DNA of 64,000 bases from Corallochytrium limacisporum Hawaii (GCA_002811645.1 PDIP01000003.1:372001-436000); one strand, 5' to 3'. Positions 1-64,000 are shown, counted from the first letter of the stretch. Made by a program: numbers and translations. The notes: generated by a model not told the origin, from the letters alone.

Positions 1-180
1 ATGCCATGACTTCTCCACAGGTGTCTCAACCCACAACACTGAAGAGACCGGATTTAATGACACGCGGACGTACTATCATCACAAGTGGCAATGAAATACC
101 AAACAACGGGAAATCAGGTACAAGGGGTTGCTATGGCGGTCAGACTCTTCGGCCACAGTCCACATTGTCCGTTCAGTTTT

Positions 181-3100
181 TCAAAGGAAGAACTGCAGAG
201 CGGGCACCGCATAAACAGTTTCCTCCCCCCCCGGCTGTTGTGGGCCGGGTGGATAGTACGGCAATAGGGCGTGCGGTTGGGCCACAACCTGGGCATTGTA
301 CAAATCCCAGTACACCTCCCGGACCTTGCGAGCCGGGTGGAACATGCCTTGCAGCAGATAGAGGAGTACTCTGCCAGGCCCAATTGCCTTGCCCATGGCA
401 TCAATCACTTCCAGCACCGCATTAATGACGTGACGACTGGTTTCGAATACGTTAGGCATGATAAAGTTCAGGAAGTGGATGAGTAGGTCCTCGTATCCAA
501 AGCCACGGAGAGCAAGTGCGAGATGCTTTACTGCAACACATGCATGTTGGCGATGAACGTGATCCGGGTCTGAGAGTGCATCTTCGAGCAGGGTACCCGT
601 AGAATAGGCGTAATCACGGGCGGTCTCTCCAACATACTCGAACAAGAACGCCAAGGCTTTCAGTACGCCATTCTGCACATTCATCTCGCGGACGCGATAC
701 TCGTTCAGCAATGAGGGGAGTACAGTGTACGGGTTGCAATTTTCTGCAACAACTGCAATAGCTACAGTGCTGCAAACACGCAGGCTACGATCTTGCAGCC
801 GCAGATTGTCCAATAAGGTAGCAAGTATGTCCTGAGGTCCAACGGCTCGCGAGATGACTCCAAAGGCAGCTACGGCCGCTTTGCGGATCGGTTTACGAGG
901 GGCGTTTAAGAGGTCTACCAGCAAATTTACAATCCGCATCCATTCCTTTGCGGAGCCCCGCTCTGGAGCCGTCTCTGCAATGGCACCAATTACCGTGATA
1001 ACTTTCTCTTGCACCTTTTCGTTCCGGTTCCGCAAGATGGGGCTTAGTCGCGTCAAAAGATCGGGTACCTCTGGTCTCATCTCATCTATATCGTCTGCAA
1101 AGTGTACCACAAGCGCACCAAGTCCAGCAATAACAGCGGCAAGAACATTTGGGTACTCCTCCCCCAAATATTCGTTAAGGACGGATCCAACGTGGCGAAG
1201 CATGAGTTTTTTGTGACATGTTGCCATCAAAGGAATCAAGTTTACCAGCATCTCAGCACTTTGCTGTCTTGTGGAGGCTGCTTTGTGGTTCATTCTCAGT
1301 AAGACGTTGTCACAAATCATCTGAAGATGGCGTCCTGCCCGTTGACCCATCGATTTTAGAATCATGCTGAAGTGTTTCAAAGGATGAACGTTGTGATCAT
1401 TGCACTCATTGTATGCAAAGAGGGCACCATCTACAAGTCTGTCCTGAAGCCTGTCCTCAAGATCCACGCTCGCAACTTCTGCCAAGACCTTGGCCACTCC
1501 CTCCAGGACCATGAGGCGGTACACCTCAGCCCCATCCGTCAGCCCATCCACCAAGTAATTGCATACGTCTGATGCTGAACAAACCTGTCCTAAGATTACA
1601 GTGGTTTCAAGAAGACTAGTTCGGGTGCTCCTCTTTGTGGTTGCCGTACGACGAGTCCAGAAGTGCTCGAAGAATTTAGGAATGATCTGTTCGCGTACAA
1701 ACACGGCTTCCAGGCCCTCTACCTGGCAACAGTGTCCCACCACGGTCAAGAGTACACCACGCATGTCCTCGTCGGGCGTTTTGAATTCGCGGACTAGAAT
1801 AGGCATCATTTGCTTTGTGTAGTATAGAGCATACTCTGCATCCATGAGAGGAATGAGACATCCTACTGCGCGAATGAATGACGAGAGCAATTTTCCACGG
1901 TACCTGCCAATGCCGTTCCACAAGGGTTCCAACGCAAGTTCAAAACTCTCTATACCATACGGAGCACACACTTTTGCGAGTTGCGAGATTGCATGAGCAG
2001 CTATGATTCGCACGGGGGGCACATCATCATCAAGAAGGGGCACAAGGATTTCCACCAATTCATTGAGGTGCGAGAGCACTGCGAAACCGGTGAGGAATGC
2101 CAACTGACGTACAACAGTTGCGCCCGTATGACGCGCTTCCCAGCGCTTTTGACTATGGCACACCGCTTTTAGAAATGGAATCATACTGTTGGTTCCAAGA
2201 GCAGATGCAGTCACAGCAAGCGCCTGCGCCGCCATTGCCCGCACTAACTCATCCTCCTTATCCACATCCGGTCTGAGGGTCACCAGCATTGTCGTCAATC
2301 CGGCAGCTTTCGCAAGAATGGCAATCATTTCCCGTCCTTCAGTCCTGACAATGGGGTCCTTGTCCATGAGCATGGGCTGGAAGGCCACAAGGATCCGTTT
2401 CGTATATGGGCGGACGAGATCATCCAAACTGTAAAGCACGCGATCAACGGCTTTAACCAAGTAGTGTCGGCACTGATCTCCGGCACTCTGTGCCATCACC
2501 AAAGGGAGCAACTGATCAAAAATGGCCGCCGGTCCCCATTCTCTAGCCTTTGTTGTCAGCCTCCGCAAGGCTACCTTCCTCTCAGCCGTGTTTCCATTCT
2601 TTATCTGCAAAAGAGCTGTCAGAATAGACCGCTTCAATTTGTCTGTTGGACTTAAGTTGTCCGCGTTCTTAGTGTAGTTAATCAATGGCGCAAAAAATTG
2701 GTCATCCCCCTCCCGTAGCCCCGGTAAGCTTCCGAGGAATGTTTTGCTTCCATCTTCCACCGTGCCCATGGTCTCCGCTCCGGCCAAACCGTAGGATTCC
2801 GCAGTCTGCTGTCTCTGAATGTAGAAACCACCTTCTTCAGCAGCGGTCTGCTGATCCTTTGGTACTGAAGTCCGCACTTGTAACGAAGTTCCATTGTTTC
2901 TGTCACCGTGCGGTGAAGGGATCACAACATAGCCATCTGATGGAAGGAGGCGATCCAACTGTTCATCTGTCCAGTTCGACTGGCCAGGAAGTTTAGTTTG
3001 CGCTTCATTTAACATGATTGATATTTCAACGGATTCTTCTTCTTTCACATCGGCATCCACGTCCCATCTAGACTGCTTCTTCTTATTTTTCGCTTCTCTT

Positions 3101-3183
3101 GGATCGCCACCAGTGTTTTCCGGAGCCGCCATGTCCCACCGCTTTCGTTTCCTGGCGGGGTTTTGAGATCCCGTCCCTGTCAT
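181..3183 (-). CDS. SF3B1: Splicing factor 3B subunit 1 (SF3b155/Hsh155), shortened N-terminus
   Basis: 1000-aa ORF. Two RWD ULM motifs (RKRKRWD, KKQSRWD), p14-binding-like WTDEQLDRLLP, HEAT repeats with PYGIESF, EYLGEEYP, KEWMRI, NVQNGVLK, FHPARKVREVYW. Confidence 0.98.
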   Translation of the reverse strand: MTGTGSQNPARKRKRWDMAAPENTGGDPREAKNKKKQSRWDVDADVKEEESVEISIMLNEAQTKLPGQSNWTDEQLDRLLPSDGYVVIPSPHGDRNNGTSLQVRTSVPKDQQTAAEEGGFYIQRQQTAESYGLAGAETMGTVEDGSKTFLGSLPGLREGDDQFFAPLINYTKNADNLSPTDKLKRSILTALLQIKNGNTAERKVALRRLTTKAREWGPAAIFDQLLPLVMAQSAGDQCRHYLVKAVDRVLYSLDDLVRPYTKRILVAFQPMLMDKDPIVRTEGREMIAILAKAAGLTTMLVTLRPDVDKEDELVRAMAAQALAVTASALGTNSMIPFLKAVCHSQKRWEARHTGATVVRQLAFLTGFAVLSHLNELVEILVPLLDDDVPPVRIIAAHAISQLAKVCAPYGIESFELALEPLWNGIGRYRGKLLSSFIRAVGCLIPLMDAEYALYYTKQMMPILVREFKTPDEDMRGVLLTVVGHCCQVEGLEAVFVREQIIPKFFEHFWTRRTATTKRSTRTSLLETTVILGQVCSASDVCNYLVDGLTDGAEVYRLMVLEGVAKVLAEVASVDLEDRLQDRLVDGALFAYNECNDHNVHPLKHFSMILKSMGQRAGRHLQMICDNVLLRMNHKAASTRQQSAEMLVNLIPLMATCHKKLMLRHVGSVLNEYLGEEYPNVLAAVIAGLGALVVHFADDIDEMRPEVPDLLTRLSPILRNRNEKVQEKVITVIGAIAETAPERGSAKEWMRIVNLLVDLLNAPRKPIRKAAVAAFGVISRAVGPQDILATLLDNLRLQDRSLRVCSTVAIAVVAENCNPYTVLPSLLNEYRVREMNVQNGVLKALAFLFEYVGETARDYAYSTGTLLEDALSDPDHVHRQHACVAVKHLALALRGFGYEDLLIHFLNFIMPNVFETSRHVINAVLEVIDAMGKAIGPGRVLLYLLQGMFHPARKVREVYWDLYNAQVVAQPHALLPYYPPGPQQPGGEETVYAVPALQFFL

Positions 3184-3797
3184 CTTGTTTCTCTCCGCAC
3201 AATCCGCAAAGTATGACTACATCATGTGTCTTGTTATCTGTGTGACTGGTATGCTACGCTGCGTAGTCGTGATACTTGTCACCCTTTAGGTTCGGCCATG
3301 TGAGACCCAAAATACCCATTGTCCCGTCCACAAACCACTCTATTTTCTACCCTTCATGCCCAAAGCGCGCTCGGTTGGTGCTAGATCAATATATTACAAT
3401 CAATACATCCCAACTACATATTTTCTCTTCCCCTGGTGGAGGGAGGAACTGAAGGGAAGGAACGGAAGGGGGAGGGAGGGGCCGTTGGGCGCGTGGTGCG
3501 GGAAATGCGTCTAGTAATGGATGTGCCACGGAGGGAGGAGGGTGGTGGTGCGGCTCTAAAGGCTCCGATCGCTGTCCTCACCGTGCGCCAGCGGCCGCGG
3601 GCCAAGACAAGCATTTCTGAAGGGTCAACAGCCGCGCTTCAGTAAACTTAAGTTGCTCAATTGGAATACTAACTGCAGCAGCTTTGCTCTACCAAGGTAC
3701 TTAGAGTAGTGCAACTACAAGGAATGACAAGTTCTGTATGGGTTCATATGTACGCGTTCAATTGTTCGGGGAAGGGCTCATATTAGCACGTAACAAA

Positions 3798-4016
3798 ATG
3801 ATCATTCCTGTGCGCTGTTTCACCTGCGGGAAGGTGATTGGCAATAAGTGGGAGCAATACTTTAATCTGCTTGCGAACGATTACCATGCTGGCACTGCTC
3901 TTGATGAGCTCGGCCTGCAGCGCTACTGCTGCCGTCGTATGATAATGACCCACGTCGATATCATTGACCAGCTCCTGCGATACGAAGCCTTCGAGAAGCG
4001 CCCAAATGATATGTAG
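3798..4016 (+). CDS. RPB10: RNA polymerase I/II/III shared subunit RPABC5 (Rpb10)
   Basis: [18 protein letters not shown]...RYCCRRM signature. Start placed at the ATG at 3798 (acaaaATG) rather than the ORF-track start at 3738. Confidence 0.98.
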
Positions 4017-4301
4017 ACTTGGAATCCTATTATAAAATTTAAAGAATGGTGAGAGAGTACTATCAATGAATTTCCATAGTAAAGCCGCAACGGCCAATAC
4101 ATACATACACATGTAGCATATAATTCTGCGAATGGTAAAAAATGCGATCTATTTGAATTCATGTTTGTCAAAAGTTGTCAAGCTCATATCAATGGAGTCG
4201 AACACGTCCTCTGTCTGAACAAAGACGACTAGGAAGTCGAACCCCTCACTTTGATGTATGTTCCAGAGAAGCCGAACGGAGAGTCATAACAATTAAGATA
4301 T

Positions 4302-5300
4302 TTACAATTTCTCGGTCAGTTCGGGGACGGCCTTGAACAGATCATCTACAAGACCATAGTCAGCAACCTGGAAGATGGGTGCCTCCGCATCCTTATTGAT
4401 GGCAACAATGGTCTTTGAGTCCTTCATACCAGCCAGATGCTGAATGGCACCAGAGATTCCGACGGCAATATACAGTTCGGGGGCAACGATCTTTCCCGTC
4501 TGACCAATCTGCATGTCGTTGGGGCAGAAGCCAGCATCCACAGCCGCGCGGGATGCACCCACAGCGGCACCAATCTTGTCCGACAGATCGTACAGGAGCT
4601 TGAAGTTGTCACCAGACTTCAAACCGCGGCCACCAGAGACGACGATCTTGGCAGTGCCAAGGTCGGGGCGGTCAGATTTGGACAGTTCCTGACCGACGAA
4701 TTCAGAGGAGTCGTTTGAGACTGCAACGTCCATTTTCTCTACGGTGCCAGATCCACCCTCAGCAGGAGCAGCATCGAACGCAGTAGAGCGAACAGTGACA
4801 ATTTGCAGAGAATCGGCAGAGCTCACGGTCTGGATTGCGTTTCCGGCGTAGATGGTGCGGACGTACTCCTTCTCTCCCTTAATGCCAATGATGTCTGAGA
4901 TAGGTTGAGAATCGAATTCAACTCCCAGACGAGGGGCAATGTTCTTGCCGGTGGCAGAGGCGGGCAGGAAAATGTGGCTGTAGCTGCCGGCATCCTGGGC
5001 GGCCTTGATGGCTGGGGCAACAGCTTCCGGCAGGAAACCTTCGAACGCAGCATCCTCGACAGCAATAACCTTCTCGACACCGGCGATCTTAGCGGCCTGT
5101 TCAGCAATACCGGAAGCCTTGGAACCGACGACCAGAGCAGTCACGGACCCACCGACTTTTGTCGCGGCAGTGACGGTATTGAGTGTACCGGAAGCGATCT
5201 TGTCATTGTTGTGTTCGACGTACACCAACGAAGAAGCAAAACGCTTAGTAGTGAAGTTGCGTGCCGCAGGGCGGACACCCGAGCGCAGGACAGAGAGCAT
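4302..5300 (-). CDS. ETFA: Electron transfer flavoprotein subunit alpha, mitochondrial
   Basis: Mitochondrial presequence, [53 protein letters not shown]. Confidence 0.98.
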
Positions 5301-6757
5301 TTTTACCGTGTCTTTGTATACAAGATCCCGGAATTAGAAAACGTACACGCTTTTGACAAAAACAACTGAGGTTTCAAATTTGGAGGATATTATTAAGTAC
5401 CCTAAACAACTTGGTGAGACCCAGATGTGAGCAGCCCAGCGAGCCAAACCGGAGAGTAATATCAGAATGTTGTGAACCATCCCTCAGGTGGACTTGTGGT
5501 GTAAAATGCAATTCGTGTGCGCTCACAAGTCCTTGCTTCCGTCATTGACAAAATCCTTGTACGGTTCTCCAAAGGTGCCAACACGCAACTTTGGAGACAG
5601 ACCGCACACGGAACCACGGTGTGCACGGCACCCCAAAGTCCATCGTTCTCCAGGAACTATGTTTTGCTTCACGTGCTCCGACTGGTCCACCTTGCGGTTG
5701 TAACAATAGGCTGCGCCTCTCCCTTTAGTGAATATATTCAGTAAATGCATCTCATGTCGACACCGGTTTGTTATTTTGAGACAGGTGCAGACACGGCCCA
5801 CTTGCATCGTCCCGACTGTATTAAAGGCAGTCCCGACAATGTGTGAGCGGTAGAGAATCCGAATCCCATCTCTCTCTGACGGGAACACGGAGAGTATGTC
5901 CTCTGCGCTCACCACTGATCCGCACAAAGCATCAACAATGGAACCCCCCACGCCGCTGGCTATGTATGGAACTCCCGGGATGAGGGAGGGTGCGCCCGCC
6001 TGGCTTACGGTCCGGTCCAACCGAGCAACTTCACACTTTTCACCCGGCTCACGCTTCCGCCACCTTCCCCGCCTTCCCGCGTGATTTTCCCAGTTCACAC
6101 CGCCGCTCGCAGTGACACACCAGAAAAAGAGAGGGAGGGAGAGAGAAAAAGAAAAAGGAGAAACGAAGCCGGCTGATCGGGCACAACGCCAAAAGTAAAC
6201 AAAGAAAATGAAGGGAGCCCCCCCCCCCGGGGGGCCCTTCCCCACACACTGTTTACGAGGGCGGATCATTTGTGTTTTCCTTAAAAGCCCCTGCCTTCCC
6301 ATGGCCACCCCACCTTCGCGTAGCTTTTGACCGTCTCCACCGTCCCTCGGCGCTGAGGAGAAATTTGCACCGGACCCGAGGAGGGGAACCTTTGTTTTTT
6401 TGTTTCCCATACTTTTCTTATAGACCCGCAGCAGCCCAATCTTTCGGTCCTCAGCGAGATAGTTCCTTTTTGCCAGTTCTCCAGTAAGGCAGGACATTTC
6501 ATGACGGGCCGGGCACGCCTCCAGGGACACCCACCCCCCGCGCCGGGGGTTGGTGGAGAGGCGCTACGCATTTGTAAAGGCCGGTAATCAATGGCGGTGC
6601 CTTGTTGTGAGCGACGGTCGCCGATTGTCGACTTGAGATTTACAAAGCAAGTGAGGCAGGTATGCTGTCAAATGCGTATGAATTTTTATCATGATGAAAG
6701 TATGTAAAATGAAAATTGAATAATGCAAGCACAGCGTACATCACAAGGGAGGATTGA

Positions 6758-9700
6758 TTAGTCCTGGTACGCCTGTTCTGTCTTGTCCACCAACTCCGCC
6801 TGGGAGTCGCGCAAACTGGGCCGGACCTCATCACCATGGTCGCTATTCTTCGATGATGAGCTTTGACCATGACTGCCAGACTCCGGGTCCTCATAAGCGG
6901 GTTCCAGGATATCGATCTTCTTGGGAGGGTTCGGCCTCATGTCACCCATTTCTGTTTTCTCGTCCTCGCCGTCCATAAGGTTGGAACTTCGCATCACCTG
7001 TGCCACTCTCGCTGCCGATGATCTCCTTTGAGAAGGGAAATTGTTACGGACAGAAAGATTCTCTGTCGAGCGCATGGTGGAGCGGAGCGGTCCCTGGCCT
7101 CTGTCTCCATGACCATGACGAAGAAGTGCCTTGGCCCGACTAGATGCGATCACCAGGCGCGCAGCCGCTTTGAAGGTCATCTTGGGCTTGGGTGGTGGCT
7201 CCATTGATGGCAAGTCGCAGTCCATCACGACAATCCGTACGTTGGTGTCGTCATCGAGGATGCACATACCCTTGTACACTACCGCGGGTGCCGTAAGTGT
7301 CTTGGTGAGATCCTTCTTGGTGTCTGGCTCAATGTAGTGCACTTGGATGCTACCACGAACCAAGAGGCCTGGATCGTCCATTACGACTCTCTGTCCATCA
7401 CCCTGGCCCTTGACAAGTCCGCAGTCCAGCAGAGCGGCGCGGATCTGACGTGTGCCCTCAAGACCAAGCATGTCGATAAAGGTCGTACTTAGGTGCTGGC
7501 GCATCACACGATCCGCGACCAGGCGCCACAGTTCAACTTCGGCTTCAGCATTACGGGACAGGAGTTCTTCAAGCTGGGCTATCTTCAGCTTCAAAACTTC
7601 AACAAGAGACTCCGCGATACATTGTTCTCCCAGCCCAGGGCTCATCAAATGGCTGGTCAGACCATAAACATATCCAGCACCAGCACTGAGAACCTTTTCA
7701 CCAACGCTGGTGGAGCTGTCGCAGGCAATGAATGTGTTGGTTTCGACGAGGGCTGCAATGGACGCCCGCCTCTTTTCGGTGAGGCCATATTCTTGATACG
7801 TGCAGCGCACAATACCTCTCATGACAACATAGATGAAGTCACTGGGGTTCTGGCCAACCATGGCATCTTTTCCGTCTGCGACAAGCTCTACCTTTGAAGT
7901 CAACCTGCAGAGCACCTCCTTATCCTCGTCACAAAGTCTTTCGATAAATGGGACCTCTTCAAGGACTTCCTTGGGCGTCATGAAGCGTGTGTACTGCCTG
8001 TAGTACTTGGCCTCTGCCATGATAGTATGAATTTGTGTCGTAAGCATGTCTGCCTCGGACTCATCGAGCAAGCCAGCTTCCTGCACCTCCTCAATTTCCT
8101 TCAAGAGCTTCTCGAGGATACGGAACGCAGCATGGCGGGACTGCAATGCCATGGTTAGAGTATTACTGAACTTCGAGAAAGCAGCAAGCTGGATTTCACA
8201 GTCACTGACAGCTTTGTGAGCTGATTTACGGTACTCCGCCTCGATATTTTCTTGATGACCAATCACTTCTGACATAATTTCCATGACTTGGCGGACAATT
8301 TCGATGAAATTCAGGCACACCTCGAAGCCAGTCTGAGCGTACTGCATTAGTCCCTTCCGTAGCAGACTTGCCACAACGGGTGTGCTGCGGCATTTCTTGT
8401 AGAATTTGACAAAAGACTGATGTTTGATCTGTGGTTCTAAATCTGCCCAAATGTCGTCAATTCCAGTCATGTTGTCTTTGTCCAGCAGTTCTTCGACATG
8501 ATGATCCAGTACTCTGAATGCGAGCTGCCCCATGGAACCTTCATTGTAAAAGGCAGCTCGAACTTCTCTCTTCATGGCATTGAGGAAGATCTTTCGGGCC
8601 TCAATGTTTCTCATGGTGTCTGATACTTCACATGTGATCTTGGCATCCCTCTTTCGGATCTTACGGTGGACACCAAGTTTGCCCAACTGTATACGTTCCT
8701 CTACAATGTTCCAGTTTGCACCCTGATAGAACCGCTCCTGTTTCAGACGATCAAGTTCGTACTCAGCCTCGCTCACAAGGTGCGACACGGTCTTGTCAAC
8801 AACGATTTGTCGAGATCTGGAGATGCGGTCGAGGTCGAATCCTTGTAGAATGTACTTCACCGTGGTTCCATTGATTAGCAATGTCATTGCCACAATGCAT
8901 GCCACCAAGAAGCTGACACGAGAGCGATTGAATTCATTGATATTCTCGTCCAACTCAACCAAGAGGGCCAGGGCCAGAGCGATGGCTCCGCGTAGGCCGC
9001 CCCAACTCATGATTAGATAGGTTGACAAATCCATGCCGTACCCGGTACGTTGCAGAATCGGGTACATCAGACCATTGGCAAAGAATCGCGCTCCGTTCAT
9101 GACCGCATACAGAATGAAAACGTTTGCAACATCCCGACCATCGATTTCATCGCCAGTATCCTCTGGATAGAACACCCGCACAACAATGATGAAACCGGAG
9201 ATGAGGAACAGCAAGGTGTTGGCAAACCATGACAGAAGATGCCAGGCGTGATGAATCCTCTCACCGTTTTCCAAGGAAGAGAAGAACAGTTGACCCTGCC
9301 AACTAAAAACAAGGCCCACCACCACAACTGCTAACACACCCGATACATGTGCACTGGTGCCTTCAGATACCCAGAACGCCAGGTAAGGAATGGTGATAGT
9401 GGTCGCCGCCTCCACAATGTTGTCAAAGAAACTGAGTTCTAGCAAAATAAGCCCACCAAGGGCAAATGCAGCTCCCATCAGAGGTCCGCCAATGGCAAGA
9501 CGGAAGAAGAACTTAATAAACTCCCCTGCATCGCGATTTGCTCCATCAATTTGTCCCTGGAACAATAGAAAGGCCACAAATGCCGTACCATCGTTGAGGA
9601 GGGACTCACCCTCGATAACTGTCGCCAGTCGGGGTGATGCACCAAGTTCCCGAAGAAGAGCAACGACAGCCACTGGATCAGTAGCTGCAAGAATGGAACC

Positions 9701-10147
9701 CAACAGAAAGGAAAGGTCCCAGCTCCAGTCATACCCGAATGCTTCATGCGCAACCACCGCCATGATACAAATGTTGATCACAACGCCCGGACCGGCCAAC
9801 AACAAGGCCTGGTCGAAAATTTTACCGAAAGTATGCACATTGACTCCATATGCACTCTCAAAGATGAGCGCAGGAATGAATACAAAGAGAATAATGTCCG
9901 GATGCAAGTCTGCAATAAACTCGAAGGCAGTGGTGAGTTCACCGAGGTCGATCTCCTCGTACATCAAACCTAGGAGACCACCAAGGACGAGCAGTATGAC
10001 TGTGTATGGCAATTTGCTTGTGAACTTGGTGATCAAGTGGTGTCTTTGAATAAGGCGAACCACAATGCCAACGATGGCAAAGAAGAAGACGGCCAGGACC
10101 ACATAGTGGCCTGTAAATTCTTCTGCTGCGGAAGATCCCCCGCTCAT
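6758..10147 (-). CDS. CPA1 Na+/H+ antiporter, SOS1/NHX7-SLC9C type, with long cytosolic tail and cyclic-nucleotide-binding-like domain
   Basis: About 12-13 TM segments with ILAATDPVAVVALL, IEGESLLNDG, WGGLRGAIALALAL. C-terminal CNBD-like segment EVPFIERL...FIYVVMRGIV...GAGYVYGL. Confidence 0.92.
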   Translation of the reverse strand: MSGGSSAAEEFTGHYVVLAVFFFAIVGIVVRLIQRHHLITKFTSKLPYTVILLVLGGLLGLMYEEIDLGELTTAFEFIADLHPDIILFVFIPALIFESAYGVNVHTFGKIFDQALLLAGPGVVINICIMAVVAHEAFGYDWSWDLSFLLGSILAATDPVAVVALLRELGASPRLATVIEGESLLNDGTAFVAFLLFQGQIDGANRDAGEFIKFFFRLAIGGPLMGAAFALGGLILLELSFFDNIVEAATTITIPYLAFWVSEGTSAHVSGVLAVVVVGLVFSWQGQLFFSSLENGERIHHAWHLLSWFANTLLFLISGFIIVVRVFYPEDTGDEIDGRDVANVFILYAVMNGARFFANGLMYPILQRTGYGMDLSTYLIMSWGGLRGAIALALALLVELDENINEFNRSRVSFLVACIVAMTLLINGTTVKYILQGFDLDRISRSRQIVVDKTVSHLVSEAEYELDRLKQERFYQGANWNIVEERIQLGKLGVHRKIRKRDAKITCEVSDTMRNIEARKIFLNAMKREVRAAFYNEGSMGQLAFRVLDHHVEELLDKDNMTGIDDIWADLEPQIKHQSFVKFYKKCRSTPVVASLLRKGLMQYAQTGFEVCLNFIEIVRQVMEIMSEVIGHQENIEAEYRKSAHKAVSDCEIQLAAFSKFSNTLTMALQSRHAAFRILEKLLKEIEEVQEAGLLDESEADMLTTQIHTIMAEAKYYRQYTRFMTPKEVLEEVPFIERLCDEDKEVLCRLTSKVELVADGKDAMVGQNPSDFIYVVMRGIVRCTYQEYGLTEKRRASIAALVETNTFIACDSSTSVGEKVLSAGAGYVYGLTSHLMSPGLGEQCIAESLVEVLKLKIAQLEELLSRNAEAEVELWRLVADRVMRQHLSTTFIDMLGLEGTRQIRAALLDCGLVKGQGDGQRVVMDDPGLLVRGSIQVHYIEPDTKKDLTKTLTAPAVVYKGMCILDDDTNVRIVVMDCDLPSMEPPPKPKMTFKAAARLVIASSRAKALLRHGHGDRGQGPLRSTMRSTENLSVRNNFPSQRRSSAARVAQVMRSSNLMDGEDEKTEMGDMRPNPPKKIDILEPAYEDPESGSHGQSSSSKNSDHGDEVRPSLRDSQAELVDKTEQAYQD

Positions 10148-12478
10148 CGTGATGACTTTCTCATCTATTGTCCCGTCTGATCATCAATGGCCTTTGTGAG
10201 AACATGTGTACAATAACTGATGTAGATTTTCTAGCTTCGTGCGATGCTTTCGTCATTCAAGCACGTGATGAAAATAAGCAGGTCACAAACAGAGCAACCA
10301 CCAAGAGCGACCACCAAAGGCCAGGGGCTCTTAGGTCAACCGGAGGCGACTTCCCCTGCCTTGCGCAGCACAGAACTACTGGTCCCTCCCCTGGGCCCGC
10401 GCGCTTTTTCATTCATTTTCCTTTCCACTTTCGCTCCCCCACCGATACTCTTTCCTTTCGGTCTCCAACTTTCTCGCCCGGTTTGCTTTCCCCCTTTCTT
10501 GCCCCGCTCCTCCGCCAGCCAGGTAAAGAGGGGGGGGTGCTCTCAGGCCGAAGCTCTGCCATTCTCTCTTAAGTGTTCCGTCGACCCACACGACCAACGG
10601 TGGTCACGTAGGGGCTCGTTCTGCCCACTGTTACAGAACCGACGGCGTACGGAACATTGTGTGTCGTGGTGAAAGAGAATAAGAAAGAGACTCCAGAGCA
10701 AAAGCTATATTTTTTTTTTGGTGTGCGTCTCAGGGGAAAGGTGCAAAGGTTTGGGCTGTGACTCTCTCTCTCTCTCCCGGCGGGGCCGGGGGCGGGCGCT
10801 CGCTCGAGGGCCGAAAAGAAAAAGAAAAGGCAAAAAGGGAAAGAAAGAGAATGAATGGAACGGAAGGAAAAAAGTGAGATCCCCCCACACAGGAAAAAAG
10901 TGGTGAGAGCGCAGACACACACAGCGATGGAGAAAAATTGATACGTTGGTAGCAGCCCAGAAAGTCGGTTAATGGCCATCGGCGATCAATGTGTCCTCTG
11001 GCCTCGTCTGGCTCTCCTTTCGATTCCAAGACTGACGACAGTCGTTCAACATGTTAAGAGGATGGCCGTGCTATTACAGAGGTTTGGGTTTCTTGCTACC
11101 TATGGAATCTAAAAGCAGAACCAAGCGACCGGTGCCACACGCCCTCTAACAAACTGAGCCACGCAAAGTGCAATGCCCACGAGATGCGAGGTAGCTGACA
11201 TTTGCAACCGGCAAGGAATGGTTCGAGTGGCTGTTGATCGAAAGTGTGCCCGTCATTGTTGCTGGACTGCTGAAGGGAGATCTACTTCGTTTTCCAAAGT
11301 AATTTGGTGATTGAGGAGGAAATTGGAACTTTCCTCTATTGACCAGATGAGGCAGGATAATCCGTCCAATGCAAGAGTGCCTAAACAATATATATGTCCA
11401 AGGGAATCATGCAATATTAGAATAATGAGATTTTGCGGGGGCCGTGAGATTGGGGGTTAGCGACGATCTTCAAAAATTCGTTATGCTTCCCCACAGTCTG
11501 AACCGAAAATGTTCATTGCTCCACAGCGGCCCGGGGGGGAAGGGGTTGAGAGCGGGTGAGCACATTCGATACGCGGGCCGAAGGCCACACTGAAATTTCA
11601 TGGTGAAACAGAGAAGTGACAATCAAGACACACAGTCGGGCCAGGGTTGGAGGCACTTGGAAGAATTTATTCTTCCCTTTTCCTGGTGCACCCGCCCCGT
11701 CACTCCATACTTTGCCTGCTCATTTTTTTTTAATATGTACTTGTATTGAGAGAATCTATTGAGCCATCATATGTATGATGCAAAACCTGACGCCCGGGGT
11801 TGAGGGAAGGTGTAAGGTTTGCTGTTGGCAGCAGCAGGGCCGCACGCATGGTGAATGAGAAATCGCTTGAGGCTTCTTACTTGGGCCCAGCTAAAGTGTA
11901 ACTACGGTACAACGGCACACGGTGTATGCATCCATGCACATCCTACTTCCCGTTCCAGTCAGTGTGTCCATGGACAGCGTACCCGATCAAGACACCGCGC
12001 TACCACGGGGCACGAGCACTTTGTATCGGAAGAGCCCTCTACGTATGTCGTTAATATTACACATATTCCGTATATATTTTGTTCGGTCCTGAAGCAGAAT
12101 GGTGGTCCCTGGACAAGAAACCTGAGCCGAGCACATATATTTTTTCGATAGGACTGTGAGAGGTGCCAACGCTATCAACGCCGTGCTACCTCGTATAGCC
12201 AATGAGAGAGTTCGATTGGCACAAAGGTACATTCCAATGTATCCTAAGCATTCCAAATTCACCATTTTGTCTGTTGCTTCCCACAACTGGAACTCTTACA
12301 AATTTCCGTATATATTTATTGACAGATCATATAGTAAATTATGTGGTAATGTCGTGCCAGTAAAGGAGTTTGTGGTCTCCGCTTGGAGCGACCAAGAGAT
12401 CAATATTTTGTGAACTGTCCCTCCGTCACCGGGCAGTAAAAGTGGGATCGTTGTCTGCGAACGCATTGTTTTTTTGGG

Positions 12479-12707
12479 NNNNNNNNNNNNNNNNNNNNNN
12501 NNNNNNNNNNNNNNNNNNNNNNNNNNNNNNNNNNNNNNNNNNNNNNNNNNNNNNNNNNNNNNNNNNNNNNNNNNNNNNNNNNNNNNNNNNNNNNNNNNNN
12601 NNNNNNNNNNNNNNNNNNNNNNNNNNNNNNNNNNNNNNNNNNNNNNNNNNNNNNNNNNNNNNNNNNNNNNNNNNNNNNNNNNNNNNNNNNNNNNNNNNNN
12701 NNNNNNN
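12479..12707. other. Assembly gap (N run) flanked by a G homopolymer
   Basis: 229 Ns followed directly by a long G run. Confidence 0.99.
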
Positions 12708-12994
12708 GGGGGGGGGGGGGGGCGATAATAATACACAAAGAGCCAAGCGAACTGCGTGTGCGGGACGATAGCTAAGCAGACCCACCCCAAGTGTCAGGAG
12801 GAGTGGGAGGCCCCCCGGGGGGAGGGGGGGGGTTGTCAGGCTGTTGCTTGCTGCCCATCTTATAGATCCTCCGGACTTGTGGTCCACGTCACTCTTGGTC
12901 CGTACCTACTTTAGAGATGAATCCTAATTCTTGTATGGTGTTGATGCGCTGCACATATGGTTGATTTCATGAATATGCCTAGTTGAAGGTTGAT

Positions 12995-15900
12995 ATGGAG
13001 GGTGGTGTGAGCCCCCCAACACTATCTCCAGCTCTCAAGGCTCCAGCCTGGAGGCGCAACCACCGGACCGGTGGGTCAGCAGTCGTTGACGGACAGCGGT
13101 TTGATTTACTGCTACTGGAAGCCGGAGATACATACCTTTTCGACCGAAGTGTCTTATACAATCCTCCAGGGGACTTCGACAAGATCCACGCAGCGCATAC
13201 AAAGGCACCCAAACATGGATTGAATTGGCTTCGGGGGCGACTGTTCGTATGCACTTATGCACTATATTTTGAGCCCCGTGATCTAACACTACCCATTGTG
13301 AAGATTGCATACGAAGACACTAAAGATATATCTTCTCTGCAGCTCAGTGAGCAGGACGTGGCGATGGATAGTGATCCCTTAAGTAAGGACCAGGACAACT
13401 ACACGGCGATCCAGTTGAAGAGTACACAATGGGCTGAGATGCGTCAGGGAAATCAAATCGGTCCCCACATTCGTCACGAATATAAGGACCCTCGAACACA
13501 TAAGTTTCTACCCAGGCTACATGGTATTGACGATTTGCAGCACACGATGGGAGTATGCTTGGAAGCAAGTCGATCGAAGGCGCACCAGCGGGCAGCAGCG
13601 TTGCAGCCTCTGATCGATGATCTCGGCGAACGCAACAAATTTGACTACCGCTGGATGTTTGATAGTGTGGCAGAAGAGACATTGATGAATATTCCATGCC
13701 GGCGGATCACTCCCATGGTATCCCTACCGGGTCGTGTGGTATTGTCCAATCGGGGAGTGTACTATCAGTCGTATGCCAAAATCGGAACGAACCCGGTCTA
13801 TAGGCAGAGGCTCTCGGACCTAAAACTGTTCCTTCGCCGCCGAGTGTTCTACGAATTGCGAGGGGTGGAGTTGATTTTTGCGGGCAAGGAGGAAGGTGGT
13901 GATAAAGTCCTGTTCTTAGCATTCGACAACGTCCAAGCAACCAATGTGTTTCTTGAGCAACTTGCCAAGGGAAGTTCTACTGCCCTGCATGATCTGGCCA
14001 GCATGGGACCCCATTTCACTTGGAGTTGGCTGTTTGGCGAAATCACAACATTCGATTATCTCATGTTTTTGAATCATTCCGCTGGTCGGTCATTCAATGA
14101 TCTGAGTCAGTATCCGGTGTTTCCGTGGATTATCCAGAGTTACGAAGGTAAGGACCTCGTTCTGACTGATGAAGGGACTTTTCGGGACCTCTCCAAGCCG
14201 ATCGGAGCCCTCGAACCTGGACGTTTGGAAATCTTCAGGGAGCGGTACGATGAGATGCCTGAACCTAAGTTCATGTACGGGAGCCACTATAGCACACCGG
14301 GATATGTCCTCCACTACCTGGTCCGTGAGGTACCCCAGTATCTTCTGTGCCTGCAGAATGGACGCTTTGATCATGCCGATCGCACATTCACAAAGATTGG
14401 CGAGGCCTGGCAGGGTGTTCTGACATCACGGACGGACTTAAAGGAGCTGATACCCGAATTTTTCATGCCGCCAGGAGATTTCCTCATCAACCTGCAGGGA
14501 CTTCGGCTGGGCACAAGGCAAGCGGGTGGAATTGTTGACGATGTGATCTTACCACCGTGGGCTAACGGCTCGGCCAAGGAGTTCACTGAAATGCAGTGCA
14601 AAGCTCTGAACGAGGCGCCCTATGTCAACAACAATATTCAACACTGGATCGACCTCATCTTTGGCTACAAGCAACAGGGAGGAGATGCGGTTAAGGCAAA
14701 CAATGTCTTCCATCCCATGACCTACGAGGAACAGGTTGATTGGACTTCCGTGTCTGAACAGGACGCTGAAGGATTAAAACTGCAGATCCAAGAGTTTGGT
14801 CAAACCCCCATGCAATTGTTCCATCGGCCACATCCGCCCAGGATTGGTTCCGGTGGGACAGGAAACACGGATCACATATGGAAGGAGTGCATTGATCTTT
14901 GGTGTGAGTTCTCCAGGAAGGTTCAGGGCCGTTCGCCGTTGGCTTATTCGCCGCAGCTGGCGGCGGCGACCTTAACAAGCACCAGTGGACCCGGACTGTC
15001 ACCAAGCCGGCAAAAGCAGGCAGCAACTTTGATACAGCCCCTCGGGGTGCGCGAACTGATCCTGGATATTGTTCTCGAAGTTAATCTGCATTCCAGCCCA
15101 GTCACTGGCATCAAGGTACTGGACGATCTTCGCATGGCCATTGCCTTTGATGATGGTACTGTAATCGTATACGACGGTGAGGAGGAGAAGGTACTACGCC
15201 AAACCAAACTGTTGGACATGCCAATTTTAGATGTTGTCGATTTTGATGGAGGGCGGGCCATCCTCAGTGCCAAGGACAGCAACCTGCACTTCTTCATGGC
15301 CAGCTCGGGTATGGAGGCCTGCGCTTGGACTGTCCAGGATGCTCTTATTTCTGGCGCTCGGTTTGATAGGGTCTCCAAGGCTGTGTATACCTCGGGCACC
15401 GATGGCCGGGTGGCAGTGCACCGGGTGCCAGATGGGATTCCGAATGGCAATACTCCGCGAGCCCTAGAGGTCATCGAAGGTTTGGATCGGCCCGTGACAC
15501 AGATTCTCGGACTCGGCTGCAGTGTACATGTGGATAAAGATGTTGCATTGCTGTTCAGTAGTGCAGGGCACATTCATGTCTGGCATACCCGCTATGATGA
15601 TGTCACGCAGACCTTGCACATTGGGGACTACGTGCGCGGGTGGACCGATTCTGCACAAGTGCTCTCAGTCGAGGCTCTCTTCCTGGAGTGCCAAGGACTT
15701 GTTACCCATGCCAATCGGCACGAGTGCATCCATATCATCATGGTATGTGCAACGACCTTCATTGCAGTGTTTGATGTTGGTCTCTTGGCTGATCAGAATG
15801 GGGGCCTTGTCTGCGCGATCAGTCCGCGCACAGCAAAGGGTGAACAGATTATCTTTAAGCCCCCCCAGGATCAGTACTCACTCGCTGCCGTACTCTCTGC

Positions 15901-16141
15901 CAGCGAACATGAACTTCAGGGCACCGAATACGTGGTGATTGCAGCTGCCCTCGGCAACGGTGATGTTCTTCTGTACGATGCCGGTGACCCGTCCCTGACC
16001 CTTGCACATATCAGCGTAGCTGCCAATATGTTCCCGCAGTGCATTGGAACCAATGGCAATGTTGCTGCCATGGGCTTTGCAGATGGCAGCATCAAGATGC
16101 TAACTGTCAGCCGCGAGGATGATGAAGACGAGCACGGTTAA
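12995..16141 (+). CDS. NSMAF: FAN/NSMAF-like GRAM/PH-BEACH-WD40 protein
   Basis: N-terminal RFDLLLLEAGDTY and GRLFVC typical of FAN. BEACH motifs GRSFNDLSQYPVFPW, YGSHYSTPGYV, ELIPEFF, WIDLIFGYKQ, EFGQTP. Degenerate WD40 C-terminus. First ATG at 12995. Confidence 0.9.
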   Translation: MEGGVSPPTLSPALKAPAWRRNHRTGGSAVVDGQRFDLLLLEAGDTYLFDRSVLYNPPGDFDKIHAAHTKAPKHGLNWLRGRLFVCTYALYFEPRDLTLPIVKIAYEDTKDISSLQLSEQDVAMDSDPLSKDQDNYTAIQLKSTQWAEMRQGNQIGPHIRHEYKDPRTHKFLPRLHGIDDLQHTMGVCLEASRSKAHQRAAALQPLIDDLGERNKFDYRWMFDSVAEETLMNIPCRRITPMVSLPGRVVLSNRGVYYQSYAKIGTNPVYRQRLSDLKLFLRRRVFYELRGVELIFAGKEEGGDKVLFLAFDNVQATNVFLEQLAKGSSTALHDLASMGPHFTWSWLFGEITTFDYLMFLNHSAGRSFNDLSQYPVFPWIIQSYEGKDLVLTDEGTFRDLSKPIGALEPGRLEIFRERYDEMPEPKFMYGSHYSTPGYVLHYLVREVPQYLLCLQNGRFDHADRTFTKIGEAWQGVLTSRTDLKELIPEFFMPPGDFLINLQGLRLGTRQAGGIVDDVILPPWANGSAKEFTEMQCKALNEAPYVNNNIQHWIDLIFGYKQQGGDAVKANNVFHPMTYEEQVDWTSVSEQDAEGLKLQIQEFGQTPMQLFHRPHPPRIGSGGTGNTDHIWKECIDLWCEFSRKVQGRSPLAYSPQLAAATLTSTSGPGLSPSRQKQAATLIQPLGVRELILDIVLEVNLHSSPVTGIKVLDDLRMAIAFDDGTVIVYDGEEEKVLRQTKLLDMPILDVVDFDGGRAILSAKDSNLHFFMASSGMEACAWTVQDALISGARFDRVSKAVYTSGTDGRVAVHRVPDGIPNGNTPRALEVIEGLDRPVTQILGLGCSVHVDKDVALLFSSAGHIHVWHTRYDDVTQTLHIGDYVRGWTDSAQVLSVEALFLECQGLVTHANRHECIHIIMVCATTFIAVFDVGLLADQNGGLVCAISPRTAKGEQIIFKPPQDQYSLAAVLSASEHELQGTEYVVIAAALGNGDVLLYDAGDPSLTLAHISVAANMFPQCIGTNGNVAAMGFADGSIKMLTVSREDDEDEHG

Positions 16142-16387
16142 AAGGTACTCCGAAAATAAAAAGAGTTAAAGAATTTCACACAGTAAAGGATGTGATCTGA
16201 AAGGATGGAAGATTTGTTTATGATGTTGGTTTGGAGGCATACACTTGTCCAAGAGTAGGACACTGCCCTACGGATACCCCTTTCTTCAATTAAGATGTCA
16301 AACGTCAGTCATAGTAGCAAGGATTTTCTGTACTTGCAGGTTGAGCCAATTGCAGGAAAACTCTGTTCGTCCCGACCCTCTACATGT

Positions 16388-16894
16388 TTAGAGTTGGTAC
16401 TTCTCCCGGATGGCAGCAGAGCGCTCTTCCCGTTCTGCGTTGCGTTCGTTGTACTCGCTCCGGCGCATGGCACTTTCGTCGGCATACTGCTTGTCTTCGT
16501 GCGTTTTCCACCTGGAGTAGTTGTTCAGGCTGCGGCGGCGAGCGCAGTAGCAGCAGCAAGCGGTGATCAGCGACAGGAGGACGGCACCACAGATTGCAAT
16601 AATGACCCAGAACCACATCTGAGACACCGAGCACGTTAGCCAGTAAGTGTCAGAACCAGAGCAGTCGAAAGTCTCTTGATTGCTGTTGGTGTAAGAAGCC
16701 AGGTTTCCCACGTCATTGGCCACCAGGCACTTACCAAATGACTCTCCGTCGGGAATGGCATCGCACCAACCGCACCCGCTATTGCCAACGCAGCCGCCGC
16801 AACTTGTGTATTGACTGCAGTCGGTAGCAGACTGAGCCAGAGCCTGGGCCACAAAGCCCATCAAGGTAGCAATGATCGTGTTGGTAGACGTCAT
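16388..16894 (-). CDS. PTTG1IP: PTTG1IP/PBF-like PSI-domain single-pass membrane protein
   Basis: Signal peptide, PSI domain (CSQYTSCGGCVGNSGCGWC), TM helix, CCCYC cluster, C-terminal ...AIREKYQL matching the PBF tail. Confidence 0.8.
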   Translation of the reverse strand: MTSTNTIIATLMGFVAQALAQSATDCSQYTSCGGCVGNSGCGWCDAIPDGESFGKCLVANDVGNLASYTNSNQETFDCSGSDTYWLTCSVSQMWFWVIIAICGAVLLSLITACCCYCARRRSLNNYSRWKTHEDKQYADESAMRRSEYNERNAEREERSAAIREKYQL

Positions 16895-17357
16895 TGTAAT
16901 ATTACAATAGGATCTCGTGAATCACAATTCTCCTAACCCTGAAACACGATTCTTTAGGTCACCGTACACTAACAATCTCAACGACGTTTCTCATACTTCC
17001 GCAAATATCTTGTCTCAAATAGCGGATACGTCGCTGTGACGTTAGCTGACATTTATTTCACGGCAATTAACACGATTTTCTTTGCCGACCTAGTCCTCAC
17101 ACAAGCTTCTTGGGAAAGCAGTTGTGCGTATAGAGAGAGAGAGCGACTCTGTGCGTGTGTGTGTCTGTGCGGGTGTGTACTCGGCGACAATGCAAGGAAC
17201 AGATCTCTAACATCGAGACCAAAACCCACGACCAAAAAACTTGCCCCCTCCCCCCCCTTCTTCCTTCCCTTCCCTCCAGAACGCGGGTCATTAGAATAGG
17301 ACTTTTTTTGGCCCTCAATAAAGACAAGAAAGAGCGAGAAGAAAAGGAACAAATTGC

Positions 17358-17620
17358 GCAGCAGCAGCAGCAGCGGCGCACCTCATCAGCAAACTGCCGC
17401 ACCCCCCCCGGGGGGGGGGGGGCGCGGGCATTCCCCCTCCCCTTCCCCCCAAAGGGGGGGGNNNNNNNNNNNNNNNNNNNNNNNNNNNNNNNNNNNNNNN
17501 NNNNNNNNNNNNNNNNNNCAGCAGCAGCAGCGGCGCCCCTCATCAGCAAACTGCCGCCCCCCCCCCGGGGGGGGGGGGGGCGCTTCCATTCCCTCTGCCC
17601 TTCCCCGCAAAGGGGGGGGA
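17358..17620. repeat. Imperfect ~100-nt direct duplication on both sides of a 57-N gap (probable unmerged contig overlap)
   Basis: cagcagcagcggcgc.cctcatcagcaaactgccgc-C run-G run occurs at about 17358-17461 and again at 17519-17620. Ns span 17462-17518. Confidence 0.85.
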
Positions 17621-17859
17621 GAGCTCTCAGGAGTTGCCACCTCCTTCTCTCATTTCCGTCCCGTGGCTCACAACACCAATTTATCCTCACACATTTAATA
17701 TATAATTACAAGAATACTCACCATTAATTGCACAAATGCCTAGGCATTTCGCAGCGTTGGCCGGCAAAGTGCCTACCTGTTCCGTCCCGCTTTTATCGGT
17801 GCCCCGCCGCCTTCGGAAAGGATTCCTTTAAACCGTCCGACACCGCCCGTCTTTTTCTT

Positions 17860-17970
17860 CTCTCCTTTCTCACTTCCACTCTCCCTCCCTCTCTCTCTCT
17901 CTCTCCCTCTGTGTCTCTGTCTCTCTGTGTTGCCTCTTTCCCCCGGTTTTCAATTTCATTTCCCCCCCCT
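17860..17970. repeat. CT-rich microsatellite/polypyrimidine tract
   Basis: ctctctctct.../gtctctgtctctct runs. Similar (CT)n/(GA)n tracts at about 10762-10776, 17132-17143, 44953-44987 and 45440-45500. Confidence 0.8.
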
Positions 17971-20900
17971 CTTGGTGGGTTCGTGAACACATCATGATCT
18001 TTGGCAGTGACGGGGGACTAAGTGGGAAACCAAGTTTTTTTTTTTTGCGTGCCGCCCGTTCTCAGTCTGCGGATGAAAACACCGGAAGCGATGATAAAAG
18101 CGAACGCCAGAAAGGAGAGGAGAGGGGAGGGGGGTTGTCCCTTTTTACATCGAGCGGTGGTGAAGGTTTGCTGTCGCTTTGTCGTCACCCGCGCGTATCC
18201 CCCCCGAAGGGGGGGGGGAAGGCGGCGGAGCAGGGGAACACCCTCCCCCCCTCCCCCGGGGCAATCGGCTCTGCGTGCTGGCCACCGACCAGCAAACGGT
18301 AGGAGGCAATAGGTCACTCCCCACCGCTTTTCTCACATACTCATATTAAATAAATGAGATAGTATTCCCACTTGAAGAGAGGTTTATCTCACAGAGGCCA
18401 TTCCGGTGCACTATCACGCGCAGGTGGCCCCGGACCCCCTTCTTCGGTGTCATCCGTGGCCCTTCCTTTCGTGCTTCGGTCGTTGTAAAACTCCTCTTCC
18501 TTTTTTTCTTTTTGGTCCTTTCTTACCCCGGTGTTCCCTAGTCTCAACTCAAATGCCAGAAGACACGAACGGTCCTGATTTGGTCTTGGGTATTTGCCTC
18601 ACTGTTTCTTTGTGATGATGGAGGACCTATTTCCCTGTTCGCCCGCTCAAGATTTTTTTTCTTCCTTGTCGTTCCTTCGTTCCTTCGGTGTTTCCCCCTT
18701 CCCTGTCTCAACTGCGGTCCGCCTCCTTTTCCTTTGCGATCCCTTGGTAATTATCATTGTCACTTTTTTGGCTATTGGCGCGCGGTCGGTTTTCAACTTT
18801 CGCGTGCTCTGAGTTTAGTCCCTGTTCTGTTTTCGCCTTTCCACGGATCCAGTCCTTAAGGAAAGTCACCTCTTTTTTTTTTCCCTTTGGTACCCTTTGG
18901 CTAGCTTTAAAAAATTACCGTAGCGGCGGGTGACCCCTCATTGGCTCGCAGGCAGTGCACCCACGGAGCTTTCACCAACCCGGACGCACCCCTTTCTACT
19001 ATTCACGATCAGGGCGTAGTGCGGGTTGGTACCTATGTCTTAAGCACACACGCGTCGTCGGTCCCCCCCCCTTCCCCACAGTGCTCGGTCCTCTTCACCT
19101 GGGACAGGTCGGACGAACAAGGCCCTGCTTTCATACACAAACAATGGAGTAAATTACGAAAGAGAAGAAAAGGAAGGGGGGGGGAGACGAGAGGGGCCAA
19201 GGGGTGCGGAGAGAGCGTGGTTCCCCTTCCCAACGGAAAACGCGAAGAATGGGAGGGGCCGGTGATACCGTTTTCTTCGCTATTTATATGCCTCTTTTTC
19301 TCTCTCGTCCCTGCCCAGCCACGAAAGGGGGAGGGAGGGGGTTTGGAGGGGGGGGTTCTCCGCCCTTATTTTTTTCTATTTCGTTTTGCCTCGTCCTGCA
19401 CTTTCGTCGTTGTTTGCCGGGTGTTTCTTTATTGTGTTTCTTGGGAGTTTGCAACGGGGTCTCGTTTTCCTTATCTCCCGCCCCCGTCGTGGTGTCCGGT
19501 CTGTTTGCAACCAACGCTTGGTCATGGCAATCTTGGAGCAAAGGGATCCACGGCGGTTGGGGGAGTCCCCGGGGAAGGGGGGGTTTGTTTGGACTTGACG
19601 GGGTTACGAGCACCATCGCTCTTTGTTTGCTGCGATCGATGAAACGAACCACGGGTCCACTGAAAGATCTGGATAACGGAGAACCTTTGCTTGAAACAGT
19701 AGGCTTGGATAGGTCCTCTCAATTCTTTAACGCACACATCTGATACAATTTATTCATACCAAATCAACAGATTCTGTATAACTTCTGTTATCCCCAAGAA
19801 AATCGGTAAGTATTGGTATCTGTCCGCCCAACACCCGCAAGTACCCCGGGAGCCTTGGGCCTGTTCTCTCCCCCTTCCCTTCCGCCTCGATCGGTCTCTT
19901 CCTCTTGGAACCACCCGGGATTCCTTGCCCCCAGTACCGCCCCGCAACCATCTAATTCATGTGTTGCCAATCGGTGGGGTGGTGGCTCTCACCCTGGGTT
20001 TTTGTTGGACTTGTCACTTGCGCCTGCGTTGACATAATCACCGAGCAGTGAAGAGACAGAGGGTGAGCTCGGAACCTAAAAGGCAGAGTGTGGACGGTGT
20101 ACGGTATATATATGCACACCGCGGACGGAGCGGGGCGGTGCTAGACCCTGCAATTTCAGCGCGGTACACACATGTGCGATTTAAGAGTGACTAAGAACAT
20201 TGGACCATTGCTTCCAAGGCCAGGCACAGTATCTGGGTGCCGAACGACACAGGAATGAGAAAATGAAATAAGGGCCAATCTCCATCATCCATCATCTGGG
20301 CCCCTGTGCGCGTTCACTATGGAGAACGCGACACACTTCTGGTGCAGTGGAGGAAAAGAGATATTTTCAGTGCGCATATTTAAAAATAAATCAACGTTGG
20401 CGGTAGAAACGAACCCCCCCCCGGGGGGGGGGGTTGTTTGGTTGCAAAACTTCGTTTCCGGTCACGGTGCACCACCACGAGAGCACCAGATCAAAAGTAC
20501 ACTTCATTCCGCGACTTCCGCGAGTAACCGGCAGGTTTTGGAACTTTCCTGCCATAGTTCTGATACCGGAGACAACCTCCAAAAGAGAAACCAAAAAGAA
20601 AAAAAAATAACAGAAACAAAACACAACGCAAGGGGCTGTCGTAACTCTTCGCTCTGGAAAAACTGACTGACTCTGCGTAGTTGGCTGGCAACGTACGGCA
20701 TGGGATTTCCATAGCGGACCTATCCCAAGTGACGACAGGGAGAGGAGTTAGGCGGCGAAGCACGCACGCACCATCGTGGTGTCCGCACAAGATTGGGTTG
20801 TCATTAGCTGGAAATCACATACCTTGTGTGGACGCCATGATGCCCTAGAGTACGCAGAAACAGTTTTGCTCAGGAAAGTCCCTCCTGTGCGCGAGAAAGA

Positions 20901-21565
20901 AGCGACACAAATGACGACGATGACTACGATGGTGATCAGCATGGCCAGCAAGACGACCGATCTTTCAAAACCTTCACACTATATTGATCAATTTCAGTAA
21001 ATTTACTTTAATGATAATACAATGGGTTCCAGTTAGAAACAGGTCAGGGCCTGCAGAGTGTGTTATATATATTTACAAGTGTCTCCGCGCTCTGGACGGA
21101 CCGGACCGCTTCTCTTCGTTCCGACCCCCCCCCTTTTACTACTACTACTACCTTTCAAGAGGGAGTTTTTTTTCCTTGCGGGGAGCCTTGGAACTGAAAG
21201 TACCGGAAGTTTTGCCTTTTGGGGAGCCTTGGGTGTTGGCACTCCTTCCCGGCCATTGGCTGAAAATCCATACTGGACAAATGCAGCAAGGGGAGCAAGA
21301 AGCCTGCGCCCGTACGTGTCCAAAGTGAACAAGGATAACATGGCTTTGCGGACTTCAGCTGCATTCTGCACAAGCCAAGGTTTGCTCCGGCCGTGATGTG
21401 CGCTCTAGAAAATGATTATGATTGGCACGAAAGACATATTCCGGGAGGGTACTCAAAGGGTGGCGTAAGACAAGAGGGTGGTATGACTGGCGGCCCGGGA
21501 TCAGGAAACTCTGTAATCTAGTAGACAGCCAGTATGGGTCGTAGGCACGTACGTCGGTTTACAAA

Positions 21566-23797
21566 ATGTCACTGAAACCGAAGCACATAGACGTCGCTCA
21601 GTTCGAGAAGCGATGGGAGTCTATGGAAAAGGATCTCTCGTCCATTATTGAGCTCAATGGCGTGCAGAAAATCCGCTGGTTTGATGTCTACCAGGACATA
21701 TATGATCTTTGCACTGCGCACCCCAACCCCCATCAAGAACGGGTCTACAAGAAGCTAAAGAAATTTATCCAGGACCATGTCAATAATATCAGAGAAAGGA
21801 TCGATGCCCAGCAGTCTGATATTTTGTCGGTTTATCATCAGGAATGGGAACGCTTCTTGCGGGGATCCATGTACTTGGATCAGATTTTCGGTTACGTAAA
21901 CAAGCACTACGTCATGGTCAAAAAACAGGACGAAAAAGTTTCTGCATACTCGTCACAGAAGGATAATTTGATGGAATGCGGCGCACTGGCTTTGTACACG
22001 TGGAAAACTCAGCTTTTGTATGCAATCAAAGAACGGCTACTGTCGGCAACTCTGCGCTACATTGAAATGGATCGAGATGGAAAAGATGTGCCATCAACGA
22101 TGGTCCGCAGTGTGGTGTCCTCGTATGTTAAGTTGAATCGGTACCTGACAAATCATGAGTTTGATCTTTACAATGATGAGTTCGAGAGGCCATTCCTGAC
22201 GGCGACTGCGGACTACTATCGACGGGAATCCACATCGTTCATTGAAAAGCATGACATAATTAGCTACATGAAGAAGGCAGAACAGCGCTTGCATGAAGAA
22301 GATGTCCGGGCAACGAAGTTCATCGAGCCCACGTCTCATCGCAAAGTGATGAAGGTCTGCGAGACAGAGATGATCGAAGAGCATTCGGAGACCATGAGGC
22401 AAGATTTCCTTGGGATGATCAAGCGCGAGGAAAACGATAATCTGCGTCGTCTTATTGTGCTGCTAAAGCGCATTGACCACGGCATTGACCCCTTGCTGGT
22501 GGCCTTCCAACAATATGTCACTGAGATTGGTCAGCAGAAAATCCGGGGCCTGGGTGATCAGGCATATGAACCCCGCAACTACGTGGATGCTCTGCTGGAG
22601 GTGCACTCCAAATACACTGGCATGGTGGACACTGCTCTTGGTAACGATCCAGGTTTGGTTGCAGCTATTGATAAGGCCTGCAGGACAGTGATCAATGACA
22701 GTCTTGACAAGGAAAAGCCTCTGAAGTCTCCCGAGCTATTGGCCAAGTACTGCGATCAGCTGCTCCGAAAGGGATCGAAGCATGGCATGGACCACGACCA
22801 GATTGAGGAAGCCCTTGGTCAGTTAGTCAAGGTTTTCAAGTACGTAGATGATAAGGATATTTTTCAGAAGTTCTACTCAAAGCTATTGGCCAAGCGTCTC
22901 ATTGCAGGACTGTCAGTTTCAGACGAGGCTGAGGAGCGGATGATTTCGCTGCTCAAACAGGCTTGTGGCTACGAGTACACATCAAAGTTACAGCGCATGT
23001 TCACCGACATGAGCGTCAGCTCCGATGTTACAAACGAGTTCAATGACTTTGTATCGGATCAAGGCGTGCAGCTGGGATTCAATTTTTCAGTCTCTGTACT
23101 GCAAACGGGAGCATGGCCCTTAGCACAGGCCTCTGCAGCAGATTTCAAGATTCCGTCGGCATTGCAGCAATGCGTACAGCTCTTCAATGAGTTCTACAAC
23201 AAGAAGTACAATGGACGGAAGATCTCGTGGTTGCACCATCTGTCTAAGGGTGAGATCCGGGCCAACTTTGCAGCGAAACGGTACGATTTTCAGGTCACAA
23301 ACTACCAGATGGGCATTCTATTGATGTACAACGATGGGCTGTCCTACCGCAAGTCTGTAATCAGGGACACGCTACAGCTGGAAGGTAGCGAGTTGGACCG
23401 CAGCTTGACATCATTACTCGATGTCAAGCTGTTGGTGGTCGATGAGAAGGGTACAGAGGCCGACCCCATGTATAACCTCAATCTGCAATTTAACAACAAG
23501 CGCACCAAGATCAAAATCACGACTGCTCAACTAGTGGAGACCAAGAAGGAGAACAAAGCCACCCACCAGGCTGTGGAACAGGACCGTAAGCTTGCCATTC
23601 AAGCGGCCATTGTACGGATCATGAAGACTAGGAAGGAGGCCACTCACAAACAGCTTATACAGGAAGTCTCCGAACAGCTGATGTCTCGGTTCACACCGAA
23701 CATTCCAATGATAAAGAAGTGCATTGAGGACCTGATTGAGAAGGCATATCTGGAGCGCGTTGAGGATGGCCGTGACCGCTACCGCTACCTTGCTTAA
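21566..23797 (+). CDS. CUL2: Cullin-2
   Basis: CUL2-diagnostic N-terminus MSLKPK...DIYDLCTAHP, SPELLAKYCD, DKDIFQKFY, CGYEYTSKLQRMFTD, neddylation motif AAIVRIMK. Confidence 0.95.
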   Translation: MSLKPKHIDVAQFEKRWESMEKDLSSIIELNGVQKIRWFDVYQDIYDLCTAHPNPHQERVYKKLKKFIQDHVNNIRERIDAQQSDILSVYHQEWERFLRGSMYLDQIFGYVNKHYVMVKKQDEKVSAYSSQKDNLMECGALALYTWKTQLLYAIKERLLSATLRYIEMDRDGKDVPSTMVRSVVSSYVKLNRYLTNHEFDLYNDEFERPFLTATADYYRRESTSFIEKHDIISYMKKAEQRLHEEDVRATKFIEPTSHRKVMKVCETEMIEEHSETMRQDFLGMIKREENDNLRRLIVLLKRIDHGIDPLLVAFQQYVTEIGQQKIRGLGDQAYEPRNYVDALLEVHSKYTGMVDTALGNDPGLVAAIDKACRTVINDSLDKEKPLKSPELLAKYCDQLLRKGSKHGMDHDQIEEALGQLVKVFKYVDDKDIFQKFYSKLLAKRLIAGLSVSDEAEERMISLLKQACGYEYTSKLQRMFTDMSVSSDVTNEFNDFVSDQGVQLGFNFSVSVLQTGAWPLAQASAADFKIPSALQQCVQLFNEFYNKKYNGRKISWLHHLSKGEIRANFAAKRYDFQVTNYQMGILLMYNDGLSYRKSVIRDTLQLEGSELDRSLTSLLDVKLLVVDEKGTEADPMYNLNLQFNNKRTKIKITTAQLVETKKENKATHQAVEQDRKLAIQAAIVRIMKTRKEATHKQLIQEVSEQLMSRFTPNIPMIKKCIEDLIEKAYLERVEDGRDRYRYLA

Positions 23798-23900
23798 ATC
23801 CTAGAGGAGCATAGATCAAATAGAATTCCAAACAAATTCATACATTAAAGAGTGTCTCCTTCTAAACGTGCTATATTGGCAATTAAAACTACAAATTTCT

Positions 23901-24239
23901 TCAGCGCTTCATATCGTTGATATCCATGAGGCCAGCTCCAGTATCTTTCGCGTCCTTTTCGGCCATGTCTTCGCGGTATCCCGCCAGCATTTCCTTCATG
24001 GCGTCGTCATTACCGTAGTATATATCCTGTGGCTTAAACCGCGTGTGCGTTCCAATGCAGCACAGTGCGGCAATGATTGCAATTACAGCAAATACGCTTA
24101 CAAACATCATGAGGTAAAGCATACTGTCTGTGTTCGTGTCCAGCACTGTTTCTGTTGAGGGTTCAGCTACCGTGGTATTATTCTGTGCATGCACTATGCT
24201 GGCAAGGGCTACTTGCGACAAAATAGCCCAATGTTTCAT
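23901..24239 (-). CDS. Small type-I membrane protein of unknown function
   Basis: Signal peptide (MKHWAILSQVALASIVHA), N-glycosylation sequon, S/T-rich stalk, TM helix, juxtamembrane CC, short cytosolic tail. Confidence 0.65.
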   Translation of the reverse strand: MKHWAILSQVALASIVHAQNNTTVAEPSTETVLDTNTDSMLYLMMFVSVFAVIAIIAALCCIGTHTRFKPQDIYYGNDDAMKEMLAGYREDMAEKDAKDTGAGLMDINDMKR

Positions 24240-25179
24240 ATTTACTTGAGTGTTTTCCAACCGTGTGTTCATGTATGTGTATATGGATTTAGTGCTCTCG
24301 AATTGTATGTATGCCTAATATTTAAGGATTCCAAAACATTAATTTAGTTTCATACCTATTTAAAAACCCAAAAAAAATGAAAATTAACACTGACTAAGTT
24401 CCTTGGTCTGCTCGAATTGATAATTAGCTGTCTAACTACCTGCATTCGCAATAGCTACCCGAGTCCCCAATGCCGTCCCAGCTCAAACTGCCAGCGCGAC
24501 CAGCCCCGACGTAGAGTACACCGCCTCCTTCTTTTTCCAGGCGGGCTAAGGAACGGGGTTCAAAAAAGGTTAAGCGCTGTTGCCCAGGAGAAGAAAAAAG
24601 TGTGGAAGCAAAAAAGACCTCGCTGTTCGCTACTCGGACTATGGCTGCACTGAGGACCCCGGAACCCGTCGGTGGTGATTTTTTGCCGTGGGTTCTCGTT
24701 AAGAAGGGGCAAAAACATTCCGTACCGCTGCCTTCCGCTCCATAGTACATGTATGGCCGACTGTTCCATCTCTTTATATGGTTTCCCACATAAAGAAAAA
24801 TTCTTATCAAAGATCACCTATTATACATCCGGGGTAGATGTGAATAAGGGGCATACCCATTTATTGATTAGATAAATGGACAATTGGCTGGAGCAAAGTG
24901 GGAAGGGGTCTCAATTCGGATTCCTGAAGCCATTGCGAGTTCGCAAGGGGTGAAGGGAGTATGGTGCTCAAGGGGGCAGTGAGCTCGGGGCAGGGATCTC
25001 GACGGGACGAACGATTGTGCGCACTCATCGCAGGGGCAGTTTCACCGGAGTGCTGACTCTTGCAGATCAGCAGGTATTTAGATCATGGTAAGTATCATTT
25101 GGACAGATTCGAGAGGCCCTGCGGTCAAGCGTGGTCTCGTGAAGTTGCTCTCAGTCTCAGGGAATGTTCAACTGCCGAG

Positions 25180-26035
25180 ATGACGGCTCATGCAGTGGAG
25201 GCTTCTCCTCCGGGCCGGAGAAAGACTGTTGCGGAGGTATATGCTGATGCCCAAAAGATCGCAACTGATCTCGGATTGAACTTCTCTCATGTGGGTGTGC
25301 TGCTTCATTCCGATGTGATGAAAATCCATGCTATCGTTCACGACTACGATCATGAACAAGAGGAGCGCCATCGTATCCAACAACAGGCCATCCACGCCTA
25401 CGAGGCTAAATGCAATAAGGGAAGGCATCAGGGCAGAAGAGAAAGAATTTGCGAAATACGCTACGTCTCTCATTGATCAGTATAAAGCGGTTGGTGCCAA
25501 CACGTTCCACATGGAGTACAACTTGGAGGAGACGTTGTCCCATACAAAGAAGGAGGACGCCCTGAACCCAAAACTTCGGAGTGCAACTTTTGCTCGCTTA
25601 GGATTTGTGCAGGATGTGTCCCCTGATATTGAATATGATGGTCCCACTGGTCCCGAGATTTACCAACCTGAGAGTGACGAGGAGCTGAAAGAAGAAGGAC
25701 GCCAGCTCGCTGAATCTTGGAATGTTCCCAGCAAAGAGCACCTAAGAGCCGCACGGGCTGCCGCAGAGGCCAAGGTGGATGATGTTCCTGGAAACGAGTG
25801 CGCCATTGACGAAACCCCCATTGCGGAGGACTACGAAGGCACCGAGATAGCGGTGTCTGCCACAGGTGCAGAGGGGGTAAAACCTCAGGTATCACCTGCA
25901 CCTGATGAAGAGATTTATCATGCCGAGGAGCATGTTACAGTCGCCGAAAATGATCCGCCTTCTGAGGAAAGCTCTCTAGTTGTCGATGAACATGTAGCGT
26001 CTGAAGGTGGAGCGCTGCTACCTGCCACAAACTAA
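25180..26035 (+). pseudogene. CFAP210: CFAP210/CCDC173-like axonemal microtubule inner protein, internally deleted and frameshifted
   Basis: Frame 1 (to 25476) has GRRK...LNFSHVGVLLHSDVMKIHAIV, resembling the CFAP210 N-terminus. The +1 frame (25328-26035) has AEEKEFAKYATSLID...ATFARLGFV, resembling the CFAP210 C-terminus (EKEFEKYAREVIE...RRLGF). The central coiled coil is absent. Start uncertain (GTAAGT donor at 25088). Confidence 0.55.
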
Positions 26036-27314
26036 ATCAGGCAAACCATATGAGAATAATACAAGCAAAGAGTAATGCAACACTTCCATCATCTACCCGA
26101 TACTACAGCTGGCTGAAGAATCCAATTCAAACTATTACGAAAGCCACCTTCCATCCGAAACGGTTTTACGATCACGGAGATCTTCTCAGGGTTGCTCGTC
26201 GCGCTTCCCTCCCCACCGCCCCTGACCAACATTGCGGAACCGCTTGGCAACTGGGACTCCCTCCCTCCAGGCCCTCCCTCTCCCTCTCTCCTTGCCACCT
26301 GTTTCCTGCCGTGCCCAGTCGAAAACTCCCCCGTGGTCTAGTAGGTCCAAATATACTGATCAAATCAAAGAATCAAGTTACACCAATCAGCAACCGCTAA
26401 AATTACGGTCACCATTGCGCAGAGAGAGTCGAGCAGCTGCTTCGCCCACCCACGGATTGGGCGGCGCCAGTATCCCTCTTCCTGTGGTGGTGGCGGACGT
26501 TATCTCCGACTTTATATAGTTAATATACGGTACTTATTGTCGACATTTGGAGTGATGTGTGCGTCTTTGTGTGCAGCACTGACAGTGCTCCGTGATGGTG
26601 AGGTTCCGGACTTTCCTTTCATCATCCCCCGAACTGGACCCGACCGAACCGCTCTTTGTGGTGCCATCTCTTAGGAAGCGGGCGCTGATAGCAAAAGAAA
26701 AAAAGTCAACAAAAGTAAGAAAAGAAAACACAATTGGAAAATCCGGTAGTTTTTTTCCAGTACTGTTAGAACCTGTGCGATGAGACTTTCTGGTGACCCC
26801 ATCTATCACACGCACGCCGCGCCGCTGCGCTTTCCCCCTCCCCCACCCCCCAACCTTCCCCCGTTCGGCGATTTTTTCTACTTATGTGCTCACACTGCCG
26901 ATGGTTGTGTGACTTGTGCACTGTGAAGATAGTTATCGTTCGATGTCCATATAAAATATATAGAAAATAGGCGATCAGGAGAGGGAAGGAGGTATGAGAA
27001 CAAAACTGGCGTGTGCTTCGTCACGAAAGTGGTGGCCCTGGCCGGGAGAACTGGCGAGGGCTGTCGTGTGTCCGGCCGGTTGCCCTGCGGAGGGGAGGGA
27101 GTCGGTGCCTGCCCTTTTGGGGGAAGGAGAAAGGCGCGCCTTGGTCCCGCGCTTGAGTGGAAAGCTGTTCGGTTTTCATACCACTGTCTGTACAAGTTGA
27201 TGTGCCGGCTATATAAGACGGTTAGGATGCTCAACAGTGCGATAGTTTAGTCTACTGGCCAATATGTATATATATATATATATGAAAATCCCAAGTCATA
27301 CACAAAAGGAAATA

Positions 27315-28130
27315 ATGTCGGTGGCAGACATCACACTAGCCACTGTCGGGTGGATATACTTTGTGCTTTGGAGCATAAGCTTCTATCCACAAGTATATCT
27401 CAATTACACAAGAAAGAGTGTTCAGGGTCTTAGTTTGGACTTTGTCGTGTTGAATATTCTCGGATTCGCAGCATACACCTATTATAACATCGAGTTGAGG
27501 TATGACCCGACCGCACTGAAAGAGTATCATAGAGTTCACGGGCCGGGGCCTGCAGTCGAACTCAACGATGTGGTCTTTGCGGTACATGCACTGATCATGT
27601 CCGCTATTACATTGGGCCAGAGCTATGTCTATGAACGTGAAGAGGGACAGAAGACAGCAACTTGGGCAAAGGTCTTTGTTGTGGTATCGATTGTATACGC
27701 CGGGGCAGCGCGGGCCTTTACCGAACTCCGGTACATTAGCATTCTAGACTACCTCTACCTGGTGAGCCTGATCAAGATGGCAGTTACCATGACAAAGTAT
27801 GTACCGCAGGCGATGCTCAATCATCAGCGCAAATCAACCGATGGGTGGTCCATTCACAACGTTTTGCTGGACCTAGGTGGTGGCGTCTTTAGCTTCCTTC
27901 AAATGTTCCTCACTGGTTTCTTCTTTGGAGAATGGTCTCAGTTCACAGGCAACCCGATCAAGTTGGGTCTGAGTTTGTTCAGTGTTGGATTTGATATCTT
28001 CTTCATGCTGCAACACTACATCTGGTACCGTGACGTGCGAAGCAAGGATGAGGTCAAGCCTCTACTTGATGCTGAAAGTGGAGAGACGAGCAGGGCAACA
28101 GTTCTGACTTCGGATGATGAAATGGCATAA
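27315..28130 (+). CDS. CTNS: Cystinosin (PQ-loop lysosomal cystine transporter), without the luminal N-terminal domain
   Basis: GWIYFVLWSISFYPQ, RKSVQGLSLDF, KYVPQA, GWSIHNVLLDLGGG, GNPIKLGL. Acidic dileucine-like tail (DEVKPLL). Confidence 0.93.
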   Translation: MSVADITLATVGWIYFVLWSISFYPQVYLNYTRKSVQGLSLDFVVLNILGFAAYTYYNIELRYDPTALKEYHRVHGPGPAVELNDVVFAVHALIMSAITLGQSYVYEREEGQKTATWAKVFVVVSIVYAGAARAFTELRYISILDYLYLVSLIKMAVTMTKYVPQAMLNHQRKSTDGWSIHNVLLDLGGGVFSFLQMFLTGFFFGEWSQFTGNPIKLGLSLFSVGFDIFFMLQHYIWYRDVRSKDEVKPLLDAESGETSRATVLTSDDEMA

Positions 28131-28151
28131 GGCTTTTTAATTTCTTAAGCT

Positions 28152-30056
28152 TTACCAGATGTGTAAATCAGGAGCAAAGTGCTGACGGATGCGATCCATT
28201 TCCATCTCATGTTCCCATGCCACATACCCGTCACGAATGATGACGAGGTCGTCATCAGAGTCATTAGAGGTCGGCCACCAATTCGCAGAACCGGTAACAG
28301 TCACATAACCATCAATCACGGCAAATTTCTCATGGATTGCTGCACAGTTGTCACTGTGCCACATGGTCTTGATTTTGACCATCCGAATTCCGTGTTGGTT
28401 CAATCCCCAATGCGAGTGGTCAGCCGGAATCAGGCGGGTCTTATACTGGCCACCGTCATGAGTATTCTTTTCCAGGAAGATCGTTACCTTTACGCCACGC
28501 TGGGCGGCAGCCAGAAGATCACGAAACAGGTCGGACTCTACACCATTCTCCCAAAATATCATAGGTCTTAAAACGAACATGGTTATGTTGATCCGATGTT
28601 GGGCCTTCTGCACCTCTGAGCAAATGGCTTTTGTAGCATTTCTGTGTAGTAAGAATGAAGAACAGGAATCAGTTAGCATGTCAGTTCAAACGTAGTTATA
28701 CCATAGTTAAGGTTCCCATGTCGAACCCCGTAATAGAGATATTAAAAGTCATACTTACTGCCAGTGCGTGTAAATAACATCCACCTTATTATGTGGGTTG
28801 GGATGGGGCAATTGGAGAGGTGGATTGCCTCGGATGCATTCAAACATGGCAAGATACACTCTTGCAACATCATGATGCTCAACCACAATCAAGTTCTCGT
28901 GGTTTACTTCAAACGCTCTCCTTTCCCAGTTGCAGGAGCCGGTCAGTGTCGTGTGGCCGTCGATAACAGCAAATTTGGTGTGCATGGATGCGTGCTCAAT
29001 CTCTGGACGGATCACGGCAGTGTAGGCAACTCCGTTCAGCATGAGCCTCTTGAAGCCTTCGTTATAAAAGTACTCTCTGTTCAGCACCTTCTCCGAGGTG
29101 ATGAGATGGATTTTGACACCACGATTCTTTGCGTGAAGTAGACAATCGACCACCCCAGAATCATTGATGTTATAGATGGCGGCATGAATTGTGTGTTTCG
29201 CGCTGTTGATCAAGTTGCATATCTCAGTACGGACGTTGTTATTGCGAGTAAAGTACACCCGGACCGGCGTGTCGTGGTTCACATGAATGCCGTGAATGGT
29301 CTCTCCACGCCACCGCTCAATATGCCCGGAATGTTGGAATCCAATGACACCAACATGGTTGTTGTCCCGATTAAAGAGTTCCCATCTGCAGCGCGACGGC
29401 CCGAAGAGACCAAACGGTTTTCCGTTGGAGTCATCCTCTGCCATCATCAAATGTGCCACAACTCGAGTAACCTGGCCGACATGCCAAAAATTGTCATTGA
29501 ATTGGAATTTGACATGGTGCGTCTCATATCGTTCATGTGCCCTATGCATAACATACTGATGGTGTTCCCAAACCCGATGGCCTCCAGTGGTGGTGTGCTC
29601 GATATCCAGCACTAGGTTAATAGTTTTGTGATGGCTCTGATACTCCCGATTTGATGGATACATCCAAATCTGGGCGGTGCAGACATCGTGGTATGTGGTA
29701 CTGTGGACGTCTTTGATACGGTTCCCATGCGGATCAGCAAGTCTGAAGTCTAGTAGACAGGGAACTGTTTGCCTCCAATCGTGTTGAAGGTATGTTTGGC
29801 AATCGTGTGTGACATGAAAGTGATGGTCCGGACCATCCTCGAAGAAGTAGTGATTGCTACCATCGTTGGGATTCATTTGCAAGAACTTATACACCATGTC
29901 AGTTCCCTCGTTCCACCACAGAGATCCTTCCCATTTGAACTTACCATGATCTTGCCTGCACTGAAGTCGGAGGAGCTCTCGTCCATGGATGAATACATAG
30001 ACCTCGCAACCAGGCTGGGCCCAGCAGTCACAGCACAATGTTAACTGCTTTCCCAT
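28152..30056 (-). CDS. Two-HKD phospholipase D/nuclease-superfamily protein with CBM20-like, His-rich N-terminus; 2 exons (30056-28759, 28641-28152)
   Basis: HTKFAVIDGHTTLTGSCNW and HEKFAVIDGYVTVTGSANW. The two ORFs join in frame (HW-Q-NATKAIC) by removing intron 28642-28758 (GTAAGT...GCTAAC...ACAG). Confidence 0.88.
28642..28758 (-). other. Spliceosomal intron (117 nt) in the PLD-family gene
   Basis: GTAAGT donor, GCTAAC branch site, CAG acceptor. Splicing removes the stop and restores the frame. Confidence 0.9.
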
Positions 30057-31964
30057 ATTTCTAGACTGGCACATTTCACAAGATTCGATGTTATAAACTA
30101 GTATCAAACGAACTCAACATGGCCAGAAACTGCTGTCTAGACCAACTACAGGGAAGACGATGAAAGAATCTATTTACCGGACAGGTAGCCGAACGTAGAC
30201 CGCATGCATTCCGGAATCATCACGTGCACTGCAGCTTCCCATCTGAAATACATGTGCAAAGACTGTCGGATCTCATTACGTAAGTGCTCATTCAAGTGGA
30301 CGAAAGGATAAGAACAGCCACTCCGCTACGTGAGACCCGTTCATAGTGAGAGGGAGAAAATGGTACAAAGTGGTACTCCTCAACGTAGATCAATGAAATA
30401 TACGAATATTCCTCCTGATTCAATCAGAGGCAGAGAATTGCCGCTCTCTCCTTGTCAACTCGGGATGAGAAAGTGGGAAACTTACCGAGAGCCCACGAAA
30501 ATTTGCTGTGGATACCACACAGAGGATAGGGACCCAACGCATGAACAATAAATGTGCAGCAGCTGGAGGATTCATCAGGTTCGAAAAACCTGATCCGCAC
30601 TCTCATTCACCTGTACGATGTTTCTATCCGTTGTGCACATCCCAGTGCCTCTGGTTTCGAAAAACTGTACAGTAATTCTATATGAAGCCGATACCCACTT
30701 TGAAGCAAAGAGCAGCTGCAACAGCCTTAGGTAGTACAGTATGGGAACGGCCCATTCCATTGGTCGCAAAATCAGAAACAAATCAACAGGTGAGCACACC
30801 CTTCCTGAGTACTGGGACTGCTGTGCTTGATGATGCTGGTGCTGTGATTTGTTCTTTTTGTTTTCTCTTCATGCACAATGTGTGAAGCGGGTACCCGAAT
30901 GTGCACACTAATGGAAACATGGCTGGACGTATATACACTCTCTCATGGGCGGGGAAGGGTTTTGCTCGGGCGCTCCCCATAGCCCCGATAGTGCAACCGT
31001 GGAATGGGGCGCCACTATCTCCGCAGTTTTTATCATTCTGGAACGCTGTGTGTCTGTTATTGTTCCCTTCTGTCCCTGTTATCGCGCCTTACACCATCTC
31101 TATAATTGAACAAGTCAGTACAAAGAGCCCGGAGAGGGCCCAGCGAACACAAAATGTACATACCAAAAATCGCCAAACAAGGTAGCAGGAAAATTGTTCT
31201 TTCGTCCGGGCTTGCGGCACTTGACAGCTTTTGACGTCGTGATCTGGGTACCCACCGGATAGCAGATACGCACATCACGGACCAGGTAGTAGAGTCTCCG
31301 CATCAGCCGTGCCCAAGGTGTCTCGAATGGCACCATCGCTCGGGCCCTCTAGATCTTTACGCATATTACGCAGTACAGAAAATAGGTGGATCGTTCGCAC
31401 ACTAGATGGTTCACGAAATGATCAATTGTTGAAGACTTGTTTTGATTTTTCAACCACTCACTAGCCCCCCCCCCCCCCCCGCCCCCCGGGGCCCCCGGGG
31501 GGCTACAATTTCTTATAGGCTGAGTACTGCAAAGAGGTGCATGTGTGCATAATAGGAGGCAGGAATCGGCGAAGATGTGGGCTGCTGCAGGGGCGCCCCA
31601 CCCAACTTCTGCCGCGGGGGACAGAATTTTTTTTGGTGGCGAAACACCGGGCATTCCTTCACCGCTAACGGGGATCGGCGGCATCAGTCACCCAATTGCC
31701 TAAGAATAGTAGTTCCACTGGTTATGGTTTAGGCGGATAGACCGCCTCGACTGCTCGGTTTGGTGCGTTTGCTGGAGTTGTTGCAACGAAAGGGTTGGTT
31801 ATTTGAATGACTCAGCAGGAAGACACATTACTATGTGCGGACATCATTGAACTGTGTTCCTAACAAGCTTCTTCCTCCACAAAAACACGAGAGTGAGCAT
31901 GCAGTAAGAAATTCAAATTGAATCTTTGGTTGCGAGCACGAGTACAGAATAACACTACAACAGA

Positions 31965-33836
31965 ATGAGTTTCCAGCAGCGGGGACCGATGAAGGCTCCT
32001 CCTCCGCCTCTGGATCTACAGGGAAGCGGTGCCAATCGTCCGGAACTGATGAGGCAACAGAGCCAAGATGGTGCTGAACGTGCTATCACTGCATTGGCAC
32101 AGGTTGCTTTCCAGGAGTCGGTTGCACTGGTCGAGGGTCGCATTCAATTTGTTGACCGTAATCAGGTGCTCAACCAGCAAACAAACGGTGGACCTGGGAA
32201 TGCAAATGGGGAGGAAGCGAAGCCGCAGAGTACAGAGCCCTCGAAAGATTCATCTGCTTTGCTCCTGGATGTTCCAATGGCCGACATTGGCCTCTTGCTG
32301 AACAAGGAGCAGGAAGAAGAGTTGAAAAAGGAAGTGAAGCGCAAGGTCACCTATTTTGATGTCGACATTCCGACTCACAAACCATTCGGCGCCTTCAGCA
32401 AAAAGTTGGAGAAACTTTTCGCTCTCCCTCACGTTCCATACCTGTTCTCCTTTTACACGCCAATCACAGAGGGTTCCATCCAGATCAAGTTGAAATTTAA
32501 GAATCCGTACTACCAGCATGAGCCCGTCGAGCGGTGTGAGCAGTGTTCGAAAAAAGAGGAACCGCAGCCAGATGCGCCGAAGCACTTCGTGACCTGCACT
32601 GCCGATGAGCGCGGAGAATCGAACGCCGAACACACTATCACAGACGACGGACCGATCGTGACAATGCGATTCAACCTGCAACGAGAGGTTGCTCCACGAG
32701 TCAACACTGGATCTGGGAACGTGCACTGCGTGCAGCGTAACTTGAAGTTTGGATGCTTGAATTCTCATCTTGGTGGCAAAAACAAACGTGACCTTGAGAT
32801 CAACTTGAGCTTGCTATCCACAGAGGGAGTGCAGCTGGCAAGCAAAACCATAGACCTGAAGGTCTGCAAGCGACCCCAGCGTGATGCCGATCTCGAAGAG
32901 CAGGGCGAGGCCATGGAATCCGTGGATGCGATGGGGATGTACGGTAACGTTCCGCAGGGACAGCGTCCACCGCAGGAAGAGAAAGACAAGAGTAAAGAGG
33001 ATTGGCACCTTATCAAGGTCCGAGACTTCGAGGACTGGAAGCTTCTTAATCAAATGGCTGAAGCCTTGAGCTTTTTCCGGGAACATGTTCACAACGCATA
33101 TAGTCAGAAGCTTTTATCTGGGCAGAAGGGTGAGGACCAGGATATTGGAAGTAAACGGGGACCGCCGGACGCTGATGGGCCAGCAGCGAAGCTGCGCAAA
33201 CTTTCTCCTGAGGAGAATCAGCGCACGTTGTATGAATGGCTTGAGCGTAATGGCCTGAAACAGCTGCAACCGGTGTTGGCATCAAACAATGTCCATTCCT
33301 TCGATGATCTCTGGAGCATCTGTGCCAGTGAACAGGTCCCCTTTTTGCCGGGTGATGTCAAGCAGAAGATGAAAACTATTCTAGAGAAAGACAATCCACG
33401 GGCGGATGCAGTACGGGACGCATTCGAGAATGCCACCCGGCTGCTGTTGAAGATGGAGATAACCAAAGTGTTCGATCTCAATGACTCACAGGGAAACGCA
33501 TTCAAAGGCCTCCAACGCAACGCTGTCCCAACCCCTGCTGCACCGCTATCTGCAATTTTGCCATCTCCAGCCCGGTTTACAACCCAAAATGCCGATTGGC
33601 TCCTGCAAGCTGGAAGCCTGGACGAGCTTAACGTACGTTTTGCCAATCCTTTTAGTCCCCTTATCACTCCGGGACTACAGGCTGAATTGCTTAGTGGACA
33701 GAATCATTTCTTTGGACAGAACAGTTTGGACATGATCCACCAGCAACAGCAGACTAACGAGCGTCTTGGGATTGGCCTTAATCCCACTCATGTGCAGCAG
33801 CACCAGGAGCAGCCGACTCCTGACATCTTCTTCTAA
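31965..33836 (+). CDS. p53-family transcription factor with p63/p73-like architecture (DBD, tetramerisation, SAM, TI-like)
   Basis: FSKKLEKLF, EPVERCEQC, KFGCLNSHLGGKNKR, LKVCKRPQRD match p53 DBD boxes. HLIKVRDFEDWKLLNQMAEAL is a tetramerisation motif. TLYEWLERNGL starts a SAM domain. Confidence 0.9.
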   Translation: MSFQQRGPMKAPPPPLDLQGSGANRPELMRQQSQDGAERAITALAQVAFQESVALVEGRIQFVDRNQVLNQQTNGGPGNANGEEAKPQSTEPSKDSSALLLDVPMADIGLLLNKEQEEELKKEVKRKVTYFDVDIPTHKPFGAFSKKLEKLFALPHVPYLFSFYTPITEGSIQIKLKFKNPYYQHEPVERCEQCSKKEEPQPDAPKHFVTCTADERGESNAEHTITDDGPIVTMRFNLQREVAPRVNTGSGNVHCVQRNLKFGCLNSHLGGKNKRDLEINLSLLSTEGVQLASKTIDLKVCKRPQRDADLEEQGEAMESVDAMGMYGNVPQGQRPPQEEKDKSKEDWHLIKVRDFEDWKLLNQMAEALSFFREHVHNAYSQKLLSGQKGEDQDIGSKRGPPDADGPAAKLRKLSPEENQRTLYEWLERNGLKQLQPVLASNNVHSFDDLWSICASEQVPFLPGDVKQKMKTILEKDNPRADAVRDAFENATRLLLKMEITKVFDLNDSQGNAFKGLQRNAVPTPAAPLSAILPSPARFTTQNADWLLQAGSLDELNVRFANPFSPLITPGLQAELLSGQNHFFGQNSLDMIHQQQQTNERLGIGLNPTHVQQHQEQPTPDIFF

Positions 33837-34191
33837 GCCGCAGGGCGTCATTTTTAACTATTAAAAGCTTCAACGAACTGTATGCGTGTGGATCAGGTGC
33901 ATGAATCAATGTACAGGAAATGGACCATGCTCCCCTTCTTCCTCATTCCCAACCCCACCCGTGCAGGTGGAGGCTCAGGGAAAAAGCTAGCCATCCACAC
34001 CCGCACGTTCTGTTTTTCAAAACTGCGCTAGAAATTGAATGGGAAAGATTTTGCGAGTGCAACCCATTCTGCCTTCAGAGTGAATTGAAGGCTATTTTAC
34101 ATCCTCAGGCCTATTAAAGGAATGTGCACAAGAGAAGTGTTGAATCATCGCTAGAAAGGGCGTAAAGGGTGTTATCGCGAATGCAACCACC

Positions 34192-34824
34192 ATGCGGGTC
34201 TTTTCGCGTCTGCGGTCAGGGCCAGCGGTGTGGCGAATGCTGCTGCGTACTGAGCCACAATGCACGGGAAAAATTTCAACAGCCTCCAGGCGCATGTATG
34301 CAACACATAAAGATGGTCAGGCGGCGCCTAAGCAAAGCTTGTCTCGGTATCCAACAAAGCAACAGACCACAGCCGTTGGAACGGCACGCAAGGTTGTTGA
34401 GACTTCTAAGGATGTTGCTTATACAGGAGTAATTCTCGCTGGATTGGCATTTGTAGGCATTATCATGTACACTGTGACTAGTGAATTATTTAGCTCCGAC
34501 TCTCGGAATTCGATCTACCAAGACGCTCTTAAGAAATGCAAAGATAGTACGGAACTCATGGAGACCCTCGGAAGCGGTGTGAAGGCATTTGGGGAGGAAA
34601 CTCGCCGCGGTCGTAGGCGCCATGTTAGACACCAGGAATTCTGGGTCGGTGAAAGACAGTTCATGCGTTTGCATTTCTATGTTCAGGGAGAACGGGATCG
34701 AGGGACGGTGCATGTCGACATGGAGAAGAACGATAAGGGCAAGTACGAATACCGATTGCTGTGGGTGGAGGTGCCTGGTCAGGGCCTGCCCTCCAAGCAA
34801 ATTGTGATCCTGGATAACCGGTAA
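34192..34824 (+). CDS. TIMM21: Mitochondrial import inner membrane translocase subunit Tim21
   Basis: Presequence, YTGVILAGL TM, ELFSSDS, KAFGEETRRGRRRHV, MRLHFYVQG. Confidence 0.93.
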   Translation: MRVFSRLRSGPAVWRMLLRTEPQCTGKISTASRRMYATHKDGQAAPKQSLSRYPTKQQTTAVGTARKVVETSKDVAYTGVILAGLAFVGIIMYTVTSELFSSDSRNSIYQDALKKCKDSTELMETLGSGVKAFGEETRRGRRRHVRHQEFWVGERQFMRLHFYVQGERDRGTVHVDMEKNDKGKYEYRLLWVEVPGQGLPSKQIVILDNR

Positions 34825-34888
34825 TGAGGACGGGGCACTCTCAACTGTAATTGTAATATAGCCTTTTTAGGATTCCTTTTGTTTAAGG

Positions 34889-35416
34889 TCATGAGATTGA
34901 CGATGGTTCTGTCATATTGCTTCTCTCAAGACGCCGGCGGTTGATCTCGTCGATAGAGCTCTCGACGCCTGCCTCTCGAGTGCTCATCTGCTGCTGAAGA
35001 TACTGTAAAACAGTTTCTTGCCTATTGTAAACGTTATTTCCAAGTCGGTGTTGGACTTCCATGTGTTCTTTGGCACGCTGGACGTGAGCTATTGTGGCGG
35101 TGAGCTTGTCAATGTCCTCACTGCCTAGTGCCTCATGTGTGGCCGATGTGTCATAATCCTTGGTGCCACTCCCCGTAGTTGGTTCGGGCGGGCTCCCGGG
35201 ATCATTAGGGTCTGTGCCCAACTTTTTTCGTATGATAGCTTTAATTTCTGATTGACTTACAGATCCTATCTCCTCTTTGATCGACTGCAAGGCTGCCTCT
35301 TGCTCATGAGCAGCCAATGGGTCTGTCCCATCCGCATATGCAGCAAAGTCTAGCCCATGACCCAATCGCTTTTGCGCGATCTCAGAAGCTAAGGATCCAT
35401 GGTTTGGGGTAGACAT
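34889..35416 (-). CDS. BCAS2: Divergent pre-mRNA splicing factor SPF27/BCAS2 (Prp19 complex)
   Basis: LDFAAYADG...EAALQSIKEE resembles DALPYFD...AAALVEEE. IAHVQRAKEHMEVQHRLGNNVY...IDEINRRR resembles [22 protein letters not shown]...IQDLNWQRK. C-terminus short. Confidence 0.62.
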   Translation of the reverse strand: MSTPNHGSLASEIAQKRLGHGLDFAAYADGTDPLAAHEQEAALQSIKEEIGSVSQSEIKAIIRKKLGTDPNDPGSPPEPTTGSGTKDYDTSATHEALGSEDIDKLTATIAHVQRAKEHMEVQHRLGNNVYNRQETVLQYLQQQMSTREAGVESSIDEINRRRLERSNMTEPSSIS

Positions 35417-35666
35417 ATTGTGGAATGCAAGGTATTTTGGTAAACAACTCAGTCATGGACATGAAGGACAACGGAAGGCTCAAATGGGGCATTGAATAGC
35501 TGAGCGTATTCGGGGTTCAAAGAGTGGGTAATCACGATGAGAGAATTTTATTGATCTCTCGAGCCTAAAAGGTGGGAAAGATCCGTATATCAAAAGAGCA
35601 AATAACGATCGACTCTTATATTAACTGAGCTACTGGCACCATGGCCGGCATCTGGCCATCTAATTC

Positions 35667-36038
35667 TCACTCTATTACTTTTGAAGTGCCTGCATTTGCC
35701 ACAGTATTGCTACCAAACCGAGCATCATGCTTCTCTCTAGCGGCCCCAAGGGCGGCGTTGATCCTGTCCACATGCGCCCGGGACATTGGGACTTCGTTTG
35801 CCTTAATCTGGCGGTCGATGTCTTTGAAACTGAGCATACACACGCCAATGAAAGCCAGTAATGCAAACGTCTGTTGCGTATATATTTTGACCACATGCTT
35901 ATTTGTATGGATACGGACAATAGGGCTGAGGTCAATGGTAACAGGCGTCCGAGCGTCAACTGTAGGGTCCGAGCTCTCCCACCACATACTCTGTATTCGT
36001 CTGTGGGTCCGACGCAAAAGAGTCATTAAGCGTAACAT
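35667..36038 (-). CDS. Hypothetical small mitochondrial single-pass membrane protein
   Basis: Arg-rich presequence-like N-terminus (MLRLMTLLRRTHRRIQS), one hydrophobic helix (TFALLAFIGVCMLSF). No family recognised. Confidence 0.45.
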   Translation of the reverse strand: MLRLMTLLRRTHRRIQSMWWESSDPTVDARTPVTIDLSPIVRIHTNKHVVKIYTQQTFALLAFIGVCMLSFKDIDRQIKANEVPMSRAHVDRINAALGAAREKHDARFGSNTVANAGTSKVIE

Positions 36039-36929
36039 ATCGAGTCTGTGTCTATCATCAATACACTACAAACCTAGCCGGAGGAATATTGCAAGATGAC
36101 ACCGCAGGTTTGAAGACGTGTCCCGTTGGACAGTATTCCCCTGCACTAGATTCAGACTAGGATTGACAACCCAAGAAGTCCAAAATACGATGGTTCATCC
36201 AATTATCGCAGATCCCCTGAAGTACCGCAGCAACGTAAACAGTCTTTCAGAAATTCATGCTAAAAGGCGGGCTTCGTGTTGCTGGATTGTACCCGACCCG
36301 AGATCTGTACGGCTCTGTCTCCCGGCTCCCCGTCCCCCATCTCGAGACCCTCCTCCACACAGAAAATTAACACACACAATTATCCCACTCAATATCTAAC
36401 ACACATTTTTTCATACTCTCCTGAAATCAGAAATTTTGCCCCACAACTGAAATTGTAGGGAGGGTGGAATTTTTTCAATCCAACGAGAAGATAAATAAGT
36501 ACATTCAGTATGCCCATTGTGTCTCATCCCTCTGTGTACAATTGTACGTAGCTTCAGTATGGTCCATATATTTAGTATAAGGGGGTGATCCTCATAAAAG
36601 CCCTCCAGGGAGTGGGCAACGCTTCGATAGTGAGAGTATTGAGGAAGTGACCGTGGGGTACAGACTCTATGGATAGAGTAAGTCTCAACTGTGGATGGTG
36701 CTGGGCCATTCAGTACAGAGTCACTGGGCGGTGACCATGCAGAATGGCCCATGATACAGTTTGAGAGACCCTCTGTGGCCTCTATTATAGCAGCAATTAC
36801 TTTTCTGAACAATAATTATTTATACAGGTAAAAGAGATCAAACGCTATTTAAAATGCGAATTCACTTCTTGCTGTTCATATCGGTTTCGGGCCATTTTTA
36901 CGGGTTTATTCTGATAACATATTTACAAC

Positions 36930-37754
36930 ATGTCGGCAAACACCGCTTTGCTCGCCCCTAAGGAGGCTGATATCCTGAAGATGCTGGCCGCTGAGGTCCA
37001 CATCGGTACCCCCAACTGCGGTTTCCAGTTCGAGAAGTACGTGTACTCTCGTTCTGCTTCGGGACACCACATTATTAACTTCCGCAAGACTTGGGAAAAG
37101 CTCTTGCTGGCCGCTCGCGTTCTGGCTGCCATTGAGAACCCTCAGGACATCGTTGCTTTGGGATCCCGCACCATTGCCCAGCGTGCTATTCTGAAGTTTG
37201 CTGCCCACACTGGTTGCACCGCCGTCGCTGGCCGCTACACCCCGGGTACTTTCACTAACTATATTCAGCGCGCATACAAAGAGCCCCGCATTCTGGTTGT
37301 CCACGATCCCTACGTCGATCACCAGCCTATCGTCGAGGCCAGCTATGTTAACATCCCTGTCATTGCCTTCTGCGACTCTGACACTCCCATGAAGAACGTT
37401 GACATTGCCATCCCCTGCAACAACAAGTCTGTCCACTCCACTGGTCTGATGTGGTGGTTCTTGGCCCGCGAGGTCTTGCGCCTGCGCGGTACCCTGAACC
37501 GCAACACTGAGTGGGACATTATGCCCGATCTGTACTTCTACCGCTCTCCTGATGAGCAGCAGAAGGACGAAGAAGAGCAGAAGGCTAAGAATGCTGAGGA
37601 GCCTACTGCCTACGACGAGACTGTGGCCGCTGCTACCGGCTTCGATGCCGCTGCCGGATACACTGCGCCCGCCGACGAGAACTGGGGTGGCGACGGTGCT
37701 GACTGGGGTGCTACTACCGGTGGTGCTTCTGAGCAATGGGGTGCTGCCCAGTAA
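36930..37754 (+). CDS. RPSA: 40S ribosomal protein SA (uS2)
   Basis: [62 protein letters not shown]. Strong codon bias. Confidence 0.99.
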
Positions 37755-38492
37755 GATGTGATGATCAAGTGTTGTCTTATTTCCTGATCAGTTCATCAAA
37801 CTTTGGCAGAATCCATCTAACCGTTTCTTTAGTATCAAGGCATTGTAACATTCTTCGAAAAGAATGCCAGTTATGATCTTCGATCTTGCTGGTTTCATGA
37901 TGTTTCATGATTTGAAACCCACCTTTCATCATTTTTGCACAGTATTTTGGAATCATTAGTTTCCAATATTCGTCACATAGCATAGTTTCAATGATTTTCA
38001 TGCCGGTGCTCGCACTGATGCGAGACACCATCTTTATCAAATAATTAAAGTACATATCATGCAATCCTACTGGTTATACTTTGTCTTGAAACGTGATGAT
38101 GAACATGCTTGATTTTCTTTTGATCCTCAAGTCTAGGTCTAAGGGCAACAGACGACTCCATTATGGCAGCTTGCCATGACAGTGGCGAGTGACAAAGATC
38201 TTCATGGTTACGAAAGAGAAGTCTATGATTAGTATATTAAGTCATGCTTGTTTTAAGGGCATTACTTCCCTTTGAAGATGCTTTTTTAAAAAAGAATGTG
38301 TTAAAATTATGCAAGGTTGCGACAATATGGGATCATGAATCTGAATTATCAGACGACGATCTGCTATGATCATGTCACATACTATGATATGCTATGCCTT
38401 TGGTTTCCCAAAACAAGGTTTTGTTATTTACACACACCGCTGTGCGCTCATTCTAAAAGGAGTGATATAATATTTTCCGGTACCCTAATGAA

Positions 38493-38870
38493 TTATGCGG
38501 ACTTGACGGCGTACTTGCGCAGAGGGAAGGCAGCCTCCTTCTTCTTCTGGCGCAGAGTCTTGGCATTGCGCTGAGCAGGAGTCAGACGACGGCGGATGGC
38601 ACGGGTCTTCTTGGCGCGCAGATCCAGGGGCTTGTACTTAGCGTCGGCAGCAGCGGCACGGGCATCGCTCTTCTCCACCTGGCGCAGAACAGTGAGGACG
38701 CGAGCAATATCCTTGCGAGTGGCACCGATCTTTCCAACCTTGCCCTGCTGACCGCTAGTGACCTGAGCGACGCGCAGAGAAGCCAGCTCCTTCTTCAGAA
38801 CAGCAACCTGGCTCTTGAGCTCATCCTTGCTCTTGCTGCGGATTTCCTTAGCCTTGATTGACCCCTTCAT
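38493..38870 (-). CDS. RPL35: 60S ribosomal protein L35 (uL29)
   Basis: LKKELASLRVA, RKDIARVLTV, KPLDLRAKKTRAIRRRLT, FPLRKYAVK. Confidence 0.99.
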   Translation of the reverse strand: MKGSIKAKEIRSKSKDELKSQVAVLKKELASLRVAQVTSGQQGKVGKIGATRKDIARVLTVLRQVEKSDARAAAADAKYKPLDLRAKKTRAIRRRLTPAQRNAKTLRQKKKEAAFPLRKYAVKSA

Positions 38871-39854
38871 TGTGATTTATGTTTGAGTTTCCCTAACTAC
38901 AAAGGTACTGGTCTATTGGCTAATTGTAGGTCTAGATCCTTCAAATACTTCAAATAGCACATTACAAGGTTTATAGCGCTTGAGAATACACTCACTGAAA
39001 ATCCAATAGCCTCTACTGTCCTCCAATAACAAGACTACACTATGGGAAATGCCATACATTGCCACTGGACTAGCAGCGACTCGTACCATATGCCCCCGAA
39101 CTGCCTTGTGTACTGCCCAGTGCATTGGCGGTACCGTCGAACGGCTTCTCCGAGACTCTGCCTTTCGCTGGTACATTTACTATTGTGTCTGAGATGATCA
39201 GTACAATTACCATAGGAGAGTCGAACTGCCCCCATCCCAGTACTGAATCTATTCCAATGGCACTGCAAAGGGAACAAGGCGCACAGGGAAAAAGCCAGGA
39301 AATTCAAAGACGGAGACCCACTCGCCCCTCGCGAGCCTCACAGTCCTTTTGTGTGTGTTTTTCATTTTTCGTCGCCAAGAAAGGGGAGGTTGTGTGTTTT
39401 TTTAAGCCCCAGTCCCCGTCATTTCCTTGTTGCCCACGATGGTTGTAATTCGAATAATGATTGGGAGAGGGTATCAGTTTATATTCACGACCGTAGCAAA
39501 ACAACCTCGGTCAAAACCTCTTCCCTTTTGCTGCCTACGTTCGCCAGTGACGGTGGTGAACCACTACGGTGTACTAGTCCGAGGGGTACAGCCGAGGGAT
39601 AATTGGGCTGGTTGGGACTTTTAGTTAAAGTTCGCAATATTGCTCGAAACTTGCGTTGGGACGAGGTGTCGAATAGTCGGTATTCCTCGATGGAATGAGC
39701 CGGCACAATGGCTAATTGTACACGCGACTAACCGTAACGGTTATGTGTGGTACTAAAACGGCGAATGCACCGAGACCTTTTGGTGTGAAACTTTGCGATC
39801 AGTTCTTTTCACAGGGAAGACTCAATATCACAACGAAAAAACAGTTGGGAAATC

Positions 39855-40238
39855 ATGCTGCGGTTGGCTTCCACAACGGCTCGTATGGGCCGCCGGGCTA
39901 TGGCTCCTCGCGTCATGCAACAAGTTAGCAGACTAAGCACCACTGCTGTTATGCGGGCTGAAGCAAGGGATCCCCGTGACGTCCGCTTCGTCGATCAGGA
40001 AAAGCAGTTCAACAGCAACCCCGCGATGAATATCACGAGGGATGAGCCTGTATATGTCTCTAACAAACGTGTTGTGGGCTGTGAGGGTGGACACGCAGCA
40101 CTCGGACATCCCCTGAAGTTTATAAATTTGGATCAACCTCGGGTGCACAGCTGTGGCTATTGCGGTCGGGAGTTCGTCTACAAGGGCCATAAGTCTCTTA
40201 TCGCAGATCTGAGCAAGACTGCTCAGCTTGAAAACTAA
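39855..40238 (+). CDS. NDUFS6: NADH dehydrogenase iron-sulfur protein 6 (zf-CHCC)
   Basis: Presequence, RFVDQEKQFN, CEGGHAALGHPLKFINLD, CGYCG. Confidence 0.95.
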   Translation: MLRLASTTARMGRRAMAPRVMQQVSRLSTTAVMRAEARDPRDVRFVDQEKQFNSNPAMNITRDEPVYVSNKRVVGCEGGHAALGHPLKFINLDQPRVHSCGYCGREFVYKGHKSLIADLSKTAQLEN

Positions 40239-41517
40239 ATAGAATAGTATCAACATGACACCATACCATATTTTATCAAGGTCATCGTCTTGTCCTTCCT
40301 CTCATTGGCGATCTTGACCAAATGCACACTCCAATGTCGACTATTTCCAGCGCGGCCAACTCTCAGTTCGTGTTGACCGGCGACACACCTCCTTACCATC
40401 ACCTTGAATAACGCCATCAATACTGATGTCTCTGTGCTTGTACATCTACGTCCATTAGGCACCCCAGCAGCTACTGACCATTCGTCACGCCCTTGCAGCT
40501 GATGATCATTCCCGGGGCCTCCTCGTATTGATTCCCTTCCCCGGAGGGCCGGTGGGCCTCACTGGGAGCGCTTCGGCAGCGCGCTCCAGAGGGGCACCGC
40601 TTCATGTTGCCCTGCCATGACTTCCCCACTCTGCCCTTCTCCTTCAACAGAACTCGGGCCAATGACTATACTGACACCCCGCGGTGGCAAGGGTGAGGGA
40701 ACCCAAGACCCCCCCCCCCCCCGAGGGGGGGGCCACACAATTATCTCATTTGTGCTTCGTCATGGAGTTGCACGCAATACTGAACATATGGAGAATTCGT
40801 ACCAATCCACAGCCCGCCCCCTTCTTCTCACTTGCTTTCCTTTTCTCTGGTGTCGCGACTGTTTTTTATTCCCTGGCTAGTCGTTCTATTCGAATCACTG
40901 GCTGTACCTGACTGGCCATAGAACGCAAGCGCTCCACGAAAGAAAAAAAAAAATTTGAACGGGTGGGGGATGAGAGGGAAGAAAGGAGCGCGAAACGTGT
41001 CGCTCTCCCTCTCCCAGAATTTGAAGCAGTTCCAGTTCCCCTTTTCTCCTTTCCAGTCTCCCGGGTTCAAGCGCTACCCCCCCACTCACAGGCCCTATCA
41101 CCCACCGGTCCTTCCCTAGTCCACTGTACAGCGCCACACGCTTCTACCGTTTTTGCACCTTTCCTCTTGACGGCCGCTGGTGCCGGGACGAAGGGCACCA
41201 GCAGTTTGATGGAGGCCCGCACTTAAGATGAATGGAAATGGATCAGTGAGTCTCCGCCGGAGGGAGAAAAAGTGGGAGGATTTCTTTTGGGTCTTTTCCA
41301 TATGTGGGGGGCTTCTTGGAGCGAGCGTTGTTCAGCCACAGCCATACATTCAGACGTCGCGTTGGTTTTTCTTTTGGATTGTGATACGACTTCCAAATCT
41401 CTGACCACTCAGCTATTACAAAACCATGTAGATCACTGTTTTGTAGTATTCTTTCAAATTACACTACCTACAAATTTAGTGAAGAGTTTAGGGGTTGATT
41501 AGGAACAATAAGAAACC

Positions 41518-42016
41518 ATGTCGGGCGAGGGCAAGCCGGTAGGTATCAACAAATGTGCGAAGTCAATGCAGGGATGATTGATTGGAACGGGTTTGCTAAC
41601 AGAATATGCTGTTGATTGCTGTCAAATGTGAATTTAACGTTAACAGGAAACTTCCGGAGACACCAAGGAGCAGACCATCAATCTGCGAGTCAAGAGCAAC
41701 GACGGTGCCTCTGTCCATTTTCGTGTAAAGCGCAGCACTCAGCTGAAGAAGCTCATGACTGCCTACTGTGAGCGCCAGGGTATGAGTCTGAACACTGTGC
41801 GTTTCCTCTATGATGGCGAGCGCGTGCAAAACGAGGACACACCCAACTCAGTAAGTATCTTCAATGTTAATCACGATTCTACCCCCTTTCTTGCAGTTTA
41901 ACTAACTGGTGTTGATGACATGTTTTCTTCATTTTCTAAAGTTGCAAATGGACGATGATGAGATTATTGAGGTGTTCCAGGAGCAGGTTGGAGGAGGTTT
42001 TCGACAAACACTCTAG
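41518..42016 (+). CDS. SUMO: SUMO; 3 exons (41518-41538, 41647-41850, 41942-42016), not in the ORF track
   Basis: Spliced product MSGEGKP-ETSGDTKEQTINLRVKSNDGASVHFRVKRSTQLKKLMTAYCERQGMSLNTVRFLYDGERVQNEDTPNS-LQMDDDEIIEVFQEQVGG-GFRQTL. Introns are GTAGGT..GCTAAC..CAG and GTAAGT..ACTAAC..AAG, both phase 0. Confidence 0.97.
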
Positions 42017-42156
42017 TAATTTGCAAAAGGAAACCCAGAAAATATTACATGCGACAGCTGTCATCGTTTATGCATACAGATACCACAATGGAACTATCTA
42101 CAGTAACTACTATAAACGAATGTTCATTAACTTTAAACGATTGAACCTGGGAATGT

Positions 42157-44583
42157 TTACTCGCCACAGATGAAATGACGGGCCAACGGCACCATGAACG
42201 CAGCATCAATTCCGCTGCCACATCGCATGTACCAGTCCTTACCACGGCCAAGCAAATCTGCTGTAGACCGAGCGATTACAGTTGTGTACGAGGGCATGTC
42301 CTCAGTAGCCTGGGTCTCTGTGAGGTGGAATGTCATCTCACCAAGGTTCACCAAACGATGCGGCCGATCATACTGCGAGGGGACACGAGGATGGAGGACA
42401 CCGCGGCATACCAACAAATAGCTACCATCAGAGAGCGTCTTCCATGAGCGAATCATGGCCATACGAACAGGAAGCTGATCTGGAGCGGCGTTGTGACTCT
42501 TCATTACGATCTCGTAGTACTTGATTCCAGGGCAGAGCTCTTCAGAAAACTCATGAATGACATTACGGTCCCAGTCCTCACGAGGGAGCGCAATGATCTT
42601 CTTCATCTCCGAAAGGGTCTTCCCGCGGAAACGCACAACACTGATACCAGTAGGCCAGCGGCCTGCCTTCTTGGATTTGTTAGGGCTCACATCGACACCA
42701 ACACGGACACCATACTGAGTGTACGGGTGCCAGTTGTAGCTGTGCTTTCTGTCCTTGGTCATGATCTCTCTCTCGAAGGTTTCAGTAGCGTTGTTGATGA
42801 CCGCATTCAGTTGAGTTGGACCAGCTGTGTTGAGGTTGAGCTTCGTCTTCACATCAGTCTCATGCTCGTTGATCTTCAACGACAGCATGTTGGGTGCGGA
42901 CAAGAAATCTTCCGGAGTCATGAAAGCTTCATGTGCATGGTCGATCAAGAATTTGATCACCTCAACATTGGCGGTTACAGTCTTGGCAATGGCTTCATGA
43001 TCACCATCTGACATCCTGGGAGTGATAGGGACGTCGGCATTGGAGTCACCGATGAGGTCCCTCAGGCTTTCTTTTGTCCTCTTCATTCGAGTACGGAACG
43101 ACTCCGTAATCTTTTTCCTCCTGCCTGAAGTCGACGAGCGTGAAACTTCGGTGTGATGGGGCATGTTGGCCAGTAACAATGGGCTCCAGCACACAGCAAG
43201 ATTGTAAGTGTCCATACGATTGTTGGGAGTTTCGGCTACGTGATGCAAGTGACACATGAGGATTTCGAGGGCATCACGAGATTCCTCGGGAATCATGAAG
43301 TTTAGACGCTGCATCATCTGCAGCTTGCTATAGATATCAGGCAGATTCATTGCCGCACGATACAGAGGACTGAGCTGCCGACTAATTAGGGGACGCTTCA
43401 TGTGCCGAACATAGGACTTCAAAGCACTAGCAACGTCGTGGACCATGACGGGGTCATCATCATCACTGCCGTCGATTTCCTCAAGGCTTTGTTTCACCTT
43501 CACGGTACCATCCAGGGTACCCTTCACACGATACAGTCCCTCTGCAGAAGCATTCTCAGCGACAAACTTGAGACGGGAGGTAATGCCAGGGGGGAACGGG
43601 CCGATGTCCGCTATGGGTGGGAACTGCAGTCCATATGCAACCGCCTGCTCCTCAGTCTGTACGTCTGTGACATCGGGAAGGTTTGTGTTGAGCATTTCCT
43701 TCAAGGACTTGCACGCAATGGGAATGGTGCCTTTTTGTGAGACCGTGAAGCGCCTCTTCTTTACGTCCACTTGGATCCCGTACTTTGCAAACATTGCCAC
43801 CATAGTCAAGCAACTGAGAGTGCGACCGAGGGCGAATTCCTTCATAGTCAAATTCCTGATGGCCTTTTGCTTGAGGGGGGTATCCAACCCACTCACCCGG
43901 CGTTCCAAGTGGAAAAAGCTCGATGAGTAGGGAGTGGACAACGTAGAGTTCACCCGAATGTAGATAGAAGTTCCTCCGTCTGTGGAATATTCCCAGTTGG
44001 GCGACAGAATCAATGGCTCCTGGAGCGGCCAGCGCTCAGTGCTAATCATGATGTGTTCAATTCTTTCCATTTCCGTGGGGTTATTTACTCTCCGTTCCCA
44101 CAAATATCCAAGGCTGCGGCGAACTTCTTGTAGGTCCCGGTCTGGCACCTGAGGGTGATCCTGCACAAAGTCATCGAATGTCCATTCTTTTCCATTCATT
44201 GCCATCCAGACATACTGAGGGAAGCCAGCTTCAATCAGAAAGACGATATGGCCATACACAAGGCTAAGCTCTGGGTGCAGGTCTCCAATGCAATTCCCAG
44301 TTAATGACGCCCAACTTGCTTCATGGCTTAAATCCCTGACAGATCTCTTTGAGTTTAAAACATCCGAAAAGCGATTTCCCTCTTTAGGTGAGTCCTTTGT
44401 ACGGTTTGCAATTGATAAATCCGGTAATGACCTGGCCTTTAGACCAGCCAAAGGCACCTGTAGATATTCCAGATCATGTGCAATAGAAGGGGGACTAGTT
44501 GAGCCATCTTCGTTATCTGTATCTGATGGGTTTCTGCGCAAGGCTGAAGGCAGCCTGGGGCCGTTGGGTGATATGACGTCCAT
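42157..44583 (-). CDS. DLC1/STARD13/STARD8-like SAM-RhoGAP-START protein
   Basis: FLIEAGFPQY (DLC SAM), EGLYRVKG arginine finger, DVASALKSY, NRMDTYNLAVCWSP, C-terminal START domain ending DLLGRGKDWY. Confidence 0.85.
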   Translation of the reverse strand: MDVISPNGPRLPSALRRNPSDTDNEDGSTSPPSIAHDLEYLQVPLAGLKARSLPDLSIANRTKDSPKEGNRFSDVLNSKRSVRDLSHEASWASLTGNCIGDLHPELSLVYGHIVFLIEAGFPQYVWMAMNGKEWTFDDFVQDHPQVPDRDLQEVRRSLGYLWERRVNNPTEMERIEHIMISTERWPLQEPLILSPNWEYSTDGGTSIYIRVNSTLSTPYSSSFFHLERRVSGLDTPLKQKAIRNLTMKEFALGRTLSCLTMVAMFAKYGIQVDVKKRRFTVSQKGTIPIACKSLKEMLNTNLPDVTDVQTEEQAVAYGLQFPPIADIGPFPPGITSRLKFVAENASAEGLYRVKGTLDGTVKVKQSLEEIDGSDDDDPVMVHDVASALKSYVRHMKRPLISRQLSPLYRAAMNLPDIYSKLQMMQRLNFMIPEESRDALEILMCHLHHVAETPNNRMDTYNLAVCWSPLLLANMPHHTEVSRSSTSGRRKKITESFRTRMKRTKESLRDLIGDSNADVPITPRMSDGDHEAIAKTVTANVEVIKFLIDHAHEAFMTPEDFLSAPNMLSLKINEHETDVKTKLNLNTAGPTQLNAVINNATETFEREIMTKDRKHSYNWHPYTQYGVRVGVDVSPNKSKKAGRWPTGISVVRFRGKTLSEMKKIIALPREDWDRNVIHEFSEELCPGIKYYEIVMKSHNAAPDQLPVRMAMIRSWKTLSDGSYLLVCRGVLHPRVPSQYDRPHRLVNLGEMTFHLTETQATEDMPSYTTVIARSTADLLGRGKDWYMRCGSGIDAAFMVPLARHFICGE

Positions 44584-47500
44584 GACGTGTTCTATTTACG
44601 TGGCACACATATTTTTCGTTTTCTGTGCTAAATGCAGTCCTTATGCTTTCAATAGCTATATTGGTCGTCGTTCTGAAGATCTGGTCATATAGCCAGCCAT
44701 ATTGGAAATGTTGGAATGTTTTCAATACCTTTCCGAACCGAGTGCCAATACTCTTGACTGTTGTCCTATGAATACAATTGTTCATCAAATGATAAGAAAC
44801 AGGTCCCAGTGGACAGGATAAATGATGTATCAACAACGGGACAGTGTTGCCCTGCCTCCTGCCAAGGGGTGTGTGATGCGCCACTGTTGTGTGCGAAGGC
44901 TTGCAAGACGAACCAATAAAAATTTCTCTTTTGGGGTGTGGTGGGCAGGGGAGCAGAGAGAGAGGGGGAGCAGAGAGAGAGAGAGAGACGAAAGAAGGAA
45001 GACGGGGAGGAGGGGGGAAGTGTTTGGGAAGAGGGGGGGGGGGACACCACCCCACTGTGTCACCCCCCGTTCGTCCGACGCGAGAGAGGACAGCGTTTCC
45101 AGCATCCGTTTTATCCAAACATGCAGTGAGTGCCCTATGTTCTCACCATACAGGTCGCGACTAGAAAATTTTCCTGACCATGTGCCCAGTTCACCCCCGT
45201 ATGCTTGCCTTTCCCTCCCAATGGCCTATGGCCGCATAAATCAAATAAAGCATTTTCGGAATGGATCGTTTCTCTCGATTTCCATTTCAAGACCCAATCC
45301 CTTCAACATCAGAACATCCCCCGCCTATGCGTACCTTCGTATTGGTAGCAGGAGCAGCTTCTCAGCAACGGACGTATGTCAACCCCCACCCCCATCCTCT
45401 CCCGTCTGGAACGGAGTGTGAAACCCTTCTCTGTCTCCTTTTCTCTCTCTCTCTCCCTCTCTCCCTCTCCCAGTCTCAGTCTGTGTCATTCCTTCTCTCT
45501 CGCTCTCACTATTCCATACATTCCAGTATCGAGACCGCAAGCGCTTTGGCAAAAATCGATTACTCAGAAACAAAAAAATGAATGCGGAAGCGTAGAAGCA
45601 AGAACCGCGACCATCCATTCAACCCACAGAGCCACGATATTAACTTTTGTTGCCGGAGACTGTTGATGGCAAAACTGGGTTGCGGAGCAGAGGTTTCAGA
45701 GACAAACCAAAAACGGCTACAGAGTAATACCTTACCCAGATAAAAGTTGATGACAGGGAGAAGCGGGGAGAGGGGACTGTTGTATAGGGTCCGACAGCAT
45801 AAGTGAACCGGTAATACGCCTATGCAGGAGTAAATTTGAGACACCGATGGGAGAGAAGGTACACACACCAAATTTCTCATTTTGGAATTGAACGCGCCTG
45901 AGATCCGCACAGAGACTTGCTGACCCGAATGGCAACGAAACAGACGCGAGAACGCGAGATGAAACAGACAGAGTTGAGTGTTATTCGTTTGAACCCTTCC
46001 AAAAAAACTTGATGGATTTGGATGAGGCGTACTCAAAAAAAAAAACAAAGGGCGAAAGTAAGCAAATCAGTCGAGCACATAAAGCCATCTTCTCCGCCAC
46101 ACACTCTGGAACTAATTTGCCTTCTTTTTTTTTGCAAACAAAAAACTCGAACTTGTTGAAAATATCTCTCGCCCTGGGAGTCAGACACTGATAGTTCGCC
46201 TCCCACTACCTGGTGCAGATAGCATGATAGAGAATGACTGGGAGTTTCTCTTCACTGAGAATGTGGCACAACTGCACAACGGAGTTCGTAAAAGGCAACT
46301 ATTGCGGTCTGATTCTCCCGAATTGTGGAGCACGAAAATATACTAGAGAATCGTATAGGGAACATTCACTATACAATTGTATGGCCATCGAGACTTCAAC
46401 ATTACTTCCCCAGTATCGGAGGGTGAGAGGATCCGTTTACAGTAAGTGTTAAGAAAGCTTCACATTAGTCTGCCGATACCTTACGCACATACCTAATGAA
46501 TCGGTTCTCCACGTCTCTCGATGTGAAAAGGGTTTCATGTTGTGCTGGCCAATTTCACTTTCCTGGTCAGCCTCATGCAGTCATCTTGATTAGGTATCAG
46601 GGCTCCCTTTAAAATTCCCCATTTGAACAATAAAAGCAAAAGGCAGGAGCATTCATCAGAACCCAGAGTACCAGTTATGCCACCGTTCGAATAGATAGAC
46701 AAACAAAGGTTAGCTAAATGAAAGTTCCAGTGCGTGTGGGCTCTCATGTTAGGTGCCGGCACAACGCGCACAAGAGCCCGGCCGGTTCATATGAGCAGGA
46801 TGGTCTCCACCCACGAGAGCCCGCAGACAGTCGTACAAAGCGCACATCCGCCGGAGTTTGTTACTGTAAGTTTCTGTTTTTGCTCTACTGCCCTGTTCCA
46901 CTTTTACACCTTGAGCTCAGGATCGTATTGTTGTGAGAGGCTCGGGGTTTCAAAGTAAGCCGTCACACCCTTGGGATTCACGATTGCAAGTGTACGGTTG
47001 AATGTTTTGGCGTCACTTTTCCAATTAGTTGGCCTCCATCCGGGGGCTGCTGTGGGTTTCTCATTCTTTGTGGTATTTTCAGCTCAATCACTGGTACAGT
47101 ATTTATAGTGAAGGAATGGCTTCGTAACTGCGTTGGTTTCTTGACGGCTGTGCCCTTCCCCATTGCTGCCGGCGTAAGAAGATCACAAGATTCATCCCAC
47201 TCCAGGCGACAATATGGGCTGTAACCGGCAAATTCGAGACAACACATACCCTTCGCGTTACAAGCTGACCATCAGGAGATTATACAAAATGTATGTTGGT
47301 AACACAACGTATACGTAATTTTGGGTGGCATGCCGGGCTGCCAACGCACCCAGTGGGCGTGGAGCACAGAGGGCTTGCCCCTCCGTCCCCGGGGATCGTC
47401 TCCCCCAGGACACGAGATTATAGACCCTAAGCCACCTTTCCGTCGGGCGGGAGACTAAGCCTCGCCTGCTGAGCTCGAAAGTTTGAAGTCGAGCGTCCCA

Positions 47501-50047
47501 CAAAGGTCTTGCCCCTGCTTTTCGTTTCGAATTCTTGTAAGAGTAATAGACGAGTTGGGGAGCCGGGCGGCATGGAAGAACTTGTTCTGAACGCAATCGA
47601 GTACACTCTGCACAACCCACCTGTGAGTTAGTCATCAATGCGAACCAGACAGTACCGAGCGAGATCGAAGAAGTGGATACGGACGGTTCTCCTTTTGGTC
47701 AATTTTTGGAGCTCCATGCGAGGAGGGTACCCTATATTTGTTGCCATCGATCCCAAGCTGGCTCTGCCGCAAGGCGGACAGTTTCATTATTGAGCATTGA
47801 TACTCTTCCGGCTGGATCCTCCCCGTCTACCACATGAGAGTTTATCCACACACACACACTGCCGAAGAGAAAATTCTCTTCTCGCTTCCACTCTGCGGTC
47901 TACATCTACAACCCCACATGTGTTGACGCATGAGCAGATACTAACACTGAGCGCAAGGACAGGGAATTTTCCTCCTTCGTTTGTGAAAGAAGGGACCCGG
48001 GTTCGGTTCCAGGGGGCCAGTGCACAGACGGAGGATCTTAGAACGGGAGACAAAAAGGGTCCCCGGTATACTATTCTGGACGCGTTACTGCCGTCGATAT
48101 GACTGGGACCACTAAAATCTGTCTCGTGTGGGAAAGGTAGAGATGGATCGAGAGCTATAATACCCGTCTTGGACTAATTGTTACGCTGCCTATCAATACA
48201 CCATGCAATCTGTTGGGGGGCGCCAATTCGACCCGCCCTGCCGATGTTCCATCCTAGTGGACGGCTGCAGGGGTGCCCGTCTCGCAGAGAATGGATAAGC
48301 ATATCCCATTTCCAGACCATGGGCAAATAGCAACTCACGGTCTACCAGTGGGGTCAGCTCACTTGACAGTTGGCTTATGCCTCTCTCCGCCCCCGTAGCG
48401 CGATGTAATCATGCAGTATGAACCTTCTCGTTATAGTGAAAGAGTCGCGATTCTACCTACCTGTTTCTGCTGCTGGGCAAGAAATGTCTCTTAAAGCCAA
48501 TTTCTTCCCGTATACCTACAAGGATGGTGATCAACGATATGCCACTCCTGTTCCTTGAGCTTTCTATTTTTTGAATTCCGATTACTCAGTAGTTAATGTA
48601 TTATTTACGAGCCAAAGTCTGGATGACATGTACACTTTTTGGATTGTGTGACGGGGCTCTCGCGACGGGCTCCCGTTTTTGCCTGTGCGACATTGCTCGG
48701 CGAAGAGAAAAGCCATCTTCCCAACATAAGAACTGTATAGAGCACCGGGTAGAACTTCGTCTGGCCTGATAAAGGGACGCAAAAAATCTCTTCATCCGCC
48801 AATTCACACCGCCCGGGTGGTTTGGGCGCGCATCGGTGAGTGTGAATTTGAACTTGTTAATGTACGGAAACAGCAGGCCAACTAGGACAGGAAGTCTGGG
48901 ATCCCAATATCAAACATCGCCTCATCTTCATCATCGTCATTTTGTCCTATCATCCTTCAAATCATCACCCACTGCTCGGTCAAAATTCCATGAGAGCATA
49001 CAACATTTAAACTCGCTCTCAAAGCTCAAAGGCTCTACATTCATTTCACTCCACCGCGGTGTGTCCCATACCTGCCTATGACGCATGGCCAGGCTAGGGC
49101 GAACAAATTTTGCCAGCTATCAAGCAGTCACTAATCACCATCAATGTTTACGGTTGTTCCCTATGTGACGGGCAGCCTGGTTAACCACAATCCGAATTCA
49201 CACCGCGACATGTTTACGAGGTAGTTGGACTTCCTATGTACGTCATGAAAGTTCTCCGGATGGATTGGCGTGTTTCAGTAGCTAATCTGTGAAACAATGT
49301 AGACCCGATTCCCCGGCCAACAAGTTCATCCACCCTGTGCTCTTTCCTTTTTCCTTTTTCCAGTTTTGCTCAAGTAGACTCTCACCCGTCTTGACAAATG
49401 AATTCATAGATGGTGAGTGACTCTTCTGTAGGTGGGGCGCTTCGAAACTTGCCCAATCAAGCACAAAAGACAGTTGTGTATCCTACTTGTTGACCAAGGG
49501 GCGACGAGCTCTTAGCATTGTGGTCGCAGCGGGTATTGTGGGGGGTGGGGGGGGGGTTGAGCGGTGGGGAACATTTTACGCTTTCTTTCGCTTTCCAGGG
49601 CGAGGGAGCTCACAGATACCAGTGCACTCTCTTGAAAACCTGCTGCGATCTCCTGGCTTCTGACGAATGCGCATGCCAACATGACCAAGGCACAAAAGCA
49701 TGATGAGCTAAGATGTATTAGAACCATTGTAAGGAGTACCAGAGAACTGCGGATGGCCAGTGGATGTTTGGGTAGGAGCCCTTGGATTCGACCAAGAGTG
49801 TTGGGACCCGAACATTGACGTCTACTCAGGCCCCGTGTCTCAGTGTGGGGGGAACAATATTGATTAAATATTGATTTTCACGCGAAGAAAAAGCCACTTC
49901 TGTGCACCAGGGCACTTAGCGTGTACCTTAGCCAGGACCAGCTGTGTGGGGCGCCTATTTAGTTTGCCAGTTCCGCACATGTATTCCGGTCTTGTTACTA
50001 GCCCAACTAGAGAATCAGTCTATGACATGTGAGTTTTCGGTACAGTA

Positions 50048-50545
50048 ATGCTAAGGGCGCCCGTTTCTTTCGGTACTCGGCTGCAGCTTCCGCTCACCTG
50101 TCGGAGATGTTTTCATATCAAGCCAAGTAGAAAGGTGTATCAGGCGACGTCAAATCGCCTGGATCGTGTGTTGGCCTTTGCTGCTAATGAGGGTAGAGAG
50201 AAAGTCACAACTGCAATCATAGCAGGCGATGCGACCATCAATTTCAACGTGTGCAACAAGCCCAAGCAGGCAGTGAAAGCTGGGGACATAGTTTCGATAC
50301 GAGCGGAGGAGATCGATCGCAATGTTACGGCATACATAGAGCATGTCGAGCAGACGAAAGAAGCCGACTCCAAACGACAAAAGAGAGCATCGTTTCAAAT
50401 TCCTGTAGTAAAGTATATCGGTCTATTCCTGTCCGAAACCCACGGTGATGGTATCGATGATCAGTCCCTCGTGGACAAAATCAAAGCTGGAGAAGCTATA
50501 GAAGTCACTCCAAAGCCGATACTCAGCCCTGGAGAAGAGCTCTAA
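50048..50545 (+). CDS. MTRES1: Mitochondrial S4-like RNA-binding protein (MTRES1/C6orf203-like)
   Basis: Presequence plus S4 fold SNRLDRVLA...REKVTTAIIAG...KQAVKAGDIVSI. Confidence 0.62.
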   Translation: MLRAPVSFGTRLQLPLTCRRCFHIKPSRKVYQATSNRLDRVLAFAANEGREKVTTAIIAGDATINFNVCNKPKQAVKAGDIVSIRAEEIDRNVTAYIEHVEQTKEADSKRQKRASFQIPVVKYIGLFLSETHGDGIDDQSLVDKIKAGEAIEVTPKPILSPGEEL

Positions 50546-50982
50546 TCTTCTTATCGTCCTTGCATTCTACAACATCAATTACAATTTTCTGCAAAATTAA
50601 AGAAAGAGAAATCAAATAGTACCTGTCAGTAAACACCTTCGTAAAAACGTCAAGAATCGCAAAATGTTTCGCGAACACAACTTACTTCCGGCAGTTTTGC
50701 AATACTAGGGAGACCCTTCAGGCCATATACGTGAGGTTGACGAAAAGGGTGACTAGTGTTGCCCATCCAGTTCTCGCGAGGGACTTCTACTTCAACAAAG
50801 GGGCGGTCTAGGGTACTTGCGAGCTCTCGCACCACAGGGCTGACCACGGCATCGGACTCCACGCAGTCGGGGCACCAACTCTTGCCATTCTTACGTTCAC
50901 CGATGAAGTAGACAAAGCTTTTTCCACCAGTACGGCCAAGATGCTCTTCGAGCTCACTTTCTTTGATTGTGTCTTTCGCCAT
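50523..50982 (-). CDS. TXNDC17: Thioredoxin domain-containing protein 17 (TRP14); 2 exons (50982-50686, 50588-50523)
   Basis: GKSWCPDC active site, HPFR. Intron 50589-50685 (GTAAGT..TACTGAC..TTTTGCAG) gives C-terminus KIVIDVVECKDDKKIRALLQG, which matches the family ending. Confidence 0.9.
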
Positions 50983-52183
50983 TTTGTCCCCAATCGTTCA
51001 GATCTCCGTTTCTTGTCACACGTTTGTTGGAACTGTGAGCGAAACCGACTGTAGTGTGCTGCCTAATGTAGCCACATTGACTACAACCACTGAAGCGTAT
51101 CATTCAAGCACAGCACGCAATACAGATTGGCGTTTGAAATGGAGTGTATACTCGCCTTTGTCTCCAGTAATAGTCTGGAGCTGAAAGCTGGGACATGGCT
51201 TCGTGCGGTCTACCCTACACAAACCTGCTGGTGCGGGATGCGCAACAGTACCCCTCCCTTAGACAAAACACACACACACACTCCCCACCAGGGGGAGGGG
51301 TACGTTCAGTTCAAAATTGAGAACCGCGGGGTATTGATGCATGACAACGGAGTTCCTGACGTAGCACTGGCAGAGTACTGCGCAGACTGGTGCGACCCAG
51401 CAGTCTATTTCGTATTGGGAACCGCATCAAGGAGGGTCTCAATCGCCTTGACTATATCAGGGGGCCTCAATAAGCTCTGTATGTGTGACACTTTCATCAT
51501 GTTGCACACAAAGTCTTGAATGCTGATCGATGATCAACCCGTTAACTATCGCATGTTGCTCAGTCCTGCTGCTCAGCGAAATTCAACATCACCAACAGTC
51601 GAGCACGCGCCTTGCCGACACGTAATCAAGTCTAATCAAATGGCTCTGCATGCACCATGCGATTTCACATATCCCACGCAAGGAATAGAGTTAGCAGCAG
51701 CAACCGCTGTGTAACATACTCCCCTAGCGGTCGCTCGGTGTGCCCGTCCCTACTCACTCAACACTTTCCCTCTCTAGCGCTCCGAAAAGGGTCTAGGAGA
51801 CTCTTGGAAGACTCAGGAGTCCGAGGCTTCCAGCGTTGCTAGCGTTCGACGAACGGGTTCACACCTCCTTGGCTTCCTGGCCTGTTTCGTCCCCAGTGGA
51901 CGGGGGGAACCGGCTATTTGAAATTTTCCCGTCCCACCCCACCAGTTTTGGCCGTCACTAATCAATATATCATGTCTTCGCCTGGTCCGTGTGCCAGGTG
52001 TGGTGCTGTTGGCTGCGGGGGGCGATGTTCCATATCATGAGGACTCCTTCTAAAGGTTGTTGAGGGACGGCATTCAGGGCACGCTTACAACCCATCCACT
52101 CAAAAGTCAAAGAATGCGCAGCATGTTGATGGAAGACGGTAATGAGGAAGCTGTGAACACTTGAAACGGATTATTCGGGAAAG

Positions 52184-52789
52184 ATGATGAAATATACAGA
52201 ACGTGAGCCAAAGAAGCTCTCTAAGGCCGAAAAGCGGAGACTGAAGAAAGAAGCAGAGGCGAAGGCCCTTGAAGAAGAAAAGGAACAGATTCGTGAAGCG
52301 GGTGCAGCCGCTGGCCCTGACCATAGAGAGTTAGAAGCCAAGGGAATCCGGGAACAGCTGGCAAAGGAATCACTTGCCATAAAGGACATAGTGCCCGATG
52401 GTGACTGTATGTACTCAGCCATTGCTGATCAGCTAAAGCTGGTAGGTCTTCCTGAGCGAACAGCTGAAGAATTGCGTTCAGATTGTGTCAAGGAACTCCT
52501 CACCCGCAAGAATGAGTATATGCCGTTTATGCTGAAGGAAAACGGCGACGTGATGGACGACGAGGGCTACGGAGAGTATTGTCAGAGGGTACAGGGCACT
52601 AAACAATGGGGTGGTGATGTTGAATTGAAGGCACTAAGCAAGCATTTTCGTGTGAAGATTGAGGTCTATCAGTATGGCGGACCCAAGTACACCATTGGAG
52701 ATGGAGCAGAGGCACTCAAACTTGCATACCACAAGCACGAGTACAGTCTTGGAGCACACTACAACTCCGTAGTGCCGGCTTCGTTATAG
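52184..52789 (+). CDS. OTUD6B: OTU deubiquitinase OTUD6B/Otu2-like, N-terminally short
   Basis: SKAEKRR, IVPDGDCMYSAIADQL (catalytic Cys), WGGDVELKALS, YHKHEYSLGAHYNSV. Confidence 0.92.
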   Translation: MMKYTEREPKKLSKAEKRRLKKEAEAKALEEEKEQIREAGAAAGPDHRELEAKGIREQLAKESLAIKDIVPDGDCMYSAIADQLKLVGLPERTAEELRSDCVKELLTRKNEYMPFMLKENGDVMDDEGYGEYCQRVQGTKQWGGDVELKALSKHFRVKIEVYQYGGPKYTIGDGAEALKLAYHKHEYSLGAHYNSVVPASL

Positions 52790-52832
52790 TTGACATAGCA
52801 AATTTATGTAACATAACACACTAAATGTACTT

Positions 52833-53756
52833 CTAGATATTGATAAGAATATCCTTTCTCTGCCCATAAGGCATGTCGCCGTCCATTTGATTCCGTCGGA
52901 CCATTTCGGCCTCCAGTACCGAAATATGGTCTTTCAACTTCTGTGAAAGGATACGTGATTCTGCGAGGATCTCCGCTGCCCTATGAATTTTGATGGCCCG
53001 CATTCGTTCAACGCATTTTTGAAGCAGATTCACACTCTCATCAGTGCTGCGTAGCAGGAGCATCTTTTCATGGGTCTGCGCAATAGAACGACCGAGTTGT
53101 AACTTGGCCTCTGGTCTCAAGTCTCTGTGCTCTTGGGCATCCGTGGTCCAATTTTCGACTTGCTCCCGGCAAAGATCGCTGACAAGATTCAAAGTCTGAT
53201 AGAAGCGTGCATTGAGCCCATCGTCGGCTAATTGGATTGGCTTCATTTCCCCAGTCACCTTCTGCTTCAAGATATCCCTGCTCTCTGTTAAGGCGCTGTC
53301 CATTGAGACCATTTCTCTAACACGATCTGTCGCCTTCTTGATATCTGGCGGTAACAGTGAGCAAGTGCCTGGCATTTCTGCTTGAAGTGTCTTATGGGCA
53401 TCTGCAGTCTGTTTCAGCATTTCAAGATGTGCTTGTATACTGTATGACCAGCCAAGTCCCCGATTGGCGATGAGAACGTCACATAGCAGATTGCAAACTC
53501 CCACATCCCCATCTGGATAGTGGTCGATGTTGATGCCGCACAACTGCAAAACGTCAACATAGCCCCCTTGAGTTTCCAGTGCTGGTAAGTAGGATTCAAA
53601 GGTGCATCCATAATTTTCCAGCAGCTCCCGAGCCAGCCAATTGAGCACATCCTTCTTTACCGTCTTAGTCTGCAACAGATCGTAGTCCTCCTCCACTCCA
53701 TGGGTATCTAGCAGAGGACAGTCCAGTTCTTCCAATTTGCAGTACAGTTCCTCCAT
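52833..53756 (-). CDS. HAUS7: HAUS augmin-like complex subunit 7-like
   Basis: ELYCKLEELDCPLL...DVLNWL resembles HAUS7 EVFGKLKDLNCPFL...EILEWM. CSLLPPDI motif, coiled-coil C-terminus. Confidence 0.6.
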   Translation of the reverse strand: MEELYCKLEELDCPLLDTHGVEEDYDLLQTKTVKKDVLNWLARELLENYGCTFESYLPALETQGGYVDVLQLCGINIDHYPDGDVGVCNLLCDVLIANRGLGWSYSIQAHLEMLKQTADAHKTLQAEMPGTCSLLPPDIKKATDRVREMVSMDSALTESRDILKQKVTGEMKPIQLADDGLNARFYQTLNLVSDLCREQVENWTTDAQEHRDLRPEAKLQLGRSIAQTHEKMLLLRSTDESVNLLQKCVERMRAIKIHRAAEILAESRILSQKLKDHISVLEAEMVRRNQMDGDMPYGQRKDILINI

Positions 53757-54700
53757 GCTTCAATCGTTTCCAATAGTTACCCAGGCTTTAGAAACTGACC
53801 AGGTCGCGGACATACTGGCGTTCTCCTTGAAAATAGCCGTCCGACCCACCGACATCTCCCTTTCGCAAAGCATTGGCGCCAACGGACTCTTTGACGGCGA
53901 AAATCATTAATTTAGGGAACATATTAGGGTTTCATTTAGACAAGAACACACAAATTCTGGGGTGCGGGGGGCGAAGAACAGAATTTATTTTGCAGTTTTA
54001 GTCTGACCAACCCAGGAGCATTTGCACCGATGCCTCTCAGTATGGGCCTTGGCCTGTCGGGCGGGCACAAACAGTGCGGTCTTCAGAAACAAAGAAAAGA
54101 TCGAGTGGTCATCGAAACTACGCAGAGTTCACGGGCCCAATGACAGAGACGGCAGGCACGTGGGGGCCCATTGGATCTGAACGGGGAGTGGGTCGTTGGG
54201 GTTTCACACACATTCAATTCCGGGTGCCCTTCCAATTGTTCTTATCGTCCTTTCTGCGATGTTCCTGCCAAAAGCTGTGTAGGCACCAAAAACCCAAAAC
54301 CCCGTGGAGCCCACACGACGTTATTCCTTTTCTACGACGTTTTCACTGGTGTGCCCACGGCCAAACTACCACAACGGTTCTCCAGAGAAGGTTACGAGGA
54401 GGTGCTAACAACTGGCTTTCGGCACACTTTACGTTGTCTGTCGCGACGATTTCATACAGTTCACGAATGTGGATACGTGAAATCCTAGTTCTCAACAAGG
54501 AACTTGTGTTGGTTTGGATCTCTTGCGGACAGATTTTTTATATGTATATATAAAAAATGGAAACAAAATTGCCATGGTAAAGACTGTGTATGGCATGGAG
54601 TAGAATTGGTTATTTAAGGATCACTACACAATTTATTGAGATCACATGGCACAGGAAGTACTTATCCTTTATAGTTTGTGTATATCGGGAAAGCATCACA

Positions 54701-55297
54701 ATGGCATCAGAAGTTGAAGCAAAGATTACTGAGCTCCCTGACAAGGAGGAACAGGAAGTTGAGGTCAAGGACGTGGACTCCGACGAGGAGGAGGTTGAGG
54801 AGGTTGAGGAAGTCGACGGCGGTGACGAGTCCTCCAAGCAGTCTCGTTCAGAGAAGAAGGCTCGCAAAGCTCTCATGAAAATGGGTCTGAAGAAGGTCTC
54901 AGATATTTCTCGTGTCACTCTCCGTACTCGTCGTCAATTCATTCTGAGCATTGCTAAGCCCGATGTCTACAAGAGCACTGTCGGTGATACCTACGTTATC
55001 TTTGGTGAGGTTAAGATCGAGGATCTCTCGGCCCGCAACGCCGCCAACGCTGCCCAGCAGTTCAATCCTCAGGCCGCGGCTGCTGCTGCCCCAGCAGCCG
55101 CTGCTGCAGCTTCCGATGATGTTCCCGAGCTGGTGGAGTCTGCTGATGCCGACGAGGAGGTCGACGAGACTGGCCTGAGCGACGACGACATCAAGACAGT
55201 TATGGACCAGGCTGGTGTGTCCCGCAAGGTTGCCGCAAAGACCTTGAAGGAGAATGACGGTGACATTGTTGAGACCATCATGAAGCTGACCAAGTAA
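54701..55297 (+). CDS. NACA: Nascent polypeptide-associated complex subunit alpha
   Basis: KQSRSEKKARK, KPDVYKS, DTYVIFGEVKIEDLS, C-terminal UBA. Start at atcacaATG 54701. Confidence 0.98.
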   Translation: MASEVEAKITELPDKEEQEVEVKDVDSDEEEVEEVEEVDGGDESSKQSRSEKKARKALMKMGLKKVSDISRVTLRTRRQFILSIAKPDVYKSTVGDTYVIFGEVKIEDLSARNAANAAQQFNPQAAAAAAPAAAAAASDDVPELVESADADEEVDETGLSDDDIKTVMDQAGVSRKVAAKTLKENDGDIVETIMKLTK

Positions 55298-55545
55298 AGT
55301 TTGATGGGAGCATGATGGTTTTATGAGACGTACACATTTGGCACTGGCATTTCATCACATGTTTCACGTATTTTTACATTCTTCCCTTTGTCGTCTCATT
55401 TATCACAATACCTTAAAGTAATCTGTAGATATATCCATAACACATTGGTTACGTTTTAACATTTGAGACACTAAAATGGTGTATCGCTATGTTTGCTGTG
55501 ATCTTGGGCGTATTCTGTCACAGCTGTTTGGCAACTCTGTAAAGC

Positions 55546-56434
55546 TCACATGTTGATCATGAATAGTCTGTTATTGAACACATATGCGGTGAGAATCCTG
55601 GAAACGTACCAGAAAATGGAAAAGGTTGTCAGGAACTGGATCCATGCAAGTTTGACTGTCTCCCAGAATGTTGGCTCGTAAAGTACGGATGTCTCTGCGT
55701 AGCGAATTGAGCCAGTTATCACAAACGGGTCATCTACAGCCCGTCCACAGCGCCACGTCTCATGTAGGTCATTCAGTGTCATAGTCACGTTTCTGCGTAC
55801 GTATTCTAGTATGATGTTAGAAAGATCATAGTCACGAATGGATGTGGATGCCATATTCAGGATATCATTATCCCTCACACCCATGAGTGGCCGGGTCTGG
55901 ACGAATCCAACTGAACCCGAAAAGGTGTAGTTACCACCTTCCCGTGGACTGTCATGCTGAACATCAATGAGTCCCTGCGTTGTTTGTCTTCTGTATGCAT
56001 TAAATGTGATGTTGAAGAAAATGACTATGCGAGCAGATGGAATGCTGTCGGCTGACGTGGCGGGCAGAGATGTGGTGATCTGCATCTCGTTCAGGCTTGC
56101 CATCATAGTCTGTATCCCTTTCCGCAGTGGTCACAACAGGGACTCGCAAGTTGGCTTGCATAAGACTGTTTAGGTTTCCAATGCTACTCCAGAAAAGAGG
56201 AGCATCGCACACTGAGCCCTGTGTCTGAACAATTATCTGACCCTTGTACTGTATGTCGGGCTGTTCGAATGCCTGGATGGAGTCTACCCAGAAAGAGCCG
56301 GTTGAGTACGCCACCAGAAAGGAGACAACAGTGGTGCACAGAAAGACCAGTAACTGGAACAAGAAAGCCAGGGACCCAAGCTCAGCACGATATCTGCGAA
56401 CCACTGGTTCAGCGTGGATCGTGTACAAGGCCAT
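55546..56434 (-). pseudogene. TMEM231: TMEM231 (ciliary transition-zone MKS module) with a single +1 frameshift
   Basis: ORF 56434-56000 gives MALY...YRA...FW...EQP...LRVPVV...DYDGK. ORF 56106-55546 gives ...YDLSNII...RNVT...W..GRA.DDPFVI...YEPTFWETVKLAWIQ. Removing one C at about 56095 (aag-C-ctg) gives a collinear full-length protein. Confidence 0.88.
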
Positions 56435-57335
56435 TGCGTTCGTTTCTACTTCACATTACTGTGAGCCGTGGACCGTTCCCGCCTTATGTAGCATGATCAC
56501 AATAATGGAGCTCAGTTACATCAACTCAGGCCTTCGCCAAATGGCACGAAGTCGAGAAAGTTTGACAGTAACCCAGGGTTCTCACTGGGTCGTGACACCC
56601 GTGAACAAGATGGCTTCATACGACTCAGATCCGCATCGGGCAGAATAGGACCGTGCAACGGATCCGTATCGACGGAGGGTATCCAACGGGCTCCTACCAG
56701 GAGGCATCCGAAAAAGCCACTGCAGTACTTTCACTACCGAAGACTGTTGACAACCCTCCAGCAGATGCCTTTCGCGTTTCCTGTTGGCGAATAAGTCAAT
56801 AACATTTGATCAATATAAACTCTGACTGATGTTCCCCGCACCAATTGCCGCTTTCTTTACCGGAACGTGGGGCTTAGGTATCACGAAGTACCGGAAGCTA
56901 CCTACATCCCTTGCTGCGTAAAAGTCCCCCCGTCGGCCCTTCGCGCCCGTTTCTAACGGGGGTCACAGCCAAAACTTCCACACGGCGGCTCCCTGAGGTG
57001 GCCAGCTGAGAGGTACTGCAGTACATTTAGTAGGGGTCCCGAGCACAACACTGCGCTCTGGGTGGAGCGCCGCACCGAGAAAATTCGTAGTCCTGCACCC
57101 GCGGATCGGGGGGTGGAGGTGCGTCCGTGCTCAGCAGAGGGAGTGAACTGAAAGAGACGGGGTTGCTGACTGTTTTGCCAGCAAGTGGCTTAACTATTCC
57201 TGACTGAAGGTATTTGTGCTCAGAATTCAAAAAACATGTTGTGAAATGTTTCTGATGAGTAGGAGGAGCAAGAGCAAAAGAGACGCTGAGAAAGTGGAAG
57301 ATGTAACGGAGCCACTGTCAGCAATCTAGGGACAC

Positions 57336-58784
57336 ATGCCGGACGACGAATTCGACGTATTGGTCTTTGAAGACCACACTGGACAAATAGACGAGGCAAC
57401 CATACAACAGAAGACGGAGAATGTTGTGGTCCTGAAGGCAAAAGACAGCAATATGGAAGAAGTAACCGTAATGACACAGGAACTGTCAGTTCAGGTCACT
57501 GCCAAGAACGCTGACGAAAAACCACTGGCCGAAGACGAGAAATATGAAGATGACGAGGACGATAAAAATGCCGAGACAGAAAACGATCCGGGTTCATCGA
57601 GTGAAGAGATGGACAATTACACTGAGAATTCTGACACTGACGAGGAGGAGAACGAACCCGGGGACAGCGAAGAGGATGACGCAGCGATTGAACGAATGAA
57701 AGAGAATATTTCTGATATTGGCAGTGATGACATCAATTGGGCTTACGATGCGTTGTCTTCAGATGAATCCTCAGTGTTTGATCCTGCTGAATATGGCCTG
57801 GATGAGGACTTGTACCCCGAACCTCTTGAAAATAGGAGAGCAAGAGGTCCCTTGCGACAAATGGACAAGGGCTCGCCAGCGATCAAGCAAGCGAAGCTGG
57901 ACTTCTATGGCCGATCGCTAAATGAAGACAGTGCGGACGACGATTTCCCTTCCCTAGAATTCAGTGCGGCACATCAACACAGCAAGAAGCGGAAGAAGAA
58001 AGCCAAGAAGCAGCAAGCTCTCGCGGGCGAGAAGAAAAGCAAGAAGAAAATCCATATGGAAGAGGCGCGTCAGCAGCGAACCAAGAAGAAGGAACCTCAT
58101 TTCAACATTGAAGAGGAAGCTAAAATGTTGTATGACTTCAAATTCAGTGACGATCCTTACACTGGCGTGCGCCCATTGATCAAGGAGCACAGGAACATGA
58201 TGCGCCATCTAGTCGGGTTGCATGGTCTTAGCTGCAAGCCGATTGGGAAGGGCAAAAAGGCAGCATTGATTATCGAGCGTCCTCGAAACGAACGGTTTGA
58301 TATTAACGAATTGGCAATTGAAGAGTACATCGACAAGTGTAAAGCTCCTGCGAAGGCTATGAAGGAGCGAGGCAAGGACTACGATGGCATCCGAAAAAGT
58401 AAGAAAGGGAAGAAGACCAGCCACGGTTCGGGTAGCAAGAAGATGAAGCACAATTCCGTGTTAGTGGCGGCTCGGGCACCTTTGGAGAGTACATTCGTTA
58501 ACAATGGAAGCACATCCGCTACGCAAGATGATGAGTCTACGTCTGTGGTGGTCACCGAAACGACGACCAAGAGTGGTTATTCCGTGTACATGCCTGCCAA
58601 TCAGGACTCTGCATCAGTAAAGTTTGCAGAACACAAGTGGGAACACACGACTTCCGGCTTTGGCCGCAAGATGATGGAAAAGATGGGCTACACTGGTGGT
58701 GGTCTGGGCAAACGAGGTGACGGTATCCCTCAGGCCTTGGCTGTCGAGTCGCGCCATGGCCGAGGTGGCCTGGGTGCTCAGTGA
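57336..58784 (+). CDS. R3H + G-patch protein (Sqs1/Pfa1-like helicase cofactor)
   Basis: Acidic N-terminus, R3H-like PLIKEHRNMMRHLVGLHGLSCKPIGKG, C-terminal G-patch GFGRKMMEKMGYTGGGLGKRGDGI...GLG. Confidence 0.82.
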   Translation: MPDDEFDVLVFEDHTGQIDEATIQQKTENVVVLKAKDSNMEEVTVMTQELSVQVTAKNADEKPLAEDEKYEDDEDDKNAETENDPGSSSEEMDNYTENSDTDEEENEPGDSEEDDAAIERMKENISDIGSDDINWAYDALSSDESSVFDPAEYGLDEDLYPEPLENRRARGPLRQMDKGSPAIKQAKLDFYGRSLNEDSADDDFPSLEFSAAHQHSKKRKKKAKKQQALAGEKKSKKKIHMEEARQQRTKKKEPHFNIEEEAKMLYDFKFSDDPYTGVRPLIKEHRNMMRHLVGLHGLSCKPIGKGKKAALIIERPRNERFDINELAIEEYIDKCKAPAKAMKERGKDYDGIRKSKKGKKTSHGSGSKKMKHNSVLVAARAPLESTFVNNGSTSATQDDESTSVVVTETTTKSGYSVYMPANQDSASVKFAEHKWEHTTSGFGRKMMEKMGYTGGGLGKRGDGIPQALAVESRHGRGGLGAQ

Positions 58785-61439
58785 AAATCAAAGAAGTATA
58801 GAATAGAACCACACCTAGTACAAGGATATTGTATCCGGACATCTTTATAGTGATTTGGCGTGCTCTTCAGGTGTTCATTTTGGTCGGAAGGGAAGCAACA
58901 GCGCCCATCAAATTGAAGGGTGGACAGTTGGTAGAGCTGAGTTACTCCTCGCAAATTGTTAAAGAGATCTCAGAAACAGTTCGTTGCAAATGTCCGCCAT
59001 ACGCAGAAAATCAACCACGCGAACGTATCCAAGAGTACGTCAGAAACATTTGATTTACTTCTAGCGGGCAAAACATACATGCAAAGTATGACAAGTTTCA
59101 CTGGAATAGTGTAATTATGACCGACGACAGTCTCTTCGATCGCCCGTCGCAGAATGTACCTTGTCGACTACAGTACTCTGCTGTGAGGGAGGAATGAGTA
59201 AGCCATCTCTGCGGGTTTCAACAAATTCCATGACTGTGTGGGAAATGTGGTCACCGGAACGGTCCACATCTATAGTAAATGAATTGGGGGGACCATGGAA
59301 TTAAAAAGCGAACTATAGATGCAAAGAAGAATTTGAGGGGGGGGGGGGGCGGAGGGTATTTGAGAGTCCGGAGCTCTCAAATATCCCCATTGATTAGATG
59401 AGGAAGGGGTTCTCGTTGGGTCCGCCACCAACCAACAACAACTTTGAAGATAATGGAGGAGCGGTTGCCGAAAGTGAATGCTAAGCAGAGCGGTTCGTGT
59501 CCATTTCGATTCCGTCTTGTACTCACACAATCGATCGACTCGATGGGCTAATCTCTGCTTTGGGCTACACACTTGTTCGGAATTGTCTACTCTTAAACAG
59601 CTTGAGTGCTGCGTCTTCCCGTAGCGTTATACACATGAGTGTATGGTGTAGTGACGGCACGTCAGCGGCTGTATGACGGAACGTGGTCGTTCAGATCGCA
59701 GCTTCTGGTCGTCGCACTGAGTTGGAACTCACGCAGATGGCCAAAACAGTACCCAACACGATCATATGCCCTGGCAAAGTCCCCGAGGGACATATGCAGC
59801 CCAAGTCTTTGTTTATGGGCCCACCACTGAGATGGACAAGGAGCATTAAATCTCCACCATTGCTGACATAGTATACCGTATTACACGAGAATCGAGGCTT
59901 GTAGTGGGACCTGCAAACAGCAGAAAATGATGAAGGAATGCAGTGACAGGCGAACGCGAATTGAGCATGAACATACGTCTACCAGTTCATCTTCAGTTGT
60001 CGTCATCTGTCCTCGAGCGGTACCATTGTTGTCATCCATTGTGGTTATTGAGAGAGTTACCGACTGTTCAAGTGGTGGCAGGACTGGTACAGCAATCATA
60101 CTCTGACATTGGGAACAGACGGGGAGCAGAAACATGCCATGAGGCGGAATGTACTTTACATCTTTGTCCGTCGGGCTAATGACTCTCGCGTCCGTTTTGT
60201 ATCGCTGATGGGTCCATACTTCTTTCGTATTCGCCCTCGCCTGCAGTGTTGTGGCAGAAGCCCATGCACCTGTAGGAGGGTAGGTGCGGAACTGCTTCGC
60301 AGGCCAACCCTTCGGTGGTGGCAAAAAGCCACACAGAAAATATACCTAGGACGTGACACCTAGGCTATTTGCCTACCGATACACCCTTGAATGCAAACCC
60401 GGCCTTGAAGCCAAAGTTCCCTCGGGTTTGAGGTAAGTGCAGGTTTACACTTTATCGCCTGTCAAATCGCACAATTCAGACTAAGCACTCATTTTGCATA
60501 GATCTTATTCGTCGAACGGGGACATGCTAGGCTACGAATGTTCTGGTTGTTACTGTCCCAGAACCCCAGAAACGGGGCAGGGGGATCAGAGTGATTTGAA
60601 GGCAGAACAGCGGACTACGACGCGTGGAAGACTGCCTCACCACAACTTAAGTATTGGTGAAGAAGGGTATTGGGACCGAGATCGCTTTCAACCGCATGTA
60701 AAGAGGTCTGTCAGGATCGTATGCTTCATGTTGTCGGCTTTCACCGAATATGCGGTACAGAAGGGATGTGGACTGTCTGAGTACACTATCAAAATTCCAA
60801 TATGATTATAGATCACAAAGGAGGAAGCACTAAGAATATTCGTACCATATTTTCAGTATACAACTAATTCCATTCTTTTGCGGTTGCTCCCCTGCTCTTG
60901 TGGGGTTATGCAGCCCCTCCCTCATCCGCCTGATTCCCTCTCAAGATCGGGTTTGTCCTCTAGTCTGGTCGCCCTCTGTCCTCAGGTTAGATGCGTTCTG
61001 GCTCCGAAAGTTGCGGAACATTCACTATTGATGATGTCGAATCCCTTCCCTCTCTTCACCTCCGGGTGGATTTGGATGCATATATAAATGGATGAACAAG
61101 GGGGGAAAGGCCCTCACGATAGACCTTCATTGTTGCACTGATACTCTTGCCATTCTCGTCTGTGTTAGTTAGTGACTGAATGTAAGCTTACAGGAATGAA
61201 TTATATACAGATTCCTTCCATAATTTATCTCCCTGCGGGGTTCTGATAGCGATAAGAGCTTGCTCACTCGTAGTGGTATTTGGGACTGCAAAGTTCTGTA
61301 AAACGTAACACGTAACAAGGTAAAAGATGACTAGCGTTCACATATCCAATTCCACACCTACGTGCCAATTGTTCGGAACAAATCGGTCTTTAGGATCCGG
61401 CTAGGGTGTCTTCTTCGTTGAACATCACCCATAGGCCGA

Positions 61440-62792
61440 ATGATCACAAGAAAAGAATTGCTCTTTGCAGGGGTGGCGGCAGCTCGTCTGTGCTGCGCTC
61501 ATGCAGAGGCCTTTATTGACGAACTGACTTTCCGGGGCGTTGATTCGGAAGCGTTTCCAGCTGAGGAAGCCAGTGGTAGAACAGATATTCGTTATGGGAC
61601 TTCATTTTTGCTACTTCGTGCAGATATAAACGGTCCTGAGGGCGAAGACTATTGCGGTTTAAACATTCCAGATGTCTCTGATCCTGAGCAACTGCCAGAG
61701 TCTTTTGCAGTGTGCCTTTCAGACACCAGTACTATTATTCCGCAGTGGGATATTAAACAAATTGCTCGTTGTATTGACAAGCTAGGTGCCTCAGTTGGTC
61801 TATTGGCTGTGGAATTGCCCGAGGAATATAAACTGGGGTTCGGCCGTGACTCTTCTTTACGCGCACCTGTCTACGGTGCAGCCGAGCAAGTCCACGTCCC
61901 AATTTTGCAGAACGTGTGCGGTGGAGTTAGCAATAGTGCCCAGCTAACAGGTACGGGTGATAATCTGGTTTTTGTGGATTGGCCGCCCGAGGAGGTCAAC
62001 GCTACCGGAATCGACGGGGTACCTCTTTTAGCCGCTGCCATGACGGGCTTTATTTTGCTGGGTATGATTATTGTGTGGATCATTGCATATTGTATAAGGC
62101 GGTTCCGCAGGCTGTACACACCAGAGACCATGCCCCCTACCTCAAACCAGGGGAAGCCCCTTCGGAAAGATCAAGTGGAGTCACTGCAAACATACACGTT
62201 TATGGAGATTCGGAAGGCAATGGCCGGTCATGATCCCGAGGCCAATCTCAATGTTCAGGTTGAAAACTTGTCCAATGTGAAAATGTTAGATGGAGATGAC
62301 ATCCCAACTATTGATGGAAACATTATAATTTTGTCATCCGTCAGCGCCGATGATCCTGAGGAGGATGAGATCCGGCATGAACACGGTTGTACTATATGTC
62401 TCGATATATTTGAAGACAAGCAGGAAATTCGTCGCCTGTACTGTGGCCACGTTTTCCACACGGGGTGCATAGATTCCTGGCTGTTGGAAAAGAAGAAGTA
62501 TTGCCCCCTGTGTAAGTGTCATGCAATGGGTCCAACTGTTGAGGACGAAGAGACTCGAGCTCAAGAAGAAGCTGAGATCAGTTGGGCGATTGCGCAAGTA
62601 GAGGCCTTCCAACGGTCGAATCACCATCGTCGCAACCGTCGTGGGATTCGCTTCAACCTTCAACGAGGAAGAGAAAACGATGAACTACGCGCCACAAGCA
62701 CTACAGTGCAGTCAGATGTCAGCAATGTCACTGGTATCAGTGACGATGTGGAGATGACTCCCATCCCACAGGGCAATGATCTAGTGGTGTGA
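61440..62792 (+). CDS. PA-TM-RING E3 ubiquitin ligase (RNF13/RNF130/Goliath family)
   Basis: Signal peptide, degenerate PA-like luminal domain, TM helix ending AYCIRRFR, RING-H2 CTICLD...CGHVFHTGCIDSWL...CPLCK. Confidence 0.88.
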   Translation: MITRKELLFAGVAAARLCCAHAEAFIDELTFRGVDSEAFPAEEASGRTDIRYGTSFLLLRADINGPEGEDYCGLNIPDVSDPEQLPESFAVCLSDTSTIIPQWDIKQIARCIDKLGASVGLLAVELPEEYKLGFGRDSSLRAPVYGAAEQVHVPILQNVCGGVSNSAQLTGTGDNLVFVDWPPEEVNATGIDGVPLLAAAMTGFILLGMIIVWIIAYCIRRFRRLYTPETMPPTSNQGKPLRKDQVESLQTYTFMEIRKAMAGHDPEANLNVQVENLSNVKMLDGDDIPTIDGNIIILSSVSADDPEEDEIRHEHGCTICLDIFEDKQEIRRLYCGHVFHTGCIDSWLLEKKKYCPLCKCHAMGPTVEDEETRAQEEAEISWAIAQVEAFQRSNHHRRNRRGIRFNLQRGRENDELRATSTTVQSDVSNVTGISDDVEMTPIPQGNDLVV

Positions 62793-64000
62793 AGCCATCC
62801 TGCCATCAAAATCTCGTACATCTGTAACATCACATTTGGTTATATTGCCTACTCTTATACATGTTTAACCTACATACATCCATAATACACATAGTTATTT
62901 TCTGATCATAATCGATACAAGATGGCTCTTGACCACTTCATCTCTCCTGACTACCTCCATTTTATTGATTTGTCATTGTCACTGCTATTACATATACGGC
63001 TATATCTAAAATGACTATCCCATTCTTCACGATCTTGATTCATCTATTGCACGGCTCTAAGCCCATCTTAATTCATCTATCGCACCGCTCTGAGCTGGAT
63101 TTGCTCACAGAGTATGAGATTCCCTCAATATGTCGCAGTTGAGCTGTAAGAGTCGGCCTTCACTCGCAGACATGTCAAGAGTCCGGAAGATGATGACAAC
63201 TTCTTCTTGTGAAGCCTTCCCTCCATAATTTAAGCATAAAACGAAGCCACTCTACAACTTCTTTCCCATTTGCGGAACACCATCCATGAAAAAGAGAATT
63301 GAAACAAGCGGAAATTCTATGGTCTAGTTGATTGTTCGTGGGGAACTGATCCTTCTTCCGTTAAGTTCGGCAGTGCATATGGTGAAAGTTCAACTCTTGT
63401 TCCCCCCATCGACTGTAAGTAGGTTTCGTGAGCTATATTTGCAAACTGGCACCGATGCTTTCGCACCGGTAACATCTAAATGGTGTTCCTGACACTGCAA
63501 AAAGGAGCAGAATTACAGCGGGTGTCTAAGACGACAAAGTGACGTATCGTGCGCAAAGGCGCACAAAACCTTCTTTTTTGGGCAACCAATCAAGCTGTCC
63601 TTTTCTCAGTGGATAGGCATATCATTCAGAGAGGGTGCGAGAGATGGTAACATCCGACATCGCCAATTTGGTTCCCTGTGAGTTTCCATAGTGAACAGTG
63701 AACTACAGTGCGAATTGTTGAAATCTATAAGTGCATGCGGCAACTCCCCCCTGGGGGGCGTACGCCGCCGTAGCATATCGAGGATGCAAATACACTCGTT
63801 CAAACTTTTACAAAGCACGGGGTGAATTTTATTCACATGCTGTTTTCTCTACAGGACACATATATGCCGCACCATTTCGCAATACTTATTTAACTGTCAT
63901 AGGACGCATGCTGGCGGCGGCAACGGCACCGGTAATAAACGGGTGCTGTGCGTGTCGCCTGGCCCGGTTTTGGTGGAATTCGCGATTGGAACTACACGCA

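Follow-up and report, generated by a model that had tools for sequence, protein, structure and literature searches.

Corallochytrium is a single-celled relative of animals. It is widely credited with a hidden flagellate stage, predicted from the presence of most flagellar toolkit genes in its genome (Torruella et al. 2015, cited through PMC7147346 and PMC12731214). A cryptic flagellate stage was likewise inferred from gene presence for Aureococcus and Ostreococcus. Centrioles have been seen in C. limacisporum (PMC11153136), while a flagellum is never mentioned in a dedicated life-cycle study of the species. The sister of Corallochytrium, Syssomonas, is flagellated. Stable transfection has been established for C. 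limacisporum (bioRxiv 10.1101/2020.11.12.379420). Loss of flagellar genes has been described for non-flagellated fungi, Capsaspora and ichthyophonids (PMC7147346, PMC12731214). Our analysis deals with the organism and the genes on which the case for a cryptic flagellate stage was built; unlike a reading of gene presence, a reading of gene integrity revealed that many of the counted components are unable to encode full proteins. The pattern is like that of trait-loss pseudogenes in the lineages above, with mixed disabling lesions in the trait genes, intact housekeeping genes and modules at different stages of decay. It differs from them in that the Corallochytrium relics are still recognisable, IFT-A appears to be under constraint, and a hidden flagellate stage has been predicted for this very organism.

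The starting point was a window of 64,000 nucleotides from C. limacisporum Hawaii (GCA_002811645.1 PDIP01000003.1:372001-436000), in which the original prediction had singled out two frame-disrupted loci, both taken to be ciliary genes. The first of them is TMEM231, with the following parts:

Positions 56093 to 56434, minus strand: frame-0 N-terminal piece of TMEM231, 114 codons counted from the start codon, matching PF10149 positions 1-114/115 (104 bits)
Positions 55546 to 56091, minus strand: C-terminal piece of TMEM231 in the +1 frame, stop codon included, matching PF10149 positions 116-297 (132 bits)
Positions 56089 to 56095, minus strand: frame break with one base too many; 56092 stays unpaired between the aligned pieces

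PF10149 represents TMEM231, which is one of the subunits of the MKS/B9 module in the ciliary transition zone, and the match is to nearly the whole profile: the two pieces, which together make up the locus at 55546-56434 on the minus strand, cover positions 1-297 of 301 with 104 and 132 bits (cut-off 23.2). Unlike known TMEM231, the gene loses its frame after codon 114. The codons aligned to the profile run up to 56093 in the N-terminal piece and resume at 56091 in the C-terminal piece, the +1 frame being open from 56130. The two halves thus lie in different frames, and frame 0 runs into a stop codon at 56000-56002, 31 codons beyond the shift site. Within 56089-56095 the inserted base is not assignable to one position. 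Because the pieces adjoin at PF10149 positions 115/116, there is no space for an intron between them, and no intron signal was found in the shift window. The profile is continuous over the break site, so orthologues in general should lack a shift there. A six-frame search with PF10149 over the whole assembly (24,109,830 bases) found this locus only and no intact paralogue. Judged by the assembly sequence, TMEM231 is a single-copy pseudogene that lies in the gene's original place and did not come from processing or duplication.

The C-terminal piece has a single relative in the databases, eukprot Clim_evm165s157 (99% identity), a gene model that crosses the break by means of an intron. This putative intron was compared with introns verified in the same genome, two of which, from the window, are listed with it:

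Positions 55975 to 56056, minus strand: 82-nt 'intron' of Clim_evm165s157, with donor GTCAGC and no CTAAC-type branch; its +1 frame reads as ancestral TMEM231 coding sequence
Positions 50590 to 50683, minus strand: comparator intron of the TXNDC17-like gene, GTAAGT ... TACTGAC ... CAG, a genuine frame change by splicing
Positions 28642 to 28758, minus strand: canonical comparator intron with GTAAGT between two PLD-domain exons

Among the five verified introns, the donor is GTAAGT in four and GTAGGT in one, and a CTAAC/CTGAC branch is present in all five, neither of which features the 82-nt stretch shares. Its interior, read in the +1 frame, is homologous to TMEM231 coding sequence, which argues against an intron. 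Clim_evm165s157 is without PF10149 positions 116-154; when the 82 nt are kept, the score of the C-terminal piece rises from 112.3 to 132.2 bits (about 20 bits gained) and positions 116-155 are filled. It is conceivable that positions 56056 to 55975 are spliced out all the same, so that intronization rescues the frameshift and a 268-aa protein with possibly retained function is made: 82 is of the form 3n+1, so excision restores the frame, the stretch ends in GT...AG, and an evidence-based model adopts it. We consider such a rescue improbable given its deviant splice signals and its product, which would carry 12 out-of-frame residues and miss conserved positions 116-154. Furthermore, the partners B9D1, B9D2 and Meckelin are broken, and a rescued TMEM231 would therefore have no complex to join. 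On sequence criteria, Clim_evm165s157 is a model that hides the TMEM231 break behind a non-consensus 'intron'. The published proteome thus lists TMEM231 by way of a model that skips the lesion, which bears out the earlier claim that presence/absence counts overstate flagellar capacity.

All other named genes of the window are intact. As had been claimed, the named non-ciliary genes read through, and the frame changes in the TXNDC17-like and PLD genes are due to canonical GTAAGT introns. An intron as the cause of the break was rejected for TMEM231 and for the second locus, neither shift window containing a consensus donor. Reassignment of TAG was also rejected, as the genes of the window and 25 control genes (described below) read normally with standard stops.

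The second locus lies at 25180-26035 and was divided by codon usage as follows:

Positions 25180 to 25434, plus strand: upstream part, with codon-usage log-odds positive in frame 0 only; frame-0 stop at 25474-25476
Positions 25421 to 25434, plus strand: frame-switch zone from frame 0 to frame 1, where the maximal-scoring segments abut; probable surplus of 1 nt or a larger indel
Positions 25427 to 26035, plus strand: downstream part in frame 1, codon score 58.5; the start of predicted protein P0001 is an ATG inside this frame

This locus had been labelled CFAP210-like, and homologues were sought with its two pieces, the pieces of this locus and of TMEM231 being searched separately and not as a joined or spliced protein. 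With the C-terminal piece, exhaustive HMMER searching of 1.84 billion representatives returned only the sequence itself and one repeat protein, P0002, which was judged spurious; ESM Atlas features and a word search gave nothing or chance-level matches for the same piece. The N-terminal piece, searched more narrowly, had no match in PDB, in the ESM Atlas or in the word search within its length limits. No PDB chain was matched by phmmer at E<=10. No Pfam family, including TPH (PF13868), was matched by hmmscan at E<=10 except DUF2145, whose 21 bits are below the cut-off and were likewise judged spurious. Within its own genome, the locus had no detectable paralogue and no similarity to MNS1 by BLASTP, and the TPH profile, which at E<=1 found MNS1 and one relic elsewhere, did not match it. 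No measurable likeness to CFAP210/CCDC173 or to other TPH-domain microtubule inner proteins was thus found, and a ciliary identity is unsupported by any search run. The locus would be a lineage-specific orphan, whose break, if real, would be unrelated to flagellar decay; of the two genes claimed to be ciliary, only TMEM231 has support as such.

A frame change in the orphan is likely from codon statistics, there being no homologue to align. Frame 0 is coding-like over about 118 codons and ends exactly at the start of the frame-1 segment, and neither a GTAAGT-like donor nor a usable acceptor was found at the frame switch (25421-25434). Upstream of the orphan, an ATG is directly followed by GTAAGT at 25086-25094, a motif that also occurs near the 5' end of the PLD ORF; an intron from this ATG (25086) into frame 1 was rejected for want of an acceptable acceptor. 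The gene might alternatively consist of the frame-1 ORF only, encoding the 227-aa P0001, with the frame-0 ORF being a chance ORF or an upstream ORF in the leader. The internal frame-1 ATG at which P0001 begins would fit this, no homologue links the two pieces, and antisense shadows of real genes attain similar codon scores; against it stand the extent and exact end of the frame-0 signal and the upstream ATG-GTAAGT. We regard the frame-1-only gene as a serious possibility, if the less probable one. The claim that both loci are frame-broken accordingly stands for TMEM231, with its one surplus base, and in a weaker form for the orphan.

To place the TMEM231 lesion, cilium genes were surveyed over the whole genome. 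The lesions detected in loci other than TMEM231 are:

B9D1-like gene: one TAG
B9D2-like gene: two TAG at Trp positions and one -1 frame change
IFT57: a +1 frame change within a variable, acidic linker
IFT46: relic only, requiring a +1 shift
Meckelin: relic only
DNALI1 (inner-arm dynein): two -1 frame changes
Dynein heavy-chain relic: one TAG
TPH relic: one TAA

At the IFT57 break, in the variable linker, a non-canonical intron is possible. For ciliary families of our own choice, which do not form a blind matched set, 9/12 recognisable loci were broken or relic, compared with 0/25 housekeeping controls (Fisher test, P-value = 1.8e-6); counted by codon, there were 8 lesions in 2175 ciliary codons and none in 14172 control codons (P-value about 1e-7). 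The controls comprised 10 Cpn60/CCT genes, 14 proteasome genes and one dynein-1 ORF of 4907 codons. Several genes are relics or have two or three lesions each, Meckelin and IFT46 with large deletions. Lesion kinds are mixed, including TAG and TAA stops, deletions, three +1 frame changes and three -1 frame changes (B9D2 and DNALI1 twice). Whole-genome family searches gave no match for tektin, RSP3, Radial_spoke, TCTN, BBS5 and IFT81_CH. Canonical CFAP20 was not found, the CFA20 domain matching only inside two large ORFs and once weakly in a stop-ridden sequence; seven families in all had no match or non-orthologous matches only. Axonemal dynein heavy chains were found as a relic only. Among the MKS partners of TMEM231, the B9D1-like and B9D2-like genes are thus broken, Meckelin is a relic and TCTN is unmatched. 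Long open frames were found for the IFT-A subunits WDR35, WDR19 and an IFT140-like gene, and MNS1 (484 aa), a PACRG-like gene and a TMEM17/216-like gene are unbroken too. Judging by these reading frames, decay of the toolkit is clearly selective rather than uniform, with IFT-A maintained. The original prediction of a decaying flagellar toolkit is therefore upheld by TMEM231 and the broken or relic cilium loci, with this restriction to part of the toolkit, and the enrichment of lesions in ciliary over housekeeping genes that it had proposed to look for was found.

The survey also bears on whether the TMEM231 lesion is real and fixed. The assembly of C. limacisporum was made with SPAdes from Illumina paired-end as well as mate-pair data, about 150 million 100-bp reads (PMC5560861, which gives BioProject PRJNA360047 for the genomic reads and PRJNA262632 for the RNA-seq). 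Because the data are this deep and the break site is not a homopolymer, we take the lesion to be probably no assembly artefact. It is unlikely that assembly or consensus calling went wrong at 56092, or that the locus is heterozygous or polymorphic, with one allele broken and an intact copy persisting in the same cell or in another strain, even though the only database copy of TMEM231 comes from the same assembly and the ploidy of C. limacisporum was not found in the literature on its life cycle. The control codons are free of lesions, the ciliary lesions include nonsense substitutions, which indel-type errors cannot make, and multiple genes have two or three lesions or survive as mere relics. 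There is a similarly small chance that decay is unfinished or unfixed, the TMEM231 break being bypassed by the weak 82-nt intron or the lesions being polymorphic, with a flagellated stage in other isolates or wild populations. If the lesions are polymorphic, the sequenced strain caught flagellum loss in progress.

Programmed +1 ribosomal frameshifting is known from antizyme, from yeast Ty1, ABP140 and EST3, and from Euplotes. The likeness of the present loci to these systems is arithmetic only, the downstream frame being +1. Unlike in those systems, no shift-prone codon lies beside a rare codon or 0-frame stop; the sites share no motif, and frame changes elsewhere are of both signs. The original prediction had noted that both of its loci need +1, which holds as arithmetic for the two and fails as a trend at three against three genome-wide; it had raised a +1 recoding or editing switch for ciliary mRNAs, by which the genes would be functional and used in a hidden flagellate stage. 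TMEM231, IFT57, IFT46 and the orphan all require +1, and the two B9D2 TAG codons at Trp positions could in principle be restored by A-to-I editing. A search of both shift windows for known +1 motifs (CTTAGGC, TCCTGA, AAATAA/AAATAG and CTTAGT) found none, nor do the TMEM231 and orphan sites have a motif in common, and the 0-frame stop of TMEM231 is not adjacent to its shift site. The -1 changes in B9D2 and DNALI1 are of the wrong sign, and neither the large deletions in Meckelin and IFT46 nor the unmatched tektin, RSP3 and radial spoke are recodable. Since core axonemal parts (tektin, radial spoke, canonical CFAP20 and axonemal dynein heavy chains) have no match or are relics only, recoding could not restore a flagellum. 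Such a switch is thus extremely unlikely.

The explanation that we favour, and hold to be very probable, is that TMEM231 became a pseudogene by a one-base insertion within a flagellar apparatus freed of constraint, the orphan break, if real, being unrelated. The insertion after codon 114 would inactivate TMEM231 at its own locus: the ribosome would be out of frame and stop 31 codons on, and presumably no full TMEM231 is made. This lesion would be one of many in an apparatus without selective constraint, in which transition-zone partners, IFT-B subunits and inner-arm dynein genes have acquired stops or frame changes of both signs or have become relics. No match was obtained for most of the axonemal motility genes searched, and the housekeeping genes are untouched. 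IFT-A would still be maintained and some centriole-linked genes kept open, presumably for non-flagellar roles.

Most transition-zone, IFT-B and dynein-arm genes checked are dead or without a match, which argues for loss of the flagellum in the Corallochytrium lineage. Such a loss would alter reconstructions of flagellum loss over Holozoa. TMEM231 also serves as an example of the caution due in any inference of cryptic life stages from gene presence or absence. In addition, the long IFT-A open frames beside decaying IFT-B and transition-zone genes may allow non-ciliary roles of IFT-A to be tested in a natural setting.

The transition-zone gene TMEM231 (MKS module, Pfam family PF10149) is divided between two reading frames in the window.

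55546-56434, minus strand: TMEM231, two ORFs overlapping at 56000-56106

In the Pfam profile search, PF10149 positions 1-115 corresponded to residues 1-114 of the upstream ORF, and positions 116-297 to the downstream ORF, which lies in the +1 frame and aligns from its residue 6. The final aligned codon of the N piece ends at 56093 and the initial aligned codon of the C piece begins at 56091, leaving exactly one surplus base and thus no room for an intron. The original prediction, that TMEM231 is disrupted by a +1 shift, was confirmed, the pieces abutting at profile positions 115/116. Out of frame, translation would end 31 codons past the break. A genome-wide profile search located PF10149 at this single locus, and the only database relative of the C piece is the published TMEM231 model (eukprot:Clim_evm165s157, 99% identical).

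That model (268 aa) continues for 12 residues in frame 0 past the break and then splices out 82 nt (56056..55975). The excised stretch has the donor GTCAGC and no CTAAC-type branch; the five introns verified in this genome (one each in the TXNDC17-like, PLD and proteasome subunit genes and two in SUMO) have the donors GTAAGT (four) or GTAGGT (one), a CTAAC, CTGAC or TTAAC branch and lengths of ~90-120 nt. The model lacks PF10149 positions 116-154. Read in the +1 frame, the skipped stretch covers positions 116-155 and raises the score of the C piece from 112.3 to 132.2 bits. Because it fills this part of the profile, the stretch is, on alignment evidence, ancestral TMEM231 coding sequence, and the one-base break in the frame of the gene is real. 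Rescue of the frame by so weak an intron is possible but improbable, and would yield a protein without a conserved segment. An assembly indel is also unlikely, given the deep Illumina data behind the assembly and a shift site outside any homopolymer.

The prediction that a second gene is both ciliary and frame-disrupted fared differently in its two parts.

25180-26035, plus strand: orphan gene, frames scored by codon-usage log-odds

The log-odds, for which nine long window ORFs served as training set, took positive values over ~25160-25434 in frame 0 and over 25421-26017 in frame 1. We lean towards a frame break as the best reading, because the maximal-scoring segments abut, the shift window contains no splice donor, and no acceptable acceptor was found that would link frame 1 to the ATG-GTAAGT lying upstream (25086-25094). 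Alternatively, the gene may be the frame-1 ORF alone, as in a 227-aa prediction, since no homologue links the two pieces. The ciliary identity was not upheld: Pfam, the TPH profile run on the gene's own genome, PDB, ESM Atlas features and a word search were blank or at chance level, and when the C piece was compared exhaustively by HMMER with 1.84 billion representatives, the only matches were itself and one spurious repeat protein. No paralogue was found in the genome, nor any similarity to its own TPH protein MNS1. The label 'CFAP210-like' is unsupported, and the gene is an orphan. The sequence AGATCATGGTAAGT, in which ATG is directly followed by a consensus splice donor, occurs upstream of this gene (25080-25108, plus strand) and near the 5' end of the PLD ORF (29924-29952, minus-strand sense); it may represent a recurring architecture with an intron right after the start codon.

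As predicted for the non-ciliary genes, all other nameable genes of the window are intact; where checked, their domains span the complete profile or almost all of it.

SF3B1-like, ETFA, Na/H exchanger, BEACH protein, cullin, cystinosin-like, PLD protein
p53-family protein, TIM21, RPSA, RPL35, NDUFS6-like zinc finger, RhoGAP
TXNDC17, OTU, NAC, G-patch protein, RING protein

None of these is cilium-specific, so the window contains one demonstrable ciliary gene, TMEM231, and it is broken. A minus-strand frame change just upstream of the last TXNDC17-like exon is a canonical 94-nt intron and no lesion; at 50523-50545, this minus-strand exon ends within the 3' end of ORF 50033-50545, which runs towards it on the plus strand. 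The stretches 44600-50000, 17400-21500 and 10200-12980 have no coding signal or long ORF of coding-like codon usage and are rich in CT/GA microsatellites (e.g. 17856-17948 and 45422-45512). At the intergenic positions 17395-17449, 17558-17619 and 40673-40735, a run of 8-14 C is directly followed by one of 8-14 G, forming palindromic junctions, two of which flank an N run (assembly gap) at ~17450-17520; a further N run lies at ~12440-12730.

For a survey of lesions, the whole assembly (24,109,830 bases, 286 contigs) was then searched in six frames with Pfam profiles of ciliary families of our own choice, and the loci were read; a missing match in such a search does not prove absence. The pieces of each broken gene were searched separately throughout. 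In the following lines, C numbers are contigs; the window itself is C186:372001-436000.

B9D1-like: one TAG
B9D2-like: a TAG at each of two Trp positions, plus a -1 frame change
C247:5706-5834, plus strand: Meckelin/TMEM67, 43-residue C-terminal relic immediately 3' of an intact GLRX3/PICOT-like gene
IFT57: one +1 frame change, in an acidic linker
IFT46: recognisable only over ~100 C-terminal residues; also a frame change
DNALI1: two successive -1 frame changes
Dynein heavy-chain relic: one TAG
TPH relic: one TAA

The remainder of Meckelin appears to have been deleted, and TMEM231, with one lesion, is a lightly damaged example of decay. Besides the dynein relic, the survey contained a single intact dynein-1 ORF (4907 codons). 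Assembly artefacts or heterozygous alleles are an unlikely source of these lesions. The 10 Cpn60/CCT and 14 proteasome subunit genes used as controls, with the dynein-1 ORF as a 25th, are all intact, the only split one having a canonical intron. Ciliary genes carried 8 lesions over 2175 codons and the controls none over 14172 (P about 1e-7), and 9 of 12 ciliary loci were broken or relics compared with 0 of 25 controls (Fisher 1.8e-6, for author-chosen families), which agrees with the predicted lesion enrichment and decay of the flagellar toolkit. The predicted bias to +1 was not seen, with three +1 and three -1 changes genome-wide. All four in-frame stops of the B9D1-like gene, the B9D2-like gene and the dynein relic (C282:9707-10180, C70:23139-23563 and C261:50910-51308) are TAG, but four stops are too few to call a bias. 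The two B9D2-like stops coincide with what we take to be tryptophans of human B9D2, and would fit TGG-to-TAG transitions. Tektin, RSP3, Radial_spoke, TCTN, BBS5 and IFT81_CH had no match in the assembly-wide six-frame search, in which the CFA20 domain gave only two large ORFs, one possibly WDR90/POC16-like, and one weak stop-ridden match, with no canonical CFAP20 gene evident.

Whereas IFT-B and transition-zone genes are decaying, the IFT-A frames of the same genome are uninterrupted; three further ciliary genes, listed after them, are unbroken too (L numbers are stretches outside the window).

L016:1210-5583, minus strand: WDR35/IFT121, 1457-codon ORF, E = 1e-123 to human WDR35
L017:2169-7712, minus strand: WDR19/IFT144, 1847-codon ORF, E = 2e-94
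L018:3168-6890, minus strand: IFT140-like, diverged, 1240-codon open frame from TTG, weaker match (E = 2e-10)
L009:897-2351, minus strand: MNS1, 484 aa, E = 8e-74 to sea-urchin MNS1, unbroken
C250:130244-130741 (L013), plus strand: PACRG-like, diverged, unbroken
TMEM17/216-like gene: unbroken

The WDR35, WDR19 and IFT140-like frames contain no internal stops. If these 13.6 kb of IFT-A decayed at the density measured for the broken genes (1.2 lesions per kb), they should hold ~17 lesions; 0 were seen, from which we infer purifying selection. On the same calculation, intact MNS1, PACRG-like and TMEM17/216-like genes could be chance survivors (P = 0.17, 0.45 and 0.58, respectively). Chance survival, or a role outside the axoneme, may account for unbroken MNS1 and PACRG-like genes in a genome where the searches found no tektin, radial-spoke protein or canonical CFAP20. 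Centrioles have been observed in C. limacisporum (PMC11153136), and their presence could explain the retention of centriole-linked genes.

The best explanation is that a flagellated stage was lost and that the genes serving that stage alone would then have decayed neutrally. Programmed +1 frameshifting or editing, also proposed originally, was rejected because the lesions are heterogeneous, the shift sites contain no frameshift motif and share none, and core structural genes are unmatched or relics. Reviews still cite a cryptic flagellate stage as predicted (PMC7147346); Corallochytrium has been placed among flagella-losing lineages on evidence called ambiguous (PMC12731214), and a detailed life-cycle study of C. 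limacisporum never mentions flagella. The searchable literature yielded no account of ciliary pseudogenes in this genus. Trait loss is already known to leave pseudogenes behind, so Corallochytrium is a new instance, and a consequential one, of such decay.
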